Positions 1 through 64,000 of a stretch of DNA of 64,000 nucleotides are shown here, piece after piece. The position numbers and the translations under genes were made by a program. How positions within the stretch are numbered: the first letter of the stretch is position 1; the number at the start of each line of letters is the position of its first letter. The notes below the pieces were generated by a model. The model was given only the letters and a program-made list of their open reading frames with translations. It searched no databases and was not told where the DNA came from. Source of the DNA: Nitrospira sp. SB0662_bin_26 (GTDB taxonomy: Bacteria; Nitrospirota; Nitrospiria; Nitrospirales; UBA8639); the NCBI GenBank assembly GCA_009840285.1, contig VXOF01000009.1, positions 3-64,002 on the forward strand, given 5' to 3'.

Positions 1-951
1 TAGGGCGCTGGGGGGTTACGGGCCCCCGTCCCCCGCATCCCGGGGGGGGGGGGGCCCCCCTGGGGCACCCCGGGGGCGGGGCCTGGCGCTCCCAGGCCCC
101 GACGGTGAATGGGCCAAAAAGCGTTGTCCAAACGCGCAGTTGGCCCAGAGGCGCAGCCTCCGCCGGGCGCCGGCGCCCCCGGCCCCCGGCCATAACCGGA
201 CACGGGCCGGTCCCGCGACCGGCGACGAGCGGGAGCCGGTCGATGTACCGCCGCATTCACCGGTGAATGCACCCCTGACACGCGACAGGGGTCGTGTCAG
301 GGGTAAAGTAGGCGGTAGAATGAGCGAGACCCGGTCCCGGCCACGGGGCTCGAACCAGGAGGGGTCAGCGAACATGGCGAGTGATGCGGCCCCGTCAGGC
401 GCACACTCCTGCGACGTTGGCCCACCAGGACAACTCGGCGCGTGTCGCCCGACCCAGCCCACGCCTCTGCACGCCGCCGGCCCACACCCCGACCAGCCCG
501 CGGCGACCTATCTCGCCCGGCCATTCCTTTACGCAATATTTATCAAATCGGCTAGTCTCTTAGCACCATTCCTCTATTCGTTTACGTATCATTTTTGTCA
601 AATTCTTTCGCCCGTGTATTCTCTGGTGTTCCGCATCCCGACGGAACTTCGTATGGAGAAGGGATGACCATGACCGTCTCCGATCCGTGAACCCCGGCGA
701 ACGCCCGGCCCTTGACAGCCGCGTCTACCATGCAGTGTGATAACCTCGGCGGTCAGCAGCAAGCGACGAGGCCATGAGTGCATCCGGCGTGCCCTCGTGG
801 CAAGGCTGGCGGCGGCCGTGCTCGGTTTCGGAGCGCTCTTCAGCACCGTCCCATCACCAACCAGCAGTTTAAGGAAGGACGAGGAATGAATGTCGCTTGC
901 CCTATCAGACACACCATGCAGTGATCCTTATCAAAAAGGAGGATTGTCACC

Positions 952-1893
952 ATGAAAAACATCTTACTGATGCTGACGGTAATGGCCTTGATGTTCTCCA
1001 CAAACCCGGTGTTGGCCAAGGATGGGTTGTACATGGGGATGGATTTGGGCGTGGCTGTCGCTCCGGACATGGACGTGCAGACAGGGGGATTCGATGATTG
1101 GACCACGAACGCGGCACCGGAAGGTTTCCCAGGCGTCCTATGCGACCAGACCATCTTCGGTGACGTTCAGACTCCTCAGGGCGCCTGTGGAGAGGATCCG
1201 GCTGCATGGGGGCCTGCGAAGGAGTCGTTTGATGGGGGCTCGGGGATTCTGGCGGGATTGGCCGTGGGGTATCGTTTGGGCAGCTTCAGGGTCGAGGGTG
1301 AATATTTCTATCGCGGCACCCGGTATGGCAGCACGGACGAACCCTACTTTCCCGCCGACGACTGGCGTCCCAGTGATTCGCCGGAATACAACGACGGTGC
1401 TGAGGATGCCGTCGAGAACCTGATGTCGCACAACGTCTTTGCCAACTTGTACTACGATTATCACACGGACTCGAAGTTTACTCCGTATGCGGGCTTTGGC
1501 ATCGGATTCGCCCAGGTGTCAGTCCAATATCGAACGCGGTGGCATCGCAACCCAAACGGCGATGAGATCAACACCATCCAGCTACCACACGGCGATCCGG
1601 CGTTGAATCAACGATTAGCGGGTTTGTTGACGAATGGCGAGGCTACCATGTCGGATACCCTGTTCGGGTATCAGGCGTTGGCCGGCGTGGACTATCAGGT
1701 CAGCGAGCCCCTTACGATCGGGCTCAAGTTCCGGTACGCGATGTTCGGGGAATTCGAGGACGACTCGGCCTATACGCGGCTCCGATCACATGCGTCCGTA
1801 GCCGGAAATTCACTAAAGCCCGCCACCTACTACATCAGGACGGATGACATTCAATTCTGGGGCGTCAGCCTGAACATGAAGTATCAATTCTGA
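952..1893 (+). CDS. Outer-membrane beta-barrel protein (signal peptide, porin/OmpA-like barrel)
   Basis: AGGAGG RBS about 9 nt upstream of the ATG. Signal peptide MKNILLMLTVMALMFSTNPVLA. Alternating amphipathic strands. C-terminal ...LNMKYQF aromatic terminus typical of OMPs. Confidence 0.75.
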   Translation: MKNILLMLTVMALMFSTNPVLAKDGLYMGMDLGVAVAPDMDVQTGGFDDWTTNAAPEGFPGVLCDQTIFGDVQTPQGACGEDPAAWGPAKESFDGGSGILAGLAVGYRLGSFRVEGEYFYRGTRYGSTDEPYFPADDWRPSDSPEYNDGAEDAVENLMSHNVFANLYYDYHTDSKFTPYAGFGIGFAQVSVQYRTRWHRNPNGDEINTIQLPHGDPALNQRLAGLLTNGEATMSDTLFGYQALAGVDYQVSEPLTIGLKFRYAMFGEFEDDSAYTRLRSHASVAGNSLKPATYYIRTDDIQFWGVSLNMKYQF

Positions 1894-2003
1894 CCACAAC
1901 CTTTTCAATGGAGAGAAAGCAACTGCTAACAAGGAAAAATCGGTCGCGTCGTCGAAGGAGAGGACGGGATCCAGGACGCCAGCAAGTCTATAATTCCCCT
2001 TTT

Positions 2004-2777
2004 TTAGAGGGAATCTCTTGTGTGGGTGTGAGGCTCGTGAAGAAAGAGAAAACAATCGCGTAAGCGCTCGATGGCATCTGGCTGGAAGTGAGTGCCGGCC
2101 GGCGTGATTTTGCCGGTCTTGCGATGGTAGTGATACTCGGGCCATTCCCGGGCCTCGAAGAGCGTCTGGTAGTGCACGAGGTCGGGTTCGCGGTCGAACA
2201 GATAGTACACGCCGCTGTAGTGTCGCTTGATGAGCGCCCGCGCGTGGTTCATGAAGGACAGATAGATGCGCTTCTGTTCCTTCCGCCAGCGTTCATATTC
2301 CACGGCCACCCAATAGTGCTTCGGGGAGTGCAGGAGGGCGTCCGGCTTTTCAAACTGGTCGGGGATCTGAATGTGTTTGTCCCAGATCACTTCGTCGTAG
2401 TGCCCCAGCCGCTTGAGCACGGCCGCCTGCACGGCCAGGTCGTGCAGAAGGTGCGCGTAGCGGTTCAAGCGGGAGGATTGGGTGTGGGCGTGGGCCACGT
2501 CGCGGCCCGCGACCTGCAACAGGCCGACCCCGGCCTTGGTCAGCATGAGATACCGGGCCCGGTTGGTGTAGACGCTCTTGAATTGTTGGATGATCTGGTC
2601 ATCGAGGAGTGCGCGAAAGAATTTGTAGGAACTTTGGTGGGTCAGGCCGAGGCGTCGGGCGAGCAATTCGACCGAGGAGCATTGAAATTCCAGGAGCCAG
2701 TCGAGGACCAGGCGGAGCTTTTCTTCTCGGATGGCGCGGGGGTATTTGAGCGTGGGATCACGGCGTTCAATGCGCAT
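2004..2777 (-). CDS. Replication-relaxation-like wHTH protein (mobile-element associated)
   Basis: AAGGAGG RBS 7 nt before the internal ATG (MRIERRDP...). N-terminal winged-helix-like segment. HLLHDLAV and PDALL...VAVEYERW motifs recall the Replic_Relax family. Lies next to alpA. Confidence 0.5.
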   Translation of the reverse strand: MRIERRDPTLKYPRAIREEKLRLVLDWLLEFQCSSVELLARRLGLTHQSSYKFFRALLDDQIIQQFKSVYTNRARYLMLTKAGVGLLQVAGRDVAHAHTQSSRLNRYAHLLHDLAVQAAVLKRLGHYDEVIWDKHIQIPDQFEKPDALLHSPKHYWVAVEYERWRKEQKRIYLSFMNHARALIKRHYSGVYYLFDREPDLVHYQTLFEAREWPEYHYHRKTGKITPAGTHFQPDAIERLRDCFLFLHEPHTHTRDSL

Positions 2778-2846
2778 GGGCCAACCTCCTTTCCCGGTGG
2801 CGACGAGGCCGGCGGCCTGCGTACAGGCCGCCATGAAACGGGTACC

Positions 2847-3074
2847 TCATCCGGCCTCTTCGTCTGGCCATGCTGTCGTCGCGCCGGACGCGCGGGGGCG
2901 CGACTCGACGTAGGCGCGAATGTCACTGTCGCGCCAGCGCACGGCCCGCTCAGAAACTTTCAACGGCACCGGAAAGGTGCCGTCGCACATTTTTCGGTAC
3001 AGGGTGCTACGGCTGAGCCCCGTGCGGCGCTCAACCTCACGGCGGGTCAAAAGCACGTCTTGATCGGTCGACAT
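2847..3074 (-). CDS. alpA: AlpA-family phage/ICE transcriptional regulator (excisionase-like HTH)
   Basis: MSTDQDVLLTRREVERRTGLSRSTLYRKMCDGTFPVPLKVSERAVRWRDSDIRAYV matches the AlpA/Phage_AlpA pattern. AAGGAGG lies 8 nt upstream of this ATG. Confidence 0.75.
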   Translation of the reverse strand: MSTDQDVLLTRREVERRTGLSRSTLYRKMCDGTFPVPLKVSERAVRWRDSDIRAYVESRPRASGATTAWPDEEAG

Positions 3075-3152
3075 GGGCGTCACCTCCTTTGTGGTGCGCG
3101 GAGGATGCCAAAATATGCGGGGTGTGTCGTCCTTTTTATTTCGCCGTTTTAA

Positions 3153-3410
3153 TCAGGACAAATCCCTGTTGTTCCAGGAAGGTGCCAGAGTTTCCGGGGG
3201 ATGCCGTTCTGTTGATTTCACAAGTCTGCTCAGGACATAATGTTTCTCCTCCGAAGAGAAATCCAGGTCTGGCAGAAATAGCATGACATGAGCCCCGTCG
3301 CACGGAGTCTCATTCTGCGGGGGCCGCGCCGACGGATGTGGGAACAAACTTGGGAACGCCCATGACATGATCGGCGAAACGCTCCTGTTTATAGGGGTTT
3401 CGCGCATCAT
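3153..3410 (-). CDS. Hypothetical protein (weak)
   Basis: Open frame only, with no recognisable motif. Same strand as its neighbours. Confidence 0.2.
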   Translation of the reverse strand: MMRETPINRSVSPIMSWAFPSLFPHPSARPPQNETPCDGAHVMLFLPDLDFSSEEKHYVLSRLVKSTERHPPETLAPSWNNRDLS

Positions 3411-3627
3411 TGAAAGAACACCCTCTCCGCCATTTTCATAGTCTCGACGATCCTCTGCTTTGAATTTCAGATCCTCACCGCGACCCGTTCCGGCGAGATC
3501 GGTGATGCAACAGTGGTCCGACTACGTCACAGGTGCCCCAAGTGCCGAGGTGATCCCGTTGCACGGATGATTCTGAACTACCCGTATTCCTTCCCGCCCC
3601 CCCGACTCTCGCCAAACCACTCACGGC

Positions 3628-3867
3628 TTAGCCCATCCTTTCACAAATCAGCAACCGTTCATCGGCTTTCTTCGGCCCAAAAGCCACCCATCTCCCCTCT
3701 TTGACCGAATAACAGAACGAGCAGGTTCGATCCTCAAAGGGAGAGAGCCCCATCAACCAATCAGAGGAAAATCCGGATTGATATTCCTGAGGCAAAAAGG
3801 CGGCAAAGGATGAAACCACTCCCGCTTGGCGTGCCGGGGGTTTGCCTTCCGGGAGTTGTTCGGTCAT
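3628..3867 (-). CDS. Hypothetical 79-aa protein, translationally coupled to the upstream CdhB-like gene
   Basis: ATGA start/stop overlap with the 3864..4517 gene. No family recognised. Confidence 0.4.
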   Translation of the reverse strand: MTEQLPEGKPPARQAGVVSSFAAFLPQEYQSGFSSDWLMGLSPFEDRTCSFCYSVKEGRWVAFGPKKADERLLICERMG

Positions 3868-4517
3868 CCGACCCCACCTCCCGTTTCTGCGCCCCCCGCT
3901 CGATGCAGGCCCCGCACCGTCTCGGCCAGCCGGTAAATGGTGTGCGCCGTAATATCCCGGAACGACAACATGGCATCTTCATGGCCGGCCTGAGCACAGA
4001 GGGCCATCGTATAGCAAGAGGTCCCCCCTCGGACGATTTTCAGTGTGAGATTGGCTTGGTGACAATGAACTCCGACAAATAACCCGACATCGATCCGATT
4101 ATGCCAGATGGTTAAGTTGGGATGATTGGGGTTAATCTCCACCTCCGGATTAATCTTGGGGTATTTGGGCCGGTAATCAGGCATAGGGATCAACATCGCC
4201 CGTTGGTGGGGCATCACGCAGGACTTAATCGTCTCATAGAGATGGCGTACCGCCCTGGCTTTTTGAGCGGCAGCCTCATTCCATGCCCAGAGCACCAAGG
4301 GGCCAGGAAAGATCGTCGGCACCTTGGCCAGCAGGAACTGTCGCGCCGCCTCTTCAAAGGCCGTCTCCTGGGATATCAGATGCCCATAAAGAACGGCCTG
4401 CCCGGGGTCCGGAAGCCGTACTCCCATATTCGCGGCAGCCGGAGGAAGGAAATGCTCGGGGCCTGGACGCACTTCATAGGATGCTTTCATTAATCCACTC
4501 CGCTCCTGGTCATCCAT
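3864..4517 (-). CDS. CdhB-like protein (CO dehydrogenase/acetyl-CoA synthase epsilon-subunit fold; also the epsilon-like subunit of 5-subunit 2-oxoacid:ferredoxin oxidoreductases)
   Basis: PTIFPGPLVLWAW and ...HEDAMLSFRDI resemble the CdhB motifs PLFVVG and ...NATMSFGNL (recalled). The start chosen is MDDQE, because it overlaps the stop of the upstream small ORF (ATGGATGA). Confidence 0.45.
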   Translation of the reverse strand: MDDQERSGLMKASYEVRPGPEHFLPPAAANMGVRLPDPGQAVLYGHLISQETAFEEAARQFLLAKVPTIFPGPLVLWAWNEAAAQKARAVRHLYETIKSCVMPHQRAMLIPMPDYRPKYPKINPEVEINPNHPNLTIWHNRIDVGLFVGVHCHQANLTLKIVRGGTSCYTMALCAQAGHEDAMLSFRDITAHTIYRLAETVRGLHRAGGAETGGGVG

Positions 4518-4665
4518 ACGATTGACATGGCTCGGTGATGCCATCAATCACGTCTCTCACCTGGGCCACACCACAACGCTCCGACACGACAACTTCAATA
4601 TGATACTCCAGTTGACGGCGGATTATTCTTTCCAGCCCCGCAGGTCGCAAGACTTCTTCAATCAA
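4510..4665 (-). CDS. Small 51-aa ORF (TTG start) between parA and the CdhB-like gene
   Basis: GGAGGAA RBS about 9 nt upstream of the TTG. Its stop overlaps the start of the next gene. Absent from the supplied ORF track, probably because it is short. Function unknown. Confidence 0.3.
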   Translation of the reverse strand: MIEEVLRPAGLERIIRRQLEYHIEVVVSERCGVAQVRDVIDGITEPCQSYG

Positions 4666-4786
4666 ATGTCGATTCCTCCATTTGAATAGTCAGATTTTAC
4701 AATGCACAGTCATCCTCTATGCATGACGTATCCGATCAAATCACACCAATCGCATCGCCCTTGCTCCCCTTATTCGAAAGATTTCC

Positions 4787-5386
4787 TCATGCTCCATTCC
4801 TGCCCGCCAAGGCTCGAAGTTCATCACCCGCATCTCTCGGAAGCTGGCCGCCGGCCATGAGCGTTCCCCAAACGGCATCCCAGAGAATTTGACGGGGCCA
4901 GACAAAACACGGCCAATCCTTCACCTGATCCACCATGGCCTCAGTCGGCGGCTGCACAACTTGATTCCACACGACACAGGCCCCACCGGCCCGCTCTTCC
5001 GTTTGCAGACGGGCATGCAAGGCAAACAGATGTTCAAGAGCCCAGATATCCGGCCATGAAGGACGCACCGGCACGACGATTTCCCCGGCCGCCCGGATGA
5101 TGCTGGCTGTCATCTCGGACACGGTCGGCGGGCCGTCTACAATCATCCAATCGAATGTTCGTCCGAATCTGCCAGCCTGGTCATGAATGACCGGCAGAAT
5201 CTGGGACCGAACCACCACACGCCATCGCTCACCCCATCGTGTGCCCCATTCGCTCGCCGTCCCTTGCAGGTCGGCATCCATCAGGAGCACCCGCGCACCG
5301 GTTTCTGCCAGGGCCATGGCTGTCCCGATGGCCAATGTGGTTTTCCCGGTTCCGCCTTTTTGATGGATGAATCCGATGGTCCGCAT
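4787..5386 (-). CDS. parA: ParA-family partition ATPase
   Basis: Deviant Walker A HQKGGTGKTTLA, followed by LLMDADLQGTASEW. Size is typical of plasmid/ICE ParA. Confidence 0.85.
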   Translation of the reverse strand: MRTIGFIHQKGGTGKTTLAIGTAMALAETGARVLLMDADLQGTASEWGTRWGERWRVVVRSQILPVIHDQAGRFGRTFDWMIVDGPPTVSEMTASIIRAAGEIVVPVRPSWPDIWALEHLFALHARLQTEERAGGACVVWNQVVQPPTEAMVDQVKDWPCFVWPRQILWDAVWGTLMAGGQLPRDAGDELRALAGRNGA

Positions 5387-5474
5387 TGCCCACCTTATTC
5401 GTCTTTCCCCGTACCCAACTCGTCTTCCGTGGCCAGTGCCACGTCCAAGTCTGCTTCAATCCGCTTAAGGTTGG

Positions 5475-5945
5475 TTAGAGTTGGGTGGGATTGGGCGCGT
5501 CACCATAGACCTCCTGGGGGTCGAAAGCCTTCTCCATCTCCGTGAATTCCAGCGGCTGGCCGGCCTGGTCGCCAAAGGGCACGGCTCGGTAGAAACAGGA
5601 GCGATACCCTACATGACAACTGGCCCCGCCCTGGACGTCCACGCGCAGCCAGATGCAATCCTGGTCGTCATCGATTCGTATCTCGCGGACGCGCTGCACC
5701 AGGCCACTCGTTGCGCCCTTGTGCCAGAGACACCGTCGACTCCGGCTCCAGTACACGGCTTCGCCCAAGGTGATCGTTTGCGTGAGCGCCTCGGCGTTCA
5801 TGTAAGCATGCATGAGCACTTCACCGGACGAGAAGTCCGTGGTGATGACGGGGATAAGCCCGTGCTCATTGAACTTGGGAGCCAGATCGACGCCTTCCTC
5901 GACCTGCTCGATGCTCTGTCTTTTCGGACAGGGTGAAACACTCAT
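5475..5945 (-). CDS. hisI: Phosphoribosyl-AMP cyclohydrolase (stand-alone HisI)
   Basis: GLIPVITTD...[12 protein letters not shown]...[15 protein letters not shown]...DCD...L.V...[14 protein letters not shown] is the classical HisI signature, with its Cys ligands retained. Confidence 0.9.
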
Positions 5946-5966
5946 TTGCTTGTTCTCCTGGTTGTG

Positions 5967-6113
5967 TCAGTTCGCGAACCTCGCGTCTCGACAGCGATGT
6001 TTTGATGTATCTTGGAACTCACCCGCACGCAGCACGAAGGTGTTGTCATCGAAGAAAAACATCCCGACGACCTCGGCGCCGTGATAGCCGCCTTCGAGTT
6101 GGGGCAAGATCAT
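5967..6113 (-). CDS. 48-aa ORF coupled to hemB (possible DsrE/TusD-like gene fragment)
   Basis: ATGA overlap with the hemB stop. The ORF ends 21 nt before hisI. GAEVVGMFFFDDNTFVL resembles the internal DsrE-family motif. Too short to be a full domain. Confidence 0.3.
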   Translation of the reverse strand: MILPQLEGGYHGAEVVGMFFFDDNTFVLRAGEFQDTSKHRCRDARFAN

Positions 6114-7132
6114 TGTTGCCGGTTGACAGGTGGAACAGAAGCCAGCAGCCTCGTAGCATCGAGCGCACCGTAGGTCACGATCAGATCGGCGCCGGCTCGG
6201 CGCAGAGAGCCGAGCGATTCCAGCAAGACCTCTTCGTATCCGAATGCGCCGGCGGTCGATGCCGCCTTGAGCATGGCGTATTCGCCGCTTACTTGGTACG
6301 CCGCGACCGGAAGCGCCGTATGGGCTCGCACCAGATGCAGGATGTCCAGGTACGGCAAGCCAGGTTTCACCATCAGCCAATCAGCGCCTTCTTCTTCATC
6401 CAGCCGGATTTCCCGCAACGCTTCCCTGTGATTCCCCGGATCCATCTGATAGGTCCGCTTATCGCCGACACGCGGCGCACTCTCCAAGGCGTCACGAAAC
6501 GGTCCATAAAATGCCGAAGCATACTTCACGGCATAGCTGCAGATGCCGACGTGTGGATAGCCGGCCTCATCCAAGGCCCGACGGATCACACCGATCCGTC
6601 CATCCATCATGTCCGACGGAGCTACAAGGTCCGCTCCAGCCTGTGCCTGCACGAGGGCCATCTCTGCCAACAATGGCAGTGTCGCATCGTTGTCGATCTT
6701 TCCATTGATCACCACGCCGTCATGTCCATCCGACGAATAGGGATCGAGTGCCACGTCGCTGAGGACCAGAAGGTCCGGCGCAGCGGCTTTCACTGCGCGA
6801 ATCGCCCTGGCCATCAGTCCCTCCCGGTTGCGACTCTCCCGGCCTCGGGGATCCTTGAGACGATCCGGCACAACCGGAAATAGCGCAATCCCGGCCAGTC
6901 CCGCGCAAGCGGCTTCCGCAGCCTGCTCGACGGCCCGGTCGATCGAGACCCGCGCGCAGCCCGGCATGGAGGCAATCGGGGTCACCAGATCGACCCCCTC
7001 CTGCACAAACAGGGGCCATATCAGATGCTGCGGCGCGAGCCCGCCGATCGATCGTCTCGCTCGAAATGCCGCTCGTGCGCGATGGAGCGGAGGCGATTCG
7101 TCGAGCGAAGTCGGAATCGAACGGAGGCTCAT
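6110..7132 (-). CDS. hemB: Porphobilinogen synthase, Asp-rich (Zn-independent/Mg-type) active-site variant
   Basis: Full-length ALAD similarity. The metal-site motif reads DVALDPYSSDGHDG (DxALDxYxxxGHDG), not the Cys-rich DxCxCxYxxxGHCG. AAGGAG RBS 8 nt upstream of ATG 7132. Confidence 0.92.
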   Translation of the reverse strand: MSLRSIPTSLDESPPLHRARAAFRARRSIGGLAPQHLIWPLFVQEGVDLVTPIASMPGCARVSIDRAVEQAAEAACAGLAGIALFPVVPDRLKDPRGRESRNREGLMARAIRAVKAAAPDLLVLSDVALDPYSSDGHDGVVINGKIDNDATLPLLAEMALVQAQAGADLVAPSDMMDGRIGVIRRALDEAGYPHVGICSYAVKYASAFYGPFRDALESAPRVGDKRTYQMDPGNHREALREIRLDEEEGADWLMVKPGLPYLDILHLVRAHTALPVAAYQVSGEYAMLKAASTAGAFGYEEVLLESLGSLRRAGADLIVTYGALDATRLLASVPPVNRQQ

Positions 7133-7157
7133 TCCCAAAGCTCCTTCACGAGCAGCA

Positions 7158-7331
7158 TCAAACAGTCAGCCGCACCGGCAATGAACATCCAAAACTACTA
7201 AATGAAATGTGTGTTTTCTGGAGACGAGTGTATGACGAACCGGTTTGGTTGAAAAGCACGTGATTCAGCAGGGTCGTCTTGCCCGCCCACAGGAACCCGG
7301 ACAGGACGGTGACGGGGAGCCTCCGTATCAT
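7158..7331 (-). pseudogene. Decayed N-terminal fragment of a COG0523 GTPase
   Basis: [31 protein letters not shown] matches the N-terminus of the intact paralogue ([24 protein letters not shown]). The Walker A Gly is replaced by Trp. Homology stops where the 60-bp repeat begins. ATGA overlap with the upstream gene. Confidence 0.6.
7179..7238. repeat. 60-bp AT-rich repeat, copy A (about 46 nt upstream of the hemB start)
   Basis: caatgaacatccaaaactactaaatgaaatgtgtgttttctggagacgagtgtatgacga. About 55/60 identical to 13901..13960, in the same orientation. Confidence 0.85.
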
Positions 7332-7558
7332 TTTCGACCTTCAGTCATTTCGTCGGCCGCACGACGGAACCAAGCGATCGTTCGCTCAAGATGATCGACT
7401 CCATAGAGCCTCGCAAATTCTCTGGTCTTTGCCTGCTTGTCATCTTGCAATTCAGCCAAGCGTTCTCGGATAAACGCCGGCGTCAACCGGATTTTGCAAC
7501 GGACCTCGATGCAGTTTCGCCATTGCTTGTACGAACTAGGAATGACGTCATCGCTCAT
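7328..7558 (-). CDS. Hypothetical 76-aa protein
   Basis: ATGA overlaps with both neighbours (7555..8253 and the COG0523 fragment). No family recognised. Confidence 0.5.
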
Positions 7559-8253
7559 GGTTGACTCGCTCCTAGGAACGCATTGAAATTGGATGCCACT
7601 CGAAACGACAACTCGCGCCAGGCCGAGGCAAAATTCTCGGCTGGCACGACTGGTCGCGTGCCGTTGTCCCACTCAAGCAGGGTTGATCGTCGGTACTCGA
7701 TCCCCAATTGCTCGACGATGTTTACCTCGTAACGCCACATCCAATCGATCAAATCCAAGGTCAACGTTGCGCACGCATTTCGCTGGGATTCAGTCGGCGC
7801 GTTCAACTTCGGGAGATCGGTATCGGACCAGGGTGGACAATCCAGCGTCGCATGTGTTGTATAGCGAGGTCGAAACTCGGAGCGAGGCAGGAAGACGCCA
7901 CCCCACTGACCATCTCCGTAGAACACACCAAACCCACGCAGCACAACACATCGTCTCCGCGGCATCGCCAAGGCATACACGCTCGCACATTCTTTGCGAT
8001 CGGTGGGCGGCTCAATGCGGTCAAAGCCGATCTCGAGCAGCCAGTTGCCTTCCGGTCGCACAATGTCGCGACCCCAGCACCACACCTGTTGGCTGAGCAA
8101 ACTCACCGCTTGTTCAAGGAGTTCACCTTCAGCATGTTCGTGATCATTCACTTGAAGTGCTACCAACATCTCAGTCAGCCTCGGGAGTCGCAATCGATGC
8201 GATGTTTGCCAACAGCCATGCGGAGGCAGCAAACAACTGCAACCAATCCCCAC
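7555..8253 (-). CDS. Hypothetical protein (start uncertain; alternative Met at 8169)
   Basis: Long open frame on the operon strand, coupled to the downstream gene. No motif recognised. Confidence 0.5.
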   Translation of the reverse strand: MGIGCSCLLPPHGCWQTSHRLRLPRLTEMLVALQVNDHEHAEGELLEQAVSLLSQQVWCWGRDIVRPEGNWLLEIGFDRIEPPTDRKECASVYALAMPRRRCVVLRGFGVFYGDGQWGGVFLPRSEFRPRYTTHATLDCPPWSDTDLPKLNAPTESQRNACATLTLDLIDWMWRYEVNIVEQLGIEYRRSTLLEWDNGTRPVVPAENFASAWRELSFRVASNFNAFLGASQP

Positions 8254-8457
8254 TGGAGCTGATCCCGGAAGTCAGCATGCTGGCAATCCAGCAAACGCTG
8301 GCAGCCGTTTGTCCAAGCCATTCGACGCGCAGCGCCCGTGCTAGTCGGCTTCGCCCCGCGCCAGACGCGATCCCCCTCCTCGCGGCCTCGCTCGTCGCGT
8401 TCGGTCCGCTCGAAGGCGCGGCGAGCGCCCACCGGGCGACCCCTTCGTCGTTCCCCG

Positions 8458-9588
8458 TCAACATACGCACTCCTCCCCACAGCAGGAGAGGTCATCGAGG
8501 TACATGCCCCACTTGCGGTAATTCTCCAACTCTTCAGCCGGCAGCCCCAGGGACCCGGCAATCGCCTTGGCAACCACGGCGAATCGCTGTCGATACTTGT
8601 AGATAAAGCAAAAGGAATGGTTAGCGTGACGCACGGCGGGCCCGCACAGAAACAGGCCGGGCACAATTGTCGACTCATCGTGCTCGCTCATGAGCGGAAA
8701 GCCGTCGTCGCGTCGCTCGAACAAATCTGCGACCAGCTTGTGACTTCCTTCAAATCCACCCGCCCAGAGTGGCGGAACGCGAGTTTGAAACCGGCGTCCG
8801 TCCTGTGCCGTGACTTCATACGTGGCGTCCACGCGGGTGACAGAGGCGATTGGCGTTTCCGGAAACAACTCCACATACTCCTCAAACCAATCTTCTCGCA
8901 TCCGTTCGAGCGAATACGTGGACAGTGCGACACTGGGATCGGAACTTTGGTCTTTCCATGGACAACCTTTATCGAACAACTGTACCCGTTTGTCGCGATA
9001 CGCCAGGTGGTAGGCCGCGTCGACGCCACTCTCGTAGCCACCGACAATGATGAAGTCGTCTCCGTCAAGTTCTTCATAACTGGCAATTGTTGCCGTGTGT
9101 CGACAGAGTTCGCTGCCGACAAACCCATTCAGACGTGGGTATTGGAATTCACCGGCCGCCCAAATGACATGCCTGGCTCGCAAGGCCTCGTCGGCTGTAT
9201 CGATGCGAAAAACGTCGCCAACTTTTGTTATCCGCGTCACGCTGGTCTTCTCGCGTATCGGCAACTCGAAAAACTTCGCGACTCCTCGCAAATGCGACGC
9301 GTATTCCTCGCCCGTCGGATGCTCAACCTCCAAGCTGAACGCGGGCGAAACACCAATCGCGATCGAGTTCAAATCGAGCATGCCAATCGAATTGGTCGGA
9401 AACGAGGGGGTGATGAATCGAGTCTCGGACGGCCATGAGGCAAACGATGATCCGACCGTTCGTCGCTCGAGCACGATAAAGTTCTCAATCCCCGCATGCC
9501 TGAGGGCTATCGCAACCCCCACACCCGCGGCACCGCCACCGACGACTACGACATCGTAAGTCTCGACGTTACTTGCAATCGTCATCAA
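8458..9588 (-). CDS. FAD/NAD(P)-binding oxidoreductase (flavin-monooxygenase/pyridine-nucleotide-disulfide-like) with a Cys-rich C-terminal tail
   Basis: N-terminal dinucleotide fold YDVVVVGGGAAGVGVAIAL...LERR and a second GG motif FIIVGGYESGVDAA. The C-terminus is ...LDDLSCCGEECVC. Confidence 0.8.
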   Translation of the reverse strand: MMTIASNVETYDVVVVGGGAAGVGVAIALRHAGIENFIVLERRTVGSSFASWPSETRFITPSFPTNSIGMLDLNSIAIGVSPAFSLEVEHPTGEEYASHLRGVAKFFELPIREKTSVTRITKVGDVFRIDTADEALRARHVIWAAGEFQYPRLNGFVGSELCRHTATIASYEELDGDDFIIVGGYESGVDAAYHLAYRDKRVQLFDKGCPWKDQSSDPSVALSTYSLERMREDWFEEYVELFPETPIASVTRVDATYEVTAQDGRRFQTRVPPLWAGGFEGSHKLVADLFERRDDGFPLMSEHDESTIVPGLFLCGPAVRHANHSFCFIYKYRQRFAVVAKAIAGSLGLPAEELENYRKWGMYLDDLSCCGEECVC

Positions 9589-9766
9589 GCGCTCCCCTCG
9601 GTAACTTCACTGCGACAACAACCTCACGGACACCCGTAACGGCGGTTCAGCAGGTGAGCGTGAACCGACACGATTCCGCCCGGCATGCGTGAGCACGGCC
9701 TGCCCTTCCTGCGGATAAGCAAACTCGGCGAACATTTCACAAAGCTGTCCCGCGCGCATCATGCCC

Positions 9767-9925
9767 TTACCGCTTTTCTTTGTGGACGGCATGCTTCCGG
9801 CAGTACGAACAATATTTTTTCAGTTCGATCCGGTCGGGATCGTTTTTCTTGTTTTTGGAGGTCCAATAGACCGATTTGCCCGGCGTCTCACATCCGGTGC
9901 AGGCAATGGCAATCGTGACACGCAT
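9767..9925 (-). CDS. rpmG: 50S ribosomal protein L33 (zinc-ribbon C+ form)
   Basis: 52-aa ORF found by hand: [52 protein letters not shown]. Both CxxC pairs are present. AGGAG RBS 8 nt upstream. Lies immediately after rpmB. Confidence 0.85.
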
Positions 9926-9946
9926 ACGCTAAACTCCTGAGGCCCG

Positions 9947-10183
9947 TTAGATGTGTTCACCGGCCGCCCGCATGTCGGCAACGACGCGGGCCAGCCCCTT
10001 TTTATCGATAATTTTCATGCCGTGGGTTGAAACCGACAGGGTAATCCAACGATTCTCTTCCTGCAGAAAATAACGTTTCCGATGCAGATTCGGAAAAAAC
10101 CGCCGCTTGGTTTTGTTATTGGCATGACTCACACGATGACCGGACATAGGCCGCTTTCCGGTGACCTGACAACGTTGTCCCAT
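9947..10183 (-). CDS. rpmB: 50S ribosomal protein L28
   Basis: [34 protein letters not shown]...IDKKGL matches L28. AAGGAGG 7 nt upstream of ATG 10183. Confidence 0.9.
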
Positions 10184-10336
10184 CAACACACCTCCTTAGC
10201 ATCGCGTCAACCATTTAAATGTGAACATTCCCTTTTCTCATGACTCCTGCTGGGAGGCTCCTGCCGTGGCCATGTAGCCTGCCTGTTTTCCCGGCCTGGT
10301 CTTCTAAACGGATCGACAAACGAAGTCCACAACTCC

Positions 10337-11638
<1,302 letters not shown>

Positions 11639-11651
11639 CCGTTATCCTGTC

Positions 11652-12920
11652 CTAGTCTGAGCCTCCGTCGTTTTCTCGTGCATTAGCATGGGAGATCGCG
11701 CGGGCGAAGGGATCGTCGAACCGCCGCCAGACCGACTCCCCCTCCAGTATCTCAGAAGGCGTCAACAAACAGCGGTGAAGTTGACGACGCCAGGACGACA
11801 CATCCAATCGATAGCCGATCCAGCCGAACGCCTGCCGTCGGTCGCCGAACTCGACCGACCAATGCTCTTTCAGTTGTGTTTGGAACTCATTATCAGCCGG
11901 CCACTGAGCCCGGGGAGTGGCCACCCACCAGTCGCCCACACACTCGAAATGCCGCACTCCCGCCGTCTGTTCCAAGGAAAAGCACCGTTCCGGTTGTGAC
12001 GCAATCCAGAAATGACCTTGGCACCGCAGAATTCCCGGCCAATCGGACTCGATCAGCTCCCATAGCCGCTGCGGGTGGAAGGGACGCGTAGCTCGAAAGG
12101 CCCCCATCGCCCAATAGGACGATCGAATCGTCGGCATCGGCGCTCCCTGGATCAGCTTCGCCCAGCCTGGTTGAAAACTGATCGGCATCGAGGCAGGACT
12201 ACGCTCGTTGACAATCTGTCCCACCACATCCAACCCCTCCGCTATCGATAGAATCGTGGCTTCCGGGTTCAACGTCTCGAGCAAGGACCGGAGACGAGCC
12301 TGCTTACCCAATGACAGCCCTTCGGTTTTGGATATCACCAGTACCGTGGCATACTCCACCTGCTCTACCACCAATTCCGACACCATCCGTCCATCGTCCG
12401 TCCCACAACTCACGCCTCGGGTCTGTAAATCGTCTTCAGAATGCAGATCGTCCCATAACGTCCGGCCGTCGACGACCGTGACCAAGTGATCAAGCCACGC
12501 CTTCGATGCCAAGGGTTCGCGGTTCTCCCAGGCGTCGTTGAACACTTCGGCGACCAAGACGGGCTCGACCAGGCCCGAGCACTCGAGCAGCACCCGATCA
12601 AACCGCTGCATGTCGGCAATCGCCGTGATGGCGCTCGCCAAACTGTCGCGCAAGGAACACCCGACACACCGTTGAATCAACTCGGCCAAGACTTCACCGA
12701 GACGGAAGACCTCGATCCCCAGAGATCGACAGAAGTCCGCATCCAATCCTGCGTCGCTACGGTCATGGACCAGCACGGCCAACCGACCGGACGCCCAGCC
12801 GGCGACAACTTTCTGCACCAGCGTGCTCTTCCCGGCTCCGACAAAACCACAGACCGCGGTGACCGGAAGCCGCGTGATCTCGGCTGGACGATAGCCTTTG
12901 GGATGGATACCGGGGTTCAT
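11652..12920 (-). CDS. Divergent COG0523-family paralogue (degenerate CxCC and NKxD motifs)
   Basis: GFVGAGKST is present. The metal motif reads RCVGCSLRD and G4 reads ISKTEG. ECSGLVEP replaces ESTGxxEP. The C-terminal half is collinear with the neighbour (RPFHPQRLW). AAGGAGG lies before ATG 12920. Confidence 0.8.
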   Translation of the reverse strand: MNPGIHPKGYRPAEITRLPVTAVCGFVGAGKSTLVQKVVAGWASGRLAVLVHDRSDAGLDADFCRSLGIEVFRLGEVLAELIQRCVGCSLRDSLASAITAIADMQRFDRVLLECSGLVEPVLVAEVFNDAWENREPLASKAWLDHLVTVVDGRTLWDDLHSEDDLQTRGVSCGTDDGRMVSELVVEQVEYATVLVISKTEGLSLGKQARLRSLLETLNPEATILSIAEGLDVVGQIVNERSPASMPISFQPGWAKLIQGAPMPTIRSSYWAMGAFRATRPFHPQRLWELIESDWPGILRCQGHFWIASQPERCFSLEQTAGVRHFECVGDWWVATPRAQWPADNEFQTQLKEHWSVEFGDRRQAFGWIGYRLDVSSWRRQLHRCLLTPSEILEGESVWRRFDDPFARAISHANARENDGGSD

Positions 12921-12952
12921 AGCACCTCCTTGTTCTTGAGCACGAGCACTCA

Positions 12953-13022
12953 CTACCAGCTCGATTTCCGCACACCAGGGATCCGACCCTGGAGTACGAG
13001 CAGACGAAAATCGATCCGCGTA
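12953..13022 (-). pseudogene. Ghost of an rpsN 3' end (about 70% DNA identity to 13316..13385)
   Basis: My hand alignment gives about 48/68 identical positions to the last ~22 codons of the adjacent S14 gene. The frame is disrupted. Confidence 0.35.
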
Positions 13023-13069
13023 CACTTACCTCCCTACTTCGAGATTGGGGGCTCTAGGCCCTGACTTCA

Positions 13070-13285
13070 TCACTTTTCGGACTGCCGACCGAACGGTAAC
13101 AGCGCCATGTGTCGCGCTCGCTTGATCGCTCGCGCGATCTCCCGCTGCCGATGTAGACTATTGCCCGTCATTCGTCGAGGCAGGATGCGCCCGTTTTCCG
13201 TTATGAACCTCCGCAGCCACTCCGCATTTTTCCAATCCACCGGTGTCGTATCGTCGATCACGCGACGGCGTCGTCCTTCAAGCAT
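13070..13285 (-). CDS. rpsR: 30S ribosomal protein S18 (Cys-less form)
   Basis: ...[42 protein letters not shown] is the S18 core. Contains no cysteine. Confidence 0.85.
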
Positions 13286-13315
13286 GCTCGTTTCTCCATA
13301 TACAATGAATTGCGC

Positions 13316-13621
13316 CTACCAACTCGACTTTCTCACTCCGGGAATACCCCCTCGTAATGCCAACAAACGAAAATCGATGCGGGACATGCCGAATCGTCTC
13401 AGGAATCCACGGGTCCGGCCTGAAATCAGACATCGGTTTCTCACTCGGCTTGGGCTGGCATTGCGGGGCAGCGCCTGCAGCCCCCGTTGCGCCTCCATCC
13501 GCTCTTCCAACGAAGACCCAGGATTTCGGATAACTTCCTTTAAAATGGCTCGTTGTTGGGCGTACTGCTTCACCACCTCTTTTCGTTTTTCATTTTTAAT
13601 GATGCAACTTTTTTTGGCCAT
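13316..13621 (-). CDS. rpsN: 30S ribosomal protein S14, long 101-aa C- (non-zinc) form
   Basis: [15 protein letters not shown]...[41 protein letters not shown]. Lacks the CxxC-x-CxxC of the short Zn-ribbon S14. Confidence 0.9.
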
Positions 13622-13717
13622 AGGACCTTCCTTTCATCAAGGTGTGAAGCTTTCTCCATATCCTCTTTTTGGATAAACGGTTGTTTTGGGTAATTCGTAC
13701 CACAATCTCGACCAACC

Positions 13718-13732
13718 ATTCGTTCAATGAAT
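13718..13732. promoter_or_regulatory. 7-1-7 inverted repeat ATTCGTT-C-AATGAAT (candidate Fur-family/Zur operator) about 100 nt upstream of rpsN
   Basis: Near-perfect palindrome (6/7 per arm) nested between CCAACCA (13712-13718) and TGGTTGG (13741-13747). Lies in an unusually AT-rich leader. Confidence 0.3.
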
Positions 13733-13900
13733 ACGCTAGTTGGTTGGAAATTAAATACAACTGGGCAGCGAGAGAAACGAGTTTATGGGGTGAAAATGAT
13801 TTGAAACGCCAACTGAAAGCTAGCTCACCAGCGATAGTTTCTGCCGTGTATACTTATACGCGGCTTATACGCGGACACTTCGCTTTCATGAATAACTTTT

Positions 13901-13960
13901 CAATGAACATCCAAAACTACTAAATGAAAGGTATGTTTTCTGGAGACGAGTGTATAACAA
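13901..13960. repeat. 60-bp AT-rich repeat, copy B (about 280 nt upstream of rpsN)
   Basis: caatgaacatccaaaactactaaatgaaaggtatgttttctggagacgagtgtataacaa. Direct repeat of 7179..7238. Confidence 0.85.
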
Positions 13961-14322
13961 AGAGGAAAGGCCGAACGAAGGAATATCGGAATGTGGACGT
14001 CACCAACGGAGCAGGTGATGACGGATCGTGTGGGACTGGCTGCGACTGACTCGTGTTTGCTGAGTATTGGTTAAGGTGACAAGTTACGACCTGCCAGGCA
14101 GTTGGGCGAGCTTACTGCTGGCATCGACCTTCACTAATGCGCCGCGCCCCAAGCGAAGAAACCGCCTGGGGCGCGGCTTGGCCTCTCGTGTGGATACCTG
14201 TGACATTCGCGGTTCGAAAGGATGGGGCTTGGGGTGCACACGAACCCGTGCAGAATGCCCACCAAATCGATAACGTCGTCTATGCGATGCGGAAGGCTCT
14301 CGTGATCGGATGCAGTGCATGC

Positions 14323-14550
14323 TCAGCAGCACGAGCAGCTACTGCCCTGTGATTTGGCGCATTTCGTGCCCTTGAGCATCACATTGCCGCCTCCGAAAAG
14401 CCGGCGGACGGGCGTCCCTGGTGGTGTGTCACCCGGATGTTGGTTTGCCCGAGCACACAGTTCCCCCCAAGTAGCCAGCGTTTCTTTGATGCTGTGCCGA
14501 ACGGTCAGCGTCGTATCATTGGCGTCGCAATGATAGTCGTATGTAATCAT
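14323..14550 (-). CDS. FmdB-like zinc-ribbon protein with eroded Cys ligands and a Cys-rich tail
   Basis: MITYDYHCDANDTTLTVRHSIKE... mimics the FmdB N-terminus MPxYEYxCxxCG, but only one Cys of each pair remains. The tail is ...KCAKSQGSSCSCC. GGAGG lies 7 nt upstream and TATAAT at 14574-14579. Confidence 0.55.
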   Translation of the reverse strand: MITYDYHCDANDTTLTVRHSIKETLATWGELCARANQHPGDTPPGTPVRRLFGGGNVMLKGTKCAKSQGSSCSCC

Positions 14551-14580
14551 GTGTGAACCTCCATACATGTGTGATTATAG

Positions 14581-14605
14581 CAAAAGATGGGCCGGTCAGC
14601 CCATC
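14581..14605 (-). terminator. Rho-independent-type hairpin (GATGGGC-n6-GCCCATC + TTTTG) with no obvious upstream gene
   Basis: 7-bp GC stem followed by a T-run when read on the minus strand. Lies immediately upstream of the TATAAT of the 14323..14550 gene. Confidence 0.4.
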
Positions 14606-14896
14606 TTCGCAGGAGGCAATTCCACATATCAGGCCACACGGTTGGCAAATTGACCAAACACGGGGCCTTTGGTAGGTTGCCGCGTACTCAAAAGAGCCTT
14701 TCATAATTCCTGTTTCCACGCTCAGGTTTACAGTAGAGCGTTATCATACCATGTCAGGAAGCCGGCAGCAGTATTCTCCTTTCAGATCAGTCGAACCGCT
14801 GGAAGCACTCGGCGACTTGCGTCTGTGGTGGCTCCCCGTACAGGACTACTCCCTTCGCCCCGTGCCCGCGGCCAGCGGGAGCGGGTGAAAAAAAGC

Positions 14897-14928
14897 TTGA
14901 CTCTGTACTGAGGTACGGAGTGTATACT
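14897..14928 (+). promoter_or_regulatory. MerR-type promoter: TTGACT, 20-bp spacer with dyad CTCTGTAC/GTACGGAG, then TATACT
   Basis: Over-long 20-bp spacer carrying a 7/8 inverted repeat, the hallmark of MerR-family activated promoters. Lies directly upstream of the merR-like gene. Confidence 0.65.
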
Positions 14929-14934
14929 TCGGAT

Positions 14935-15369
14935 ATGGAAAAGACCGATAAAGAACTGATGACGATTGGAACCTTAGCCAAGGCAGCCGGGGTTGGGGTA
15001 GAGACGGTCCGCTTTTATCAGAGGAAGGGTCTTCTGGAAATGCCATTTCGAACGTCAGGTTTTCGAAAGTATTCGGAATCTGATGTGCGGACAATCAAGT
15101 TTGTCAAGAGAGTTCAGGGGCTTGGATTCTCTCTCAAAGACGCTCAAGATCTCCTGGACCTTGCTCTTTGTTCCCGGGAAACACGACCTTTTATTGCAAA
15201 GACTTGTCACGAGAAGATCGATCAAATTGAAAAGAAGATAGCCGACTTGACCAGGATGGTGGGAATGCTTCACGAGTTTTCCCTGATCTGTGGAAGTGAA
15301 GCGTCGAATGATTCTGAATGCAGGCTCCTGGATTGCTTTGAAAACAATTGGGAGTGCTGCGAAAAATGA
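14935..15369 (+). CDS. MerR-family heavy-metal-responsive transcriptional regulator
   Basis: MTIGTLAKAAGVGVETVRFYQRKGLL HTH, a coiled-coil dimerisation helix, and a Cys-rich C-terminal loop ...LICGSEASNDSECRLLDCFENNWECCEK. The alternative start ATG 14959 gives the canonical N-terminus. Confidence 0.85.
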   Translation: MEKTDKELMTIGTLAKAAGVGVETVRFYQRKGLLEMPFRTSGFRKYSESDVRTIKFVKRVQGLGFSLKDAQDLLDLALCSRETRPFIAKTCHEKIDQIEKKIADLTRMVGMLHEFSLICGSEASNDSECRLLDCFENNWECCEK

Positions 15370-15382
15370 GGAGGAAAACGCA

Positions 15383-15538
15383 ATGAAAGACTCCTGTGGA
15401 TGCTGCAAAGATGGCAAGTGTGCCTGCAAGACAACGACGTGTGGCTGCTGTTGTGGAACTGAAGTTTGTCGCTGTGACGCGTCATGCGTATGTGGTGATT
15501 GCTGTAGCGGGTGCTGCAAGTCCTCGAGCCGTGTTTAA
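15383..15538 (+). CDS. Metallothionein-like Cys-rich peptide (51 aa, 17 Cys)
   Basis: MKDSCGCCKDGKCACKTTTCGCCCGTEVCRCDASCVCGDCCSGCCKSSSRV. AGGAGG RBS lies upstream. Starts 13 nt after the merR stop. Has CxC/CC/CCC motifs with no His or aromatic residues. Confidence 0.65.
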   Translation: MKDSCGCCKDGKCACKTTTCGCCCGTEVCRCDASCVCGDCCSGCCKSSSRV

Positions 15539-15571
15539 CGGCAACTGAGTTTCAATCTGACGTGGAGGCCA

Positions 15572-16438
15572 TTACTTCGCGGGCATGGGACCGACTAAGA
15601 GCTGGGGATCTATTCGCTGGGTAAAGAGGTTCATCCGCCAATCCAAATGCGGACCCGTCGCACGGCCCGATTCACCCAATTCAGCGATGACGTCTCCTTG
15701 CGTAATATGATCTCCTTTCATTACCAAAATTTTGTTCAGGTGAAGAAACGTGGAGGAAAGACCATGACCATGGTCAAGAATCAAGGTTGCCCCCGAAAAA
15801 AACATATTCGGCTGGGCTAGGGTGACCACTCCACCCGCCGGGGCTTTGACTGGTGTTCCAATGGCCCCTGAAATGTCTACACCAAAATGTGGCCGCCGGG
15901 GCTCACCGTTCAGGATGCGTTGACTACCATAGACTCCGGTTATTTTTCCGATGACAGGCCAGATAAAACCATCCTCAAAATCCGTACGAGGGGCATCCAG
16001 CTTCCTGGCAGCTTTAGCTAGCCGGGCGTCTTCTTGAATTCTGGCAAGATCCCGTTTATGAGGATTGACCTTTCGAGGGGATAGCCCGTTAATGCGCTGA
16101 ATCTTATATTTCCTTTTCTTAACAGACAGAGCACGATGTTCTTTCTTCCCGTTGGGCCAGGTAATTGCGAGCTTCACCGTCGGGGATGCATCTCTCCCAA
16201 ACCCCACCAAAAACATTCCTTGGGGAGATACGCGGACTTTCCGTCCATCTACCCATACTTTGGCCCCCGGAGCAGTCTTGCCTTGAACCAGACCGCCCTG
16301 AACCATCGGGCCCTCCAATGAAAGACTCTCTTGTCCTACCCCTGCCGCCTGAACAGAAACCGCTCCCATCCATCCCAAAGCCAATAAGGACAGAACCCAC
16401 ACCATAGTTTTCAATGACTGTATTTCCATCTTGCCCAC
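15572..16438 (-). CDS. M23/LytM-family zinc metallo-endopeptidase (secreted)
   Basis: Signal peptide, then HFGVDISGAIGTPVKAPAGGVV and ...LDHGHGLSSTFLHL..., the HxxxD and HxH motifs of M23. Confidence 0.88.
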   Translation of the reverse strand: MGKMEIQSLKTMVWVLSLLALGWMGAVSVQAAGVGQESLSLEGPMVQGGLVQGKTAPGAKVWVDGRKVRVSPQGMFLVGFGRDASPTVKLAITWPNGKKEHRALSVKKRKYKIQRINGLSPRKVNPHKRDLARIQEDARLAKAARKLDAPRTDFEDGFIWPVIGKITGVYGSQRILNGEPRRPHFGVDISGAIGTPVKAPAGGVVTLAQPNMFFSGATLILDHGHGLSSTFLHLNKILVMKGDHITQGDVIAELGESGRATGPHLDWRMNLFTQRIDPQLLVGPMPAK

Positions 16439-16591
16439 ACGCGTTTACCTCAGATATCGTTCCGTTCCCTTATCTCCGATATTCTACTGATCTTGTCTGT
16501 TAAGAACCCCATGGGTGCAATGCTCGCTTCCAGGCTAGTGAGGCGTTCTGGAAGAGGGCGAGACGGGGTCAAGCAGGGATCGGAAATGGGG

Positions 16592-16906
16592 TCAGGGCTT
16601 GCCATGTGAATGCCCTCCATGCGACCGGCAATCATGTCCACAGCCCTGTATGCCCAACCCGCCACCGTAAATGTTCTTGAGCGTGGGGGGAGGAGCGGTC
16701 GAGCCCGGTGGAGGATCCGATGACGCCCGGCTTTGGGCCATCACGTCAGCCCCTGCCGAAAACACCGACGGGATCTTCTCCAACGGTGCCCCGCATTCGC
16801 GACAGGCCGTCACCGGGGCATCTTGCATGTTCTGCCAAAAGGCAAACCGCTTGGGACAAAACAGCGATTTCAAACAATATTCGGCTTGATATTCATAGAT
16901 GGGCAT
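16592..16906 (-). CDS. FmdB-like zinc-ribbon protein with a His/Cys-rich C-terminal tail
   Basis: MPIYEYQAEYC...TACRECGAP has the FmdB architecture, with the first CxxC altered to Cx5C. The tail is ...GCGHDCRSHGGHSHGKP. Starts 6 nt after the pyrC stop. Confidence 0.6.
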   Translation of the reverse strand: MPIYEYQAEYCLKSLFCPKRFAFWQNMQDAPVTACRECGAPLEKIPSVFSAGADVMAQSRASSDPPPGSTAPPPTLKNIYGGGLGIQGCGHDCRSHGGHSHGKP

Positions 16907-16912
16907 ACATCC

Positions 16913-18214
16913 TCATTCATCTTGCGTTCTTTGAAACACCGTCACCCCGCCGACCAAGGTCCGGACAACCGCACCGCGAAGTCGCCACCCGGCAAACGGG
17001 CTGTTTCGCCCCTTCGACCGAAACCGTTCCGGATCAACCGTCCATTCCATCCTTGGATCGATCAACACCACATCAGCCTGCGCACCGGCGGCCAACGTCC
17101 CGCACGATAGGCCAAGCAAACGGGCCGGGGCTGACGTCAGTTTTTCTATCATGGATTCCAGGGGCAACAGGCCCTCTTCTACCAGCCGAAGAGAAAGCCC
17201 TAAGGCCGTTTCAAGCCCGACTATTCCAAATGGAGCTTTGGACAATCCCCACTGTTTCTCATAGACGGCATGCGGAGCATGATCGGTGGCTATGGCATCA
17301 ATGGTGCCATCCTGCAACCCGTCGCGGACCGCCTGGACATCCGCATTTCGCCGGAGGGGAGGATTCATTTTCGCCAATGCGCCCTGCTCCCGCACCGCCT
17401 CTTCGGTCAGCATGAAATGATGGGGGCACGCTTCCGCAGTCACCCGAATTCCGGCGGCCTTGGCCGTTCGGACGGCCTCCACGGCATTCGCCGTACTGAT
17501 ATGCGCGATATGCAGATGACATTCCGTTGCCTTGGACAACGCGATATCCCGTTCCACCATCTTGGATTCCGCTTCAGAAGGGATGCCTCGGACTCCCAAG
17601 AGACGGGAAAGGGGCCCCTCGGCCATACATCCGCACCCGGCCAAAGACAGATCTTCGCAATGATCGATCACCGGCAGATCCAAGACCCGAGCCTCCAACA
17701 TCGCCTCTCGCATGACGGCGTGCTCCATCACGGGACGGCCATCATCCGAGACAGCCATACATCCGGCCCCACGTAAGCCCCGAAGGTCTGCCGACTCTTT
17801 CCCTTGTAATCCCTTGGTAATGGCCCCGATTGGATGTACGCGAACCAGCCCGGTAGCCTGCACACGGTCGTGGATGGTCTGGGTCACAGCAGGGGAATCA
17901 TTAACGGGATTGGTATTGGGCATGCAACAGACGGTCGTAAACCCACCGGCAGCGGCTGCAGCAGTTCCGGTCTCGATGGTTTCTTTGTACTCATAACCCG
18001 GTTCCCGTAAATGGACGTGCAGATCCACCAAACCTGGCGTCACAATCAACCCGTCGGCCTTGAAGTGGTCGGCATGCGAGGGAAGAGCCGTCCGGGGAGG
18101 CGTCACCGCAGCGATACGCCCTTGGCTGATCCAGACATCCCCCACACCATTCCACCGTCCAGGGTCGATGACCCACCCTCCTGAGATGATGAATAAGTCG
18201 GCAGGATGGTTCAG
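16913..18214 (-). CDS. pyrC: Dihydroorotase (start uncertain: CTG 18214 or TTG 18289)
   Basis: GLVDLHVHLREPGYEYKETIETGTAAAAAGGFTTVCCMPNTNP and downstream amidohydrolase motifs. There is no ATG/GTG between the ZIP stop and the conserved LFIISGGWVIDP N-terminus. Confidence 0.85.
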   Translation of the reverse strand: MNHPADLFIISGGWVIDPGRWNGVGDVWISQGRIAAVTPPRTALPSHADHFKADGLIVTPGLVDLHVHLREPGYEYKETIETGTAAAAAGGFTTVCCMPNTNPVNDSPAVTQTIHDRVQATGLVRVHPIGAITKGLQGKESADLRGLRGAGCMAVSDDGRPVMEHAVMREAMLEARVLDLPVIDHCEDLSLAGCGCMAEGPLSRLLGVRGIPSEAESKMVERDIALSKATECHLHIAHISTANAVEAVRTAKAAGIRVTAEACPHHFMLTEEAVREQGALAKMNPPLRRNADVQAVRDGLQDGTIDAIATDHAPHAVYEKQWGLSKAPFGIVGLETALGLSLRLVEEGLLPLESMIEKLTSAPARLLGLSCGTLAAGAQADVVLIDPRMEWTVDPERFRSKGRNSPFAGWRLRGAVVRTLVGGVTVFQRTQDE

Positions 18215-18222
18215 GGATCCCC

Positions 18223-19017
18223 CTAGTGCGGGAGCATGGTCAGCATGCCGATGGTCAGCATGCCGGTCAGCATCATGGCAAACGGCCAAGCCCCACTGGC
18301 CGCCCCGTGTCGGCCATGTAAGTCGGGAACCAGATCGGCAAGACCGATATACAAAAAACTGGCGGCGGCCAACGTCAGGGCATAGGGAACGATCGGCTCC
18401 GCATAGGCCAAGCCTCCAAACGCCAACACCACCCCTGCGAGGGTCGCCATACCAGACAGGGTATTGGCCCAAAACGCCTGCCACTGGGAAAATCCGCTCG
18501 ATAGCAGAATGGTGAAGTCACTCAACTCCTGCGGAATCTCATGAACCAGAACCGCCAACGTCGTGACCAGACCCAGGGCAGGGGAGACGACACAGGACAC
18601 GCCGATGGCAATACCGTCGGCAAAGTTATGAACGGCATCGCCGACCAGGATCAATGTTCCGGCTTCCCGGCGAACCATCGAGCCCTTCGCATGCCCGTGA
18701 GGCTTGAGCTCAACAGCCTCCCCGTGCGCATGGCGCCAGATCACCATCCATTCCAGAATAAAGAACAGGACCAGCCCCGCCAACAAAGCGATGCCCGCCT
18801 CATTAATCGAAATGCCTTCGAGTGCCTCGGGAAGCAGCCCGATGGTCGCGGTCGCCAGCATCGTGCCGGTCGCAAACCCCAGCAGATTCGGCATCATCCA
18901 TTGCCGCCACCCATCCGGAATAAACAGAACCAGACCGGCAGGCAATAAGGCGCCCAAGCTGCCCAGTAACCCCATCAAGATGACAAACAGCCATGTGGAT
19001 TCTTGGGGCAGGCTCAC
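18223..19017 (-). CDS. zupT: ZIP-family divalent metal (zinc) transporter, ZupT-like
   Basis: Multi-TM protein with a His-rich loop HGEAVELKPHGHAKG, plus the VHNFADGIAIG and LVHEIPQELSDF signature helices. GTG start. Confidence 0.9.
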   Translation of the reverse strand: MSLPQESTWLFVILMGLLGSLGALLPAGLVLFIPDGWRQWMMPNLLGFATGTMLATATIGLLPEALEGISINEAGIALLAGLVLFFILEWMVIWRHAHGEAVELKPHGHAKGSMVRREAGTLILVGDAVHNFADGIAIGVSCVVSPALGLVTTLAVLVHEIPQELSDFTILLSSGFSQWQAFWANTLSGMATLAGVVLAFGGLAYAEPIVPYALTLAAASFLYIGLADLVPDLHGRHGAASGAWPFAMMLTGMLTIGMLTMLPH

Positions 19018-19080
19018 GCGTTTGGTCCGATCCGGTCAGGGCCACAGACCTGACCATGATACATCGAAACCCCCTCGGTG

Positions 19081-19659
19081 TTAGCCATGTCCATGGACCG
19101 GTGGCCGTTCCTCTTTGACACGTGGCAATAATTCGGTGAGGTTGCAAGGGCGATGATCTATGTCGAGCTGGGGAAGGATGATCTGTTCCATTCCCAAGCG
19201 GCAGGCTCCGGTCGACCCCGGCAGGAGAAACACAATGGTGTCGCCGCACACCCCGGCATCCGCCCGGGATTGAATGGTAGAGGTCCGGATTTCACGGTAG
19301 CTCAGCCAGCGAAATAATTCGCCGAAGCCCGGAATCGGCTTGGAAAACAGCGAACGGACGGCCTCCGGCGTCACATCACGTTGGGTCACGCCGGTCCCGC
19401 CCGTCACGATCACGAATTCAATCGCCGGGTCCGCCACCCAGGCGGCGATCGTTTCCCGAATGGTCTCATATTCATCCGGACATAGTTTGCGGTCGGCCAC
19501 GCGATGCCCCGCGCCCATCAATCGATCGACAATGGTGGATCCACTCGTATCCGTTTCGATCGTTCTGGAATCCGAGACCGTCAAGACCGCCACCGCCACG
19601 CTGAGGCCGGCTCTCTTAAGGTCTGCTGTTGCCGTGGTTGCACCGTCTGCCTGACTCAT
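19081..19659 (-). CDS. moaB: Molybdenum cofactor biosynthesis protein B (MoaB/MogA family)
   Basis: VLTVSDSR...DTSG...[18 protein letters not shown]...[23 protein letters not shown]......F.LPGSTGAC is collinear with E. coli MoaB. Confidence 0.88.
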
Positions 19660-20351
19660 GCCATCACCTCATGGTTCGATAAGATAATCATCCGCGTGCC
19701 GACTCCGCCGTTCTCCCCGAATGACACACGCCGGACGGCCGGAATCCAGATCCCGGCCACCTCCACAAATTCGTTGACATAACTTTCCATCCCGATCACC
19801 GCCTGACCATCCAGCGAAAAGTAGGTCATCACGTAATGACTGGACGCTTGCCGGCCATCCGGGGCGGTGTCGTACCGTTCTATGGTATTCACCCGGCGTT
19901 CGGTCATGGGGGTGATGCGCCCGATTTGCGTATATTGCCGGTTCTTGAGGCGGTACCAGGACTCGAGTCGTCCTCCGGTCAACAGCACACGGCGCCCCCG
20001 GGGATGAGCACAACCGGCATCCTCTTCGGAATCGAAGGATAAGATGTAGCGGCCGTCACCATCCTCAAACGGCGAATAGGCCAAATGCATGCCCTGCGTC
20101 CACAACCGTTCACGCACCCATTCCTGTAACGCCGGATCGGTGCCCGGCAAGTCCACGGTGGTTTCTTTTCGAGGCACCAACTGAACCGTTCCCCGGATAA
20201 TCGTGCCGTTGTCGTTGAGGGTGACGTCGGCTCGATACCCGCCAAACTCTTTGGGCCACTTGTACATCCGGGCATGGGCCTCCCGAACCAGACGTCGCGC
20301 CTCGGGGTCGTCGGTCAGCTTCAGGCCGGTTGCCATTGTTGCGTCAGTCAC
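19656..20351 (-). CDS. Conserved hypothetical protein (resembles the DUF3386 family by recall)
   Basis: [32 protein letters not shown]... The start overlaps the upstream stop (GTGA) and the stop overlaps the moaB start. Confidence 0.55.
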
Positions 20352-20668
20352 GCCGTTTCCCGCCTCTCCGATACATCGTGGCTTCCATCATCATGATGAT
20401 GTTCCCCATCCTGCGCCAGGGCTTGCACATCCGGTTGCGTGACCTCCTCCGCCGTTTTATGAATCTTGAACTGGGTCGTCTTTCCCGGCCCTTCCAAAAA
20501 CGCAATGACCGTTTCAATGGGCGGACAACCTGGCTCCCGGCACTCCAATTCGGTCACCATGACCGTGGTCTCTTCCGGCAAAGACCAGGCCGAACGAGCC
20601 CAGGATTTGATGCGATCCGCCTGATCCGGATTGATGCGGGGGCGCCCTCCTCCGAATAAATTCATCAT
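20348..20668 (-). CDS. Small 106-aa protein with an ELECREPGCPPIETV motif and an acidic His-rich tail
   Basis: Coupled at both ends (ATGATGA with the WD40 stop). C-terminal ...QDGEHHHDDGSHD. No family recognised. Confidence 0.55.
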   Translation of the reverse strand: MMNLFGGGRPRINPDQADRIKSWARSAWSLPEETTVMVTELECREPGCPPIETVIAFLEGPGKTTQFKIHKTAEEVTQPDVQALAQDGEHHHDDGSHDVSERRETA

Positions 20669-21732
20669 TTCTCTCCCACGCCTTCCACGACAAAGAGCGC
20701 CACCGTTCCGTCATCGGCGCCCACCGCCAGGCAGACATCGGTCGGACTCCAGGCCACACAGGACAATCCTCGCGACACACGCAGTTCCTGACTCACCCTG
20801 GGCTTCGCCTTCCCTGGCTCCCACAAGCAGAGCAACCCGTCTTCTCCCACCGTCGCCACCACCCGCTGACGAGGGTGACAGGCAATTGCTTGAATCCATC
20901 CCAGATGGCCGCTCAAAAGCCGGCCACTGGATCCTTCGAATTTTTTGGCCGACCACGCCACCAAATCAGGACCGGCTGCTGTCCATAAAAATTCTCCATA
21001 AGGATCGAAGACCACATGCCCGACCTTGCAGGGATAACCGGCCATATGCCAGTTCTGCCCGGTCGAGAGACTCCATAAATGGACCGACCCGTCCAAATTT
21101 CCCGCGGCCAGATACTGCCCGTCCGAACTGATTGAGAACGACAGGAGTGCCCCATCATAGGGAAACGTATTCACGGGAGAATCCATCCCGACCTGCCACA
21201 GCGTAACTCCTCCGAAACAGGAGGAAAAAATTTGGCCCGGATACCCCTTTCGCCAACAAAGATCGGATATAGAACTCTTATGATCAGAGGTCTCCCATTC
21301 CACGGAGCACCCGCCCGACTCCGACCACTTCAGGATCTGCAGGGTTTTTCCCGCGGTCATCGCCAACCGTTCGCCGCCGGACTCCCACGCCAGATGCTCC
21401 ACCCAGCCCTTTCCATCTTCAACCGGAACCACGGCACGCTCTTCCCCGGAACCGACGTCCCACACACGCCCCACTCCGTCTTCCCCGGCGGTTGCGAGAA
21501 TTTTTCCTCCGGGATGCCATCCCTCCGCCAGTACCGCGCCTTGATGGTTCGTGTTACGGAAGACACACTCCTGGGATCCCACATGCCACACCGCGACCTG
21601 GCCGCTCGCATCCGCAACTGCCAATCGGCTGCCGTCCGGCGAAAACATGACGGCATGGATGTATTCATCCAATTGAAACGTCCCGATCGACTGCAATTGA
21701 ATTTTGGCCCGAGGCCGTACTAAACGAGGCAT
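20665..21732 (-). CDS. WD40-repeat beta-propeller protein
   Basis: Repeated ...GH...V..V.FSPDG..LA....DG.V..W... units across the whole ORF. The MPRLVRP start overlaps the COG0523 stop by 13 nt. Confidence 0.8.
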
Positions 21733-22691
21733 GTCCGAAACCCTTCGACGAGCCGGTCCCGATCGAGGTTGCGCCCTATGAACACCAACTGATTCCCCCT
21801 GGTTTCTTTGGCCCTCCATGGCCGATCAGGACGCCCGTCGAACAACATATGCACGCCTTGAAATACAAAACGTTCATCCCGTCCCTTCACATCCAAAATA
21901 CCCTTCATGCGAAAAATGTCGGTGCCCATGCCCGAGAGCACGTCCCGAAGCCAATCATTCGTCCGAGCCTCATCCACCTGCCCTGGTTCGGCAATCGACA
22001 CGGAGTAGACCGACGGATCATGCTCGTGGGCTTCCTCGCCTAAAAAGTTCGGGTCGATTTCCAGTTTCCGGCCCAGATCAAAAGCCCCCACATTCAACAG
22101 GCGTTCGATGTCCAACCGGGCATCGCGGGTCCGGTAGATTTTGGTCATGGGATTGATGGCCCGCACGCGGGCCTCCAGTCGCTCCACCTCCCCTTCGTCC
22201 ACCAGATCGATTTTATTCAGGAGAATCACGTCCGCAAATGCGATCTGCTCCTTGGCTTCGGGACTGGTGTCCAGATGCTCCCAGATATGCTTGGCATCCA
22301 CCACCGTCACAATGGCATCCAGCATCAACCGGCGCTTCATATCATCGTCTACAAAAAAGGTTTGTGCGACGGGTGCCGGATCGGCCAGCCCCGTGGTCTC
22401 GATGACCATATAGTCGAACCGCTCTTTCCGCTTGAGCAAATTGGAAATTATCCGGATCAGGTCTCCGCGAACGGTACAACAGATGCACCCATTGTTCATT
22501 TCAAAGATTTCTTCCTCCGCCCCCACCACCAACTGATTATCAATTCCGACTTCACCGAATTCATTCACAATCACCGCCACCCGTTTCCCATGCTCGGTGG
22601 TCAGAATACGATTCAACAAGGTTGTCTTGCCCGCACCAAGAAATCCCGTCAACACCGTGACCGGGACTTGAGCCTGCTCTTCGACTTTCAT
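21720..22691 (-). CDS. COG0523-family G3E GTPase (short YciC/ZigA/YjiA-like zinc metallochaperone type)
   Basis: [40 protein letters not shown]4 LLNKIDLV, and a His-containing linker GEEAHEHD. The start taken is MKVEEQ. Confidence 0.9.
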
Positions 22692-22905
22692 ACTTGCCCC
22701 CTTTTTTGTTCGAACATTTTCCCGGCGCGACCGATCCCGCTTATCCCCGCCTCCGGAACGGGCGGTCCGTGCGATTCCTAAAACTTTTACCCTGGGACTC
22801 CCACGGGTAATGGTGAGTCTTACCCGGACGGCGAAGCGAACATGAATCGCTTCGGAACTGAAGCAAACTGGTGAGTTAAACTTAGCCGAATACACGAAAA
22901 CGGCA

Positions 22906-22918
22906 ACGAAATTTTCAT
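22906..22918. promoter_or_regulatory. AT-rich near-palindrome ACGAAATTTTCAT (candidate Fur/Zur-type box) in the 530-bp divergent intergenic region
   Basis: 10/13 self-complementary. Resembles the TGAAAAT-n-ATTTTCA class. Lies about 215 nt upstream of the COG0523 start. Confidence 0.25.
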
Positions 22919-23222
22919 GAACGGTCTAATTGTTTCCTCGATCCTCCCCTATACGGTTATGAAACAGTCTATTCTGTTTTTCTTCTCCCGGCTGCAAACA
23001 GGGGAACCTGTGCGCCCAAGAGAATGAATGAGACAGGAGAAGACATCTATTGCAAAAACGTCATGGGTTCGATAGCGGGCACGACAGCAGTTTGCGATCG
23101 ACAGACGGTTTTCCTGTAGCCCTTTCGATAGGAATGCTGCTACTATGGTTGCCGGCTGTGGGTCTAGAGTAGCAAAAAATCCAGCATTCGTTTGACCGAC
23201 GAGAACTGAAAGGGGTGGGGAG

Positions 23223-23552
23223 ATGCCGAATTTCATGCTGGCCTATTGCGGCGGAAACAAGCCGGACTCGCAGGAAGAAGGAATGGCGCAAATGGAGAAA
23301 TGGAACGCGTGGGTCAAAGATCTTGGCGATACCATCGTCAATCCGGGAACACCGTTGCCCGTTTCAAAAATTGTCACCTCAGGTAGCGTTGAAGATGATC
23401 AAGATCCGAATTCGATGAAAGGATTTGCCGTGGTCAAGGCAGAAAGCATGGAGGCCGCCGTTCAAATCGCTCAATCCGATCCGTTTTTGGAAAACGGCGG
23501 GACCATACGTGTGTCGCAGATGATGGAAATGAATGAGCAGGGCGAGTGCTGA
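23223..23552 (+). CDS. YCII/DGPF-domain protein
   Basis: MPNFMLAYCGG...W..W...LG..IV.PG.PL....V..........G...V.A.S.EAA..IA..DPFL matches the YciI-like pattern. GGGGTGGGGAG RBS. Confidence 0.65.
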   Translation: MPNFMLAYCGGNKPDSQEEGMAQMEKWNAWVKDLGDTIVNPGTPLPVSKIVTSGSVEDDQDPNSMKGFAVVKAESMEAAVQIAQSDPFLENGGTIRVSQMMEMNEQGEC

Positions 23553-23637
23553 AGAAAATATTTTGAGTTAACAAACAGATGAGGAAAAATCGCCGGGCGT
23601 TCCTCATCTCTCTAACCCTCATCACTGACAACGGAAA

Positions 23638-23738
23638 GGGGCTGGGCCCTGTGCAGCAGAATCTTGTGAACCCCGCCAGGTCCGGAAGGAAGCAACGGTA
23701 AGCAAGCGAGTCTGTGTGCTACAGGATCACCCGGCCCC
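23638..23738 (+). ncRNA. ffs: Signal recognition particle RNA (small 4.5S-type, ffs)
   Basis: CCAGGTCCGGAAGGAAGCAACGGTAAGC matches the conserved SRP domain IV (E. coli CAGGUCCGGAAGGAAGCAGCC). The 5' GGGGCTGGGCC pairs with the 3' CCCGGCCCC. Sits in the classic position upstream of dnaX. Confidence 0.8.
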
Positions 23739-23823
23739 GCTTGTGACGATCTTCATGTCGTGACCACGTGGCGGTGCCTCAAGAGATGACGTGCGGCGCT
23801 AGGTGGAGCCGAAGGAACGAGTG

Positions 23824-25752
23824 ATGGACTACCAGGTTTCCGCCAGAAAGTTTCGTCCGGGCACATTCGAAGAGTTGATCGGACAGCCGCACGTCGTGCA
23901 GACGTTACGGAACGCCATCCTTCGGCAGCAGGTTGCCCATGCGTATCTTTTTTCCGGCATGCGCGGCGTGGGCAAAACCACGGCCGCCCGGATTCTGGCC
24001 AAAGCGCTGAATTGCGGCCGGAGCGAAGCCCCGAGCGGAGCCGACGGGCCTGAGCGGAGTCCTGAGCAGAGTCGAAGGGGTCCGACCCCGGAACCCTGCG
24101 GTCAGTGCGAGAGTTGTTTGGAAATTACGCGCGGCAACTCGGTTGATGTCATCGAGATTGACGGCGCCTCGAATACCGGCGTGGACGACGTCCGGGAGCT
24201 TCGCGAAAACGTCAAATTTTCGCCGTTCCGGGGCACCTATCGGATCTACATCATCGACGAAGTCCACATGCTCTCCAATTCGGCGTTCAACGCGCTCTTG
24301 AAGACACTGGAAGAGCCCCCGCCGCACGCGGTGTTTATCTTTGCGACGACTGAAGTCCACAAAATCCCACCCACCATCACGTCTCGCTGCCAACATTTCA
24401 ACTTTCGCCGGATTCCCCGGCGGGAGATCATTGCGCGTCTCCAGGAAGTCGTGACACGCGTCGGCGTCACGATCAATGAACGAAGTCTGGGGGCGATGGC
24501 CAGGGCGAGTGAAGGCAGTATGCGCGACGCGCTCAGTCTGTTGGATCAGGCCGTAGTGTTCGGCGGCCAGTCGATTACCGAGCACGACGTGGATGAGATG
24601 CTCGGGGCCGTTCCCGACGAACTGGTGAGTCGCCTCGTGCAGACGGTCGTGACCCAAGATCCGGCCGCGGCCGTGGCCCTGGTCGGCGAGGTGGTCGATC
24701 ACGGGTACGACCTGCGGGCCTATTGCGGGGCGGTGGTGGAGCGAATGCGTCACCTGATGATTGCAGCCGTGGTGCCGGGGTTCGAACAAGCGCAGGGCTT
24801 GATGGATTTGCCGGATGAGGAGGTGAAACACTTGTTGACTGAAGCCAAGTCGTTCTCGGTGGAGCAGGTACAGGAGGTCTTTCACCTCTTTGCCCAGGCC
24901 GAAGATCGCCTGCGGTCAACGGCGCATCCCCGGTTTGTCTTTGAAGTAGCCGCCGTTCGCGCGGCGCGGTTGCTGCAGCCCGGGGCGCAGGTTACGCGGC
25001 AGGCCGAAACGGGACGGAGTCCGCAACCACAGGCTGCAAGCGCGCCGGCAGAAAAACCCCGGCCGGCGTCCGGGGCGCCGCCGTCACCGGTAAGACAACC
25101 TGATCATCGCGCAGGAACGTCAGGTCGGCCCTTCGGCTCCGCTTCCGTCGACTCCGCTCAGGACAAGCAGGGCAGGCCCCCGGCTCCCGTGTCCGGGCAG
25201 GGAGGGCGTCCCTCTCCTCTGGAGCAAAAGACCCTCGCTTCCAACGCGGCGAGCACGTCTCGCGCCGCTCGGCCTGCGGTCGAGGCCAAATCGGTGCCTC
25301 AACCGAGACCGGCGTCCCCGGGAAGTCCGCCGGCTATCCGGGAAGAAGACTGGCAGCGGGTCGTCGATTCCGTGATTCAGGATTCTCCCAACATTGGAAC
25401 CCATTTGGAAATGGGAACGTTGGTGAAAATCGAAGGCAACCAGGTCATCGTGGGGTTTCCCAAAACCGCAGCGGTGGCCTGTTCGAGAATCCAGAAAGAA
25501 GAGACCCGCGCATTGATTGCAAAGGTCTGCCAAACCGTCGCAGGGGCGAGCATTCACCTTCGGGTGGTCGAATTGACCGGAGAACCGGGCGACGGTCTCA
25601 CGATCAGACAGATGCGAACCAAACGGCGGGAACAGGATGACGAGGCCTTGTTGGAACAGGCACGAGCGAATCCCATGGTGAAACAGGCTATGGAACTGTT
25701 TGGCGGCGAAGTGGTGAAGGCCAGTCGCCCGAGTGGAAAGAAGGAGGCGTAA
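23824..25752 (+). CDS. dnaX: DNA polymerase III subunits gamma/tau
   Basis: ARKFRPGTFEELIGQ.HV...L.NA......HAYLFSGMRGVGKTT, a CGQCESC zinc module, and a Pro/Ala-rich linker. Confidence 0.92.
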   Translation: MDYQVSARKFRPGTFEELIGQPHVVQTLRNAILRQQVAHAYLFSGMRGVGKTTAARILAKALNCGRSEAPSGADGPERSPEQSRRGPTPEPCGQCESCLEITRGNSVDVIEIDGASNTGVDDVRELRENVKFSPFRGTYRIYIIDEVHMLSNSAFNALLKTLEEPPPHAVFIFATTEVHKIPPTITSRCQHFNFRRIPRREIIARLQEVVTRVGVTINERSLGAMARASEGSMRDALSLLDQAVVFGGQSITEHDVDEMLGAVPDELVSRLVQTVVTQDPAAAVALVGEVVDHGYDLRAYCGAVVERMRHLMIAAVVPGFEQAQGLMDLPDEEVKHLLTEAKSFSVEQVQEVFHLFAQAEDRLRSTAHPRFVFEVAAVRAARLLQPGAQVTRQAETGRSPQPQAASAPAEKPRPASGAPPSPVRQPDHRAGTSGRPFGSASVDSAQDKQGRPPAPVSGQGGRPSPLEQKTLASNAASTSRAARPAVEAKSVPQPRPASPGSPPAIREEDWQRVVDSVIQDSPNIGTHLEMGTLVKIEGNQVIVGFPKTAAVACSRIQKEETRALIAKVCQTVAGASIHLRVVELTGEPGDGLTIRQMRTKRREQDDEALLEQARANPMVKQAMELFGGEVVKASRPSGKKEA

Positions 25753-25754
25753 GC

Positions 25755-26078
25755 ATGTCCAAGAATCCTTTTGGCAACATGGGAAATCTGTTGAAACAGG
25801 CCCAGGCCATGCAGGAGAAACTGGGGAAAATTCAGGAGGAAGCAGCCGCGAAGACCGTCCAAGCGTCGGCCGGAGGCGGGATGGTCACGGTCACGGCCAA
25901 CGGCGGGATGCAAATCACCAACGTGGCGATCGAGCCCGAAGTCTTGAAGTCCGAGGATCCCGACATGTTGCAGGACCTCCTTGTGGCTGCCACCAATGAA
26001 GCATTGCGCAAGGCCAAGGAGTTAATGGCTGATGAAGTGAAGGGGTTGACCGGCGGGCTCGGCATCCCCGGAATGTAA
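25755..26078 (+). CDS. ybaB: Nucleoid-associated protein YbaB/EbfC
   Basis: GNMGNLLKQAQAMQEKL.K.QEE.....V.ASAGGGMV.V..NG is the typical YbaB signature. dnaX-ybaB-recR synteny. Confidence 0.9.
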   Translation: MSKNPFGNMGNLLKQAQAMQEKLGKIQEEAAAKTVQASAGGGMVTVTANGGMQITNVAIEPEVLKSEDPDMLQDLLVAATNEALRKAKELMADEVKGLTGGLGIPGM

Positions 26079-26139
26079 GGAATTGCTGATTGGGGATTTT
26101 CAAATCCACAATCCACAATCAAAAATCCACGATGCCATC

Positions 26140-26745
26140 ATGAGCGTACAACAGCGTCAGGGGTTATTGGCCAAACTGGCCAAGGAGTTTGTGCGGTTGC
26201 CCGGCATCGGGCAAAAGACCTCGCAGCGACTCGCGTTTCATATGATGAAGGTCAACAAGGAAGAGGCCCTGCGCCTGGCCGATGCCATTCGCGACGTGAA
26301 GGAATTTGTGGTGTTTTGCGAGCAATGTCGCAATATTGCGGAAAGCGAGCTGTGCGACATCTGTCAGGACCCTCAACGGGATCGTACCAAGATTCTGGTC
26401 GTGGAAGAACCGAGCACGTTGCATGCGATCGATCAGAGTCGCGGATACAAGGGCTTGTACCACGTCCTGATGGGCTCGCTCTCACCGCTGGACGGGGTCG
26501 GGCCGTCCGACATTCGCGCCCGGGAATTGGAAGCGCGCGTTCGGGACGGTGGAGTGCAGGAGGTCATCGTGGCGACGAACCCCACCATCGAAGGCGAGGC
26601 CACGGCAATTTACCTCACGAAACTTTTGAAACCCTACGGGGTCAAGGTCTCACGCATCGCGTACGGGATTCCCGTGGGCATGGATATCGAATACGCCGAC
26701 GACGTGACGCTGACCAAATCCATCGAAGGCCGGCGTGAATTGTAG
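26140..26745 (+). CDS. recR: Recombination protein RecR
   Basis: LPGIGQKTSQRLAFH HhH motif, C4 finger CEQCRNIAESELCDIC, and Toprim ILVVEEPSTLHAIDQS. Confidence 0.92.
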   Translation: MSVQQRQGLLAKLAKEFVRLPGIGQKTSQRLAFHMMKVNKEEALRLADAIRDVKEFVVFCEQCRNIAESELCDICQDPQRDRTKILVVEEPSTLHAIDQSRGYKGLYHVLMGSLSPLDGVGPSDIRARELEARVRDGGVQEVIVATNPTIEGEATAIYLTKLLKPYGVKVSRIAYGIPVGMDIEYADDVTLTKSIEGRREL

Positions 26746-26903
26746 CAGGCCCATCACGGCGGACAACCACAGAGGGGTGTCCGTACTTCAGGCAGGTTCC
26801 GTCCTTCACGTTTTCTCGGAAGATGGCCCTTCTGTCCACCAAATCCATCCGATGCCATTACAGCTTTTCTGATTGAATCATTAGCCGGGAAGGCCGGATT
26901 CAA

Positions 26904-27674
26904 ATGAAAGTGTTTGTGAGATTTCTCGTGCTCGTTGGACTCATCGGACTTCTGGCATTGATGTTTGTCAGCCTGTCGTTGAATGCCTTGGTCAAGGGCG
27001 GCATCGAGACCATGGGGCCCCGAATACTGGGCGTACCGGTCACGGTGGAGGACGTGGACGTGACCTTGCTGTCCGGCACAAGGATGCACGCCGGGTTGAC
27101 CGGGCTCGTGGTCAACAACCCTGAAGGATATGAGACCGCCTTTGCAGTGTCCCTTCCGGAAATTCGGATACAGGTCGATTGGAACTCGCTGTTGACGGAT
27201 ACCGTGATTGTCGAGGAGGTGTTGATCGTCAAACCGGCCGTGACGTTCGAGTGGTCGTTACGGGGCAGCAACCTCGACACGATCCATGAGAACGTCAAGC
27301 GAAATACGGGATCCGGTTCCGATGACGACGACCAAGAAAAGGACGCAAGACCTGAGGAAAGCCAGGAATCCGATAAGTCCGTTCACGTCAAGAAAGTGAC
27401 GGTCAAAGATGCGATCATCAACGTGAGCTTCGTCGGCGGACAAGACGAAGTCACGCAGGTGTCGTTACCCGATCTCGACTTGCGTGACATCGGCAACCCG
27501 TCAGGCGGCACCACGTTCTCGCAAGCGTCCGCCGTCATCTTCGAGCAGATCTACGAGGCCATTGACAAGGCTGTCATGAAACCGGGGATCCTCCTGCCCC
27601 AAGGCGTCGAGCAACTCGGCAAATCCATCGGCAAAATGGGTAAGGAGTTGTTGGAGGGATTGTTCGGCAGGTAA
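26904..27674 (+). CDS. Membrane-anchored hypothetical protein (AsmA/DUF748-like N-terminal region)
   Basis: Single N-terminal TM helix followed by a beta-rich soluble part. Weak family recall only. Confidence 0.5.
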   Translation: MKVFVRFLVLVGLIGLLALMFVSLSLNALVKGGIETMGPRILGVPVTVEDVDVTLLSGTRMHAGLTGLVVNNPEGYETAFAVSLPEIRIQVDWNSLLTDTVIVEEVLIVKPAVTFEWSLRGSNLDTIHENVKRNTGSGSDDDDQEKDARPEESQESDKSVHVKKVTVKDAIINVSFVGGQDEVTQVSLPDLDLRDIGNPSGGTTFSQASAVIFEQIYEAIDKAVMKPGILLPQGVEQLGKSIGKMGKELLEGLFGR

Positions 27675-27744
27675 GTGTCTCGACCTGTAACCGGGTGACA
27701 ATCCCTTGCCTGAAAATAAGCATCTACGGCTCCCGGTTCCAAAA

Positions 27745-28185
27745 TCACTGAGAAAACGTGACTCCGGTATCCTGCACTTCGCGGTACGGCAGCAGCCACA
27801 CGAGGGACTCGTCGTGGATGTCCACGACCTGGACGCGGTTGCCCCAGGGGTCGCGGAAGTCGCAGCGGAAAGGCGGCTCTAACGTCAGGCCGTATTTGTT
27901 GACGAGTTTCTCCCGCACTTCGTTGACCTGATCTTCATCCCGGACCATGATGCCGAAGTGTTTCATGCGATCGGGTTGCAGGGTTTCGACTTCGAAGATG
28001 GCCAGGAATTGATGCTCTCCGAGTTTGCACCACGCGGCGCCCTCTCCTCCCCGCAGCATTTCCAGGTTGAACACGTCTGAATAGAATTCTACGGCTTTCT
28101 GCGCGTCGTCCACTTCGATAACGACGTGATTACATCCATAAACTTGAACAGGCATTTCTGGATCTCCTTTTTCATGAGTCAGCAC
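27745..28185 (-). CDS. VOC/glyoxalase-bleomycin-resistance-family protein
   Basis: NHVVIEVDD..KAVEFY..VF......HFGIMV.D......FRDPWGN.V.VV is the paired beta-alpha-beta-beta-beta pattern. Confidence 0.75.
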   Translation of the reverse strand: MLTHEKGDPEMPVQVYGCNHVVIEVDDAQKAVEFYSDVFNLEMLRGGEGAAWCKLGEHQFLAIFEVETLQPDRMKHFGIMVRDEDQVNEVREKLVNKYGLTLEPPFRCDFRDPWGNRVQVVDIHDESLVWLLPYREVQDTGVTFSQ

Positions 28186-28310
28186 AGCAGCGCTTTCAGT
28201 GCATTCATCATAACAGATTACGGGAAGGTCTGTAGGGATCGCCCTCCGTGCCGGTGAAGAAGCTTGGGAAACGTGTCAGTACGGCAATAGAGGAACGTGG
28301 GAGGACGGGC

Positions 28311-28640
28311 TTACGGGGCAAAGGTTTCAGACAAAACCGAAAGAACTTTTTGCGCGGTAGAAGGGGAGATTCTTCCCAGGCGTCGCACCAACCGTTTTTT
28401 GTCCACGGTTCGAATCTGATCCAGAACGATGTACCCTTTCTTCCCTTGGAACGTCACTGGCACCCGGGTCGGATAGGCACGCCCTTTTGTCGTCATTGGG
28501 GCAATGATAATCGTCTCGATGGTGTGGTTCATCTCATCCGGAGAGATGACCAAGCCGGGGCGAGGTTTACGAATTTCTCGGCCGACCGTAGGATCCAAAT
28601 TAACCAGGTAAACTTCAAATCGGGAAACTACCACGTCCAT
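28311..28640 (-). CDS. mazF: Type II toxin MazF/PemK mRNA interferase
   Basis: FEVYLVNLDPTVGREIRKPRPGLVISPDEMN....IIIAPMTT...YPTRV.....GK.GYIVLDQIRTVDK.RL. Confidence 0.88.
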   Translation of the reverse strand: MDVVVSRFEVYLVNLDPTVGREIRKPRPGLVISPDEMNHTIETIIIAPMTTKGRAYPTRVPVTFQGKKGYIVLDQIRTVDKKRLVRRLGRISPSTAQKVLSVLSETFAP

Positions 28641-28891
28641 TCCGTGCTATCCCACTGGGAGCCTGACGAGAGAGTGGGATCAAGAAGCCGGCTTTCTCCC
28701 TTCGACGCCATTTCCCCGAATGCTTGGGTCCAGCCTGTTCTCGGTTTTATCAGGGAACGGATGACCAGCTCTCCGTTTTTTGCTTCCAATTCGACGGAGT
28801 CTTTCAACTGGCATTGTTTCAAGAGCGTTTGAGGAATCCGAATGCCACGGGAATTTCCGATAGCGACAATTTTGGTTTTCATGGTCTTCAC
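28628..28891 (-). CDS. mazE: Type II antitoxin MazE (AbrB/SpoVT domain)
   Basis: KIVAIGNSRGIRIPQTLLKQ is a SpoVT-AbrB swapped hairpin. 13-nt overlap with mazF. Confidence 0.8.
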   Translation of the reverse strand: MKTMKTKIVAIGNSRGIRIPQTLLKQCQLKDSVELEAKNGELVIRSLIKPRTGWTQAFGEMASKGESRLLDPTLSSGSQWDSTEWTW

Positions 28892-28966
28892 CGATAGATG
28901 TGTAATTACTTTATAATTACATTAGAAAACCTTGTGTGTCAAGGTCGGTAACGGGGAACAACCGGG

Positions 28967-30574
28967 TTATCCCATCTCCAGCAGGTCGTGGTCGGGATTA
29001 CGTTCTTGAGTGAAGGTTTTGGACCAGGAGGAGCGGAAGAGCACGATGGGGCGGTTGCGGTGATCTTTGACGAGCATGGCGTCGCTCGGGGCGCGGAAGG
29101 TGTCGAGGTCTCCGACCAGCCAGGCGCTGCATGTGTAGCTCAGGGGTTCGAGGCGCGTCTCTACCCGGTATTCGTTCCGCAGACGAAATTGCAAGACGTC
29201 GAACTGGAGCCGGCCTACGGCGGCGACGAGAAATTCCAGGTCATCAAGGCTCCTGAGAAGCTGTACCGTGCCTTCGGCGGCCATTTGCTCCATGCCTTTG
29301 TCAAAGGCTTTCCGTTTACCCACGTCAGTGGGCTGAACCCGGGCGAACACTTCCGGTTGAAACTGGGGCAGCGGCTGAAAGTTGAACCCGTCACTCAATG
29401 AAATGGTATCACCGATGGCAAACTGTCCCGGGTTGATGATCCCGATGATGTCCCCGGGGTACGCCACGTCCACGGTGCTGCGTCCCTTGGCCACGAGACT
29501 GTGCGGCCGTGACAGGCGCACGTCTTGCCCCAGGCGGTGATGTTTGACCACCATGTCGCGCTCGAAGCGACCGGAGCAGACTCGCAGGAAGGCGGTGCTG
29601 TCTCGATGCCGGGGGTTCATGTTCGCCTGGATCTTGAAGACATAGGCGCTGAACGGTCGTTCCACCGGGTCCACGACGACTGCCGTGCCGTCGTGTTGAT
29701 CGGCCGTACGTGGGATGGCGGCGGGCGCCATCTCCACGAAGGCGTCAAAGAAATTTTCAATGCCGAAATTTGTGAGCGCGGAGGCGAAAAACACGGGTGT
29801 CACTTCACCGCGAAAAAAAGCCTCCTGCGAATACGGGTTCCCGGCTACGTCCAACAATTCCAAATCATGGTTGACTTCCTGCAGGACGTCTTCCTCAATC
29901 AGGGCCCGGGCTTCGGGGCTGTCCAAAGAAATTTCACGGCGGCCGGCTTTCGCGGAGCCTTGCGCCGCCATTTTCTTGAACAGCGAGATCCGGCGGGAAG
30001 CGCGGTCCACGACGCCCACGAATTGTTGTCCCGACCCCACGGGCCAATTGATCGGGTTGGCGTGAATGCGCAGGACGTCTTCCACCTCGGCCATGAGGTC
30101 CAACGGCGGGCGTCCCGGCAGGTCCATTTTGTTGATCAACGTCAGGACGGGGATGTTGCGTAACCGGCACACCTCAAACAATTTCCGGGTTTGGGCCTCA
30201 ACGCCTTTTGCCGCGTCGATGACCATCACGGCACTGTCCGCCGCGGTCAGCGTCCGGTAGGTATCTTCGCAGAAATCTTCGTGCCCCGGTGTATCGAGCA
30301 CGTTGATGACGGCATGTTTGTATTGGAACTGCATGGCCGACGCGGTGATCGAGATCCCGCGTTCCTGTTCCATTTCCATCCAGTCGGAGGTTGCCGTTTT
30401 GGAGCTTTTCCGGCTTCCCACCATACCCGCCGTCCTGACCATCCCCGAATAGAGCAACAGTTTTTCCGTAACGGTGGTTTTCCCCGCGTCGGGATGACTG
30501 ATAATGGCGAAGGTCCGGCGTTTCTTTGCCTGGGACCGAACGTCGTTCTGAATGTGCGGGTCGGAGGTGACCAT
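28967..30574 (-). CDS. prfC: Peptide chain release factor 3
   Basis: RRTFAIISHPDAGKTTVTEKLLL, DTPGHEDF, NKMD, and full-length RF3 collinearity. Confidence 0.93.
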   Translation of the reverse strand: MVTSDPHIQNDVRSQAKKRRTFAIISHPDAGKTTVTEKLLLYSGMVRTAGMVGSRKSSKTATSDWMEMEQERGISITASAMQFQYKHAVINVLDTPGHEDFCEDTYRTLTAADSAVMVIDAAKGVEAQTRKLFEVCRLRNIPVLTLINKMDLPGRPPLDLMAEVEDVLRIHANPINWPVGSGQQFVGVVDRASRRISLFKKMAAQGSAKAGRREISLDSPEARALIEEDVLQEVNHDLELLDVAGNPYSQEAFFRGEVTPVFFASALTNFGIENFFDAFVEMAPAAIPRTADQHDGTAVVVDPVERPFSAYVFKIQANMNPRHRDSTAFLRVCSGRFERDMVVKHHRLGQDVRLSRPHSLVAKGRSTVDVAYPGDIIGIINPGQFAIGDTISLSDGFNFQPLPQFQPEVFARVQPTDVGKRKAFDKGMEQMAAEGTVQLLRSLDDLEFLVAAVGRLQFDVLQFRLRNEYRVETRLEPLSYTCSAWLVGDLDTFRAPSDAMLVKDHRNRPIVLFRSSWSKTFTQERNPDHDLLEMG

Positions 30575-30591
30575 GGGTGGTGCCTGGCGGA

Positions 30592-31983
30592 CTAGAGCGC
30601 TTCGAGCCGGCCTTGGGCTCTGGCGAGATTCACGCGCGACGCGTTGAAATTGAACAGCGCTTCGATGAGGTTGTCCCGGGCTTGCGTCACCCGCGTTTGG
30701 GCGTCCGTGACTTCGATATTGGTTGCCAGGCCGACGGCGAAGCGCCGCCGGGCGAGACGGAGTTCCTGGAACGTCAACCGGAGCCCTTCCCTGGCCACGG
30801 CGACCTGTTGTTGGGTCGACTCCATCGTCAACAGGGCGTCCCGGACTTCCAACCCGATTTGCTTTTCGACGTCTCGCGTTTTGAGGGACTCCATGCGAAC
30901 CAGACTGCGCTGTTCGGAAATGCGGCCTTCACGCTGGCCTCCGTCGAACAGGGGAATGGAGAGCAGGACCTGGACGTTGTCGGTGGTTAACGCTCGGCTG
31001 GGTTGATTCCCGATCAGGCCCACGTCACCGCTGCCCGTGAGAGAGGGCACACGTTCCATCATCACCGAACTGAGCGTGAGTGCAGCCAACCGTTCCCGTT
31101 TTTTTTGGGCTTTGAGTTCGACACGGTGTTCCCTGGCAACCTGCAAGGCTTCGTCCACGGTCTGGGGGGTGACGGGGACAAGTTTCAGTTCGTCCGTCAG
31201 GATCAACTTCACGTCGAAGGAGAGCCCGATGCCACGGCTCAGGTTGAGTTTGGCGCTGCCGAAGTCGTTGCGAGCGACGAGCAGGCGTTGTTTTTCATTT
31301 TCGAGTTGCACCTTTGCGCGTGTGACGTCCAACTTAGTGGCCATGCCGACCGACTTGCGTTGCATGGCCAGGCGCAACAGTTCCTTATTGAGCTTGACCC
31401 CGGCCAAGCGGGCCTTGACGGATTTTTGGACCCGCAAGGTATCCAGGTACGCCAAGGCGACCAGGGCCATGGTGTCCATTTTTTGGGTTTCCGAGTCCAG
31501 GCCGGCCACTTCGATATTCGTTCGGGCCGCGCGCCATTTCTGGATGAGGCTCAGGCTGAAGATATTCTGGGTCAAGGCCACGCGGCTTTCGTAAAAATTT
31601 ATGGGGTCGGACACACCGGCACCAAGTCCGCCAAATGCGCCGAGAAAGAATCGCCTTCTCGCTCCGCTGACCCGGGCGGACAGGTTCGGCAGCAGGGCGC
31701 CGCGCTGGGTAAAGGCTTGCTCTTGCGCCTGGGCCACGCGCTCCCTAAAGATCTGCACCGTGGGATTGTTGTCCACGGCCGCCTGCATCGCGTCCTGCAT
31801 GCTCAACCGGAGTTCGGGCAGGAGTTGGTGCGACGCGGCCCCATCCTGCGCGTCTTGAGCCCGGGAGAGGGTCGTCATTCCCGGCCAACACATCATGCCG
31901 ACGAGGATGATGACGATCATGACGGACTCTCGATACGGAATGCCGTTTCTTGCATTGACGTTGGGCATACGCCTCCCGATCAC
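30592..31983 (-). CDS. TolC-family outer membrane efflux protein
   Basis: Two OEP repeats and a signal sequence. 4-nt overlap with the upstream RND pump gene. Confidence 0.85.
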   Translation of the reverse strand: MIGRRMPNVNARNGIPYRESVMIVIILVGMMCWPGMTTLSRAQDAQDGAASHQLLPELRLSMQDAMQAAVDNNPTVQIFRERVAQAQEQAFTQRGALLPNLSARVSGARRRFFLGAFGGLGAGVSDPINFYESRVALTQNIFSLSLIQKWRAARTNIEVAGLDSETQKMDTMALVALAYLDTLRVQKSVKARLAGVKLNKELLRLAMQRKSVGMATKLDVTRAKVQLENEKQRLLVARNDFGSAKLNLSRGIGLSFDVKLILTDELKLVPVTPQTVDEALQVAREHRVELKAQKKRERLAALTLSSVMMERVPSLTGSGDVGLIGNQPSRALTTDNVQVLLSIPLFDGGQREGRISEQRSLVRMESLKTRDVEKQIGLEVRDALLTMESTQQQVAVAREGLRLTFQELRLARRRFAVGLATNIEVTDAQTRVTQARDNLIEALFNFNASRVNLARAQGRLEAL

Positions 31984-34900
31984 GTCTCGCGGATTTCCCG
32001 GCCCAGGGCCGCTCTTGACCGTGCGGTTCGTCCTTTGAGCTTCCAGTTCATCATGAGGCTGAAGATCGCCGGGACCAGGAGGAGCGTAAACATGGTCGAG
32101 AGTATGAGCCCGCCGAGCACCACGCTGCCGATGCCCCGGTACAATTCCGATCCGGCGCCCGAGGCCAGGACCAGCGGCAGGAGGCCGAAGGTCGTCGTCA
32201 GCATGCTCATCATGATGGGCCTGACGCGGGATCGCACGGATTCGGCGATGGCGTCGCGGGCCGGCATGCCGCTCGAAGCCCGGTCTTCATCGGATGCCCA
32301 CAGGTTGAGCCGTTGCGGATCCATAAAGTTCAGGGCCTGGTGCACGACCAGAATGGCATTGTTGACGACGACGCCGATCAGGATGATGAACCCCAACATG
32401 GTCAGGACGTCCAGGGGTTGAGGGGCAATAAAGCGATTGACGACGGACAGCCCGAGCAGGCCGCCGGCCGCGGCCAATGGCACGCTGAAGATAATGACAA
32501 AAGGATACAGGAAACTTTCAAACAAGGCGGCCATCAGCAAATAGGTAATGAGCACGGCCATGAGCAGATTGTATTTCAGGGCGTCATAGGTTTTCGTGAG
32601 ATCGTCCGCCGTGCCTGCCAAATGAATATTATAGAGGCGGCCGAGGTTCCCTTCTTCTTCGATCGGACGGACAACCTGCTGCTGGATCAAGTCCATAGCC
32701 GTCTCCAACGGGATCTGCCCCGGCGGAATGACCTGGATGGTGATGGCCCGTTCCCGTTCGATGTGGTTGATTTGTTCGGGGCCCGCCACGAGCGTGACGT
32801 CGGCAATCGCACCGACCGTGGTGAGACGGCCGCCCGGGGTGAAGATGGGCAGGTTCCCCAGGTCTTGCGTTCGACCGGCGTACCGGTCGATGCCCCTGAT
32901 GGTAAGATCGATCTCGTCACCTTCAAATTGATAGTCACTCGCCTTGGCGCCGTCCACCAGGGCGTCAATGGTAAAGCCGAGAGCCTGATTCGTCATTTGC
33001 ACGTCGGCCGCCCGGTCCCGATTCAGGTGGACCCGGACTTCCGGACTTCCCAGGTCGAGACTGGGCTTCGGACGAACCTGTGAGCCCGGCATGACCTGTT
33101 GAATCTGTCCGAAGATCCGGCCGCCCAGGGCAAGGAGCTTGTCGAGGTCGGGCCCGGTAATTTCAATGTCGATGTTTCGTCCTTCGCCCAACCCCCGTTG
33201 AAACAGACTGCTTTGGGTCACGATGCCGATGATCCCGGGCAGATCGGCCAGGGCCCGGCGAAACACCGGGATCAAGTCGCGGATTTGAGCATCGTCATTG
33301 GTGCGACCGCCCATAAACACGCCGCGTCCACGCGCCACGTAGAAGAAATTGCGGATACTGGGACCATCCAGGGCGGCCTCCTCCGGGGATCCGGGTTCGG
33401 CATCCCAATGGGGAGCGAGGACGGTCTCGATGGACTCTCCCAAACGAACGTACTTCTCCGTGTTGTAGCCGGGCGGGGGCAGGACCACGCCGAAGATCAG
33501 ATTGCGGTTCCCGCTGGGCAGGTATTCGGCTTTCGGCAGGAACAGCGTGATGATGCCGAGAGCGAACGCCGTGAGTCCGCAGACGATCACCACTCGCGAG
33601 CCGATACTGCCGCACATCCAGTACACGAAATCACCGATCCGGTCGGCTGCTTTCCTCTTCCGGCCCGCCGGCGGGGCCCCGCGATCGTCCGCGTCCTCCG
33701 CCGGGAGCGTCGAGCGGGAGGAGGAGCGGCGCCGGGCGCGTTTTTGGGTCGTCAGAATGCGCGCGGACAGGCACGGGATGACCGTAATGGAGACGAGGAG
33801 GCTCAACCCGACTCCGGCACTGATGGCAATGGCAATGTCCCGGAACAGTTGTCCGGCCTGTTCCTCGATGAACACGATGGGTACGAACACCGCAATGGTC
33901 GTGAGGGTGCTGGCCAGCACCGCGCCCCAAACTTCAGAGGTCCCGTCATAGGCGGCCTGCCACAGTGATTTGCCCGACTCGCGGTGACGATAGATGTTTT
34001 CCAGGACGACGATGGAATTGTCGACCAACATGCCTCCGGCAAGCGTCATGCCGGCAAGACTGATCACGTTCACGTTCCGGTCCAACACCCACAAGGCGAT
34101 AAAGGTTCCCATGATACTGACGGGAATGGCCAACCCGACCACGAAGGTCGTGCTCGCCGTGCGCAGGAACAGGAAGAGAATCGTCACGGCGAGGATGCTG
34201 CCGATGACCAGATTCTTTTGCACCAGGCTGATGGAACTGTAGATGTAGTCCGTTTCGTCATAGACTTGAAACAGTGTGAAGCCTCGCCGGTGGAGAATCT
34301 CGTCGTTGAGTTCCTGCACGGCTTCCCGCAGGCGCTGCATCGTGTCCAGGGTATTGGCCCCGGTCTCGCGGATGGCATTGACGGCAATGGAATTGCGCCC
34401 CATTTCCCGCACCACGTGTTGCGGCTCCTGATACGCGACACTGACGGTCGCCACGTCCCGCACGTACACCGGCGCGCCCTCCCGCCTGGCAATAATGACG
34501 TTCGCCACGTCTTCGGGGCTTTGGTATTCGCCGGTGGTCCTGACGACGTACGATCGTTTGCCCTCATCAAAATCGCCCGCACTGTAATTGCGATTTTCCT
34601 GGTCCAGCGCCTGCGCCAGATTCAAAACCGTCAGGGAACGGATGGCCAGTTTCAAGGGGTCTACGAGCACTCGCAGCTCCCGTTTGCGACCCCCATAGAC
34701 GTTGGACGCGGCCACGCCCGGAATGCGCTCGAACCGCGCCTTGATCACGTCTTCCGCAAAATCCCGCATGGTATCGATGGCGATGGGGTTGCTTTCCAAT
34801 GGTTCGAAAATAAACCACCCCATGGCGCTGCCGCGCGTATTGGCGCTGCTGATCACGGGTTCGTCGACTTCGTCGGGATACTCCTTGACCTGATTGAGAC

Positions 34901-35231
34901 GATTGGAGACACGAAGAAGCGACGTGTCGGTATTGGTTCCGGCCGGAAAGCGAAGGATGATTTCAGCGGAGTCGTAGGAACTTTCGCCGAACATTTTCTC
35001 GAGCCCTTCCACTCCTTTCAGCTGCTCTTCCTGTTTGTCCACGATTTCGCGTTCGACTTCCTTGGGGCTGGCTCCCTGCCACCGGGTCGTAATCGTGATC
35101 TCGGGTTTGGACACGTCGGGCGTGAGTTGGATGGGAAGCTTCATGAGCGACACAAGCCCGAACAGGGCCATGAGAATCACGGCCACGGTCGTGGTGACCG
35201 GGTATCGGATGGCGAATTGAATGATGTTCAT
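31980..35231 (-). CDS. RND-family efflux transporter permease (AcrB/HAE-type, 12 TM)
   Basis: 1083 aa. MNIIQFAIRYPVTT... N-terminus, two large periplasmic loops, and conserved TM4 LLVDNSIVVLENI. Confidence 0.93.
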   Translation of the reverse strand: MNIIQFAIRYPVTTTVAVILMALFGLVSLMKLPIQLTPDVSKPEITITTRWQGASPKEVEREIVDKQEEQLKGVEGLEKMFGESSYDSAEIILRFPAGTNTDTSLLRVSNRLNQVKEYPDEVDEPVISSANTRGSAMGWFIFEPLESNPIAIDTMRDFAEDVIKARFERIPGVAASNVYGGRKRELRVLVDPLKLAIRSLTVLNLAQALDQENRNYSAGDFDEGKRSYVVRTTGEYQSPEDVANVIIARREGAPVYVRDVATVSVAYQEPQHVVREMGRNSIAVNAIRETGANTLDTMQRLREAVQELNDEILHRRGFTLFQVYDETDYIYSSISLVQKNLVIGSILAVTILFLFLRTASTTFVVGLAIPVSIMGTFIALWVLDRNVNVISLAGMTLAGGMLVDNSIVVLENIYRHRESGKSLWQAAYDGTSEVWGAVLASTLTTIAVFVPIVFIEEQAGQLFRDIAIAISAGVGLSLLVSITVIPCLSARILTTQKRARRRSSSRSTLPAEDADDRGAPPAGRKRKAADRIGDFVYWMCGSIGSRVVIVCGLTAFALGIITLFLPKAEYLPSGNRNLIFGVVLPPPGYNTEKYVRLGESIETVLAPHWDAEPGSPEEAALDGPSIRNFFYVARGRGVFMGGRTNDDAQIRDLIPVFRRALADLPGIIGIVTQSSLFQRGLGEGRNIDIEITGPDLDKLLALGGRIFGQIQQVMPGSQVRPKPSLDLGSPEVRVHLNRDRAADVQMTNQALGFTIDALVDGAKASDYQFEGDEIDLTIRGIDRYAGRTQDLGNLPIFTPGGRLTTVGAIADVTLVAGPEQINHIERERAITIQVIPPGQIPLETAMDLIQQQVVRPIEEEGNLGRLYNIHLAGTADDLTKTYDALKYNLLMAVLITYLLMAALFESFLYPFVIIFSVPLAAAGGLLGLSVVNRFIAPQPLDVLTMLGFIILIGVVVNNAILVVHQALNFMDPQRLNLWASDEDRASSGMPARDAIAESVRSRVRPIMMSMLTTTFGLLPLVLASGAGSELYRGIGSVVLGGLILSTMFTLLLVPAIFSLMMNWKLKGRTARSRAALGREIRET

Positions 35232-36391
35232 GGAGTGTTGCCGGGAGTCTCTCCGGGGGCATCCAAGACGCGCACGGGTTGGCCGGGGAACAGGCGTTCG
35301 TTCCCCTCCACCACGACGTCCATACCCGCTTGGACCGGCCCTTCGATCTCAACGAGGTTGTCGACGTGCAGGACGGCGGTCACCGGAATTTGCTCAACCA
35401 TGCCCTCGTTCACGCGAAACACGAACTCCTTGTCTCCGCGGAGGACCAGGGCGTCCTTCGGGATCACGATCCCCCGGTGAGGCCGGTCGACCTGGAACCG
35501 GACGCGGGAGACCATGCCGCTTTTGATGGCCAGGGCGGGATTCGGAATTTCCACTTTGACCGGAAAGGTTCTCGCGGTTCGGTCGGCCTGGGCGACGAGA
35601 GAGAACACTCGACCCCGCGCCTCGAACTCCGGAAGACCGTCGAACGTCGCGGTCACGGGTTCATGGATTTGAATATGGCTCACGTAGCGTTCCGGAAGAG
35701 GAACTTCGACTTGCACGTGGGAAAGATCGACCATCTCGACGATCGCCCCGCCTTCCTCCACCCACTGCCCGATCTCCGTAAATTCCTGCGTGATCCATCC
35801 GTCAAACGGAGCGACGATTTTGGACTTGTTCAGCGAGTCTCTGACCTGCCGGATGTCGGCGCCTAATTGAGACAGGTGTTCTTTCAGAGCCGTGGCCTCG
35901 GCCACGGCGGCATCGAAGTCTGTCTGTGTGACGAGTTCTTGTTTAAAGAGGACGCGAACGCGTTGCAGATCCCGTTTGGCTCGTTGATAGCGAGCGCCGG
36001 ACTCTCGATAGAGGGCCATGGCGGAATCGAGCCGGATCCGCAACGTCTCCGTGCGCAAACTCGCCAGCAGTTGCCCGCGTGTGACCGCCATCCCTTCTTC
36101 CGCGGGAAAGGCTTGAACCAGCCCTTCGACTTCGCTGGCCACAATGCTTCGTTTCCAGGGTTCGACGGTTCCGACCAGCGTGACGGTTTGCTTCACCTCT
36201 TGTTGGAGAACCGGGGCGACGCGGACCGGCGCCGGCGGAGGCCCGGAAGGCGGAGGCGCGGCTTGTTGTTCGTCACAGGCCTGGAGTGCGATCAGGCACA
36301 GGACCACGGGAAGGCCCCGGCGGGCCTTGCGAAACCATGGCTGAAATGGGTGCATGATCGTCATCACGATAACTGTCAACGAAGCCGCCAA
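35228..36391 (-). CDS. RND efflux periplasmic adaptor (membrane fusion protein)
   Basis: Lipobox-like LIALQAC with a coiled-coil hairpin and barrel-sandwich motifs. Overlaps the RND gene by 4 nt. The true start may be an internal Met. Confidence 0.85.
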   Translation of the reverse strand: MAASLTVIVMTIMHPFQPWFRKARRGLPVVLCLIALQACDEQQAAPPPSGPPPAPVRVAPVLQQEVKQTVTLVGTVEPWKRSIVASEVEGLVQAFPAEEGMAVTRGQLLASLRTETLRIRLDSAMALYRESGARYQRAKRDLQRVRVLFKQELVTQTDFDAAVAEATALKEHLSQLGADIRQVRDSLNKSKIVAPFDGWITQEFTEIGQWVEEGGAIVEMVDLSHVQVEVPLPERYVSHIQIHEPVTATFDGLPEFEARGRVFSLVAQADRTARTFPVKVEIPNPALAIKSGMVSRVRFQVDRPHRGIVIPKDALVLRGDKEFVFRVNEGMVEQIPVTAVLHVDNLVEIEGPVQAGMDVVVEGNERLFPGQPVRVLDAPGETPGNTP

Positions 36392-36508
36392 TGATACCTA
36401 TCGGTTAATACTAAGGATATTCTACTATATGAAAACCCCGTGTCCAAATTAGATGAGGCATTCAGGTCTTTGCAACTTTCACCCGAAAGGAAGACGCAAC
36501 GACGCCGG

Positions 36509-37210
36509 TTATTGAAATGAATCGGAAGACTTGTGCGAATCGGACGGGGACGGTAACGCCGGGGTATCGCCGGGAGCCGGTTTGCCGGACTTTCCGTTAG
36601 CTGCGCCGCCCGAGACGCCGCCCGAGACGATGAAGGCCATGATGTCCGCGCTGTCGGCGTCGAGAGGGCGAATTTGATTGCGGGGTACGACCAGCAGGTT
36701 GCCGGCAAAGTTGTAGGATTGCGGAAAGTACACGGCGACCCGGTCTTCCAGCCCCAACAGGTCCAGGTTCTGGCGCGTCACGAACCCGATCGCCTCTGCA
36801 TGTCCTCCCGGCGTCAACGTAACGAGGACGGGTTGATCGAACCGTTTCTTTTCACCCATGAAGGCTTCAATGAGATCCTTGAGCGACGTGTAGACCAGTT
36901 TGACAAAGGGCGTGCGGGTCAGAACTTTTTCAAGGGAACCCAGGGCTCCGCGAAAGAACACGTTCGAGGCCAGCCGGCCGACCAGGACCAGCATGCCGAT
37001 AGTGATGAGAAACCCGATCCCCGGAATGGGGATGTTCAGCCAGCCGTCGATGAAATTGAACACCAGGAAAACGACATAGATGGTGACGGCCACCGGCACC
37101 ACGAGGAACAGACCTTCAAAGAAGTTCCGTGCCAACTCCTGCATGTCCCAGCGTTTGGGGATGGCCTCTTCTTTGAGGGATTTGAGAACTTCTTTCCAGT
37201 CAACACTCAT
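36509..37210 (-). CDS. DUF502-family membrane protein
   Basis: GLFLVVPVAVTIYVVFLVFNFIDGW...IPGIGFLITIGMLVLVGRLASN...P.VK.VY...K is the DUF502 signature. Confidence 0.8.
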   Translation of the reverse strand: MSVDWKEVLKSLKEEAIPKRWDMQELARNFFEGLFLVVPVAVTIYVVFLVFNFIDGWLNIPIPGIGFLITIGMLVLVGRLASNVFFRGALGSLEKVLTRTPFVKLVYTSLKDLIEAFMGEKKRFDQPVLVTLTPGGHAEAIGFVTRQNLDLLGLEDRVAVYFPQSYNFAGNLLVVPRNQIRPLDADSADIMAFIVSGGVSGGAANGKSGKPAPGDTPALPSPSDSHKSSDSFQ

Positions 37211-37400
37211 CGGAACGGCCTTTGGATCAAGACGTGAAGCGGCGGCGCTTCATGCGGAGCATCGCTCAATTCCTTGACTCTAACCGGAGAGAAGGCCTTG
37301 AGACAAGGCTCGCGGGGGATCATTTGACACCCGGCCTCACAACCCGTCAGAGTAGTGTTCACAGTCCGGGATTTATCCACCACACAGAAAGGCGCACGTT

Positions 37401-37661
37401 GTGGCAGGCGAAACCTCATCGCGGAAACCGTCCTCCAAATCAAAAGGTCCTCTCGACACCGAAATTCTGACGGTCCACGTCGAGCGTGAAGGCCAACAGG
37501 TCAGCGCCAAATGGGGGCTCAATCCGAGACTGAAAGAAGAATTGACTCCCGAGGAATGGAAAGAGGTGACGGACATTATGGGAAAGGTCACCGACATCGT
37601 GGGGAAACGGTTTTCGGAAATGTTGGCGCAAGGACCGACTGAAGCCGGCGGAACCGCGTAA
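37401..37661 (+). CDS. Hypothetical small protein (weak)
   Basis: Open frame with a GTG start and no motif. Ends just before the MITE copy. Confidence 0.25.
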   Translation: MAGETSSRKPSSKSKGPLDTEILTVHVEREGQQVSAKWGLNPRLKEELTPEEWKEVTDIMGKVTDIVGKRFSEMLAQGPTEAGGTA

Positions 37662-37668
37662 ACCCCAA

Positions 37669-37810
37669 GGAACCTCTGATTTAATGCACTATCGGGCGCA
37701 GGGCTGCGTTGTGTCCTCGCTCAACCCTCACCTATCTCTCTGATAAGCCTCGGGTTTCGCTCCGGGACGCCTTGCCCTGCATCCCGCTATCACCATAAAT
37801 CAGAGGTTCC
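37669..37810 (+). mobile_element. 142-bp MITE-like element (family A), copy 1
   Basis: Terminal inverted repeats GGAACCTCTGAT...ATCAGAGGTTCC. The interior is a long imperfect palindrome. 134/142 identical to the reverse complement of 40851..40992. Confidence 0.8.
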
Positions 37811-37872
37811 TTTATGCCATTCCCGTCACAATGAGTAAAGAGGTGGCGGGCAATAATTTGGGGTATACTAAG

Positions 37873-38168
37873 GAAAAGCAAAGACACTGGATCCCCGATC
37901 AAGTCGGGGATGACAGACAAAGACAGAAGAAAAATGAAGCGTCAACGAATGCCGCCATTTCCCGGCGCCTGCGGGCGTGGCTGCGCCCCGGTCCCGATAT
38001 TTGTTCTGGGGGCGAGGACTGTCTGAGCGAAGCGAGTTCCGCAGCCCAAGTAATCGGGACTGGGGCAAAGGCACCCCCTAGGGCCACGCCCGGGCGCCAA
38101 TGGTTTTGGGTCCTTTTGCCAAAACAAAAGGACCTCGTCGCGCGGGGGCGAAACCCTGCATGAAAAAG
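37873..38168 (+). repeat. Composite multi-hairpin interspersed repeat (family B), copy 1
   Basis: Contains the ATCCCCGAtcaagTCGGGGAT hairpin, then the Z module (ggcgcctgcgggcgtggctgcgcc...) and the X module (GGTCCTTTTGcc-aaa-CAAAAGGACC, GCGGGGgcgaaaCCCTGC). Abuts the Sel1 gene start. Confidence 0.8.
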
Positions 38169-38177
38169 AGGCTCACG

Positions 38178-38777
38178 ATGAAGAACATGCTCCAAATCAT
38201 AACTTTCACCATCGGGTGTTTGCTGGCCGGTAGCTGCCCGGCCTGGGCGGATTTCGGTCTGGGCGAAAACGCCTATCTCGAACAGGATTACGAAACCGCG
38301 ATGCGGGAATGGGCTCCGCTGGCTTCCCGGGGGAATGCCGAGGCCCAAAACATGGTGGGATACATGTATCGATGGGGACAGGGCGTTGCGCAGGATTTCG
38401 AGAAGGCTCGCTATTGGTATCGGCTGGCGGCTGACCAAGGCCATGCGAGCGCGCAAAATAACCTGGGTTTACTCTACCGTTATGGTTTGGGTGTTCCCAA
38501 AGATTACGCCAGGGCCTTCCGGTGGTTTTTGCGGGCGGCGGAGCAGGGGAACGCGGCGGGGCAGAATCACGTCGGTCTGATGTTCTACAAGGGCGAGGGC
38601 GTCAAACAGGATTACATCCAGGCGTATCAATGGGCCTTCCTTGCGGCGGAACAGGGCATGGATCCGGCGATCCAGGCCGTAGCCATGCTGCAAGAAGAAA
38701 TGACGCCCGCGCAAATTGAAAAAGCCGAAGCCTTGGCCCGGAAATGGAAACCGAAGGGGCCGGAGACGGTCCTATAG
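38178..38777 (+). CDS. Sel1-repeat (SLR/TPR-like) protein, secreted
   Basis: Signal peptide MKNMLQIITFTIGCLLAGSCPAWA. Four or more units of the type GNAEAQNMVGYMY..G.GV.QD...A..WY..AA. Confidence 0.85.
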   Translation: MKNMLQIITFTIGCLLAGSCPAWADFGLGENAYLEQDYETAMREWAPLASRGNAEAQNMVGYMYRWGQGVAQDFEKARYWYRLAADQGHASAQNNLGLLYRYGLGVPKDYARAFRWFLRAAEQGNAAGQNHVGLMFYKGEGVKQDYIQAYQWAFLAAEQGMDPAIQAVAMLQEEMTPAQIEKAEALARKWKPKGPETVL

Positions 38778-38823
38778 CCGGGAAAAACCTGCCCATGCCA
38801 GCGGGCAGTACTCTGCGCATCCC

Positions 38824-39486
38824 TTAGTACCCTTCACGTTTGACGCAGGAGTTGGAGAGTCCGATCCGTTCTCTGTAACAGGATCGTGCGAGCAGACGAT
38901 GATGCGAAGCCGAATCCGTCACGGCCCTACCGTGAAGTTGGCGACACAGTTGAATCGTATAGGCCAACGCCGCGCTCGTTTTGACTAATGCCCAGCCATA
39001 CTCGAACCCCGGGTCGTCTTGGTGAGGACAAGACCGGCGACTCAGGGTTTTGACCAACTCAACCGAAAAAGGGGTTGCTTGCCAGTCAGGAGTCCCGAAC
39101 CCGGATAACAAGGGAATTTTTACGGAGCCGCCATCCCCTCGTTTGCGAATTTCCGACTCATCAAACAACGTACGCTGAAACTGATAGTCATCCGACAAGG
39201 CGTCATGAAAAATGGAGCGCCATGCCGGATCGGCTAAATCCCGATCAACGGCCGCAATCATATCAGGATGTAAGGCGCCGCTGACGTTGTGCCCCTGGAT
39301 GATTCGTCCCGCATCCAGTAATTCAGGGTAGTAGTCGCCCATCCGGTCGGGAAAAGCCGTCGTTCCCATAAATGGCGTCAGTTGCAGGGCCATGAAATCA
39401 CGAAAATGGACACTGTCATATTCTGCCAAGAGAAGCTCCAAGGTGCGCGCATGGCAGAGGTGAACGGGATAAAACACGGCGTTCAT
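38824..39486 (-). CDS. Conserved hypothetical protein
   Basis: Long open frame directly downstream of ychF. The start MNAVFYP was chosen to avoid overlapping ychF. No family recognised. Confidence 0.5.
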   Translation of the reverse strand: MNAVFYPVHLCHARTLELLLAEYDSVHFRDFMALQLTPFMGTTAFPDRMGDYYPELLDAGRIIQGHNVSGALHPDMIAAVDRDLADPAWRSIFHDALSDDYQFQRTLFDESEIRKRGDGGSVKIPLLSGFGTPDWQATPFSVELVKTLSRRSCPHQDDPGFEYGWALVKTSAALAYTIQLCRQLHGRAVTDSASHHRLLARSCYRERIGLSNSCVKREGY

Positions 39487-39497
39487 GGAAGTCCGTC

Positions 39498-40568
39498 TTA
39501 CACGTTGAACTTGAAGTGACACACGTCGCCGTCTTTGACCACGTATTCCTTGCCTTCCAACCGGATGAGGCCTTTCTCTCGTAGCGTTTGCTCTGACCGG
39601 TAGCGATCCAGGTCCGTAAAGCCGTATACGTCGGCCTTGATAAATCCCTTTTCAAAGTCCGAGTGGATCACGCCGGCGGCTTGAGGCGCCTTGGCTCCCA
39701 CGGGGATCGTCCACGCCCGGACTTCCTTGGGGCCTCCGGTAAAATATGAGCAGAGTCCCAGCGTTTTGTACGCCGCCACGATGACCCGTTCCAGGCCGTT
39801 GTGTGTCATGCCCAGGTCAGCCATGAATAACTCGCGGTCCTCCCCTGACAACTCGGCTAATTCGCTTTCCAGTTTGCCGGAGAGTACGACCGATTCCGCC
39901 TCAAGGTCTTGGACAAGCGCTTGAAAATCATCCACGACGGCCGGGTCCGTATGCTCGTCGGTATTGCCGACGTACAGGACGGGTTTCGCGGTCAGCATGG
40001 AGAACGGTTTGAGACTCTCCGGATCGAGTCCGAGTGTCCTTACGGATTTGCCCTCTTCGAGGCCCGTCTTGAGGATATTGAGTAATTCCAGCGCGTCCTT
40101 CGCTTCCGTGTCCCCGGACCGTGCCTTACCCGAGACCTTGTCGAATTGTTTCGTGACGCTTTCGAGATCGGCGAGCATCAGTTCGGTCTCGAGCACGTCA
40201 ACGTCCCTCTTTGGGTCGATGCCGTCCAACGTGTGTTCGACGTTGGCATTCTGAAACAGACGAACCATGTGCAGGATCGCGTCGACTTCCCGGATGTGAG
40301 CCAGAAATTTGTTGCCGAGCCCTTCACCCTCTGCTGCGCCTTTGCCCAGTCCGGCGATGTCGACAAACCGGCAGAAGGCGGGCGTGGTTTTTTTCGGTTT
40401 GAAGATTTCCGCGAGGCGGTCCAGCCGGGAGTCGGGAACGGGAACGACGCCGAGGTTCGGTTCGATGGTGGTAAAGGGATAGGTCGACGAGGCCGCGTCT
40501 CCTGATGTCAGCGCGTTGAAGATCGTCGATTTGCCGACGTTGGGAAGTCCGACAATGCCGATTTCCAT
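39498..40568 (-). CDS. ychF: Redox-regulated ATPase YchF (Obg-like)
   Basis: MEIGIVGLPNVGKSTIFNALT, with the C-terminal TGS-like ...DGDVCHFKFNV. Confidence 0.93.
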   Translation of the reverse strand: MEIGIVGLPNVGKSTIFNALTSGDAASSTYPFTTIEPNLGVVPVPDSRLDRLAEIFKPKKTTPAFCRFVDIAGLGKGAAEGEGLGNKFLAHIREVDAILHMVRLFQNANVEHTLDGIDPKRDVDVLETELMLADLESVTKQFDKVSGKARSGDTEAKDALELLNILKTGLEEGKSVRTLGLDPESLKPFSMLTAKPVLYVGNTDEHTDPAVVDDFQALVQDLEAESVVLSGKLESELAELSGEDRELFMADLGMTHNGLERVIVAAYKTLGLCSYFTGGPKEVRAWTIPVGAKAPQAAGVIHSDFEKGFIKADVYGFTDLDRYRSEQTLREKGLIRLEGKEYVVKDGDVCHFKFNV

Positions 40569-40850
40569 GGGAGTGGCATCCTAGCAAACCGGTTCCGGCC
40601 ACGGCTAGGGGCATCACGACTCCATGAAAGAGGGAAAAACTTGTTTCCGGCCCAGGATTTCATTGGCGACTGACGATGTATTTTCATTTTATAATCAAAT
40701 AGTTACGTTGGTCGTGGAAAAGGTGACTAAACGAAGATACCCCGGAAAACTTTTCTGTAGAGCCGTGCCCTTGATTTGCCGCCAAAACTGGTTATGGATA
40801 GAGCTATAGGGAAAACATCCGCACAATATGTTGCGGAGCTGTCTACGAAA

Positions 40851-40992
40851 GGAACCTCTGATCTATGGTGATAGCAGGATGCAGGGCAAGGCGTCGCGGA
40901 GCGAAACCCGAAGCTTATCAGAGAGATAGGTGAGGGTTGAGCGAGGACCCAACGCAGCCATGCGCCCGATAGTGCAATAAAGCAGAGGTTCC
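40851..40992 (-). mobile_element. 142-bp MITE-like element (family A), copy 2 (inverted relative to copy 1)
   Basis: Same TIRs and interior as 37669..37810, with 8 mismatches. Confidence 0.8.
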
Positions 40993-41045
40993 GAAAGACT
41001 GTTCCCGGATGCGTCGGAGCAGTCGAGGTCAAAGGGGGATGCCAG

Positions 41046-41222
41046 ATGAAATGTCCACGATGTGGGGGTCTTATGGTCAGAGATCATTTTTATGATCCGG
41101 ACGGCCCTTTTCTTCGTATCGAGACCTTACGGTGTTTGAATTGCGGAGAAACAGTCTATCCGAAAACAGCAAAACAATCGGCCGGACTGGGCTCCAGGAA
41201 ACCTGCTTCACAAGCTGCATAA
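41046..41222 (+). CDS. Small 58-aa zinc-ribbon ORF upstream of rpoD
   Basis: [38 protein letters not shown] has CxxC-n21-CxxC. A G-rich RBS lies upstream. Below the ORF-track size cut-off. Confidence 0.35.
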
Positions 41223-41248
41223 TCGTCCGGGGGAATCGATCATTTTCA

Positions 41249-42757
41249 ATGCGTAGAGATTGTCACATGCGTCAAGTTCCGTCACCAGATGTCACAGAAC
41301 CGGATACTGCTCAAGTCACCTCGTCTTTGGGTGTGTCGGCGTTCCCGGATCGTGTTCGGCCCGTGTCTTCACGGCCGGGGAATAGGAGTATTCCCGAGAA
41401 GGAAGAAGGGACGCATGGCCCGACCCAGGTGTTCCTGAAGGAGATGGGCAAGGTGCCCTTATTGACGCGTGAAGAGGAAGTGGCGCTTGCCAAACAAATC
41501 GAAGCGGGAAAAGCTGAATTGCGACGAGCCGTTTACGGACTCCCCCTGGTGTTCGATCGTTTGGAGTCACTCCGTGTTGCTTTGCAGCGACGCGAGATTT
41601 CCGTGTCTGCGGTTGTAAACCTTGAACATGGTTCGGAGAACGTTGAAGCTGCGGAGCAAGCACAGGAGAACGCACGAAATCTGACCTTGAGCGGACTGTC
41701 GGCCATCCGGCGAGCTTCAAAATCTCTGCGAACGTATTACCTGGAACAATGTGCAAAACCGGCAGGTGCTTCTCGCGTCTTGAAATCGGTGGAATCTGCG
41801 CAACAACGCATTGTCGACCGCGTCCTGGCGTTGCATTTGACTGATGAATATCAGGGACAACTCGTGTCCGAGGTCAGAACCCTGGCGAACGATTTTCGTT
41901 CGGGGTCACGGGAGGCGATTGGTGCAAGCCGGGATCGCGTGAAGCATATCGAGCGCAACGCCCTGTTCATGCCCGTTTCCCTGTTCCTGGAACACGTCGA
42001 AAGAATCGAACGGGCCGAGCGAACCATCGAAGACGGAAAGACCCGGCTGATTCAGGCCAATTTGCGATTGGTGGCAAGTGTGGCCAAGCATTACATGGGG
42101 CGAGGGCTTCAATTTCTGGATCTCGTTCAAGAAGGGAACATCGGCCTGATGAAGGCCGTTGATAAATTCGAATATCAACGCGGGTACAAGTTCAGCACGT
42201 ATGCCACGTGGTGGATCAGACAACGCATGACGCGCGCCATCGCTGATCAAGCCAGTACGATCCGGGTGCCGGTTCATATGCATGAGTCCGTTCAAAAATT
42301 GAGGAGAGCATCGGCGCGCCTGGTGCAACGCTACGGGCGTCCGCCCACCGTTTGGGAATTGGCCGGACACGTGGAGTTGTCCGAGGCGAGGACCCGGGAA
42401 ATGATGGAGTACCTGAAGGAGCCCGTGTCACTGGAAACGCCGGTGGGTGAACATGAAGATACCAGGTTGGGCGACCTCCTCGAGGATCGGACTGTCCCGC
42501 CTCCTTACGCGGCTGCCTTACGGTCTGACACGAGGCGTCAAGTGGACAAAGTCTTGGGTGTCTTGACGCCCAAGGAAGAATACATCATCAAAAAACGGTT
42601 CGGGATCGGATTCGTCAAAGGGCACACGCTCGAGGAAATCAGCGAAGATTTCGGCGTGACCCGTGAACGCATTCGCCAAATTGAAGCGTCCGCTCTCAGG
42701 AAATTGCGCCAACCGCAATGTCTGGAAATGCTGAAGGAACTGGCGGAAATGAATTAA
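41249..42757 (+). CDS. rpoD: RNA polymerase sigma-70 family factor (RpoD-like, group 1/2)
   Basis: Region 2 [56 protein letters not shown] and region 4 [20 protein letters not shown]. Start uncertain. Confidence 0.88.
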
Positions 42758-42799
42758 GCAAGGCTGTCGGATGACGCTACGCTACTCCAACCTACAAAG

Positions 42800-43167
42800 A
42801 CTGTCATCCCCGACCCTCCTCCTCCGTCATTCTCGACATCTTTAATCGAGAATCCAGTGTCTTTGTTTTTTCTCATGCGGGGTTTCGCCCCGCACGACGA
42901 GGTCCTTTTGTTTCGGCAAAAGGACCCAAAACCATTGGCGCCCGGGCGTGGCCCCACGGGGTGCCTTTGCCCCAGTCCCGATTTCTTGGGCTGCGGAACT
43001 CGCTTCGCTCAGACAGTCCTCGCCCCCAAAGCAGGTGTCGGGACTGGGTCGCAGCCACGCCCGAAGGCGCCTGTAGCCAGCCATGGCCGTTCCGGTCATC
43101 CCCGACGCGTGTCATGTGTCCTGCCGAGTAAGTAGGTCGGATTAGCCCAAGGCGTAATCCGACACGT
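42800..43167 (-). repeat. Family B composite repeat, copy 2, plus a REP-like hairpin
   Basis: Reverse-complement copy of the Z+X modules, flanked by hairpin variants. Ends with GTAGGTCGGATTAgcccaaggcgTAATCCGAC. Confidence 0.8.
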
Positions 43168-43252
43168 CCGTCTGAATTTCGAGCCAATCCCTCCTGATTT
43201 GTGTTAGAGTTCCGGTATTCCGGTTCGCACGGATCGAAAGGAGGGTCTCCTC

Positions 43253-44224
43253 ATGGGCGCAGAAATGCAGGTCTTCGGCACCCTCGCTCTGTTGTTGATC
43301 GTCAGCGTGTTTCTGACGGCGTTTTTGTACTTGATCCCCATTCCATTGTGGATTGCGGCCTGGGCCTCGAATGCGTACGTGGGGCTTCTGACCCTGGTCG
43401 GCATGCGGTTCCGCCGGGTGCCGCCCGGCACCGTGGTCACGGCGCGGATCAGCGCGGTCAAGGCCGGCCTGGAAATTCCCATCAATGACCTCGAAGCCCA
43501 TTTCCTTGCCGGCGGCGACGTGGTGAAAGTGGTGAATGCCATGATCTCCGCGGACAAGGCGAACATCCCCATGCCTTTCAAACGCGCCGCGGCTATCGAT
43601 CTGGCCGGTCGCGACGTGTTGGAAGCCGTGCAGATGTCCGTGTTGCCGAAGGTCATCGAAACCCCGAGGATTACCGCGGTGGCGAAAGACGGCATTCAAC
43701 TGATTGCCGTGTCCCGCGTGACGGTTCGAGCGAATATCGACCGGCTTGTCGGTGGGGCAGGAGAGGAGACGGTCATTGCCCGGGTGGGTGAAGGCATGGT
43801 GAGCACCATCGGTTCGTCGGATCGGCACAAGGACGTGTTGGAAAATCCCGATGAAATCTCAAAACATATTCTCCAAAAAGGACTGGATGCCGGGACGGCG
43901 TTTGAAATTCTATCCATCGACATCGCGGACGTGGACGTGGGTGAAAATATCGGGGCAAAGTTGCAGATCGACCAGGCTGACGCCGATAAGCAGATTGCGC
44001 AGGCCAAGGCCGAAGAGCGGCGGGCCATGGCTGTGGCCCTTGAACAGGAAATGCGGGCCCGGGTGATCGAGGCCGAAGCCGAAGTGCCGCGCGCCATGGC
44101 CGAGGCGTTTCGGAAGGGCAATATCGGACTCATGGATTATTATCGAATGAAGAACGTGCAAGCCGATACCGCCATGCGAGAGGCCATCGGGCGCGACGAT
44201 GAGAGCCCCGAATCCAAGCCGTGA
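43253..44224 (+). CDS. floA: Flotillin-like protein FloA (UPF0365/YqfA)
   Basis: [31 protein letters not shown]....A......AG......LEAH.LAGG.V..VV.A.I.A.KA is collinear with FloA. Confidence 0.88.
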
Positions 44225-44238
44225 CGTGAGGTGATGGG

Positions 44239-44580
44239 ATGACCGTCGAGGCATTTGTTTTTCTTGGAATCGTGCTGTTGGTCTGGTTCATTGCATCCGT
44301 CGGGAGTTGGTTGCGGGAGCAGATCGAACGCTTTACTCGGTACCAGGAAGAATTGAGCGTCCAAGAGACGTCTCACCCTTCCCCGGTTTTTGAGAGTGTC
44401 CGGCCCGACGAGGCGACGGCTGAATTGCCGGAGAACATACCCCCGCGCGTGGTTCCAAGTGAGAGCCTGAAACGTCCCGTTCGGTTACGGTATCGGAGTC
44501 GAACAGCCGCGCGCCGTGGAATCATCCTGATGACGGTGTTCGGAGCTTGCAAAGCGCTCGAGACCCGGGACGAATTCTGA
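44239..44580 (+). CDS. Hypothetical membrane protein
   Basis: One N-terminal TM helix. Starts 15 nt after floA. Confidence 0.4.
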   Translation: MTVEAFVFLGIVLLVWFIASVGSWLREQIERFTRYQEELSVQETSHPSPVFESVRPDEATAELPENIPPRVVPSESLKRPVRLRYRSRTAARRGIILMTVFGACKALETRDEF

Positions 44581-44637
44581 CCCTTCGACTGCGCTCAGGA
44601 CAGGAAGGCCAAGCTCCTGTTCGATTGGCCGTTTCGC

Positions 44638-45981
44638 ATGGATATTCGATCCAGTGCTTTACTGACGGATTTCTATCAACTCACCATGCTCCAAGGCTAT
44701 CTCGAACGGGGCATGGAAGACACCGCGGTTTTTGAATGTTTCGTGAGAACGATGCCCCCGCAACGGGGGTTTTTTATGGCCGCGGGGTTGGCACAGCTCC
44801 TGGAATACCTGGAGACCGTTCGTTTGACCCCTGCCGAGTTGGATTGGGTGGCGAACAGCAGCCGGTTCAGCCGGTCGTTTGTTGACTATCTGGAACGGTT
44901 TCGGTTTGCGGGGGATCTTCATGCCGTGCCCGAGGGCACGGTGTTTTTCGCGAACGAACCCATTGTCCGGATCACGGCATCGCTTCCTCAAGCGCAGTTC
45001 ATCGAAACCCGGTTGGTCAACCTGCTGCACTATCAGACGTTGATTGCATCAAAAGCCGCACGATGCGTGCTCGCCGCTGAAGGCAAGCCCGTGGTCGACT
45101 TCGGCTTGCGGCGCTCTCACGGAGCCGAAGCCGGGTTGCTGGCTGCCCGGGCCGCTTACCTGGCCGGATTCGCCGGTTCAGCCACGGTCATGGCCGCACC
45201 CAGTTTTGAGGTGCCGGTCTTCGGAACCATGGGGCATAGTTTCGTGCAGGCCCACGAGGCCGAACGCCACGCCTTTGAGCATTTTGCCGATGTCCAACCC
45301 GATAACGTCATTTTTCTGCTCGATACCTATGACACACAGGAAGGAGCCCGGACCGTGGTGAAGCTGGCTCCGGGTCTGAGGGACAAGGGCATTACGATCA
45401 AAGGCGTACGTCTCGATAGCGGGGACTTGGTCGAGCAGGCGCGTCAAGTACGACATATTTTGGACGATGGTGGGTTGGAAGACGTGCAGATTACGGTAAG
45501 CGGCAACCTGGACGAAGATACCATTCAACACCTTGTTGCAGCTCAGGCGCCTGTTGATCTGTTTGCCGTCGGGACAAGGCTGGCGACGTCCGCGGATGCG
45601 CCGTATTTGGATTGCGTCTATAAACTACAGGAATATGCCGGGAGACCGTCACGAAAGAGGTCGGAGGGTAAGGAGACGTGGCCGGGCGTCAAGCAAGTCT
45701 ACCGCCGATATGATCCACAAGGACGTATCGATCATGACGTCGTGACGACGGCTGCCGATACGCAAGAGGAAACCCCGCTCATCCGGCCGGTCATGGAATG
45801 CGGTAAGCGCCGTGAGGCGTCCCCTTCACTGGATCACATCCGCGGACGCGCCACGGCCGAACTTGCCACGTTGCCTGACGAGATGCGCCGACTCAGCTCC
45901 GGGGTTACCATCTCCGTGCGGGTTTCTGCGGCATTACAATCTCTGACCCGCGAGGTGGATGCCCGTGATGAAGCCGAATAA
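44638..45981 (+). CDS. pncB: Nicotinate phosphoribosyltransferase
   Basis: LLTDFYQLTMLQGY..., with the GTMGHSFVQAH and RLDSGDL motifs. Confidence 0.88.
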   Translation: MDIRSSALLTDFYQLTMLQGYLERGMEDTAVFECFVRTMPPQRGFFMAAGLAQLLEYLETVRLTPAELDWVANSSRFSRSFVDYLERFRFAGDLHAVPEGTVFFANEPIVRITASLPQAQFIETRLVNLLHYQTLIASKAARCVLAAEGKPVVDFGLRRSHGAEAGLLAARAAYLAGFAGSATVMAAPSFEVPVFGTMGHSFVQAHEAERHAFEHFADVQPDNVIFLLDTYDTQEGARTVVKLAPGLRDKGITIKGVRLDSGDLVEQARQVRHILDDGGLEDVQITVSGNLDEDTIQHLVAAQAPVDLFAVGTRLATSADAPYLDCVYKLQEYAGRPSRKRSEGKETWPGVKQVYRRYDPQGRIDHDVVTTAADTQEETPLIRPVMECGKRREASPSLDHIRGRATAELATLPDEMRRLSSGVTISVRVSAALQSLTREVDARDEAE

Positions 45982-46029
45982 GGGTGACGAACGGACGTTC
46001 GCTGTTTCGGAATCGAGCGGGAAACGTGT

Positions 46030-46728
46030 CTAGGTCCCGACCTGGACGGGGATGACCTTGACGTGGACCCGGGCCAAACCTTTTTTGTGGAATCCCAGTC
46101 TTCTGGCTGCTCCGTAACTCAAGTCGATAATGCGTTCCCCGGAGTTCGGGTTGTTGACACTGGGGAACGGTCCACGATCGTTGACCCGGACGACAATCGA
46201 TCGCCCGTTTTCCAGGTTCGTCACCCTGACGTTGATCGGTAACGGCAGGTATTTGTGCGCGGCGGTCAAGGCCATGGGATTGAACGCTTCGCCGTTCGCG
46301 GTCATATGCCCTCCCTTTTTTCGCCGGGTTTCTTCTCCATACCAGGACGCGATCCCTTTCTCTTCATAGCGTTGGGCCTTTCGGACGCTCATGGGCACGT
46401 AGCGTCTGCCCTTCACCACGTACGGAGCCCATTTGACCCGGCCCTGGCGAATGGCTTCCTTGACCGGCAACCCGTCGATCGTTTCGATTTCATCGTGCGT
46501 CAGGGGCCAGTCGAATGGAGCCCGTACGACCTCGAACGTAAATTTTCCTATCTGGTAAGTGACTTTGGCGGTTCCGGTCGTCAGGTAATAAACCCCTTTA
46601 ACCGTGCCGGCCACGATGTCATAGGTCGTTTCCGCGACAATACAGCCGGGGAGCAGGACAAGGGCAAGAACAACGCTTAGGGGGCTCAGCCGTGTTTGTG
46701 AGGGAATCAATCCGTTCCTTTTGAGCAT
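46030..46728 (-). CDS. rlpA: RlpA-family septal ring lytic transglycosylase (DPBB domain lipoprotein)
   Basis: Lipobox LLPGC, with ASWYGEE...G..TANGE.F.....TAAHK.LPL...VRVTNL.NGRS.VVRVNDRGPF. Confidence 0.85.
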   Translation of the reverse strand: MLKRNGLIPSQTRLSPLSVVLALVLLPGCIVAETTYDIVAGTVKGVYYLTTGTAKVTYQIGKFTFEVVRAPFDWPLTHDEIETIDGLPVKEAIRQGRVKWAPYVVKGRRYVPMSVRKAQRYEEKGIASWYGEETRRKKGGHMTANGEAFNPMALTAAHKYLPLPINVRVTNLENGRSIVVRVNDRGPFPSVNNPNSGERIIDLSYGAARRLGFHKKGLARVHVKVIPVQVGT

Positions 46729-46949
46729 GGCTACAAGCCGCTTTGGAAATTAGGTGAAATCAATCACGGGATTGTACGGTAATTGTATGCTTGACGGCGT
46801 CTCTTTAACCACAACCTGTCGACGTTTACTACTGAAGCAGCGATTCACCGCCCACAAGATGTAGGATAGTAGCTATTGTACACTTTCGGGCAGTGATTTC
46901 AACCCATCCATGCTGTGTCCACGCATAAGGGGGAGCATGGCAGAGACTG

Positions 46950-48161
46950 TCAGGTGGTATAGGAAGCGTTGATCCGCACGTATTCGTAGGTCAGGTCCGT
47001 GGTCCAGAGTTTGGCACAACCCGGTTGGTTTCCCAATGAGAGCGTCATGACGTATTGTTTTTTTCGCATGACCCGTTGCGCCCGGTTGTCGGCTCGGTCT
47101 CCGACCGGTTGACCGTTGTGTACCACCCGGGTCTTGTCGAATGCCAAGCCGATCTTGGCCGGATTGAATTTCACTCCGGCCCGGCCCGCGGCCGCCACGA
47201 TTCGACCCCAATTGGGATCTTCTCCGAAAACGGCGGTTTTCACCAACAACGACGTGGCAATGGTTTGCGCGATTTTCTTCGCTTCGCGATTGGTTCGTGT
47301 GCCGCGTACGACAATCTCGACGATTTTGGTAGCCCCTTCTCCGTCGCGGCAGATTTGGAGTGCAAGCGACAGGCAGGCCTCCTGCAACAAGGCGGAGAAC
47401 GTTTCCCATTGGGGAGTGCCGGTCTGAATAGTCGGATTCCCGGCGCGTCCATTGGCGAGGCACAGCACCGTGTCGTTCGTGCTGGTGTCTCCGTCGACCG
47501 AGATGCAATTGAAGGTTTCGTTGACGGCTCGCGTCAACGCGGCCTGCAGAGTCCGAGGGGCAATCGCCGCGTCGGTGGTCAGGTAGGCCAACATGGTGGC
47601 CATATCGGGGTGAATCATGCCGGAGCCTTTGGCCATCCCTCCGATCGTGACGAGCCGTCCTCCTATCTTGGCCTGCACGGCGACCTCTTTAAGTCTGGTG
47701 TCCGTGGTCATGATGGCTTGCGCCGCCGGCTTATGACCGGACCGGTTCAGGAGCCGGATGAGAGGCGGGACGGCTTCACGGATGGCGGGCATCGGTAGCG
47801 GGCGGCCTATGACTCCCGTCGACCCCACAAATACCGAACCGACGGGAAGACGTAAGGCCGCAGACACGAGTCGACGTATTTCCATGGCGTCCGACATCCC
47901 TTGTGATCCGGTGAGCGCATTGGCGTTCCCGCTGTTGATGACAATGGCCTGCCCGGTGTGTTTTTTGAGTTGCCGGCGACACAAAAGGACGGGAGGTGCC
48001 ACAATCCGATTTTGTGTCAACACGCCTGCCATAGTCCCGGGATGGGTGGACGCTAACAGGGCGAGGTCCAGCATGGGCGCCGGTTTGATGCCGGCGTGAA
48101 TCCCGGCGGCGAGAAAGCCGGTCGGGGCAGTGACGCCGCCTTTGATCTTGTTCACGTTCAC
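46950..48161 (-). CDS. argJ: Bifunctional glutamate N-acetyltransferase/amino-acid acetyltransferase
   Basis: GF.AAG..AGIK, and ATMLAYLTTDA at the autoprocessing site. Full-length ArgJ. Confidence 0.93.
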   Translation of the reverse strand: MNVNKIKGGVTAPTGFLAAGIHAGIKPAPMLDLALLASTHPGTMAGVLTQNRIVAPPVLLCRRQLKKHTGQAIVINSGNANALTGSQGMSDAMEIRRLVSAALRLPVGSVFVGSTGVIGRPLPMPAIREAVPPLIRLLNRSGHKPAAQAIMTTDTRLKEVAVQAKIGGRLVTIGGMAKGSGMIHPDMATMLAYLTTDAAIAPRTLQAALTRAVNETFNCISVDGDTSTNDTVLCLANGRAGNPTIQTGTPQWETFSALLQEACLSLALQICRDGEGATKIVEIVVRGTRTNREAKKIAQTIATSLLVKTAVFGEDPNWGRIVAAAGRAGVKFNPAKIGLAFDKTRVVHNGQPVGDRADNRAQRVMRKKQYVMTLSLGNQPGCAKLWTTDLTYEYVRINASYTT

Positions 48162-48204
48162 GGGGAATACAAGTGGTGGGTGAGGAACATCGGGATCGCC
48201 GCGC

Positions 48205-49269
48205 CTATGGAAAAATCCCCGGTGCCGTCAGCGCCGTCTCTTCAGGAAATCCCATCATCAGGTTCATGGATTGGATGGCTTGCCCGGCCGCACCTTTGAC
48301 CAGGTTGTCCAGGGTCGACACGGTGATGACGTGGTTTGTTCGTTCATCCACAAACGCGCCGATGTCGCAAAAATTCGACCCTCGAACGTGGATGGGACTG
48401 ATGGCCGTCGAGGTTTCCCGGATGCGAATGAAGCGTTCGTTCGCATAAAAGTCTTTATACAGCGCGGTGGCGGCATCGTTCGTGAGCGGGGTCCGGAGTT
48501 TGGCATAGGCCGTGCTGAGGAGTCCTCGATTCATCGGGATCAAATGCGGTGTAAAGAGTACGCGCGCGCCTTTTCCTTTCGAATTTTTTATGAGCCGGTT
48601 CAGTTCCTGTTCGATTTCAGGCGTGTGACGGTGCCGGGCGATGTTGTAGGCCGTGAGGGAGTCGTGCGCTTCCGGAAAATGATAGGGCAGGCCCGGGCTT
48701 CGTCCGGCTCCGGAAATGCCGGACTTGGCATCGACGACCATGGTGCCCGGTTGAATCATCCGATGGGCCAGTAACGGTGCCAACTGCAGGATAGCTGCCG
48801 TCGGGTAACAACCCGGCGCGGCCACCAGTCGCGCGCGCCGGATCCGCGTTCGATGCAGTTCCGGAAGCCCATACACGGCCTTTTTGAGCAACGCAGGTGA
48901 TGCATGCGGGGTGCCGTACCATTGTTCATAGGTTTTCGTCTCTGTCAGCCGAAAGTCGGCACTCAGGTCGATCACAAGTTTTTGGGCCCGGACGCAGGCT
49001 GCCACCGGCCCCATGGCTTTCGTGTGCGGCAGGCATGAGAACACCGCGTCGACCTTTTTCAGGATGGGTTCAACGTTCAGTGGCGCAAAACGAAACTCAT
49101 GGAACGTTTCGAGGTGCGGGAACAGGGAGGTCACCGGCAGGCCGACGGACTTATCCGCGGTCACGTGGGTGACCATGACGTACGGGTGACCGTCCAATAA
49201 GCGGAGGAGTTCCCCGCCCGTATATCCACTGGCTCCCAGTACCGCTACTTTTAATCGAGTGCGACGCAT
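48205..49269 (-). CDS. argC: N-acetyl-gamma-glutamyl-phosphate reductase
   Basis: VAVLGASGYTGGELLRLL, with active-site PGCYPTA. Confidence 0.93.
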   Translation of the reverse strand: MRRTRLKVAVLGASGYTGGELLRLLDGHPYVMVTHVTADKSVGLPVTSLFPHLETFHEFRFAPLNVEPILKKVDAVFSCLPHTKAMGPVAACVRAQKLVIDLSADFRLTETKTYEQWYGTPHASPALLKKAVYGLPELHRTRIRRARLVAAPGCYPTAAILQLAPLLAHRMIQPGTMVVDAKSGISGAGRSPGLPYHFPEAHDSLTAYNIARHRHTPEIEQELNRLIKNSKGKGARVLFTPHLIPMNRGLLSTAYAKLRTPLTNDAATALYKDFYANERFIRIRETSTAISPIHVRGSNFCDIGAFVDERTNHVITVSTLDNLVKGAAGQAIQSMNLMMGFPEETALTAPGIFP

Positions 49270-49346
49270 GATTATTCATCCAGACGAAAAAAGGGAAGGC
49301 ATCGAAGCCTTCCCTTTTTCGTCACCATCCTGGAATGTTCGCGTGG

Positions 49347-49739
49347 TTAACGCTTGGAATATTGGAATCGGCTTCGAGCGCCCTTTTGCCCGTATTTTTT
49401 CCTTTCTTTCACCCTGGGGTCGCGCGTCAGCAAGCCCTCTTTCTTCAGAGTCGCGCGAAAATCCGGGTTTGCTTGCACCAGGGCTTTGGCTATCGCATGG
49501 CGAAGGGCTCCGGCCTGCCCGGCGCCGCCGCCGCCGCAGACCGAGGCCTTGATGCGAAATTGTCCCCGGGTATTCGTCAGTTCAAGCGGCGTTTCGACCT
49601 GAATGCGATGGGCAAGCAGGGTGAAATAGTGGTCGAGCGTCCGGCCGTTGACCGTAATGTCCGGAGGACCCGGTTCGATCCAGGCGCGGGCGATCGCATA
49701 TTTACGTTTTCCCGTGGCATAGTGTCGTTGACTGATCAT
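49347..49739 (-). CDS. rpsI: 30S ribosomal protein S9
   Basis: ...GGG..GQAGA.RH.I..AL......R..LK..G.LTRD.R.KERKKYG...AR...QYSKR. Confidence 0.95.
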   Translation of the reverse strand: MISQRHYATGKRKYAIARAWIEPGPPDITVNGRTLDHYFTLLAHRIQVETPLELTNTRGQFRIKASVCGGGGAGQAGALRHAIAKALVQANPDFRATLKKEGLLTRDPRVKERKKYGQKGARSRFQYSKR

Positions 49740-49782
49740 CTTGTAAGAACCTTTCCGCTAGAACGCGACGTGTGACTAGGTG

Positions 49783-50208
49783 TTATGACCAAGGCTCCGG
49801 ACGCTGCGCGACGTGCGGGTGTTCCGTTCCCACGTAGACGCGTAACTTTTTAGCCATTTTTTTCCCCAATGGGCTATGCGGAAGCATACCCCGAACGGCT
49901 TTGGACACGATTTCCGTGGGGGCCTTTTTCAAGAGCTGCTCGGCGGTGATGGATTTGATCCCGCCGGGATATCCGGTATGGTGATAATACGTTTTATCCT
50001 TCAATTTTTTCCCGGTCAGCCGAATCGCTTCGGCATTGATCACGATCACGTGGTCGCCCGTATCCACGTTGGGCGTGAACGTCGGTTTATGCTTGCCGCG
50101 GAGCAGCGTGGCGGCTTGAGTCGCCAAGCGACCGAGCGGGACGCCCCTAGCGTCCAGAATATACCATTTTCGGTCGATCTCGTGGGGTTTCGCTTGAAAG
50201 CTGCGCAT
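49783..50208 (-). CDS. rplM: 50S ribosomal protein L13
   Basis: W...DA.G..LGRLA...A..LRGKHKP.FTP..D.GD.VIVINAE is the L13 signature. Confidence 0.95.
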   Translation of the reverse strand: MRSFQAKPHEIDRKWYILDARGVPLGRLATQAATLLRGKHKPTFTPNVDTGDHVIVINAEAIRLTGKKLKDKTYYHHTGYPGGIKSITAEQLLKKAPTEIVSKAVRGMLPHSPLGKKMAKKLRVYVGTEHPHVAQRPEPWS

Positions 50209-50222
50209 CAGTGATTCTCCAG

Positions 50223-50714
50223 TTATGTTTCGGATGATTGCGATTCTTTATGATCGAGTTTGGCCAGCCACGCATCCAAGTTGTCACCAGCTCTTCTCTT
50301 GAGAACGTCCTGTGTCACGTATATCGGACACTTGGCCCTCAGGGCCAAGGCGATCGCATCGCTCGGCCGGGAATCCACCGTTCTTTCGAGTCCGTTCGAA
50401 CACACGTGCACCGTGGCGTAGTACGTGTTGTTTTGGACGTCCGTCACCACGACCTGAGAGATTTTCATACCCAAGTGAGTCGAGAGACTCGTAATCAAAT
50501 CGTGACTCATCGGCCTGGGCGGAACCACGTCTTCCAAGGCCAGGCGTATGGATGTGCCTTCGGCCGTGCCCACCCAAATGGGAAGCACGTCGGCGTTGTT
50601 TTCGTCGCGGAGGATGACGATCTGGGTATCCGTATTGGGATCAACCAGCACTCCGTGAACTTTCAACGGGACTAGGTCCGTATTTTGTTCCACGCTCATG
50701 ACTATGGCGAACAA
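50223..50714 (-). CDS. Bifunctional nuclease (BFN/DUF151) family protein, paralogue 1
   Basis: VILRDENNADVLPIWVGTAEGTSIRLALEDVVPPRPMSHDL....L....V..V.V.....NTYYA. Confidence 0.8.
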   Translation of the reverse strand: MFAIVMSVEQNTDLVPLKVHGVLVDPNTDTQIVILRDENNADVLPIWVGTAEGTSIRLALEDVVPPRPMSHDLITSLSTHLGMKISQVVVTDVQNNTYYATVHVCSNGLERTVDSRPSDAIALALRAKCPIYVTQDVLKRRAGDNLDAWLAKLDHKESQSSET

Positions 50715-50745
50715 CGGGTTTCGTTTAACGAGCGGGCATCAAGCG

Positions 50746-51225
50746 CTACGTCTCGGATTTGCCGAAATCCTCAGGCTTTAAATTTTCGAGCCACCGCTCC
50801 AATTCCTCGGAATTCTGTTTTTGCAGAACTTCCTCTCTGGTGAAAATCGGGGCTTCGGCGCGCAGCGCCAGGGCGATGGCGTCACTGGGCCTTGAATCAA
50901 TCGAATATTCCGAGTCGCCGTACCAGAGATGAATCTTGGCATAGTACGTATTGTCTTTTAAGTCGGTGACCACGGCGCTCAAGATTTTGGCATCCACGTT
51001 GTCTAGAATCGACTTCATTAAATCGTGCGTCATAGGACGTGGCGGGGCTACGTTCTCCAAGGCAAAACTGATGGCGCTCGCTTCGGATTTCCCGACCCAA
51101 ATTGGAAGCATGTCGGAGTTTTCCTCGTCCCGAAGGATGACGATATAGGCGTTATTATAGGGGTCGAACAACAATCCCCGCACGTTCATTTGCGTAATCA
51201 TATCTACAATCAGTTCGTCGTGCAC
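50746..51225 (-). CDS. Bifunctional nuclease (BFN/DUF151) family protein, paralogue 2
   Basis: VILRDEENSDMLPIWVGKSEASAISFALENVAPPRPMTHDL... is collinear with the neighbouring paralogue. Confidence 0.8.
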   Translation of the reverse strand: MHDELIVDMITQMNVRGLLFDPYNNAYIVILRDEENSDMLPIWVGKSEASAISFALENVAPPRPMTHDLMKSILDNVDAKILSAVVTDLKDNTYYAKIHLWYGDSEYSIDSRPSDAIALALRAEAPIFTREEVLQKQNSEELERWLENLKPEDFGKSET

Positions 51226-51326
51226 AGTGATACGCGCAATCCGAGTAAAACTATCATTCGGTTCTTTCTCATGTCAATTCCAATGCGGAAAAAGCTATTT
51301 GCTCAGGATGGAGCCCGTAGAGACAG

Positions 51327-51390
51327 GTCGGATGAGCCCTTCGACTACGCTTCCTTCGACTTCGCTCAGGACAGGCGTAGCGTAATCCGA
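51327..51390. repeat. REP-like hairpin with an inserted CCTTCGAC...GCTCAGGACAGG motif
   Basis: GTCGGATGA ... TAATCCGAC arms around cccttcgactacgcttccttcgacttcgctcaggacagg. Related to 43127-43168 and 60289-60347. Confidence 0.6.
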
Positions 51391-51504
51391 CACATGCTCC
51401 TCCCTTTCCCGTTGGGAGAGGGTTGGGGTGAGAGAGCACTCAACGAGGAAGAGGTCATGACGAGAAACGCTTCAGAGGGACGGCGTCTCTGCCATCTGGT
51501 GGCG

Positions 51505-51792
51505 CTATGGAGCGACAAGGGAGGGGATGGCCCGGACATCAGTGGAAGAACGGGCCACATCAAGATCATACATGCGCTGAAGATTCAACCAGAATTCAGG
51601 CGTCATTCCCAAGGCCTTCCCGAGTCGCAGCGCTGTGTCGGCCGTGATGGATCGGTTGCCATGGATAATTTCGTTAATCCGTCTCGCAGGCGTCCCCATC
51701 GTTTTGGCCAGCCGGTACTGACTGATTCCCAGTTCCTCAAGCATCTCAGCCAAGTGTTCTCCGGGATGGATGGGCGGCATGTTCGTCATCAA
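51505..51792 (-). CDS. higA: HigA-family antitoxin (XRE HTH)
   Basis: PIHPGEHLAEMLEELGISQYRLAKTMGTPARRINEIIHGNRSITADTALRLGKALGMTPEFWLNLQ. Confidence 0.88.
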   Translation of the reverse strand: MMTNMPPIHPGEHLAEMLEELGISQYRLAKTMGTPARRINEIIHGNRSITADTALRLGKALGMTPEFWLNLQRMYDLDVARSSTDVRAIPSLVAP

Positions 51793-51801
51793 TCAGTCTC
51801 C

Positions 51802-52104
51802 TCAATGGTAGTCTGTGATTTCAATGGTTCTGGCACCTTGGGTTCTGGCACCTTGGTCTGTCCAGCGGAAGCACACACGCCATTGATCGTTGATACGGAT
51901 GCTGTGCTGGCCTCTTCGGTCGCCCTTCAACGCCTCAAGGTGATGGGAGGGCGGCAGCCGCAGATCAGAGAGCTTTGTCGCCGCCATGACTCGCTGAAGC
52001 CTCATCCGCGCTCGGCCTTGAAGATTCGCCGGCAACCTCACGGCGTGCTGTCCATGAAAGACTCGTTCCGTGTCTTTATTCGCGAAGAGTCTCATGAATC
52101 GCAC
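51802..52104 (-). CDS. higB: HigB-type toxin (RelE/ParE superfamily), carrying a 5-aa tandem duplication
   Basis: ...LKGDRRGQHSIRINDQWRVCFRWTDQGARTQGARTIEITDYH has the HigB C-terminal pattern. The 15-bp unit ggttctggcaccttg is present twice. Confidence 0.8.
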   Translation of the reverse strand: MRFMRLFANKDTERVFHGQHAVRLPANLQGRARMRLQRVMAATKLSDLRLPPSHHLEALKGDRRGQHSIRINDQWRVCFRWTDQGARTQGARTIEITDYH

Positions 52105-52207
52105 GCACTATTAACGCATGACGTTATCAATGTCAAGAGAGAATTCAAACTGAGACACTACCCGGAAAGAGCGTTTTTTTCTGGAGCGAATGACCGCGTG
52201 AGGACGA

Positions 52208-53929
52208 TTACCAGACCGGAAGATCGTAGGAGGAAAGCAAGCCTTGTACGTGGGGAATGACGTCAGCCGGTTGGAGTTGGACCACTTCTCCGCCATGGCG
52301 TCGTTTTAATTCGACCACGCCTTGCTTCAGGCCCCGGTCACCGATGGTGACATGAAACGGGGCCCCGATCAGATCGGCGTCGTTAAATTTCACGCCGGCC
52401 CGTTCATCGCGGTCGTCCCACAAGACTTCCAATCCTGCGTTGGTGCATGAATCGTACAAAATGCCGGCGGTTTTGACGACCTGCTCCGAGGCCGTCACCG
52501 GCAAGAGATGAACGTGAAACGGCGCAATGGGCACGGGCCATATCATGCCTTTGTCGTCATGGTTCTGTTCGATGGACGCGGCCGCGGTCCTGCTGACGCC
52601 GATGCCGTAACATCCCATGAGCGCCACTGTTTCCTGTCCGTCCGCATCCAGAAACGTCGCATTCATCGCTTGACTGTACTTGGTCCCCAAGAGGAAGACG
52701 TGGCCGACTTCGATGCCTTTGGCCTCTTGCAGCCGGTCATCGCTCCGAGGCGACCGGTCGCCGGCTCGGGCCAGGCGCAGGTCGAGGAAGGCCTCGACGG
52801 TGAAGTCTCTATCCCAGTTGGCATTGATCAGGTGGGTGTCATCTTTGTTTCCGCCCACGATGAAATTCCGCATGGCCTTGACCGCATGGTCTGCGATGAT
52901 GCGGACACCCGTGAGCCCAACCGGACCGGCAAAACCGACCGGCGCAGACGATACCCTGCTTACGGTTTCCGCGTCTGCCAGCGTGATCTCCGTCGTTCCC
53001 AGGAAACGATTGATTTTGATTGCATTCGCCTCGTGGTCGCCGCGAATCAGGACCGCGACAACGTCACCCGCCGGTGTCTGGTAGAGCAAGGTTTTGACGA
53101 GACGGTCCGGTGACACCTTCAAAAAGGTGCAGACTGCCTCGACGGTTTTGGTCCCCGGGGTCTGCACGGCTTCGAGGGCGAGCGGCGCGGCATCGTTTTC
53201 TTCAGCCGGAGGCGGCGCTTCCGCCAACTCGACGTTGGCGGCATAGGACCCGCCTTCGTCGTACACGATCGTTTCTTCTCCGGTTTCGGCCAGGACCATG
53301 AATTCATGCGACATGCTGCCGCCGATCAGTCCGGTGTCCGCTTCGACAGCACGGAATTTGAGGCCGCAGCGCGTGAAGATCCGCTCGTAGGCGTCGTACA
53401 TTTTTTGATAGCTGAGGCGCGCACTTTCTTCATCGGCATCGAAACTGTAGGCGTCTTTCATGACGAATTCGCGCCCGCGCATCAAACCGAAGCGGGGACG
53501 GATTTCATCGCGGAACTTGGTTTGGATCTGGTAGCAGTTCATGGGGAGTTGCCGGTAGGACCGGACCTCGCGCCGGAAGAGGTCCGTGATGACTTCTTCA
53601 TGCGTGGGGCCGAAGCAAAAATCGCGGTCGTGCCGGTCCTGGCATCGCAGCAATTCCTTGCCGTAAAAATCCCATCGTCCGGTTTCCCGCCACAGTTCCG
53701 CCGGAGAAAGGATCGGCATCAACAACTCCTGTGCCCCAGCGCGATTCATTTCCTGGCGAATGATAGATTCGATTTTTTTGAGAACGCGCAGGCCCAACGG
53801 GAGATAGGTGTAGATTCCGGCCGCGACTTTTCGGATCATGCCGGCGCGCAACATGAGCCGGTGGCTGACGACTTCAGCCTCGCCAGGGGTTTGCCTGAGG
53901 GTCGGAATAAACAGTTGGCTTGTTCGCAT
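52208..53929 (-). CDS. proS: Proline--tRNA ligase (bacterial type with INS editing domain)
   Basis: MRTSQLFIPTLRQTPGEAEVVSHRLMLRAGMIRK... with class II motifs. The upstream in-frame extension lies in the repeat and is rejected. Confidence 0.93.
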   Translation of the reverse strand: MRTSQLFIPTLRQTPGEAEVVSHRLMLRAGMIRKVAAGIYTYLPLGLRVLKKIESIIRQEMNRAGAQELLMPILSPAELWRETGRWDFYGKELLRCQDRHDRDFCFGPTHEEVITDLFRREVRSYRQLPMNCYQIQTKFRDEIRPRFGLMRGREFVMKDAYSFDADEESARLSYQKMYDAYERIFTRCGLKFRAVEADTGLIGGSMSHEFMVLAETGEETIVYDEGGSYAANVELAEAPPPAEENDAAPLALEAVQTPGTKTVEAVCTFLKVSPDRLVKTLLYQTPAGDVVAVLIRGDHEANAIKINRFLGTTEITLADAETVSRVSSAPVGFAGPVGLTGVRIIADHAVKAMRNFIVGGNKDDTHLINANWDRDFTVEAFLDLRLARAGDRSPRSDDRLQEAKGIEVGHVFLLGTKYSQAMNATFLDADGQETVALMGCYGIGVSRTAAASIEQNHDDKGMIWPVPIAPFHVHLLPVTASEQVVKTAGILYDSCTNAGLEVLWDDRDERAGVKFNDADLIGAPFHVTIGDRGLKQGVVELKRRHGGEVVQLQPADVIPHVQGLLSSYDLPVW

Positions 53930-53964
53930 AGAAGAGGTGTTCCTTATGACGCTATTGCGCGGCG

Positions 53965-54148
53965 CCCGTGGGGCCACGCCCGGGCGCCAATGGTTTTGGG
54001 TCCTTTTGCCGAAACAAAAGGACCTCGTCGTGCGGGGGCGAAACCCCGCATGAAAAAGCAAAGACCCTGGATCCCCGATCAAGTCGGAGATGACAGAAGG
54101 AGACCGTAGGTCGGGTTAGCCCTGAGCGTGTCGAAGGGTCGAAGGGCA
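53965..54148 (+). repeat. Family B composite repeat, copy 3 (X+Y modules + REP-like tail)
   Basis: ggccacgcccgggcgccaatggttttgggtccttttgccgaaacaaaaggacc...ggatccccgatcaagtcggagatgac, then gtaggtcgggttagccc. Lies immediately upstream of proS. Confidence 0.8.
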
Positions 54149-54191
54149 TGGCCCGACAACCCGCTATATATAAATGCTACGGCTCGAGGAT

Positions 54192-55529
54192 TCAAGCGCC
54201 TTCCGGAACGGAGCGCGCCGTCAGCAATAACAGAACCGATCCGATCAGGGTGGCCAGCAGGGAACCGGCAAGGACCGCGGTCTTGGCGGCGTCGACCAGT
54301 GCCACTTCTTCGAAGGCGAGGGTGGCGATGAACAGGGACATGGTGAATCCGACCCCGGCCAGGCAGCCCACCGAGGCCACGTGGAGGAGATTGATCCCCT
54401 TGGGGAGTTCCGCGACGCGAAGCTTCACGCCCGCCCAGGCGAACAGCCAGATGCCCAACGGTTTGCCAACGACGAGACCCAGGATGATCCCCAGGCTCAT
54501 CGGCTCGGCCAGCAGGGAGAGCGCCTCGCTATCCAGGCTCACGCCGGCGTTGGTCAGGGCGAACAGGGGCAGGATGGCGAACGTGACGAACGGCATGAGC
54601 GCGTGTTCGAGTTGTTGCAGGGGTGCGGCAGCGTGATCCGTCAACTGCTCCATCGAAAGCACGATATGGTGCTGCCGGCTGGTCAGCAGGCGCCTGTCGG
54701 CGGGCAGCCCGGTGTCCCGCAGTTGCTTCAGCAGGGTACGGGTCCTGTCGTGCAGTTGCTGGGCATTGATGATGGTACGCGCGGGAATGGTGAACGCCAT
54801 CAGGACACCGGCGAGGGTCGCGTGCACTCCCGACTTGGAGAACGCCAACCAGATGGCGCATCCGATGAGGAAGTAGATGATCGGGTTGCGTACGCCGATG
54901 ACGTTGGCGGCGACGGACACTCCCAGCAAGAGGGCGCCGATGAGCAGGCTTCCCGCCGCGATGGCATCCGCGTAGAAAATTGCGACCACGATAATGGCCC
55001 CGATGTCGTCCACGATGGCCAGCGCCGTGAGGAAGATTTTCAGCGACACCGGCACGGGAAACACCGCGAGAATGCCTAGGGCGAACGCGATGTCCGTAGC
55101 CATAGGGATACCCCAGCCGCGGGCGAACTCCCCGTTGCCGTTGAAGGCGAAATACACGAGAGCCGGGACGACCATGCCGCCCACCGCGGCGATCACCGGC
55201 AGGGCCGCCTTGCGGGGATTCGCCAATTCGCCGGCCAGCAATTCCCGCTTGATCTCCAGACCGACCACGAAAAAGAAGATGCCCATGAGACCGTCGGCGA
55301 TCCAGTGGCTGACGGATTTGCTCAGGCCGAACGGCCCGACGGAGAAAGAAAGTTCTGCTTGCAGCCAGTGGTGGTAGAACCCGGCCCAGGGCGAGTTGGC
55401 CCAGGCCACGGCCACCACCGTGGCTGCCAGCAGCAGCACGGCGCCCGATAATTTGTGAGCGGCGAAAATCTGAAATGGCCGTGCAAGGCGGTCAATGAGA
55501 CTTTCTTCAATGGCCCTGGCGGGTTTCAT
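54192..55529 (-). CDS. nhaA: Na+/H+ antiporter NhaA
   Basis: LFFFVVGLEIKRELL.GEL and LAIVDDIGAIIVVAIFY are the NhaA signatures. Confidence 0.9.
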   Translation of the reverse strand: MKPARAIEESLIDRLARPFQIFAAHKLSGAVLLLAATVVAVAWANSPWAGFYHHWLQAELSFSVGPFGLSKSVSHWIADGLMGIFFFVVGLEIKRELLAGELANPRKAALPVIAAVGGMVVPALVYFAFNGNGEFARGWGIPMATDIAFALGILAVFPVPVSLKIFLTALAIVDDIGAIIVVAIFYADAIAAGSLLIGALLLGVSVAANVIGVRNPIIYFLIGCAIWLAFSKSGVHATLAGVLMAFTIPARTIINAQQLHDRTRTLLKQLRDTGLPADRRLLTSRQHHIVLSMEQLTDHAAAPLQQLEHALMPFVTFAILPLFALTNAGVSLDSEALSLLAEPMSLGIILGLVVGKPLGIWLFAWAGVKLRVAELPKGINLLHVASVGCLAGVGFTMSLFIATLAFEEVALVDAAKTAVLAGSLLATLIGSVLLLLTARSVPEGA

Positions 55530-55595
55530 GGATTGGAGGCGAACGCGCGTTCGGGCGGCACGACAACGCGGCTACGTTGGGAATGGACGTCAGGG

Positions 55596-56960
55596 CTATT
55601 GCAGCAGGCGTTGGATGTCGTTGAAAAACGCGAAAATCATAATCCCGAACAGCAGCACGATCCCGACCTGTTGAGTGAATTCGCGCTGCCGTTCAGCCAG
55701 CGGACGGCCCAGGATCGCTTCACAGGCGAAGAAGAACAGATGACCGCCGTCCAAAACCGGAATTGGCAACAAATTCAGAATGCCCAGGTTGATACTCAGG
55801 ATGGCCACGAAGAACATGATGTCGGCGAGGCCTCGTTCGGCCGCCGTGCCCGAGGCGCTGGCAATCATGATGGGCCCCCCGATGTTTTTCGAGGAGATTT
55901 CTCCGGTCAGCATTTTGTAGATGCCGACGACCGTGAGTTCTGACCATCCCCACGTGGCTTTCACGCCCTGGAACACGGCAGTGAGCGGTGAGGACGCGCG
56001 GATCACCGACCGCCCCGATCCCATAATGCCGATTTTTCCAATCGTGGTCGATATGCCCTGATCCTTGACCTCATGCGGTTCGGGAACGATCGTCAACGTG
56101 AGTACTGCGCCTTCACGTTCAACCTGCATGCTGAGGGAGTCATTGGGGTGCGCCTTGATGATGCGGGTCATCTGTGACCAGGTCTGAATCGGCTCGCCTT
56201 GAATCTTGAGGATGCGGTCCCCTTCCTCAAGCCCGGCTTGCGCGGCCGGCATATCCGGCATGACGGCCGTGACCACGGGAGCCGCCTCTTCGATGCCGAT
56301 GACGTACAGGGGGTGCTCGACGTCTTCGGGATCATAGAGTTCGGGCGTGACGACATAGGTTTTCAGGGTATCGCCCCGGCGCACTTCCACGGCTAGCGAG
56401 CGGCCGCCGCTCTCGGCCACCGTGGCATAGACTTCATTTTTCGTCGTGATCTCCCGTTCATCGATTCTCGTGACGCGGTCACCCACGTGAAGGCCGGCTT
56501 GGGCGGCCGGCGAGTCCGCCCTGATGGCGTCGATTGTGGGGGAGAGTTCGGCAAACGTCGGAATGGGCAGGGGAGCGCCCATGGCCAGCCAGGCTGAAAA
56601 GATCAGGTAACTCAGGAAAAAATTGAATCCCGGTCCGGCCGCCACGATGAGGGTCCTCTTCCAGAGGGGTTTGTGGGCAAACGATTGTTCCCGTTCTTCC
56701 GGCGGGACAATTTCCCCCATGTCTTCTCCGGACATTTTGACGTATCCGCCAAGGGGAATGGCCGAAATGAGATACTCCGTGTCTCCGATTTGACGACTCA
56801 GGAGTTTGGGCCCGAAGCCCAGGGAAAATTTCAAGACTTTGACTCCGGCCCACCGGGCTACGATGAAGTGTCCGAACTCGTGAAAGGTCACGAGGACACC
56901 CAGCACCACCAAAAACCACCAGATCTTTTGAACGATTACGTAGATGATATCGGGAGACAT
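55596..56960 (-). CDS. rseP: RIP site-2 metalloprotease RseP (M50, two PDZ domains)
   Basis: HEFGHFIVAR HExxH motif, PDZ repeats, and C-terminal NLLPIPVLDGGH. Confidence 0.9.
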   Translation of the reverse strand: MSPDIIYVIVQKIWWFLVVLGVLVTFHEFGHFIVARWAGVKVLKFSLGFGPKLLSRQIGDTEYLISAIPLGGYVKMSGEDMGEIVPPEEREQSFAHKPLWKRTLIVAAGPGFNFFLSYLIFSAWLAMGAPLPIPTFAELSPTIDAIRADSPAAQAGLHVGDRVTRIDEREITTKNEVYATVAESGGRSLAVEVRRGDTLKTYVVTPELYDPEDVEHPLYVIGIEEAAPVVTAVMPDMPAAQAGLEEGDRILKIQGEPIQTWSQMTRIIKAHPNDSLSMQVEREGAVLTLTIVPEPHEVKDQGISTTIGKIGIMGSGRSVIRASSPLTAVFQGVKATWGWSELTVVGIYKMLTGEISSKNIGGPIMIASASGTAAERGLADIMFFVAILSINLGILNLLPIPVLDGGHLFFFACEAILGRPLAERQREFTQQVGIVLLFGIMIFAFFNDIQRLLQ

Positions 56961-56990
56961 CAGGTCACTCGTAACTGGCGGGTTGTCACG

Positions 56991-58148
56991 TCAGGATCCA
57001 TTGCGGATGAACTCTGCGGCCTTGTCCCTGGCCCACCGGTCGGCCTCCAGAGCGTCCTCCAACGACGTGAGCGGTTGCACGTCGGCACATTGTACGGTTC
57101 GTTCGATCACGTTGGCAATGCTCCCGAAGGGGAGCCCATGATACAGAAATGCGTCCACCGCGGCTTCATTCGCGGCATTGAGAATCGCCGGGCAGGTTCC
57201 CCCGTGTTCCAACGCCTCATAGGCCAGCCGCAAACAGGGAAATCGCACGGGATCCGGTTCATAGAACGTCAACTTGCCGTATTTCCATAAATCCAACGCG
57301 GGCGGATCCAGGGGCACGCGTCGAGGGTAGTCCATCGCGTAACTGATCGGGGTTCGCATGTCGGGCAAGCCCAATTGCGCGATCACCGACCCATCGCGAT
57401 ATTCTACCAGAGAATGGATGATGCTTTCCCGGTGCACCACCACGTCCAGTTGAGCGGGAGGGCAATCGAACAGCCACCGGGCTTCGATGACTTCCAGCCC
57501 TTTATTCATCAGGGTCGCCGAATCCACGGTGATCTTCGCGCCCATGTCCCAATTCGGATGTTTGAGCGCCTGCTCCGGCGTGACGGTCTCCATGTATTCC
57601 TTGGTGCAGTCCCAAAACGGACCGCCGGAGGCCGTCAGGATGATGCGACGGACGTCCTCGCGTCGATGGCCGGCGAGTGATTGAAAGATCGCACTGTGTT
57701 CACTGTCCACGGGGAACACGGGGACGCCTTGGCGGTGCGCCTCGGCCTGCATGAGTTGCCCGGCCATGACCATGGGTTCTTTGTTGGCCAGGGCTACCCG
57801 GCGCCCCGCTTGAATTGCGGCCATGGTCGGGACCAGGCCGGCTCCGCCCACGATGGCCGAGATGACGAGGTCACTCTCCGGCAGGGCCGCCACTTCCGTG
57901 ACGCCGCCGGGTCCGTCGAGGACCCGGATCGCGGGATCGTTCAGGCGGGCACGGAGTCGCTGGGCCGCGGCAGGGTCGGCCAAAGCGACGTATTTCGGAC
58001 GAAACGAACGGACCTGTTTTTCCAGTTTTTCATCGCTGTGCCGGGCTGCCAGTCCCAGGATCGAAAATTGATCGGGAAATTTGGCGACGATGTCGAGGGT
58101 ACTGTCGCCGATCGAGCCCGTTGAGCCGAGGAGAACGATTTGTTTCAT
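56991..58148 (-). CDS. dxr: 1-deoxy-D-xylulose-5-phosphate reductoisomerase
   Basis: LGSTGSIGDSTLDIV, LANKE, and DSEHSAIFQ. Confidence 0.93.
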   Translation of the reverse strand: MKQIVLLGSTGSIGDSTLDIVAKFPDQFSILGLAARHSDEKLEKQVRSFRPKYVALADPAAAQRLRARLNDPAIRVLDGPGGVTEVAALPESDLVISAIVGGAGLVPTMAAIQAGRRVALANKEPMVMAGQLMQAEAHRQGVPVFPVDSEHSAIFQSLAGHRREDVRRIILTASGGPFWDCTKEYMETVTPEQALKHPNWDMGAKITVDSATLMNKGLEVIEARWLFDCPPAQLDVVVHRESIIHSLVEYRDGSVIAQLGLPDMRTPISYAMDYPRRVPLDPPALDLWKYGKLTFYEPDPVRFPCLRLAYEALEHGGTCPAILNAANEAAVDAFLYHGLPFGSIANVIERTVQCADVQPLTSLEDALEADRWARDKAAEFIRNGS

Positions 58149-58157
58149 GGTCCGCTT

Positions 58158-58976
58158 TTAGTTGAGAAGAGCCTGGTGCACAAACGCCATATAATAATAG
58201 AAAACCGGCGCGTTGAGAAGCAGGCTGTCCACGCGGTCCAACATGCCTCCGTGCCCGGGGATCAAGGCCCCGGAATCCTTGACTCCGGCCTGTCGTTTCA
58301 GGGCCGATTCGGAAAGATCTCCCAGTAAACCCAGTACAGTAAACAGTATGCCCAGGATCAGGCAGTCGACCGGTGTGACACCGGGGAGAAACCAGAGATG
58401 GCCGAGCCAGGCTATGAGCGGGGCCACGACCAGGCCTCCGAGAACTCCCTCGACGGTCTTATTCGGGCTGAGCCTCGGCGCCAGAGGCCGTGCCCCCCAG
58501 GTCTTGCCGACATAGTATGCGGCAGCATCGCTTGTCCACGTCACCAACAGCACGAACAACACCAGCAGGCCCCCGTCCTGTTGATTTCTCAGCAGGAGAA
58601 AATGTCCGAGGGTATACCCGATATACAATATACCGAATAGAAGAATGAACATGGAGAGATGCCGGGGTCCCGGAGGGGCGAAGCCGACCTGGTAGCAGAG
58701 GAGACCCAGGAGAGTTATCGCCAGGACCAGAGAAAAATCGATCACCGCCGGCCACTGCATGGCGATCAAGAGAAGTCCTGTGCCCGTGAAGCCGACGAGC
58801 GCATGTGAAGGCATGTGGCTCTTCTCAATGAAGAGCGCCAGGAATTCCCATTGGGCCAGTAGGACGGCGGCCATGACGAGAAGGAAGAAGGCTGCCGGCG
58901 GAAGATGCCGGGTGAACACGTACAGAAGCGGGAGCAGAACTAAAGCGGAATAGACGCGCTTGGGGTCAAACCTCAA
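58158..58976 (-). CDS. cdsA: Phosphatidate cytidylyltransferase
   Basis: C-terminal SALKRQAGVKDSGALIPGHGGMLDRVDS signature. The TTG start (LRFDPKRVYSALVLLPLL) was chosen downstream of the uppS stop. Confidence 0.85.
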   Translation of the reverse strand: MRFDPKRVYSALVLLPLLYVFTRHLPPAAFFLLVMAAVLLAQWEFLALFIEKSHMPSHALVGFTGTGLLLIAMQWPAVIDFSLVLAITLLGLLCYQVGFAPPGPRHLSMFILLFGILYIGYTLGHFLLLRNQQDGGLLVLFVLLVTWTSDAAAYYVGKTWGARPLAPRLSPNKTVEGVLGGLVVAPLIAWLGHLWFLPGVTPVDCLILGILFTVLGLLGDLSESALKRQAGVKDSGALIPGHGGMLDRVDSLLLNAPVFYYYMAFVHQALLN

Positions 58977-59047
58977 CGTGGACGAGCGGGCTACGAGGGG
59001 ATCCGGATGTGGGCTCCTGGAGGTGGGGTCAACCACATTATTCGTGC

Positions 59048-59842
59048 TCACAGCCTGTTTTGAGGAGAGACGGCATGCGGAAGACGACCGAAACGACGAT
59101 CCCGTTTCTGGTAATCGAGCAGCGCCAGCAACACGTCGCGTCGCCGGAAATCCGGCCACAGGGTCTTGGTGAAATAGAGTTCCGTGTACGCGATTTGCCA
59201 GAGCAGGAAATTGCTGATTCTCGCTTCCCCGCTCGTGCGGATCAGGAGGTCCGGGTCCGGAAGACCGGCAGTGGACAGGTACTGCTCGAATTGGACTTCA
59301 TGAACGTCCCCCGAAACTTTTCCGCATTGCACGTCTTCAATCAGGCGATTCGTGGCGTCGATAATCTCGGAGCGTCCGCCGTAACTCAGCGCGACCGCCA
59401 CGGTGTGGTCGGTGAAATGCCCGGTCTCCTGAGCCACGGCATGCACTAGGTCCTGCGTGGAAGCCGGAAGCTCATTCAGTAAGCCAATTGGGAAAAACCG
59501 GGACTTTCGTTCCTGGAACGTCTGCCGTTCCTGATGCAGAAATTCTTCGAGGAGCGTCATGAGTAAGTCGATCTCGGCCTGGGGGCGGTTCCAGTTTTCC
59601 TGCGAGAACGCATAGACCGTGACGATGGGAATCCCCAGCAGGTAAAAGGCATTGAGGACGTCGCGGACGGCCACCAACCCTTCCCGGTGTCCGGCAATGC
59701 GGGGCAGGCCGCGCTGTGAAGCCCAGCGACCGTTCCCATCCATGATCACGGCCACGTGCCGGGGCAAGTTTTCCTGGTCGAGCTGGGTAAAGAGATCGTC
59801 TTCCGTGAGTTCCGCGAAGGAATGTGGCGAATGAAGAGGCAT
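59048..59842 (-). CDS. uppS: Isoprenyl transferase (undecaprenyl-diphosphate synthase)
   Basis: PRHVAVIMDGNGRWA, and ...RTSGEARISNFLLWQIAYTELYF. Confidence 0.9.
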   Translation of the reverse strand: MPLHSPHSFAELTEDDLFTQLDQENLPRHVAVIMDGNGRWASQRGLPRIAGHREGLVAVRDVLNAFYLLGIPIVTVYAFSQENWNRPQAEIDLLMTLLEEFLHQERQTFQERKSRFFPIGLLNELPASTQDLVHAVAQETGHFTDHTVAVALSYGGRSEIIDATNRLIEDVQCGKVSGDVHEVQFEQYLSTAGLPDPDLLIRTSGEARISNFLLWQIAYTELYFTKTLWPDFRRRDVLLALLDYQKRDRRFGRLPHAVSPQNRL

Positions 59843-60035
59843 CGGTATTGGTGTCAGAGTGGACCGCGAGACGAGGCACTGCACTCGAAAAACAGCTTAA
59901 AAACAGTCTAATCGTGATGCCCCGCCTTGTCAAACCAGTGACCAGCAAGTGCGTGCAGGTCGGCTTGGCGGAGCGTCATCCGACGGAAGAATGTCGGGTT
60001 ACGCCCTTCGGCTAACCCAACCTAGGAATGCTGTG

Positions 60036-60347
60036 GCCCGGCGCCTGCGGGCGTGGCTGCGCCCCGGTCCCGACACCTCTTTGGAGGCGAGGACTGTCTG
60101 AGCGAAGCGAGTTCCGCAGCCCAAGCAATCGGGACCGGGGCAAAGGCACCCTCCTGGGGCCACGCCCGGGCGCCAATGGTTTTGGGTCCTTTTGCCGTAA
60201 CAAAAGGACCTCGTCGTGCGGGGGCGAAACCCCGCAGGAAAAACAAAAAACCCTGGATCCCCGATCAAGTCGGGGATGACGGAAGGAGGGGTCGGATTAC
60301 GGTATACCTGTTCTGAGCGTAATCGAAGGGCTAATCCGACCTACGCT
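60036..60347 (+). repeat. Family B composite repeat, copy 4 (full Z+X+Y) followed by a REP-like hairpin
   Basis: Complete module order Z-X-Y, then GTCGGATTAc...TAATCCGACCTAC. Lies between uppS and tldD. Confidence 0.8.
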
Positions 60348-60388
60348 TTCTTGCGCCATTTTCCGCGACCGTGGTAAGTGTAAGGGCC

Positions 60389-61822
60389 ATGTCCCAGCCG
60401 GTGGTGAAACTCGAACAGTTTGCTCTTGAGGAACGTGAGGTCGAGCAGGCCTTGGCCCGGGCGCACGTTCGTGCCGTGGATTACGCGGACATTTATTTTG
60501 AATCGACGATTTCCGAATCCGTGTCTATGGAGGAAGGTATCGTCAAGCGGGCCGTCAAGAGCATTGCTCAGGGTGCCGGGGTCCGGGCCACGTCCGGGGG
60601 AAAAACCGGGTTTGCCTATTCCGACGAATTGTCCAAACGGGACCTGGAAATCGCCGCGGATACCGCGCGGTATATCGCCGACTCGCCGCAAGGCGACGTT
60701 CCGGTCCCCGTCACGCATCGGCCCGCCGGGACGCACAATCTTTATCCGCTTGAACAACCCCTGACCGACGTCGCCACGCAGGAGCGCGTGGACTTGCTCA
60801 ACCTGATCGATCAGGAAGCGCGTCGCTATGACCCCCGGATCACGAAGGTGATGGCGTCCATCAATACCAATCATAAGGTCATGCTGGTGGCGACCACCGA
60901 CGGCTTGCGCGCCGGCGACGTGCAGCCGTTATCCCGGCTTCAGGTGACGTGTATTGCCGAAGAAGGGACCAATCGACAGGTCGGCACCTTCGGCGGCGGT
61001 GGCCGCGTGGCGTTTGCCTTTTACCATGAACAGGATCGAGCGCGGGCGTATGCACGGGAAGCCGCCAGGCAGGCTATCCTGAATCTCGATGCCGTGGACG
61101 CGCCCGCGGGCATTCTGCCCGTGGTCTTGGGGGGCGGCTGGCCCGGAATTCTCTTGCACGAGGCCGTTGGTCACGGCCTGGAGGCGGATTTCAATCGCAA
61201 GAAGACGTCGGCGTTCAGCAATTTGATCGGTCAGCGCGTGGCCTCCGACGTGTGCACGATCGTGGACGACGGCACGTTGCCCTTCAGGCGGGGATCGCTC
61301 AACATCGACGATGAAGGCACGCCCACGACCAGGACCGTCCTGATCGAAGACGGAATCCTGTGCGGATACATCGCGGACCGTCTGAACGCCAAGCTCATGG
61401 GCATTCCGCTTACCGGCAACGGCCGGCGCGAGGATTTCCGCAGTATCGTGTTGCCCCGGATGACGAATACCTTCATGTTGGCCGGTGCGTCCGAACCCGA
61501 GGATATTCTGCGCTCCGTCAAGAAAGGGCTGTATGCCGTGTCGTTCGGCGGTGGACAGGTGGATATTACGAACGGCAAGTTCGTGTTTTCGGCGAGCGAA
61601 GCCTATCTGATCGAGGATGGCAAAGTGACGAAGCCGGTCAAAGGGGCGACCCTCATCGGGAGCGGGCCCGACGTGCTCAAGCAGGTCTCCATGGTCGGCC
61701 ATGATTTGCAGTTGGATTCGGGTATCGGGACTTGCGGAAAAGAGGGCCAATCCGTGCCGGTCGGCGTGGGGTTGCCCACGATTCGAATCGACGAGATTAC
61801 GGTCGGAGGCACCGCCACGTAG
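60389..61822 (+). CDS. tldD: Metalloprotease TldD
   Basis: LLHEAVGHGLEADFN motif with PmbA_TldD architecture. The start taken is MSQPVV. Confidence 0.9.
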   Translation: MSQPVVKLEQFALEEREVEQALARAHVRAVDYADIYFESTISESVSMEEGIVKRAVKSIAQGAGVRATSGGKTGFAYSDELSKRDLEIAADTARYIADSPQGDVPVPVTHRPAGTHNLYPLEQPLTDVATQERVDLLNLIDQEARRYDPRITKVMASINTNHKVMLVATTDGLRAGDVQPLSRLQVTCIAEEGTNRQVGTFGGGGRVAFAFYHEQDRARAYAREAARQAILNLDAVDAPAGILPVVLGGGWPGILLHEAVGHGLEADFNRKKTSAFSNLIGQRVASDVCTIVDDGTLPFRRGSLNIDDEGTPTTRTVLIEDGILCGYIADRLNAKLMGIPLTGNGRREDFRSIVLPRMTNTFMLAGASEPEDILRSVKKGLYAVSFGGGQVDITNGKFVFSASEAYLIEDGKVTKPVKGATLIGSGPDVLKQVSMVGHDLQLDSGIGTCGKEGQSVPVGVGLPTIRIDEITVGGTAT

Positions 61823-61878
61823 GCTGTCACGCAACCATCTTCCACACGCGACCCCCCAGTCAATTCATTGTTCCCATC

Positions 61879-63237
61879 ATGCATGAATCACCGGAAGTCC
61901 TGAAGACCCTTGCCGCCGAGTTGATCGACCGGGTCAAAGCCCACGGCGCTACGGAAGCCGACGTCATGGTGGCGGAAGGGGATTCCGTGTCGGTTCAGGT
62001 CCGGTTGTCGGCTGTGGATTGTTTGAGCAAGGCGCGGGAGAAGACCTTGGGCATTCGAGCGTTTTTCGGGAAGCGGTCGGCCAGTACGTCCACGTCGGAT
62101 TTTTCCGAGACCTCGCTCAAGCAGTTGGTGGCCGATACCTGCGCCCTTGCCAAGGCCGTGGCCGAGGATGAGACCTCGGGACTGCCCGACCCAACGGCCT
62201 TGGCCGCGGACGTTCCGGATTTGGATTTGTATGATCCCACTGCCATGCCCGTGGATGAGGCCATTGACGTGGCGCAGCGCGCGGAACGGGCGGCCATGAA
62301 CGCTGATTCCCGCGTGACCAATTCGGAAGGGGCCGAGTGCGGTGCGGGCTATGGCGCGGTGGTATTGGCCAACACGCACGGGTTTCTGGGATATCACCGC
62401 AGTTCGCGGTTTTCCCTGTCCGTGGCCCCGGTCGCCGAAGGTTCCGATGACCAGGGCATGCAACGGGATTATTGGTATGCGGTTTCGCGAAAACGGCATG
62501 AACTGGAGGATCCGGAGTCGGTCGGCCGAATCGCGGCGGAGCGGACGCTGCGGCGTTTGGGGGCTCGAAAAGTCGGGACGCAACGGGTTCCCGTGGTTTT
62601 TGATCCGGAAACAGCGTGCAGTCTGTTGGGACACCTCTCGAGTGCAGTCTCCGGGTATTCCCTGTATAAAGGCGCTTCGTTTTTGCTGGGGCAATTGGGC
62701 AAGTCCATTGCCCCGCAACACGTCAACGTCGAGGACAACGGTCATCTGCCCGGCAAGCTCGGGTCCCGGCCCTTTGACGGGGAGGGGTTGCCTACCCGCA
62801 AGACGATGATCCTGGAACAAGGCGTGCTGTCCAACTATTTGTTGGATACGTATTCCGGGAGAAAGTTGGGGATGGCCTCCACCGGCAACGCGGCCAGAAG
62901 CATCGGCGACAATCCCACCGTGTCTCCGACGAATTTGTTTTTCCATCCCGGCGACGCCTCGCCCGAGGAGATCATTCGATCCGTCACCCAAGGGTTGTAC
63001 GTCACTGAGTTGATCGGGTTCGGCGTGAATATGGTGACGGGAGACTATTCCCGTGGGGCGTCGGGTTTTTGGATTGAAAACGGCGAATTGGCCTATCCGG
63101 TGGAGGAAGTGACGATCGCCGGCAATTTGAAACAGATGTTTCAGGATATCGAGTCGATCGGGAACGATCTGGTGTTTCGAGGGAAACTGGCGAGTCCCAC
63201 CATCCGCATCCGCGAGATGATGGTGGGCGGGCATTGA
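61879..63237 (+). CDS. pmbA: Metalloprotease PmbA (TldE)
   Basis: PmbA_TldD C-terminal pattern ...GDYSRGASGFWIENGELAYPVEEVTIAGNL. Pairs with tldD. Confidence 0.88.
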   Translation: MHESPEVLKTLAAELIDRVKAHGATEADVMVAEGDSVSVQVRLSAVDCLSKAREKTLGIRAFFGKRSASTSTSDFSETSLKQLVADTCALAKAVAEDETSGLPDPTALAADVPDLDLYDPTAMPVDEAIDVAQRAERAAMNADSRVTNSEGAECGAGYGAVVLANTHGFLGYHRSSRFSLSVAPVAEGSDDQGMQRDYWYAVSRKRHELEDPESVGRIAAERTLRRLGARKVGTQRVPVVFDPETACSLLGHLSSAVSGYSLYKGASFLLGQLGKSIAPQHVNVEDNGHLPGKLGSRPFDGEGLPTRKTMILEQGVLSNYLLDTYSGRKLGMASTGNAARSIGDNPTVSPTNLFFHPGDASPEEIIRSVTQGLYVTELIGFGVNMVTGDYSRGASGFWIENGELAYPVEEVTIAGNLKQMFQDIESIGNDLVFRGKLASPTIRIREMMVGGH

Positions 63238-63264
63238 ATGCGGGAGTAAGTCGAAGGAGTCGTT

Positions 63265-63765
63265 ATGCCACTTGACGTTGAAGATGGAGCAAGAGCCCTG
63301 CAGTTGGTCACCTCACGCTATGACCAACGGGAGTGGCGGAAAAAAATCGAAAAAATCCTGAGCCTCCCGCCCAGCGGGTTTGAAGATGCCGCGCAACGGA
63401 ATATCTTTATCTATTTCAAACATCAACTCCAAGCGTATAAATCCCGGCGTGCCGATCCGCCGTCCTGGATCGTCGGCGGGTACGCGACCAAGGAAGTGGT
63501 CGATCGCGCCCGGCATCGTCCCACGGACATCAATCCCGACATGACCGAAGCCGACGTGTCGTTCCTGGGAGTCGATCCCGGCGCGGACGTTGATGAAGTA
63601 TGGTGGGAAGATATGCTGGTGAAGTGGTTCGAAACGCCGGGAGAAGAATTCGAAGAGACAGACGAAGAATCTGACGCAGACTCCGAATCAGAATCCGACG
63701 AAAAATCCGAGACTGCGAGTGACGAGCAAGCCGAGGATTCGGAGAGCCCTCCCGGGTCGGATTAA
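63265..63765 (+). CDS. Hypothetical protein with a highly acidic Ser/Asp/Glu C-terminal tail
   Basis: Open frame 28 nt after pmbA. The tail is EEFEETDEESDADSESESDEKSETASDEQAEDSES. Confidence 0.45.
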   Translation: MPLDVEDGARALQLVTSRYDQREWRKKIEKILSLPPSGFEDAAQRNIFIYFKHQLQAYKSRRADPPSWIVGGYATKEVVDRARHRPTDINPDMTEADVSFLGVDPGADVDEVWWEDMLVKWFETPGEEFEETDEESDADSESESDEKSETASDEQAEDSESPPGSD

Positions 63766-63789
63766 CGCAACGTCATCCGACAAGCCGGG

Positions 63790-64000
63790 TTAAAACAAAT
63801 CCATTTGCTCGGGTTTGTCACTTGCCTGAGTCGCGGGTTCCCGTGGTGGAACCGCCATCTCATCCAAGAGCCGTTTCAATTTTTGGAAGTCTTCTTGAAG
63901 CAACGGTCGGAGACGGTCGTTGTGCAGGGCCGCGGCGGGATGGAACAGCGGAAACAACCGAAATTCCTTTAATTGAAACGGTTGTCCGTGGACCTTGGTG
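63790..64000 (-). CDS. Uracil-DNA glycosylase family 4 (C-terminal part; gene continues beyond the window)
   Basis: Hand translation gives ...TKVHGQPFQLKEFRLFPLFHPAAALHNDRLRPLLQEDFQKL..., which matches the UDG family 4 C-terminus (HPAAALR). Confidence 0.65.
   Translation of the reverse strand, partial: TKVHGQPFQLKEFRLFPLFHPAAALHNDRLRPLLQEDFQKLKRLLDEMAVPPREPATQASDKPEQMDLF

Follow-up and report, generated by a model that had tools for sequence, protein, structure and literature searches.

A gene cluster of ∼19 kb (3587-23220) from a Nitrospirales bacterium, an organism of the nitrite-oxidizing type, is probably a zinc-homeostasis supercluster devoted mainly to the zinc-limitation response. It lies in a 64-kb window, the whole stretch of DNA analyzed, and encodes an importer, GTPases that deliver metal, substitute proteins that need no zinc, and spare copies of enzymes that use it. 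Chance does not account for this grouping, since at least 12 independent Nitrospirales contigs carry the same sets of genes. Evidence from association supports the zinc-limitation reading well. An earlier note on this DNA had proposed that theme, and the ZigA-type COG0523 protein, Asp-rich HemB, Cys-less S14, S18, and L28, ZIP transporter, and M23 peptidase all speak for it, while the accompanying regulation is presumed here.

Every gene named in that note is present on the minus strand by Pfam and NCBIfam, and the other genes and gene remnants below lie on this strand too unless stated otherwise, but the supposedly near-uninterrupted run is broken by a plus-strand pair encoding a MerR-family regulator and a 51-aa peptide. 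Overlooked were L28, L33, MoaB, DUF3386, the WD40 and His-tailed 105-aa proteins, two FmdB-like proteins, the flavoprotein-u97-u204-u76 operon, and a ParA-like/CO_dh-like/79-aa trio. The left border, previously set at 5475, moves to ∼3587 because the genes of this trio recur in the same cluster of relatives. The trio (3628-5386) consists of a ParA/MinD-like ATPase (4787-5386; Pfam), a CO_dh (PF02552)-like protein (3864-4490; Pfam), and a Cys-containing 79-aa protein, u79 (3628-3867), that recurs in relatives. The trio or a pair of its genes is found in related loci L004, L085, L091, L168, and L169, and every variant ceases to be homologous to the window at 3509-3587.

The conserved core operon

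The core operon (COG0523 #3 through PyrC) is conserved throughout the order Nitrospirales, and its gene order COG0523-WD40-His-tailed protein-DUF3386-MoaB-ZIP-PyrC is kept in L004-L008, L085, L088, L092, L166, and L168. COG0523 #3 (21720-22691; Pfam cobW and CobW_C), a 323-aa protein with a GCICC motif, is encoded first. It is YjiA-like, with PRK11537/YjiA as its best NCBIfam match (247 bits, below the 361-bit cut-off) and E. coli YjiA (1NIJ) as the nearest solved structure. Its orthologous group extends to cyanobacteria, and identity is 97% to L004, ∼80% to Nitrospira, and ∼70% to more than 70 cyanobacteria. The WD40 beta-propeller protein (20665-21732; Pfam WD40) is its conserved partner, encoded directly downstream of the orthologue in Nitrospira and most cyanobacterial loci, and a link between COG0523 subfamily 5 and WD40 has been described (Haas 2009).

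Next comes a 105-aa protein (20348-20665) that is probably metal-binding; it contains the motif CREPGC, its acidic tail is rich in His (GEHHHDDGSHD), and it had zero matches in Pfam, NCBIfam, and PDB searches. Its gene follows WD40 in Nitrospira (59-71% identity) and lies near WD40 in some cyanobacteria. Every Nitrospirales locus keeps the DUF3386 gene (19656-20336; PF11866) in its core operon, and the position of molybdopterin-related MoaB (19081-19659; TIGR02667, 236.5 bits against a 222.4-bit cut-off) is likewise conserved. The ZIP-family metal importer (18223-19017; Pfam Zip, 1.7e-36) scored 67.5 bits against the ZupT equivalog, whose cut-off is 252 bits. PyrC, a type-I dihydroorotase (16913-18145; TIGR00857, 423 bits against a 279-bit cut-off), retains its metal ligands (HxH/D/HC/H/D) as read in DLHVHLR, SDDG, DHCED, HIAHIS, and ATDHAPH, and as a member of the conserved core it could be the only genomic copy.

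The accessory block and its variation

Downstream of PyrC, an FmdB-like zinc-ribbon protein (16592-16906) has Cx5C...CxxC and a Cys/His-rich tail, with sub-cut-off matches to Pfam Zn_ribbon_8 and TIGR02605; in Nitrospira loci L087, L088, and L092, its gene comes after L33. The M23 (LytM-type) peptidoglycan endopeptidase (15572-16438; Pfam Peptidase_M23) has intact HxxxD and HxH zinc motifs, read as HFGVD and HGHG, and is taken to be secreted from the signal-peptide-like N-terminus of its long open reading frame; the gene is absent from L004 and L168.

The metal-excess module follows on the plus strand (14896-15538), with a ZntR/MerR-type promoter (14896-14928, plus) that has a 20-nt spacer with a dyad, a ZntR-like MerR-family regulator (14935-15369, plus; Pfam MerR_1 and MerR-DNA-bind), and a metallothionein-like peptide (15383-15538, plus) assigned by composition, with 17 Cys in 51 aa. 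Scores of the regulator against the NCBIfam MerR, ZntR, and CueR models were all sub-cut-off. A degenerate FmdB-like protein of 75 aa (14323-14550), with a weak TIGR02605 match, has lost the first CxxC and ends in CSCC; its gene is in L168 and not in L085. Upstream of the S14 gene lie ∼700 nt of non-coding DNA.

Beyond the ribosomal protein genes, the flavoprotein-u97-u204-u76 operon (7328-9588; Pfam) encodes a Pyr_redox_3 flavoprotein (8458-9588; Pfam) with a C-terminal CCGEECVC, u97 (8171-8464), u204 (7555-8169), and u76 (7328-7558). There are 447 homologues of u204 and no family assignment. This module is linked to COG0523 in several phyla, and in Gimesia aquarii it lies between two COG0523 genes (83%, 72%, and 63% identity). 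HemB (6110-7138; NF006762, 437 bits against a 297-bit cut-off) is the Asp-rich type, which lacks Cys ligands (DVALDPYSSDGHDG). Cyanobacterial HemB encoded beside COG0523 has the same Asp-rich motif class, whereas other cyanobacterial copies have DTCLCEYTSHGHCG. Stand-alone HisI (5475-5945; NF000768, 154.6 bits against a 126-bit cut-off) keeps three Cys ligands, in DQDC, ASCH, and RSCF.

Remnants mark the block as well. The decayed COG0523 copy reported earlier was confirmed at 7236-7331; it translates as a 32-aa P-loop N-terminus only, its start overlaps the u76 stop codon (ATGA), and it is similar to COG0523 #1 and #3 at their 5′ ends (repeat family D2). It is truncated by copy 2 of a 61-nt repeat (7179-7239), which precedes HemB and is window-specific; copy 1 (13901-13961; repeat family D4, 93% identity to copy 2) lies in the S14 upstream region and is conserved in alignments of L085 and L168. 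An S14 3′-end remnant (12953-13018; repeat family D5, 71% identity to 13316-13381) sits between S18 and COG0523 #2.

The label genomic island fits only in part: the 4.6-16.6 kb portion is accessory, because close relatives lack different blocks, but the core operon is order-wide. In the clusters of L004 and L085, relatives that are ∼95% identical, the blocks carrying S18, L28, L33, HemB, and HisI are missing, which suggests that these five are spare copies.

Regulation

Such variability also fits a mosaic accretion without common regulation, in which recombination and horizontal transfer piled metal-related modules at a hot spot and only some, such as the core operon, are zinc-responsive, the others being constitutive or under other signals. 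The locus takes at least four structural forms in relatives of 90-95% identity (the window, L004, L085, and L168), and the COG0523 and S14 remnants, the duplicated 61-nt repeat, an inverted metallothionein fragment in L168, a flavoprotein module 83% identical to a planctomycete one, and a MerR module clearly with its own promoter point the same way. The earlier note had called the cluster Zur-regulon-type, but Zur control is here a presumption; zero Zur-like operators were found in the window despite several searches, zero were recognized in the core-operon upstream region (22692-23222), which is divergent from a YCII gene, and a shared-operator search across the 12 intergenic regions found nothing in common. 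The absence of zur from the window, also claimed, held up in tblastn, and znuABC was not found within the 64 kb; for the lineage as well, the searches yielded no operator, zur, or znuABC.

Relatives make this accretion rather unlikely. The variable modules are themselves zinc-themed and recur together in the distant Nitrospira loci L088, L091, and L092, and one operator type serves both the ribosomal part and a Fur-family gene that heads the core. In Nitrospira loci L005, L006, and L008, that gene (PF01475) lies directly upstream of the core operon on the same strand, and its promoter has a palindrome, AATGCAA-N5-TTGCATT, over the -10 element; the CO_dh-u79-S18-S14 operon of L091 is preceded by the same palindrome and promoter layout. 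Neither the window nor L004 or L085 contains the palindrome. Sequence does not suffice to class the Fur-family protein as Zur, since it passes the cut-off of no NCBIfam equivalog. Fur-family genes adjoin zinc clusters in Nitrospirota (PMC10957091). Another relative, L165, has u204-u76, COG0523, znuACB, and CDF genes within 10 kb. Of 74 cyanobacteria, 58 carry a canonical, TGATAATNATTATCA-like Zur box ahead of their COG0523 #3 orthologue, in most cases 35-50 nt from its start codon, against a background of 0.10 per 410 nt.

Under zinc-limitation control, a fall in zinc would cause a zinc-sensing, Zur-like Fur-family repressor encoded elsewhere in the genome to release the operons. Zinc would be imported via the ZIP transporter, and scarce zinc would be allocated by COG0523 GTPase metallochaperones: the ZigA-type protein, a divergent CxxC variant, and the YjiA-like protein paired with WD40. 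Zinc-free HemB (Asp-rich) and Cys-less S14, S18, and L28 would replace their zinc-requiring primary counterparts, and extra copies of the metal-needing HisI, PyrC, and secreted M23 endopeptidase, which are probably clients of the COG0523 chaperones, would be made. Conserved accessories (DUF3386, the His-tailed protein, MoaB, FmdB-like, flavoprotein-u97-u204-u76, and ParA-like/CO_dh-like/u79) would be co-expressed, and the nested, opposite-strand ZntR-like MerR regulator and metallothionein-like peptide may handle metal excess.

Alternative ribosomal proteins and COG0523 paralogues

The long, 101-aa alternative S14 (13316-13621; NCBIfam NF006477) has no CxxC, and its clade occurs nowhere but in this cluster. 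Matches of at least 65% identity all lie inside the cluster and never in the spc operon, and canonical long S14 genes, of at most 61% identity, lie in spc operons (L24-L5-S14-S8-L6). Alternative S18 (13070-13285; Pfam and TIGR00165) has zero Cys. COG0523 #2 (11652-12920; Pfam cobW and CobW_C), a divergent ZigA-like paralogue, keeps its P-loop intact, has CVGC at the CxCC position, and scored 331 bits against the ZigA model (cut-off 600). COG0523 #1 (10337-11638), a ZigA-type zinc metallochaperone GTPase with a GCICC motif, scored 630.4 bits against the ZigA equivalog NF038288, above the 600-bit cut-off. L28 (9947-10183; Pfam and TIGR00009) is a C- form with one Cys and no CxxC. L33 (9767-9925), a gene call in L001 matching NCBIfam L33, is a C+ form that keeps both zinc knuckles, CTGC and CSYC, by the Cys pattern in the window and relatives.

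The S14/S18/L28/L33 set equals that of the mycobacterial altRP operon, which is under Zur. That operon includes a Mrf-type COG0523 GTPase, and mycobacterial Mrf recruits a hibernation factor to ribosomes carrying alternative proteins. The ribosomal/COG0523 part might thus serve ribosome remodeling or hibernation rather than zinc sparing, with COG0523 #2 acting as a Mrf-like recruiter. The order S14-S18-COG0523-COG0523-L28-L33 mirrors the mycobacterial operon, the MRF model is the second-best NCBIfam match of both COG0523 #1 (226 bits) and #2 (157 bits), and the retained L33 zinc ribbon leaves part of the set unexplained by plain zinc sparing. Both MRF scores, however, are far below the 375-bit cut-off, COG0523 #1 passes the ZigA cut-off instead, and the cluster shows no gene for a hibernation factor. 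Hibernation in place of zinc sparing is very unlikely, and it would refine the zinc-limitation model rather than oppose it.

Zinc-free and zinc-retaining cargo

The zinc-sparing cargo claimed earlier shrinks to HemB, S14, S18, and L28, the only zinc-free types; the zinc ligands kept by L33, HisI, PyrC, and M23 mean that part of the cargo spends, rather than spares, zinc. That PyrC, HisI, and L33 resemble normal metal-binding versions, that the COG0523 proteins match the CobW model sub-threshold, and that no second, primary copies of hemB, hisI, pyrC, rpsN, rpsR, rpmB, or rpmG were directly observed in the 64-kb window would suit ordinary housekeeping copies or a cobalt/B12 (CobW) cluster with a coincidental zinc theme, but this is hardly credible given CobW scores of 82-218 bits (cut-off 332) beside a passing ZigA score, no cobalamin riboswitch or other Rfam element in 1-24000, absent cob genes, a cluster-type S14 never within the spc operon, essential-type gene blocks missing from the cluster of close relatives, and Zur boxes preceding the cyanobacterial orthologues.

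The density of such genes, previously called unusual, is so only in relative terms, as Haas et al. (2009) already described all the classes and the COG0523-WD40 linkage, placed them in Zur regulons, and reported HisI paralogues that keep their ligands. Every component class is known from that study, the mycobacterial altRP operon, or the Anabaena Zur regulon, and the locus, large and variable between strains, belongs to a familiar type of cluster rather than to a new one.

Gene content and borders of the cluster

Re-annotation drew on ORFs, Pfam, NCBIfam and the gene calls of L001, a metagenomic contig identical to the window, and recovered on the minus strand every gene that the earlier note had named. 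With Pfam and NCBIfam assignments, these are HisI (5475-5945), HemB (6110-7138), COG0523 #1 (10337-11638), COG0523 #2 (11652-12920), ribosomal proteins S18 (13070-13285) and S14 (13316-13621), an M23 peptidase (15572-16438), PyrC (16913-18145), a ZIP importer (18223-19017) and COG0523 #3 (21720-22691), the first gene of the core operon. Overlooked until now were ribosomal proteins L28 (9947-10183) and L33 (9767-9925), a remnant of the S14 3′ end (12953-13018), MoaB, DUF3386, a WD40 protein, a 105-aa protein with an acidic His-rich tail, two FmdB-like proteins, and an operon of a Pyr_redox_3 flavoprotein with the uncharacterized proteins u97, u204, and u76, named by their length in amino acids. 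The cluster had been described as an almost unbroken run of genes on a single strand from 5475 to 22950. All genes named then do share the minus strand, but a plus-strand pair, encoding a MerR-family regulator and a 51-aa peptide, breaks the run, and the left border needs to be moved. Left of 5475 lie a ParA/MinD-like ATPase, a CO_dh (PF02552)-like protein, and a 79-aa Cys-containing protein; because this trio recurs in the same cluster of relatives, and because the homology of all relatives to the window ends at 3509-3587, the cluster spans approximately 3587-23220. It comprises about 27 genes, with three intact COG0523 GTPases.

The decayed COG0523 copy reported previously is present as a 32-aa P-loop N-terminus at 7331-7236, whose ATG shares bases with the stop codon of the gene before it. 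A 61-nt sequence that occurs in two direct copies (7179-7239 and 13901-13961, 93% identical) truncates this remnant; the copy upstream of S14 is kept in the relatives L085 and L168, and the one preceding HemB, which makes the cut, occurs in the window only. The repeat may have arisen by duplication of a promoter region or may be a scar of recombination. Other remnants were seen on the Nitrospirales chromosome L004 at 15778-16116 and 16384-16596 (a CobW_C fragment and a GCVCC fragment) and in L165, where a P-loop fragment follows u76 at about 10839-10910. The same COG0523 paralogs have decayed repeatedly among relatives.

Metal ligands and family assignments

The zinc theme of the earlier note stands, but zinc-independent versions make up only part of the cargo, because HemB, S14, S18, and L28 lack zinc ligands and HisI, PyrC, M23, and L33 keep them. 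As read from the sequences, HemB (DVALDPYSSDGHDG) belongs to the Asp-rich class of zinc-independent porphobilinogen synthases, with no Cys and with DxALDPx4GxDG in place of DxCxCx7C, and it scores 437 bits against the NCBIfam equivalog cut-off of 297. The zinc-ribbon Cys loss typical of C- ribosomal proteins is seen in S18 (no Cys), S14 (long form, no CxxC), and L28 (a single Cys), in the window and likewise in relatives. L33 has not lost its Cys, with CTGC and CSYC retained in the window, L087, L088, L091, and L092. HisI retains DQDC, ASCH, and RSCF, and the M23 peptidase retains HxxxD and HxH. PyrC retains HVH, SDDG, HC, HIAH, and DHAPH, which makes it by sequence an ordinary type-I dihydroorotase, unlike the Zur-regulated PyrC2 type, in which the ligands are lost.

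The three COG0523 proteins differ in kind. COG0523 #1 has a GAGKT P-loop, GCICC, and cobW and CobW_C domains, and passes the ZigA equivalog (630 bits, cut-off 600). COG0523 #2 carries RCVGCS (CxxC, CVGC) instead of CxCC and scores 331 bits with the same model, far below 600, so it is a divergent paralog and not a ZigA equivalog. COG0523 #3 carries the metallochaperone motifs as well, yet it is of the YjiA-like kind, scoring 247 bits where the cut-off is 361.

A probable metal-excess module

The plus-strand pair consists of the MerR-family regulator (14935-15369, Pfam), with C-terminal Cys, and the 51-aa peptide (15383-15538), which contains 17 Cys and has no family match. Upstream, also on the plus strand, lies a MerR-type promoter at 14896-14928 (CTTGACTCTGTACTGAGGTACGGAGTGTATACT), in which TTGACT and TATACT flank a 20-nt spacer holding the dyad CTCTGTAC-N4-GTACGGAG. 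The regulator therefore has the MerR helix-turn-helix, the C-terminal metal-binding Cys, and the dyad promoter with a 19-20-nt spacer of ZntR/MerR activators; all metal-specific NCBIfam models score it below cut-off. The module is present in L084-L086, and L168 has only an inverted 85-nt fragment of it. From these sequence features, the pair is probably a metal-excess module embedded in a metal-starvation cluster.

Conservation and exchange

In a scan of species-representative genomes, COG0523 #3 was 97% identical to its counterpart on the uncultured Nitrospirales chromosome OX638327.1 (L004), about 80% identical to those of Nitrospira MAGs, and about 70% identical to those of more than 70 cyanobacteria. 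Across Nitrospirales, the genes keep the order COG0523-WD40-His-tailed protein-(COG0523)-DUF3386-MoaB-ZIP-PyrC. The COG0523-WD40 pair persists in cyanobacteria as well, where Asp-rich HemB, HisI, and further COG0523 genes frequently lie close by. In a metagenome scan, S14 matches of at least 65% identity all lay inside this cluster and those of at most 61% identity lay in the canonical L24-L5-S14-S8-L6 operon; the window S14 clade was never found in the spc operon. In L088 and L092, the order is PyrC-u79-S18-S14-COG0523-COG0523-L28-L33-FmdB-like.

The flavoprotein-u97-u204-u76 module is shared with marine Planctomycetota (63-83% identity), always beside COG0523. In Gimesia aquarii (CP037920.1, locus L164), COG0523-flavoprotein-u97-u204-u204 paralog-COG0523 occupies 5338-10578, and the flavoprotein, u97, and u204 are 83%, 72%, and 63% identical to those of the window, which indicates cross-phylum transfer of an uncharacterized COG0523-linked module. 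The u204 protein has 447 homologs and no family assignment; its AlphaFold model has a pLDDT of 66.8 and gave no Foldseek match in the PDB at E ≤0.001. PDB sequence searches with the DUF3386, CO_dh-like, and His-tailed proteins returned no match, and u204 was likewise without a PDB relative. Zinc clusters elsewhere repeatedly encode a small hydrophobic protein that has a conserved His/Asp-rich stretch and a C-x-W-x2-H motif (L005 453-773, L006 9458-9775, L091 7324-7590, and L165 about 20250-20560). Its gene follows the Fur-family gene or u79, or precedes a porin-znuACB operon, and none was found in the window.

The cluster differs in makeup among relatives with 90-95% DNA identity. In L004, the CO_dh-like gene comes immediately after the FmdB-like gene; window positions 4600-16590 are missing, with two COG0523 remnants instead. 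L085 has M23, MerR/metallothionein, S14, and the flavoprotein operon, and lacks S18, both COG0523 genes, L28, L33, HemB, HisI, and ParA. L168 has nearly all genes except M23, MerR/metallothionein, COG0523 #1, and u76. The M23 gene is accordingly accessory, missing from both L004 and L168, and the ribosomal set shrinks to S14-S18-L33 in L166 and to S14 alone in L085. Because relatives differ in whole blocks, flanks differ, and the Gimesia module matches, the 4.6-16.6 kb part is accessory and exchanged; the core operon is kept across the order. An accessory part of this kind makes it unlikely that its S18, L28, L33, HemB, and HisI are the sole copies in the genome. A search for L33 gave only 26 candidates.

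Regulation

Evidence for zinc control comes from orthologs. Of the 74 cyanobacterial orthologs of COG0523 #3, 58 have an upstream TGATAATNATTATCA-like box, in most cases 35-50 nt ahead of the start codon, whereas the background frequency is 0.10 per 410 nt. In three Nitrospira genomes (L005, L006, and L008), the gene immediately upstream of the COG0523 #3 ortholog, on the same strand, encodes a Fur-family protein. This protein is not assignable to Zur by NCBIfam equivalogs, and Nitrospirota Fur-family proteins are likewise not callable as Zur by sequence (PMC10957091). The promoter of the Nitrospira Fur gene has TTGACA, 17 nt, and TAAAT, with a palindrome, AATGCAA-N5-TTGCATT, overlapping the -10 element (L005 20-50, L006 9025-9055, and L008 9050-9080). 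In L091 (6389-6407), the CO_dh-u79-S18-S14 operon is preceded by an identical palindrome, which also overlaps the -10 element of its promoter and is again followed by TTGGAAAT. As a candidate Nitrospira operator it is suggestive only, because just two independent promoter types carry it.

The earlier note had proposed locating zur and an operator shared with zinc-uptake genes, and in the window neither appeared. A tblastn search for zur found no Fur-family gene in the window. Consensus boxes of five Zur types, all taken from other groups (cyanobacterial, actinobacterial, Bacillus, gamma- and alphaproteobacterial), and the Fur box gave no match in promoter positions of the window or the Nitrospirales loci; the Nitrospira palindrome and its relaxed versions are absent from the window, and enumeration of AT-rich palindromes over the whole window gave no recurring motif. 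All-against-all comparison of 12 intergenic regions yielded only the 61-nt repeat, with 14-of-16 matches at chance frequency. Rfam searches at gathering and E-value thresholds found SRP RNA only and no riboswitch, folding of the leaders gave no structure signal (z-scores of 0.30 for COG0523 #3 and -0.96 for S14), and a scan for sigma-70 promoters and terminators gave counts equal to those in shuffled sequence. Alignment upstream of COG0523 #3 was uninformative, with L004 too close to the window and Nitrospira too distant from it. Three further leads were dropped: an actinobacterial-type site at 13791-13805 has two mismatches and is not conserved in L168, a TGTTCGAACA palindrome before COG0523 #3 occurs once, less often than expected by chance, and the region upstream of znuACB in L165 comes from an organism whose composition is too different for motif transfer. 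A near-perfect AT-rich palindrome, TGTAATTACTTTATAATTACA, lies at 28901-28921 in intergenic DNA beside prfC.

The claim of a Zur regulon thus keeps the Zur boxes and Fur neighbors of its orthologs in its favor, but has no operator in the window promoters. The missing box lowers the claim without excluding it, because the host lineage may use a motif other than those scanned for.

Proposed mechanism and alternatives

The sequences show directly which genes are present, the state of their ligands, how far they are conserved, and which part is accessory; regulation, client relations, and replacement are inferred as follows. The cluster is probably a zinc-limitation response that would be derepressed when a Zur-like repressor loses zinc. 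Uptake would then proceed through ZIP, and metal would be allocated by the ZigA-type and YjiA-like COG0523 proteins, the latter with its WD40 partner. Zinc proteins would be replaced by the HemB, S14, S18, and L28 of the cluster, HisI, PyrC, and M23 would be supplied as extra copies of metal enzymes, and the nested ZntR-like/metallothionein pair would cover metal excess.

A mosaic of genes without common regulation would fit both the block-wise differences among relatives and the failure to find a shared operator in the window, but is improbable. A ribosome-remodeling or hibernation role for COG0523 #2 and the alternative ribosomal proteins would suit the zinc-binding L33 and the CxxC-variant GTPase; this role is really a refinement of the zinc-limitation model and, as a rival to it, is highly improbable. 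Housekeeping or cobalamin functions are scarcely credible for a locus whose S14 clade stays outside the spc operon.

A broader elaboration of the zinc-limitation response is possible, though we hold it tentatively. Here the locus would go beyond a concatenated Zur regulon and form a 'zinc economy' locus prone to recombination. Its uncharacterized yet conserved genes would add new components to metal allocation by COG0523 proteins; the flavoprotein-u97-u204-u76 module, the trio of ParA-like, CO_dh-like, and 79-aa proteins, the FmdB-like proteins, which have Cys/His tails, the His-tailed protein, and DUF3386 may be such components. The alternative ribosomal proteins would then serve ribosome remodeling with chaperone-assisted zinc insertion, the zinc-binding L33 and CxxC-variant COG0523 in their set being deliberate and going beyond simple zinc sparing, and AATGCAA-N5-TTGCATT would be a new Nitrospirota Zur operator controlling the cluster in Nitrospira.

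Comparison with known systems and significance

Zur-regulated COG0523 clusters are described in Pseudomonas, Cupriavidus, and others (Haas et al. 2009, BMC Genomics 10:470). As in those clusters, COG0523 is co-located with HisI, PyrC, and HemB paralogs and a cell-wall hydrolase, HemB is without Cys ligands, and the HisI paralog keeps its ligands. Unlike them, the cluster has a Nitrospirales host, is larger, has no recognized Zur box, and contains no FolE2, DksA2, Cam, QueD, or tRNA synthetase paralogs, and its PyrC keeps the ligands that Pseudomonas PyrC2 lost (Haas et al. 2009).

The mycobacterial operon of alternative ribosomal proteins comprises S14-2, S18-2, L28-2, and L33-2 under Zur control (PMC5912738). 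The window groups the same four proteins with COG0523 GTPases, and S14, S18, and L28 again lack zinc-binding Cys, whereas L33 keeps both CxxC knuckles, two COG0523 genes lie inside the set, and gene order differs and varies among relatives. In mycobacteria, the COG0523 protein Mrf adjoins the operon; the MRF model scores below cut-off here.

The cyanobacterial Zur regulon includes the Anabaena HemB-type gene all4725 and COG0523 genes (PMC10957091; Haas et al. 2009), and COG0523 subfamily 5 is linked to WD40 proteins (Haas et al. 2009). COG0523 #3 shares its approximately 70% identity and its adjoining WD40 gene with that group, and an Asp-rich HemB beside COG0523 recalls all4725; the cyanobacterial genes carry the TGATAATNATTATCA box, whereas the Nitrospirales cluster does not.

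Among individual proteins, ZigA of Acinetobacter baumannii, a zinc metallochaperone GTPase, resembles COG0523 #1 in sequence, the latter passing its curated equivalog and having the P-loop, GCICC, and CobW_C domain. Acinetobacter ZigA is linked to the histidine ammonia-lyase HutH, whereas the neighbors of COG0523 #1 are ribosomal proteins. ShyB of Vibrio cholerae is a Zur-regulated M23 endopeptidase, and the window M23 is likewise a secreted peptidase with intact catalytic motifs in a zinc-limitation context; it reaches only 54-64 bits with the ShyA/ShyC models (cut-off 700), its best NCBIfam match being Pgp3-like (137 bits, cut-off 300). The MerR regulator and its promoter resemble the ZntR/PzntA type of the E. 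coli zntA promoter in the C-terminal Cys and TTGACT-20-nt dyad spacer-TATACT layout, but here the target is the 51-aa Cys-rich peptide in place of an efflux ATPase.

All component classes and the COG0523-WD40 link are already described (Haas et al. 2009), and the differences are compositional: size, a C+ L33, a CxxC-variant COG0523, an embedded metal-excess module, and conserved unknown genes. A full-text literature search yielded no publication that describes this cluster in Nitrospira. The locus leaves Zur-type regulons unchanged as a concept, and its chief value lies in strain-level modularity and uncharacterized COG0523-linked modules. Nitrospirales are nitrite oxidizers of oceans, soils, and wastewater plants, and how scarce trace metals limit nitrifiers is little understood. 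The locus offers a ready-made zinc-stress marker set for this order, from a response partly accessory and exchanged between lineages and phyla, and its conserved unknown genes may encode partners or clients of COG0523 metallochaperones, a group for which few clients are known.

Flanks and repeats

The flanks differ among the window, L004, L085, and L168. On the right of the window, an intact SRP RNA gene (ffs, 23640-23739, plus strand) is followed by dnaX. L004 has a truncated ffs at 7931-8031, in which the first ~57 nt and 22 nt upstream are conserved and the rest has diverged; it scores 27 bits, below the gathering score, and lies in another chromosomal context with tRNA-Ser at the opposite end. 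Searches for a second ffs fragment or island-flanking repeats found none. Variable presence, differing flanks, the adjacent ffs, and an AlpA-like gene nearby would suit a mobile island; on the other side, no integrase, flanking repeats, or clear GC deviation was seen, and the core operon is kept across the order.

Just outside the cluster, an AlpA/HTH_17 excisionase-like gene (2847-3083) and the gene of a 276-aa unknown protein together occupy 2004-3083 on the minus strand. This flank is shared by none of the relatives and may be the end of an integrated element. A 185-nt stretch left of the cluster (3247-3431) has a 91% identical copy in L004 (8534-8718), between a YCII gene and the COG0523 #3 upstream region. 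A 60-nt stretch directly upstream of the COG0523 #3 start codon (22710-22769) recurs at 92% identity in L085 (8337-8396), between S14 and the flavoprotein operon, and gave no significant signal of RNA structure. A dispersed REP/MITE-like repeat of ~90-135 nt, with copies 93-95% identical and a hairpin core CTTTTGCC-N2-AACAAAAG, lies at 37874-37917, 38075-38168, 42842-42960, 53965-54100, and 60155-60288, and in L085 at 12860-12946; it creates spurious N-terminal extensions on adjoining ORFs, such as proS.

Follow-up and report, generated by a model that had tools for sequence, protein, structure and literature searches.

The window, a stretch of DNA of 64,000 nucleotides, carries on its plus strand a compact module composed of an over-spaced promoter, a gene for a MerR-clade regulator and, directly behind it, a gene for a small Cys-rich peptide. 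The module lies inside a larger group of minus-strand genes, and its features are as follows.

14897-14902, plus strand: -35 hexamer TTGACT, read from the sequence
14900-14921, plus strand: predicted MerR operator inside the 20-bp spacer, an imperfect dyad ACTCTGTAC-TGAG-GTACGGAGT with half-sites ACTCTGTAC (14900-14908) and GTACGGAGT (14913-14921) around TGAG
14903-14922, plus strand: 20-nt spacer between -35 and -10
14923-14928, plus strand: -10 hexamer TATACT, 20 bp from the -35
14935-15369 (stop codon 15367-15369), plus strand: merR-clade regulator gene, 144 aa, with Pfam MerR_1, MerR-DNA-bind and MerR
15369-15374, plus strand: Shine-Dalgarno sequence AGGAGG of the peptide gene, overlapping the merR stop codon
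15383-15538 (stop codon 15536-15538), plus strand: Cys-rich peptide gene, 51 aa, conserved directly after merR and uncalled by gene finders
8458-22691, minus strand: zinc-economy island enclosing the plus-strand module, from the gene list and Pfam and given as context only (positions of locus L001 shifted by +4934)

The original prediction had placed an over-spaced MerR-family promoter here, with TTGACT, a 20-bp spacer holding a dyad, and TATACT; all of these elements are read in the sequence and are conserved in relatives. The dyad arms are complementary at 8 of 9 positions in the window and form a perfect dyad in the close relatives L003 and L005. Nearly all peptide-linked loci have (c)TTGACT at this position, relatives with TATAAT as the -10 hexamer have a 19-bp spacer, and the dyad within the over-spaced promoter, whether 19 or 20 bp, is kept in all orthologous loci. 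Against an expectation of 0.13 copies, the 64-kb window holds a single CYGTAC-N4-GTACRG core, and 64 of the fetched loci likewise have one such copy, some 35 nt ahead of their merR homologue. A standard scan for sigma-70 promoters, which allows 16-18 bp between the hexamers, did not report the TTGACT/TATACT promoter, which is expected, since a MerR-type promoter is over-spaced. The operator half-sites equal those of the Tn21/R100 merO, TCCGTAC-N4-GTACGGA, which also sit within an over-spaced promoter. The spacer of Tn21/Tn501 mer, in contrast, is 19 bp, whereas that of PzntA is 20 bp, as in the window. As the regulator ATG follows the -10 hexamer by only 6 nt, a spacing conserved in related loci, the merR mRNA is probably leaderless.

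The regulator matches PF13411 (8e-17), PF09278 (3e-11) and PF00376 (6.5e-9), all above the cut-offs, and among PDB sequences it comes closest to Tn501 MerR (5crl, 1e-23). With the AF2 model (pLDDT 87.6, helix 84-119), Foldseek returned CadR, MerR and CueR (TM 0.72-0.78) as well as PbrR, the top matches being Zn- and Cd-bound CadR. Pfam, PDB and Foldseek agree on the predicted MerR-family gene, whose Cys-rich C-terminal residues read as anticipated (...CGSEASNDSECRLLDCFENNWECCEK), and its identity as a MerR-family metal sensor is supported. The metal specificity is unreadable from homology, because every curated equivalog cut-off is missed. The best NCBIfam model, TIGR02051 for Hg-MerR, scores 105.6 bits (cut-off 150.85); the other scores are 94.4 for NF010315 (cut-off 261), 88.8 and 78.7 for the ZntR models (143 and 167.95), 79.3 for CueR (147.4) and 61.2 for CadR/PbrR (151.45). 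The protein is closer to Hg-MerR than to ZntR, and tblastn against plasmids retrieved nothing but canonical Hg-MerR at 42% identity. The exact regulator protein is present on two metagenome contigs.

With Hg-MerR of Tn21/Tn501 the regulator shares the winged-helix MerR fold, a near-identical recognition-helix region (IG..AKAAGV.VET.RFYQRKGLL) and the Cys pair of the C-terminal loop, C119 and C129 being the equivalents of C117 and C126. Beyond the low overall identity and the missed TIGR02051 cut-off, it differs in several respects. The column of Tn21 C82 is occupied by R84, with which the dimerisation helix begins in the model, and a Cys stands five residues earlier; because this canonical third Cys position is Arg, the sensing site is non-canonical. 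The earlier residue, C79, is a clade-specific, nearly invariant Cys in the loop before the dimerisation helix. Compared with Hg-type relatives, the C119-C129 metal loop has one additional residue, and there is an extra CFENxWxCC tail. The peptide-linked regulators are monophyletic and have the common tail LLDCFENxWxCC, which is absent from other clades. Regulators of the sister clades stand at the start of ars, mer or P1B-ATPase operons.

These data bear on a redox role, in which a redox-sensing, SoxR/NmlR-type relative of MerR would control the peptide as a thiol-rich buffer for oxidants or electrophiles. Cys-rich peptides do scavenge oxidants, and the MerR family includes redox and electrophile sensors, with weak NCBIfam matches to the regulator. 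However, the regulator keeps the Cys pair of the metal loop, its best matches are all metal sensors, the SoxR [2Fe-2S] motif CX2CXCX5C is absent from its sequence, and the operons headed by its sister clades speak for metals as well. We consider a redox function very improbable.

The second gene starts 13 nt behind the merR stop codon and encodes MKDSCGCCKDGKCACKTTTCGCCCGTEVCRCDASCVCGDCCSGCCKSSSRV, a peptide of 51 aa with 17 Cys (33%), with CxC, CC and CCC motifs and without His, Phe, Trp or Tyr. The predicted gap, the AGGAGG ribosome-binding site and the composition of this reading frame were all confirmed from the sequence. The Cys residues are split 9 + 8; across 20 homologues 14 of them are invariant, and all 17 are kept in the long form. 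The invariant CCC triplet and a CGDCC motif are specific to the family, and the non-Cys residues and the spacing are conserved across phyla too. The gene shows a dN/dS of 0.05-0.3, with synonymous sites saturated, and its indels are in-frame. A GGAG-type Shine-Dalgarno sequence stands 6-9 nt ahead of the peptide ATG in all homologous loci, and the distance from the merR stop to this ATG ranges from -17 to +35 nt, often as an ATGA overlap; judged from such junctions, the two genes are translationally coupled. Taken together, the position behind the regulator in about 35 loci, the Cys retention, the dN/dS, the in-frame indels and the coupling indicate that the peptide frame is a real, conserved gene. 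The operator core that is unique in the window and recurs upstream of merR, together with the conservation of the peptide across phyla, places the module beyond chance.

Two other readings of the same DNA were rejected. An 82-aa version of the peptide started at a GTG is contradicted by in-frame stops 4 codons before the ATG in L011, L014 and L088-L090, and an antisense frame of 154 aa (15055-15519) overlaps not only the peptide gene but also the bona fide merR gene. We further considered that the peptide frame might not function as a protein at all, being a chance frame, a cysteine-sensing attenuator uORF or a RiPP precursor such as those of the SCIFF/ranthipeptide or bufferin kinds. Gene callers skip it, the antisense frame overlaps it, and in mycobacteria short polycysteine ORFs serve as attenuators that respond to Cys (bioRxiv 10.1101/834739). 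Yet the selection and conservation described above extend to non-Cys positions in different phyla. As nothing lies downstream of the peptide gene in most loci, where it forms the 3' end of the operon, an attenuator would have no target. Radical SAM, MNIO or other maturase genes are missing among the neighbours in at least 15 loci by Pfam, and no leader or signal peptide precedes the start of the peptide, MKDSC, so that attenuator and RiPP precursor were both rejected. A non-protein explanation is scarcely credible.

A search for homologues had been suggested along with the original prediction, and in six-frame scans of DNA about 35 loci had the peptide gene directly after an orthologous regulator. 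These loci belong to Nitrospirota, Planctomycetota, Pseudomonadota and Bdellovibrionota; the family spans at least four bacterial phyla. The taxa bearing it are Nitrospirales, Planctomycetota, Psychromonas, Agaribacter, Alteromonas, an Alcaligenaceae MAG and Bacteriovorax, and the module is present in the cultured strains Psychromonas arctica, Psychromonas aquatilis and Agaribacter flavus. When metagenomes were scanned with the peptide first, the regulator was found upstream in 8 of 8 matches. In one of them (L091), on a single metagenome contig, MerR and peptide are naturally fused in frame, the WECC tail of the regulator standing in for the CxCC start of the peptide. A scan of viral contigs yielded no family members.

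The family is nearly uncalled, which makes protein databases a poor source of its members. One called family protein exists among 5.8 billion: exhaustive phmmer against 1.84 billion representatives returned only P0121, and a profile search found the same single protein. A word-index protein search with the peptide gave no match, none of 10 family members was present in exact look-ups in protein databases, and the peptide is not called on the source contigs. For none of the 20 members did Pfam report a family at E<=10, metallothionein models including PF02069 among them; NCBIfam at E<=0.1 gave no match, and a profile search of the PDB at E<=10 no chain. Searches of the literature, in part poorly targeted, retrieved no prior description of the family, and its motif strings did not occur in the literature text searched.

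The peptide has the composition of a metallothionein, being small and rich in Cys arranged as CxC, CC and CxxC, with neither His nor aromatic residues; an AF2 model from the single sequence (pLDDT 59.8) was uninformative. It shares these traits and the content of about one-third Cys with eukaryotic metallothioneins, among them the beta/alpha-domain proteins of vertebrates and crustaceans and the Cu-thioneins of fungi, the 9 + 8 split recalls their two cluster domains, and a 15-residue CxCxxxCxCxxC patch aligns with the beta-domain of human MT2A. However, the hhalign probability for human MT2A is 4%, and the CCC triplet and CGDCC belong to the peptide family alone. On the basis of this value and the missing Pfam metallothionein match, the likeness is convergent and not homologous. 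The predicted dissimilarity to the bacterial proteins SmtA/BmtA and MymT was borne out as well: no Pfam metallothionein model and no PDB chain matched, and hhalign against MymT, a weak comparison, gave a probability of 1% over 5 aligned columns. Like the peptide, SmtA/BmtA (under SmtB or Zur) and MymT (under RicR) are small cytoplasmic Cys-rich sinks controlled by a metal-sensing regulator. Unlike them, the peptide has no His and no zinc-finger core, and its regulator is a MerR activator instead of an ArsR/SmtB, Zur or CsoR-type repressor.

The surroundings link the module to zinc, at least in part. The island encodes Pyr_redox_3, L33, L28, two COG0523 proteins, S18, S14, an FmdB-like Zn ribbon, M23, a second Zn ribbon, DHOase, ZIP, MoCF, DUF3386, WD40 and a third COG0523 protein. 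The module has a GC content of 48%, compared with 57.7% for the window. The proposal that it sits in a zinc-starvation island holds by gene content, namely the three COG0523 genes, ZIP, a DHOase that is a paralogue, and Cys-less L28, S18 and S14, and in four Planctomycetota lineages (L009, L010, L013 and L095) COG0523 genes are again no more than a few kb away from the module. It does not extend to L33, which is of the Cys-containing type, nor to gammaproteobacteria, where the module stands alone among unrelated genes with no zinc-related neighbour. The Pyr_redox_3 protein of the window is 76% identical to the copy adjoining the L010 module, and a COG0523 protein is 52% identical to that of L009. 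From such sequence relationships, the zinc-island linkage may represent one ancestral arrangement spread by horizontal transfer and not independent events.

On the basis of these results, we consider it likely that the module is a self-contained, metal-inducible sensor-plus-sink operon for self-buffering sequestration, with predicted metal binding and activation. The peptide probably takes up a thiol-loving metal. An operon that holds a regulator and its target has a precedent in Bacillus and Staphylococcus, where merR is the first gene of the mer operon and is co-transcribed with its target; there, as in other mer operons, the targets differ, the window encoding a Cys-rich peptide and not merTPA. 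Regulators of the ZntR/CadR/PbrR group likewise activate, in MerR fashion, cytoplasmic proteins with a proposed role in metal sequestration, as in the PbrR-PbrD pair of Cupriavidus, which serves Pb sequestration. In P. aeruginosa, the MerR-family protein CadR switches on Zrd, a small Cys-rich candidate for sequestration that is a Zn ribbon with two mononuclear Cys4 sites (PMC12301328). Neither Zrd nor the larger protein PbrD resembles the 51-aa peptide, and in contrast to both pairs, sensor and sink are here joined in one translationally coupled operon.

The effector is most likely Zn(II) with cross-reaction of Cd(II), favoured by the repeated linkage to COG0523 zinc-island genes; as a specific assignment, however, Zn/Cd is tentative, since the operator and the nearest characterised relative point to Hg. 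It is possible, though in our view rather unlikely, that the same sensor-plus-sink arrangement is tuned to Hg(II) or Cu(I), as a reductase-free 'mercury sponge' or a copper thionein. Mercury is suggested by the TIGR02051, 5crl and plasmid MerR matches, by the merO half-sites and by MerC-family membrane proteins that flank the module in three separate lineages (L008, L012 and L021). The absence of Cys at the helix N-terminus, which leaves a two-Cys loop as in CueR, and the C-terminal CC tail, which aligns with that of CueR, point to Cu(I); Cu-thioneins are typically all-Cys and His-free with CxC and CC motifs, and the peptide resembles them. Against both metals, merA, merT, merP and copA occur in no module locus, and the window holds no merA, merT or merP. 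Furthermore, the regulator falls far short of the cut-offs for TIGR02051 and CueR, the metal loop is longer by one residue than in Hg-type relatives, the COG0523 linkage recurs, and C79 could serve as a third ligand, which argues against a pure +1 sensor.

A role for the peptide mainly as a partner of the sensor, that is, a metallochaperone or anti-activator which, by supplying metal to the site of the regulator or removing it, fixes the set-point of the regulator, was also considered. The one-to-one co-inheritance with a single regulator clade, the coupling with its ATGA overlaps, the fusion in which WECC replaces the CxCC start, and the resemblance of the clade-specific Cys tail to the peptide N-terminus all agree with it. 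But there is just one fusion on one contig, 14-17 thiolates far exceed the needs of a chaperone, and the strong independent Shine-Dalgarno sequence suggests that the peptide is made in excess over the leaderless regulator. A partner role is compatible with sequestration and not exclusive of it; as the main function we judge it improbable.

In the sensor-plus-sink operon, a regulator dimer on the dyad between the over-spaced -35 and -10 hexamers (19-20 bp) would hold the promoter poised. A thiophilic metal would then bind to the Cys site of the regulator, with C119 and C129 of the canonical loop, the clade-specific C79 and possibly C134, C141 and C142 of the tail as candidate ligands. The metal-bound form would twist the DNA and activate transcription from a start at or beside the merR ATG, giving a leaderless transcript that encodes merR and the coupled peptide behind its strong Shine-Dalgarno sequence. 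The 17 thiolates of the peptide would hold the metal in the cytoplasm as metallothionein-like clusters, with a capacity, from the Cys count, of roughly 5-6 divalent ions or more Cu(I). As free metal drops, the switch would reset by negative feedback. If the metal is Zn(II), the module would cushion zinc shock for a cell that is otherwise adapted to scarce zinc.

A bolder version, which we regard as speculative and unlikely to hold in full, would see an unrecognised multi-phylum metallothionein family that never occurs without its own MerR-clade sensor. Peptide and sensor Cys tail would exchange metal directly, as suggested by the natural fusion, the sink would set the set-point of the sensor, and in Nitrospirales and Planctomycetota the pair would be wired into a zinc-scarcity island as a safeguard against zinc shock.

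Recent reviews list only two or three bacterial metallothionein families, namely SmtA/BmtA, MymT and a few isolated reports. By sequence, the peptide would add a new, non-homologous metallothionein-like family, spread over marine Nitrospirota, Planctomycetota, Gammaproteobacteria and Bdellovibrionota. As it is nearly invisible in protein databases, it escapes metal-homeostasis surveys of ocean and sponge microbiomes. A compact sensor and promoter with an operator known from mer is attractive for biosensors and bioremediation, and the presence of the module in cultured Psychromonas and Agaribacter makes the predictions directly testable. With its displaced third Cys and its extra Cys tail, the regulator clade offers a new case in which to study metal selection by MerR proteins.

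The promoter of the original prediction (TTGACT, a 20-bp dyad-bearing spacer and TATACT) agrees base for base with the window sequence, and the peptide is encoded exactly as described, with 51 aa, 17 Cys, no His or aromatic residues, 13 nt behind the regulator gene and preceded by AGGAGG. The module comprises the following elements:

14897-14902 (+): -35 hexamer TTGACT, read from the window sequence
20 nt between -35 and -10 (+): spacer containing the dyad
14900-14908 and 14913-14921 (+): dyad half-sites ACTCTGTAC and GTACGGAGT, separated by TGAG, inside the spacer
14923-14928 (+): -10 hexamer TATACT, read from the window sequence
ATG at 14935, stop at 15367-15369 (+): regulator (merR) ORF, 144 aa, read from the window; Pfam MerR family
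overlapping the merR stop codon at 15367-15369 (+): Shine-Dalgarno (SD) sequence AGGAGG, read from the window
15383-15538 (+): peptide ORF, 51 codons, ATG 13 nt after the merR stop

Scanning for standard promoters, with spacers of 16-18 bp, did not report this one, as one would expect where a MerR promoter is over-spaced. The dyad has one mismatched position in the window and is perfect in close relatives; the 64 kb contain a single copy of its operator core CYGTAC-N4-GTACRG, versus 0.13 expected. We verified the mer operator against the plasmid R100 sequence and found the 42-mer CTTGACTCCGTACATGAGTACGGAAGTAAGGTTACGCTATCC between merR and merT in 2,209 plasmids. The half-sites of merO are identical to those of the window operator, and the homologous locus L003 has TTGACTCCGTAC-N4-GTACGGAG exactly. 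In Nitrospirales and Planctomycetota the merR ATG lies 5-7 nt 3' of the -10 hexamer, which implies that the regulator cistron is leaderless and the peptide cistron after it SD-driven.

Two metagenome contigs carry the exact regulator protein, and on both the gene callers left the following stretch empty. The window peptide has no record among called proteins: searching with the peptide over 5.8 billion and over 1.84 billion proteins returned a single homologue of 49 aa (P0121), and none of ten exact family sequences, among them the ones from cultured Psychromonas and Agaribacter, occurs in a collection of 15 billion proteins. Because protein collections are nearly devoid of the family, DNA around regulator homologues was taken from GTDB species representatives and scanned in six frames for Cys-dense ORFs. 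The homologue search proposed with the original prediction yielded homologous ORFs right after the regulator in several phyla. These comprise five Nitrospirales of the same lineage as the window (regulators 90-96% identical), eight Planctomycetota (Blastopirellula, Pirellulaceae, Rhodopirellula and others), Psychromonas arctica, Psychromonas aquatilis and Psychromonas sp. KJ10-2, Agaribacter flavus, MAGs of Alteromonas, Pseudomonadota and Alcaligenaceae, and one Bacteriovorax MAG; four more metagenome loci extend the set. In the complete KJ10-2 genome the peptide ORF (L019, about 4441-4558) is frameshifted in an A-run; either the copy is a pseudogene or the homopolymer was misread in sequencing.

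An alignment of 20 members resolves a long form with 17 Cys and a short form with 14 Cys, from which one internal GKCxCxxxxC segment has been deleted in frame. All members share fourteen Cys, one Asp and the initiator Met. Pairwise dN/dS values run from 0.05 to 0.3; between phyla synonymous sites are saturated, and the balance of TGT and TGC shifts with the host. Every copy is preceded by a GGAG-type SD, and the merR stop lies between -17 and +35 nt relative to the peptide ATG, with an ATGA overlap in 11 loci. Several loci carry an in-frame stop four codons ahead of the ATG, which therefore fixes the start codon; the same stop excludes a longer 82-aa reading of the ORF. Taken as sequence evidence, these data argue that the peptide is a real gene that is almost never called.

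Pfam assigned none of the 20 members to a family even at E<=10, and searches of NCBIfam and PDB chains with the family gave no match. Hhalign probabilities were 4% for human MT2A and 1% for MymT, the latter being a weak test. The peptide had been described as unlike SmtA/BmtA or MymT, and the zero Pfam matches (E<=10) and the 1% value for MymT bear this out. As bacterial metallothioneins, reviews and papers up to 2026 name SmtA/BmtA (also from Pseudomonas), MymT and some isolated cases. The family's motif strings were not found in the literature searched, and the nearest regulatory precedent found is CadR, which activates the Zn-ribbon protein Zrd (PMC12301328).

Assignment of the regulator to the MerR family, as first proposed for the gene behind the promoter, is supported by Pfam (MerR_1, MerR-DNA-bind, MerR), by its closest solved relative in sequence, Tn501 MerR (5crl, 1e-23), and by a confident AF2 model built from 32 homologues (pLDDT 87.6), which superposes with CadR, MerR, CueR and PbrR at TM 0.7-0.8. 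The top NCBIfam model is the Hg-MerR equivalog TIGR02051 at 105.6 bits, under its cut-off of 150.85; the ZntR, CueR and CadR/PbrR models all score under their own cut-offs. In a 90-sequence alignment the column of Tn21 C82 is occupied by R84, with which the dimerisation helix (84-119) begins in the AF2 model. Cys79, in the loop preceding this helix, is nearly invariant in the clade (CC in gammaproteobacteria), the C119-C129 loop has one residue more than that of Hg-type relatives, and a clade-specific tail, LLDCFENxWxCC, contributes C134, C141 and C142. The sensing site is thus predicted to be non-canonical. Features consistent with Cu(I), which we consider an improbable effector, are a helix N-terminus without Cys, the CC tail, and the CxC/CC chemistry of an all-Cys peptide.

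The peptide-linked regulators form one clade in a neighbour-joining tree that, without bootstrap, serves as a rough guide. When metagenomes were searched by the peptide profile alone to remove ascertainment bias, the regulator was directly upstream in all eight confirmed matches. On an 86-kb contig (L091, 2078-2614, +) regulator and peptide are fused in frame into 178 aa, the regulator ...WECC running straight into QTGKCTC...CNCCCGTEACQC...; its peptide portion has no C-terminal CGDCC..CC motif. The regulators of other clades that share this operator type lead HMA/MerP-like genes, P1B-ATPases, MerT or MerA, or ars-like operons (ArsC, ArsM, Acr3-like, VOC/glyoxalase). Given the ars linkage of these sister clades, As(III) is counted among the remaining metals, which together we judge quite unlikely as effectors.

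Other features of MerR homologues were observed. Those 40-48% identical and first in ars-like operons under the same operator (L024-L043, L070-L075; for example L030 4427+, L029 2530+ and L035 642+, with LMW-phosphatase ArsC, ArsM, Acr3-like and VOC/glyoxalase genes) occur in Bacteriovoracaceae, Acidobacteriota and Nitrospirota, which suggests MerR-type arsenic sensors. In Sphingomonadales (L054 2949-3122, -; L082 567-896, -) a different Cys-rich ORF of about 33-40 aa (...CGC..G.C.CNPC.CKNC.C), divergently transcribed, begins at the mer-type operator and may represent a second unannotated MerR-controlled metallothionein-like family. In Ktedonobacter racemifer (L081 4429-4686, +) an 85-aa, 11-Cys ORF with GDCCVFC directly follows a MerR homologue; its GDCC resembles, as a motif, the CGDCC of the peptide family.

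In the window a minus-strand island of zinc-economy genes surrounds the module, its sole plus-strand unit; the island comprises Pyr_redox_3, L33, L28, two COG0523, S18, S14, a 75-aa FmdB-like Zn ribbon, M23 peptidase, a 104-aa Zn ribbon, a DHOase paralogue, ZIP, MoCF, DUF3386, WD40 and a third COG0523. The proposed zinc-island setting therefore holds, the module being enclosed by three COG0523 genes, ZIP, the DHOase paralogue and ribosomal-protein genes. CxxC pairs are absent from L28, S18 and S14; L33 (9767-9925, -) has two and is of the zinc-binding type, so the island is not uniformly composed of Cys-less paralogues. The FmdB-like protein (14323-14550, -), divergent from the module, has a Cys-rich C-terminus (CSCC); a weakly similar, likewise divergent counterpart in Planctomycetota (L094 7628-7831, -) has GDCCRQSGCGCG in its C-terminal part. 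The 104-aa FmdB-family protein (16592-16906, -) bears a His/Cys-rich tail, GCGHDCRSHGGHSHGKP, and the DHOase ORF (16913-18484, -) can be read with some 110 additional residues at its N-terminus (523 aa versus 410 aa as called on the source contig). About 700 ORF-poor nt (13622-14322) with an inverted repeat, CCAACCA...TGGTTGG, lie upstream of the S14-S18-COG0523 genes and gave no Rfam match; the only Rfam match in the window is a bacterial small SRP RNA (23640-23739, +; RF00169, 65.8 bits).

Low GC (module 48%, merR 46%, window 57.7%), inverted orientation with respect to the island (L005, L007), and nesting of the window regulator among Planctomycetota in the neighbour-joining tree (without bootstrap) suggest horizontal acquisition of the module. 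The window Pyr_redox_3 (8458-9588) shares 76% identity with a Planctomycetaceae copy adjoining the module in L010; with GC and inversion, this is a sign of block transfer from Planctomycetota.

COG0523 genes recur outside Nitrospirales, directly upstream of the module (L009), adjoining it with Pyr_redox_3 (L010), 2.4 kb downstream (L013) or paired with WD40 4-6 kb downstream (L095). At a roughly estimated chance of about 1% per locus (for a few COG0523 genes in a genome of 6-8 Mb) this linkage is not random, though it could in part stem from common descent of the block. We favour Zn/Cd as effector, with somewhat less than even confidence, on account of the island linkage, the spacer of 20 bp and the lack of mer or cop genes. 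In three unrelated lineages MerC-domain membrane proteins flank the module (L008 4669-5538, +; L012 4729-5334, +; L021 708-1079, -); their loops are long and rich in Cys/His, and their C-termini carry an RRQC.CC motif. These neighbours, the operator and the nearest characterised relative of the regulator speak for Hg, which we regard as possible, if rather unlikely. Unrelated housekeeping genes lie on either side of the module in Psychromonas, Agaribacter and L017, and the module is therefore functionally self-sufficient.

The anatomy fits a classical MerR switch, whose steps we infer from family knowledge. The regulator would act as repressor or poised complex on the over-spaced promoter, and metal-dependent DNA distortion would switch on a bicistronic transcript, read as a leaderless regulator cistron and then an SD-driven peptide cistron. 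By binding the inducing metal, the peptide would close a negative feedback loop. The original finding is real and its interpretation essentially right: the peptides constitute a new, metallothionein-like sequence family with a dedicated MerR-clade sensor, widespread, unannotated and open to experiment.

Follow-up and report, generated by a model that had tools for sequence, protein, structure and literature searches.

The locus described here is a run of eight genes at 16592-22691, all on the minus strand, in a 64-kb window (the whole stretch of 64,000 nucleotides from Nitrospira sp. SB0662_bin_26 that was analysed). The genes, whose ORF coordinates were checked in the sequence, encode in order a COG0523 GTPase, a WD40 beta-propeller, a small two-cysteine protein of 106 aa (p106), a DUF3386 protein, MoaB, a ZIP-family metal importer, the dihydroorotase PyrC and an FmdB-like zinc-ribbon protein, and the junction spacings read from the sequence are -13, -4, -4, -4, +63, +8 and +6 nt. 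The COG0523 stop at 21720 and the WD40 ATG at 21732 produce a 13-nt overlap, which recurs in one distant Nitrospira genome. It is followed by an ATGA overlap at 20665-20668 (WD40 TGA, p106 ATGATG), a GTGA overlap at 20348-20351 between p106 and DUF3386, and a further ATGA overlap at 19656-19659 between DUF3386 and MoaB. The 63-nt gap between MoaB and ZIP holds a 7-bp hairpin without a T-run, 8 nt separate the ZIP stop from the PyrC CTG at 18214, and 6 nt separate PyrC from the FmdB-like gene. Because 4-nt gene overlaps are frequent across bacterial operons, the overlap run is not unusual in itself. Judged from this layout, the run of overlapping genes shows one operon. The ORFs, strand, coordinates and junctions are those of the preliminary description, and the PyrC junction that it had left open is also tight. 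Its domain calls are likewise borne out by model matches for cobW, WD40, DUF3386, MoaB, Zip and dihydroorotase, with FmdB just under cut-offs.

The first gene (21720..22691, minus strand; start ATG 22691 preceded by AAGGGGG) encodes a G3E GTPase of 323 aa in the short YjiA/ZNG1-like form, with cobW (PF02492, 213 bits) and CobW_C (PF07683, 89.5 bits) domains, the P-loop GFLGAGKTT, the metal motif GCICC and an RMKG motif in the C-terminal domain. E. coli YjiA is its best solved relative (E 7.6e-59), and the YjiA model NF008578 gives 247 bits, under its cut-off of 361. By eye, the G-domain is about 80% identical between Nitrospirota and Acidobacteriota. The adjoining gene (20665..21732, minus strand) encodes a propeller of 355 aa (PF00400, 98.9 bits) with no signal peptide, whose best PDB sequence matches are generic bacterial WD40 proteins. 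Two family-specific motifs, WVE (110-112) and MxGYPxK (230-236), recur in its orthologues from 72 loci, which have no conserved Cys cluster. By these motifs, the propeller belongs to an orthologous group of its own that accompanies this COG0523.

The third gene, p106 (20348..20668, minus strand), encodes a small stand-alone protein whose family is without a Pfam or NCBIfam model; searches of these collections with p106 and 60 diverse relatives gave zero matches. The family has members in 381 species genomes and comprises 1,336 representative clusters, and its signature VTELxCxEPGCPPxETV contains the residues that are invariant in the alignments, C43, C48, E52 and T53. These two cysteines are the only invariant ones, and H70 varies. 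The preliminary description had singled out a GEHHHDDGSHD tail; however, this acidic, His-containing tail is variable and often absent in relatives, and the defining feature is instead the invariant CxxxxC loop. The AF2 model (pLDDT 78) is alpha-beta-beta-beta-alpha, with both cysteines predicted at the surface in the beta1-beta2 loop. No significant match was found for this model among PDB folds, the best non-significant ones being hibernation-promoting factors and dsRBDs (top E 0.095, TM 0.42). A possible resemblance of its 'CPPIET' to the ZNG1 tail received no support from a profile search of PDB sequences.

The DUF3386 protein (19656..20351, minus strand; 231 aa, cytoplasmic) scores 93 bits on PF11866 against a cut-off of 25 and belongs to a subfamily almost confined to Nitrospirota. 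Its AF2 model (pLDDT 90) retrieved LolA/LolB/RseB with Foldseek at E ~2e-4 and probability 1.0, but with a TM of only 0.3-0.4, and its invariant positions include H116 (HPRG), E81, E158, NTIERY and several Arg. In model searches on the three genes after the GTPase, a check that the preliminary description had called for, none fell in a family already known for an unrelated function. The MoaB that follows (19081..19659, minus strand; 192 aa) is of the E. coli type (TIGR02667, 236.5 bits against a cut-off of 222.4; E 1.8e-45 to E. coli MoaB 1R2K). A MoaB in a zinc operon had been noted as unexpected; the protein is a true MoaB, and since it is found in the cluster in 37 of 53 Nitrospirota loci and in one more distant contig, it is a recurrent cluster member and not an accident of this genome. 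That it connects zinc limitation to molybdenum cofactor supply, as had also been proposed, would be pure speculation. The importer (18223..19017, minus strand; 264 aa from GTG 19017, with an alternative ATG start 42 nt downstream) matches PF02535 with 126.6 bits and the ZupT equivalog model with only 67.5 of 252 bits; a ZIP gene is present in 45 of the 53 Nitrospirota loci.

PyrC (16913..18214, minus strand) is a type I dihydroorotase of 433 aa (TIGR00857, 423 bits against a cut-off of 279) that most likely starts at CTG 18214, behind AGGGGGA. Between 18289 and 18145 no ATG, GTG or TTG is available for its start, and the N-terminal residues read from the CTG are conserved. One relative (L016) has a GTG at this position after GGAGG and also a 2-nt indel that disrupts any extension further upstream. 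Aligned to the B. anthracis enzyme 3MPG (E 1.6e-115), PyrC keeps all the metal-ligand motifs (DxHVH, DDG, HCE, H(I/V)xH(I/V)ST, ATDHAPH), and about 35 Nitrospirota loci have an intact PyrC close to the cluster. The last gene (16592..16906, minus strand) encodes the 104-aa FmdB-like protein, just under the cut-offs of PF09723 (31.0 bits, cut-off 34.4) and TIGR02605 (28.3 bits, cut-off 31.3), with an altered first CxxC and a Cys/His-rich C-terminal tail, GCGHDCRSHGGHSHGKP; 15 Nitrospirota loci have such a gene after the cluster.

Upstream of the GTPase, the likely promoter region carries the palindromic TTCATGAA at 22914..22921 on the minus strand, ~220 nt from the COG0523 start. Four exact copies occur in the 64 kb against 1.1 expected, and a second one, at 13885-13892, lies upstream of a neighbouring operon that begins with S14; in relatives L004-L020 each of the two sites is conserved together with its flanks. 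The motif is a candidate shared operator or -35 element; being short, it may simply be -35-like. The intervening 5' leader (22692..22913, minus strand) is conserved in the closest relatives and shortened by ~130 nt in one of them (L017). It matched neither Rfam nor the Nitrospira leader RNA model R1, and its folding energy is no better than that of shuffles (z = -0.6). Within the 64-kb window there is no Fur-family gene, the operator of other Nitrospira lineages is absent, and none of the described types of Zur box was identified. Elsewhere in Nitrospira, the same cluster is directly preceded, in about 30 loci, by a co-directional Fur-family gene behind a promoter of the form TTGACA-17-TAAAT with a TGCAA-N5-TTGCA palindrome, and such a gene is also found near the COG0523, WD40 and p106 genes in four other phyla.

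These three genes form the conserved core. They are adjacent in all 44 Nitrospirota loci with enough flank and in 15 of 17 such loci from other phyla, spanning at least eight phyla in two gene orders. The closest clade retains all eight genes, and other Nitrospira retain COG0523-WD40-p106-(COG0523)-DUF3386-(MoaB)-(COG0523)-ZIP, so that gene order proves conserved among relatives, a point on which the preliminary description had hinged. Its grouping of the three genes after the GTPase into one module has to be redrawn: the unit is the trio of COG0523, WD40 and p106, whereas DUF3386, MoaB and ZIP extend it only in Nitrospirota among the loci sampled. In one contig DUF3386 directly follows the ZIP gene and the trio is not adjacent to it.

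The COG0523-WD40 pairing itself is already published. Haas et al. 2009 (PMC2770081) describe gene clusters of WD40 and znuABC with prokaryotic members of COG0523 subfamily 5, the subfamily to which most eukaryotic proteins of COG0523 also belong; in cyanobacteria, Barnett et al. 2012 (PMC3323870) place COG0523-WD40 pairs in the vicinity of zur/znuABC and call the significance of the WD40 'unclear'. Our locus shares with subfamily 5 and the cyanobacterial branch 1a a GTPase immediately beside a WD40 gene, with zinc genes (zur, znuABC or others) close by; in contrast, the small Cys-loop protein, DUF3386 and MoaB are unmentioned in those papers, and p106 appears to be new. The Acaryochloris marina AM1_3031 locus, recovered here as L077, carries a p106 homologue, AM1_3029. 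Unlike the cyanobacterial and acidobacterial forms, our GTPase is without their ~150-aa beta-rich insert. According to a review, ZNG1 has been proven to act as a Zn chaperone for METAP1, and YjiA is its closest bacterial homologue. ZNG1 and our protein, whose best solved and curated match is YjiA, have in common the COG0523 GTPase with a CxCC site and, in our case probably, a response to zinc shortage. However, the N-terminal CPxLxP client-docking tail of ZNG1, stated to be absent from bacteria, is missing from our protein, which starts 8 residues before the P-loop, and the partner genes are a propeller and p106 rather than a MetAP. For the A. baumannii COG0523 proteins ZigA and MigC, the literature has yet to identify bona fide clients, and the trio offers candidate partners, open to testing, in a chaperone family whose partners in bacteria have still to be named.

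The zinc reading of the operon is well supported by its context. An operon of S14, S18, two COG0523 genes and L28 (9947..13621, minus strand), which carries the TTCATGAA promoter motif too, encodes on that strand cysteine-poor, zinc-free-type paralogues of S14 (13316-13621), S18 (13070-13285) and L28 (9947-10189), together with a ZigA-like COG0523 (11652-13025) after S18 and a third COG0523 (10337-11638). The Mrf model NF047431 gives 156 bits, under its cut-off, on these COG0523 genes, and the adjacent island also encodes HisI and an Asp-rich HemB (DVALDPYSSDGHDG). S14, S18, L28, COG0523, HemB and HisI are paralogue classes found in Zur regulons (Haas 2009, PMC2770081). Zur-regulated islands of Pseudomonas, Cupriavidus, Acinetobacter (ZigA), B. 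subtilis (ZagA) and mycobacteria (altRP-Mrf) have in common with ours COG0523 with PyrC, HisI, HemB and cysteine-poor S14, S18 and L28, and a ZigA-like COG0523 that follows S18, although WD40, p106, DUF3386 and MoaB are not among the genes of those islands, and the Zur-regulated PyrC paralogue of Haas (PMC2770081) is without the zinc ligands that our PyrC retains. One compact operon in a zinc-homeostasis setting, as had been claimed, is what the ZIP gene, the zinc-type dihydroorotase, the adjacent zinc-sparing island and the Fur-family gene ahead of the cluster in other Nitrospira point to. That its unassigned genes are candidates for zinc delivery stands as far as this setting goes; delivery itself we infer from context only, and elsewhere the trio has CbiM, CbiN and ABC neighbours.

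We therefore favour, with moderate confidence, the reading that the operon would be a zinc-starvation response made up of the trio, its Nitrospirota extension and zinc-requiring proteins; as part of this whole, a candidate unit of eight genes with coupled translation and a single promoter ~220 nt upstream of the first gene seems reasonably probable. Within it we infer that zinc regulates the operon, that the trio forms a physical complex, that p106 binds metal and which proteins are the clients. The ZIP importer would bring Zn(II) into the cytoplasm, where the GTPase, through its GCICC site, the cytoplasmic propeller and p106 would form a ternary chaperone complex. The propeller may act as a docking platform for the GTPase, the client or both, and the two thiolates of the exposed CxEPGCPP loop could share or relay metal with the CxCC site, GTP hydrolysis driving the hand-off to apo-enzymes. 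DUF3386, with a LolA-like open barrel and a conserved His/Glu/Arg-rich surface in the model, probably serves ZIP or MoaB as an accessory that handles a ligand or metal. Cia1/CIAO1 provides scaffold and client docking in the cytosolic Fe-S targeting complex. This seven-bladed WD40 protein is believed to help supply proteins with a metal cofactor, Fe-S clusters (PMC8469502), but the likeness is an analogy only, with no sequence kinship beyond WD40 repeats, another cofactor and a eukaryotic setting. AztD, also a beta-propeller, is likewise genomically tied to zinc uptake and CobW-family genes; in contrast to our canonical WD40, which has no signal peptide and no conserved Cys/His cluster, it is periplasmic or at the cell surface and itself binds zinc.

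The trio could instead be a general or cobalt/nickel-directed, CobW-like metal-insertion module, locally recruited into a zinc operon here, with the metal differing by lineage. COG0523 includes the cobalt chaperone CobW, whose model TIGR02475 gives our GTPase 218 bits, under its cut-off, and in 10-13 non-Nitrospirota loci, Acidobacteriota, Blastocatellia and Heliomicrobium among them, the genes around the trio encode CbiM, CbiN and an ABC ATPase, as in ECF uptake of the Co/Ni type, along with ArsR-family regulators and CDF exporters. Because some relatives outside Nitrospirota adjoin CbiMNQO, the metal handled by the trio need not always be zinc, and specificity may vary between lineages. Yet the transporter is a ZIP both in our window and in most Nitrospirota loci, ZnuABC lies after the trio in another phylum (a planctomycete-like contig), published clusters tie this COG0523 subfamily to zur/znuABC, and the window holds no cobalamin genes or B12 riboswitch, which leaves a cobalt/nickel module unlikely in our estimation. 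Another view would make WD40 and p106 clients or regulators, co-regulated with COG0523 without binding it, for instance p106 as a zinc store, buffer or thiol sensor and WD40 as a signalling scaffold. The His/Asp-rich tails of some p106 members do resemble metal-buffering tails, WD40 proteins have many unrelated roles, and no fusion of p106 with COG0523 or WD40 was seen among the top 150 representatives; however, the tail is not conserved while the Cys loop is invariant, and the three genes keep strict adjacency, with overlapping stop and start codons, in both gene orders and across those phyla. Such an arrangement is typical of subunits made in a fixed ratio, and a mere co-regulation appears improbable.

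Action at the ribosome in zinc shortage, as with ZNG1-METAP1 on the nascent chain or mycobacterial Mrf, which recruits the hibernation factor, would cast p106 as a ribosome or RNA adaptor and the propeller as RACK1-like. It would suit the predicted alpha-beta3-alpha fold, whose nearest matches are ribosome- or RNA-related in the cases listed above, as well as the neighbouring operon of alternative ribosomal proteins and COG0523 genes whose Mrf-model scores fall below the cut-off, and the literature does tie ZNG1/METAP1 and ZigA to the ribosome. However, those fold matches are not significant, the invariant p106 residues are Cys, Glu and Pro rather than the basic ones expected for RNA binding, and no ribosomal gene adjoins the trio outside Nitrospirota, so we hold a ribosomal role to be very unlikely.

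Under the zinc-starvation reading, local supply would profit the zinc-requiring PyrC, the Cys/His-tailed zinc-ribbon protein and possibly an M23 peptidase, although PyrC may not be a client but the cell's sole housekeeping copy. The M23 peptidoglycan metallopeptidase (15572..16438, minus strand), which has a signal peptide and NCBIfam matches to Pgp3, ShyA and MepM, is possibly the ninth gene of the operon or a separate unit 153 nt downstream. The gap between it and the FmdB-like gene contains no terminator-like site, and an M23 gene follows the FmdB-like gene in 4 relatives.

Eight consecutive genes on the minus strand, read from the sequence, fill positions 16592-22691 of the window and encode, in order, a COG0523 GTPase (21720-22691), a WD40 protein (20665-21732), a 106-residue two-cysteine protein here called p106 (20348-20668), a DUF3386 protein (19656-20351), MoaB (19081-19659), a ZIP transporter (18223-19017), a type I dihydroorotase, PyrC (16913-18214), and an FmdB-like zinc ribbon protein with a tail rich in Cys and His (16592-16906). 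The successive junctions measure -13, -4, -4, -4, +63, +8 and +6 nt, bearing out the compact same-strand operon of the preliminary description; since short overlaps are ordinary in bacterial operons, they are a sign of one operon rather than an oddity in themselves. The gap of +8 nt between ZIP and PyrC follows from taking CTG 18214 as the PyrC start: the stretch from 18289 to 18145 has no canonical start codon, residues at the N-terminus are conserved, and one relative has GTG at this position, after GGAGG, as well as a 2-nt indel that breaks any frame extending upstream. At the other end of the operon, a 68-codon in-frame 5' extension of the COG0523 gene (GTG 22895) was rejected because homologues begin at MKVEEQ and a close relative, L017, lacks about 130 nt of this region. 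After a gap of 153 nt, in which no terminator-like site was found, the operon is followed by a gene for an M23 peptidoglycan peptidase. The MoaB-ZIP spacer holds a 7-bp GC-rich hairpin with no T-run (GGTCAGG-N8-CCTGACC; 19034-19055, minus strand), which may be a processing or stability element within the operon.

We show here that the first three genes form a widespread core trio, and that DUF3386, MoaB and ZIP are an extension seen only in Nitrospirota loci. Relatives of p106 were collected by pattern scan with one genome per species (381 genomes), and gene order was compared by matching the window's proteins to all ORFs of the best 80 loci. COG0523 and WD40 genes adjoin p106 in 44/44 Nitrospirota loci and in 15 of the 17 loci from other phyla with enough flank, in one of two orders, COG0523-WD40-p106 or p106-COG0523-WD40. 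Outside Nitrospirota, the trio occurs in Acidobacteriota, Planctomycetota, Ktedonobacter, Acaryochloris, Heliomicrobium and Rubrobacter, among others, and a planctomycete-like contig reads p87-COG0523-WD40-ZnuA-ZnuC-ZnuB, p87 being a p106 relative. Beside the trio in Nitrospirota only are DUF3386 (43 of 53 loci), MoaB (37/53) and ZIP (45/53), often with one or two additional COG0523 paralogues placed among them; in about 35 Nitrospirota loci PyrC is close to the cluster. More distant contigs read DUF3386-MoaB-ZIP-...-PyrC-S14-L28, or carry ZIP-DUF3386 with the trio genes not adjacent. Close homologues all come from Nitrospira or Nitrospirales genomes. The preliminary description had put forward the WD40 protein, p106 and the DUF3386 protein as candidates for one new zinc-delivery or client-recognition module. 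Its compact operon in a zinc context stands, and the WD40 protein and p106 do stay with COG0523 across phyla, but DUF3386 belongs to the Nitrospirota-only extension, so that the three do not form a single module.

The COG0523 subfamily with most eukaryotic members was already known to cluster with WD40 and zinc-uptake genes (PMC2770081, PMC3323870), and the Acaryochloris locus recovered here has been discussed before (PMC3323870), with the role of the WD40 protein left open in both papers. In the searchable literature we found no mention of p106 or of DUF3386. Given the known COG0523-WD40 pairing, what is new here is therefore a module of three genes, of which the third, p106, is unannotated, together with its Nitrospirota-specific extension.

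The operon GTPase is a genuine COG0523 protein, as had been proposed: it has the CobW nucleotide-binding and CobW_C domains (PF02492, 213 bits; PF07683, 89.5 bits), a Walker A motif GFLGAGKTT and, between Switch I and Walker B of the translation, the CxCC metal-binding motif (GCICC) as defined in PMC2770081. It is of the short form, with E. coli YjiA as its best match among both solved and curated proteins. A neighbouring WD40 gene and zinc-uptake genes are the genomic context of subfamily 5 (ZNG1-like), to which it may belong; closeness to YjiA is an indirect sign that it could group with eukaryotic ZNG1. Its RMKG motif is of a kind for which the role of an internal arginine finger has recently been suggested (2026 preprint). 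The N-terminal client-docking tail of ZNG1, CPxLxP, is not present in its N-terminus, in keeping with the reported lack of this motif from bacterial ZNG1 homologues (2024 review). Compared by eye, its G-domain and the one of a trio member from an acidobacterium look about 80% identical; the acidobacterial protein has an additional insert of about 170 residues.

The WD40 protein scores 98.9 bits against PF00400 (gathering score 27), with four individually significant repeats and a length compatible with seven blades. Its orthologues share the family-specific motifs WVE and MxGYPxK and have no conserved Cys/His cluster, so that a docking scaffold fits better than a metal site. This, and the lack of a signal peptide or N-terminal hydrophobic signal, sets it apart from AztD, a secreted propeller with a conserved zinc site; the 60 best of its 151 PDB sequence matches are generic WD40 proteins and do not include AztD.

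HMM searches gave no Pfam or NCBIfam match for p106 or for 60 diverse relatives. At E <= 1e-3 the family runs to 1,336 representative clusters, and the top 150 representatives are all stand-alone proteins of 61-165 residues. C43, C48, E52 and T53, inside the motif VTELxCxEPGCPPxETV, are invariant across the broad family. The His-rich tail pointed out earlier is present in the window but, like H70, is not invariant, whereas the two cysteines are. An AlphaFold model (pLDDT 78) has an alpha-beta-beta-beta-alpha order with both cysteines in the beta1-beta2 loop, and a fold search against the PDB returned nothing significant (best E 0.095). In one metagenomic protein, P0158 (JGI sample 3300056388, 12.6-kb contig), a p106 homologue is fused to DUF3386 in a single 338-residue ORF within the context FUR-104aa-COG0523-WD40-[fusion]-76aa-MoaB-ZIP. 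This single case is weak evidence: the fusion may be genuine, or an assembly error of one base at the GTGA overlap may have produced it.

Several other identities for p106 were weighed. Its CPPIET motif resembles the ZNG1 tail, CPELVPIET, so that p106 could be a free-standing version of that tail; a profile search of PDB sequences, a low-power test, gave only MAEA, the motif sits in a folded beta-hairpin loop of the model, and the reading is not supported. The match to MAEA itself (8pjn_i residues 44-105, E 5e-4) was judged a chance one, since this part of MAEA is helical and its counterpart in p106 has predicted beta-strands. Homology to the insert of about 170 residues in longer COG0523 proteins received an hhalign probability of 0.3%. 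UniRef names some p106 homologues 'Nitrate reductase', a name carried by two of three homologues of about 90 residues, WP_053380794.1 (N. moscoviensis), WP_007917828.1 (Ktedonobacter) and AM1_3029 (Acaryochloris), and RefSeq calls them hypothetical proteins. No nitrate-reductase or NarM-associated model matches p106 or the 60 relatives, and the name is probably an automatic mis-annotation.

As for the extension, the DUF3386 assignment was confirmed by a full-length match to PF11866 (93.2 bits against a gathering score of 25; profile positions 2-210 of 211). Its model (pLDDT 90) is an open beta-barrel with helices, for which Foldseek gives matches to LolA, LolB and RseB at E 1.8e-4 to 8e-4 and probability 1.0, with a globally poor superposition (TM 0.28-0.40, rmsd 8-16 A). 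The set of invariant residues, H116, E81, E158 and several arginines, suggests a polar ligand site. A profile search for cyanobacterial or plant DUF3386 recovered only a Nitrospirota-centred subfamily. MoaB is of the E. coli MoaB type, passing the equivalog model TIGR02667 (236.5 bits against a trusted cut-off of 222.4) and matching the E. coli protein at E 1.8e-45. The importer, by contrast, loses its ZupT label, scoring 67.5 bits against 252 for the equivalog NF003243, and belongs to the broader Zip family (PF02535).

Past the extension, PyrC passes the type I dihydroorotase model as proposed (TIGR00857, 423 bits against 279). Its HxH, Asp, His, His and Asp motifs, the established metal ligands of this family, align with 3MPG, so that every metal-ligand motif of solved type I dihydroorotases is retained, and the gene is intact in all close relatives. 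This differs from the Zur-regulated PyrC paralogue of Haas et al. (PMC2770081), and suggests that the operon PyrC uses zinc, and may be a client, rather than standing in as a zinc-free substitute. The FmdB-like protein scores close to, but below, both cut-offs (PF09723, 31.0 against 34.4 bits; TIGR02605, 28.3 against 31.3), and the first of its two cysteine pairs is C11x5C17 rather than CxxC.

The operon has a zinc-sparing island downstream of it (5475-13621, minus strand). There, a second operon begins with S14 and S18 and continues the set of three COG0523 genes with a ZigA-like protein (11652-13025) and a third member (10337-11638), followed by L28 (9947-10189); the island further contains a flavoprotein (8458-9588), an Asp-rich HemB (6110-7138; DVALDPYSSDGHDG) of the zinc-independent type, and HisI (5475-5945), in which Cys residues are present. 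S14, S18, L28, the COG0523 genes, HemB and HisI represent classes of genes given by Haas et al. for Zur regulons (PMC2770081). The 8-bp palindrome TTCATGAA occurs four times in the 64 kb (1.1 expected), and each of the two operons has one copy in its promoter region, where site and flanks are kept in 15 or more close relatives. This suggests co-regulation of the two operons and proves nothing. A longer motif, ATTCATGAAA, was not enriched. The 220-nt leader has no Rfam element or known riboswitch and is no more stable than shuffled sequence, and no Fur-family gene was found in the window at E <= 1.

We know of no Zur box described for Nitrospirota. Other Nitrospira lineages, in about 30 genomes, have three same-strand elements ahead of the homologous cluster: a Fur-family gene, an ORF of about 100 residues and a structured RNA. 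Some 20 nt upstream of the Fur-family start, loci L024-L056 of these lineages have a conserved promoter, TTGACA-17-(G/T)TAAAT, with the palindrome TGCAA-N5-TTGCA overlapping it or immediately after; this is likely their autoregulatory Zur-type operator. The RNA (L001:7813-7939, L036:5803-5929, L044:5813-5939 and about 27 further loci) is conserved and about 127 nt long, and lies downstream of the Fur-family gene and the ORF, 20-40 nt before the first COG0523 gene. Its predicted fold, a three-way junction, is closed by a long stem (GGGGAAGAUCGGG...CCGAUCUUCUCC) and contains a conserved CUCAAGGGGUUGG. Of its 45 predicted pairs, 19 show compensatory changes, its model gives one strong plus-strand match per locus (98-139 bits), and no Rfam family covers it. 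We regard it as a candidate for a new cis-regulatory RNA that may sense metal. Palindrome (promoters included) and RNA are both absent from the window. The zinc (Zur-type) reading of the operon is backed by context and relatives, and on these grounds strongly supported.

COG0523 GTPases are widespread candidate zinc chaperones, and the most economical reading is that this would be a zinc-starvation operon. ZIP would bring in Zn(II), which a complex of COG0523, WD40 and p106 would distribute, with the propeller as a platform for GTPase and clients. With only two thiolates, p106 would have too few for a site of its own and be well suited to completing or relaying metal, from its exposed loop, at the CxCC motif of the GTPase. 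PyrC, the Cys/His-tailed ribbon protein and M23 would be candidate beneficiaries. ZNG1-METAP1 is a precedent for a COG0523 protein with a dedicated docking device, as is the WD40 protein Cia1 in Fe-S delivery for the propeller. The main caveat is the metal, as the trio adjoins CbiM/CbiN/ABC-ATPase, ArsR and CDF genes in several non-Nitrospirota phyla.

A further, rather doubtful possibility is that the trio is an ancient obligate three-subunit metal insertase, the bacterial counterpart of ZNG1, in which the p106 cysteines and CxCC form an intermolecular metal site and the propeller picks clients, coupled in Nitrospirota via DUF3386 and MoaB to some need of a molybdoenzyme-dependent nitrite oxidiser. 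If true, it would provide the first defined partners of a bacterial COG0523 chaperone and a new small metal-relay family. Nitrospira are key nitrifiers that depend on a molybdenum enzyme. Conservation of the MoaB/DUF3386/ZIP extension suggests that this lineage has its own link from the supply of trace metals to the handling of cofactors; the searchable literature yielded no paper that connects MoaB with Zur or with zinc limitation. A fully established client is reported for eukaryotic ZNG1 alone, and the A. baumannii chaperones ZigA and MigC still await identification of bona fide clients (2024 review, 2026 preprint). That COG0523 lies almost always beside the same two proteins in Nitrospirota, Acidobacteriota, Planctomycetota, Chloroflexota, Cyanobacteria, Firmicutes and Actinobacteriota makes these two, one from a family of >1,300 representative clusters without a Pfam or NCBIfam model, candidates for pull-down and structure prediction, and turns the long-standing question of bacterial COG0523 partners into a direct experiment.

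In loci L058, L060, L062, L065-L069, L072, L074 and L076 (Acidobacteriota, Blastocatellia, Heliomicrobium), the genes flanking the trio encode CbiM, CbiN and an ABC ATPase, an uptake system of the ECF cobalt/nickel type, as well as ArsR regulators and CDF exporters. Also present there are two unannotated conserved proteins, one of about 222 residues directly after p106 and one of about 146 residues with CxxGCCCG. Between the two zinc operons of the window, a MerR-family regulator (14920-15369, plus strand) overlaps an 82-residue ORF (15290-15538, plus strand) that has a very Cys-rich end, CGCCKDGKCACKTTTCGCCCGTEVCRCDASCVCGDCCSGCC, and looks metallothionein-like. An 81-residue ORF without a Pfam match (14323-14568, minus strand) starts ITYDYHCD, resembling the FmdB-like start MPIYEYQ, and ends in CAKSQGSSCSCC; this could be another degenerate zinc-ribbon protein, or one with a Cys tail. 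[quoted passage not shown]
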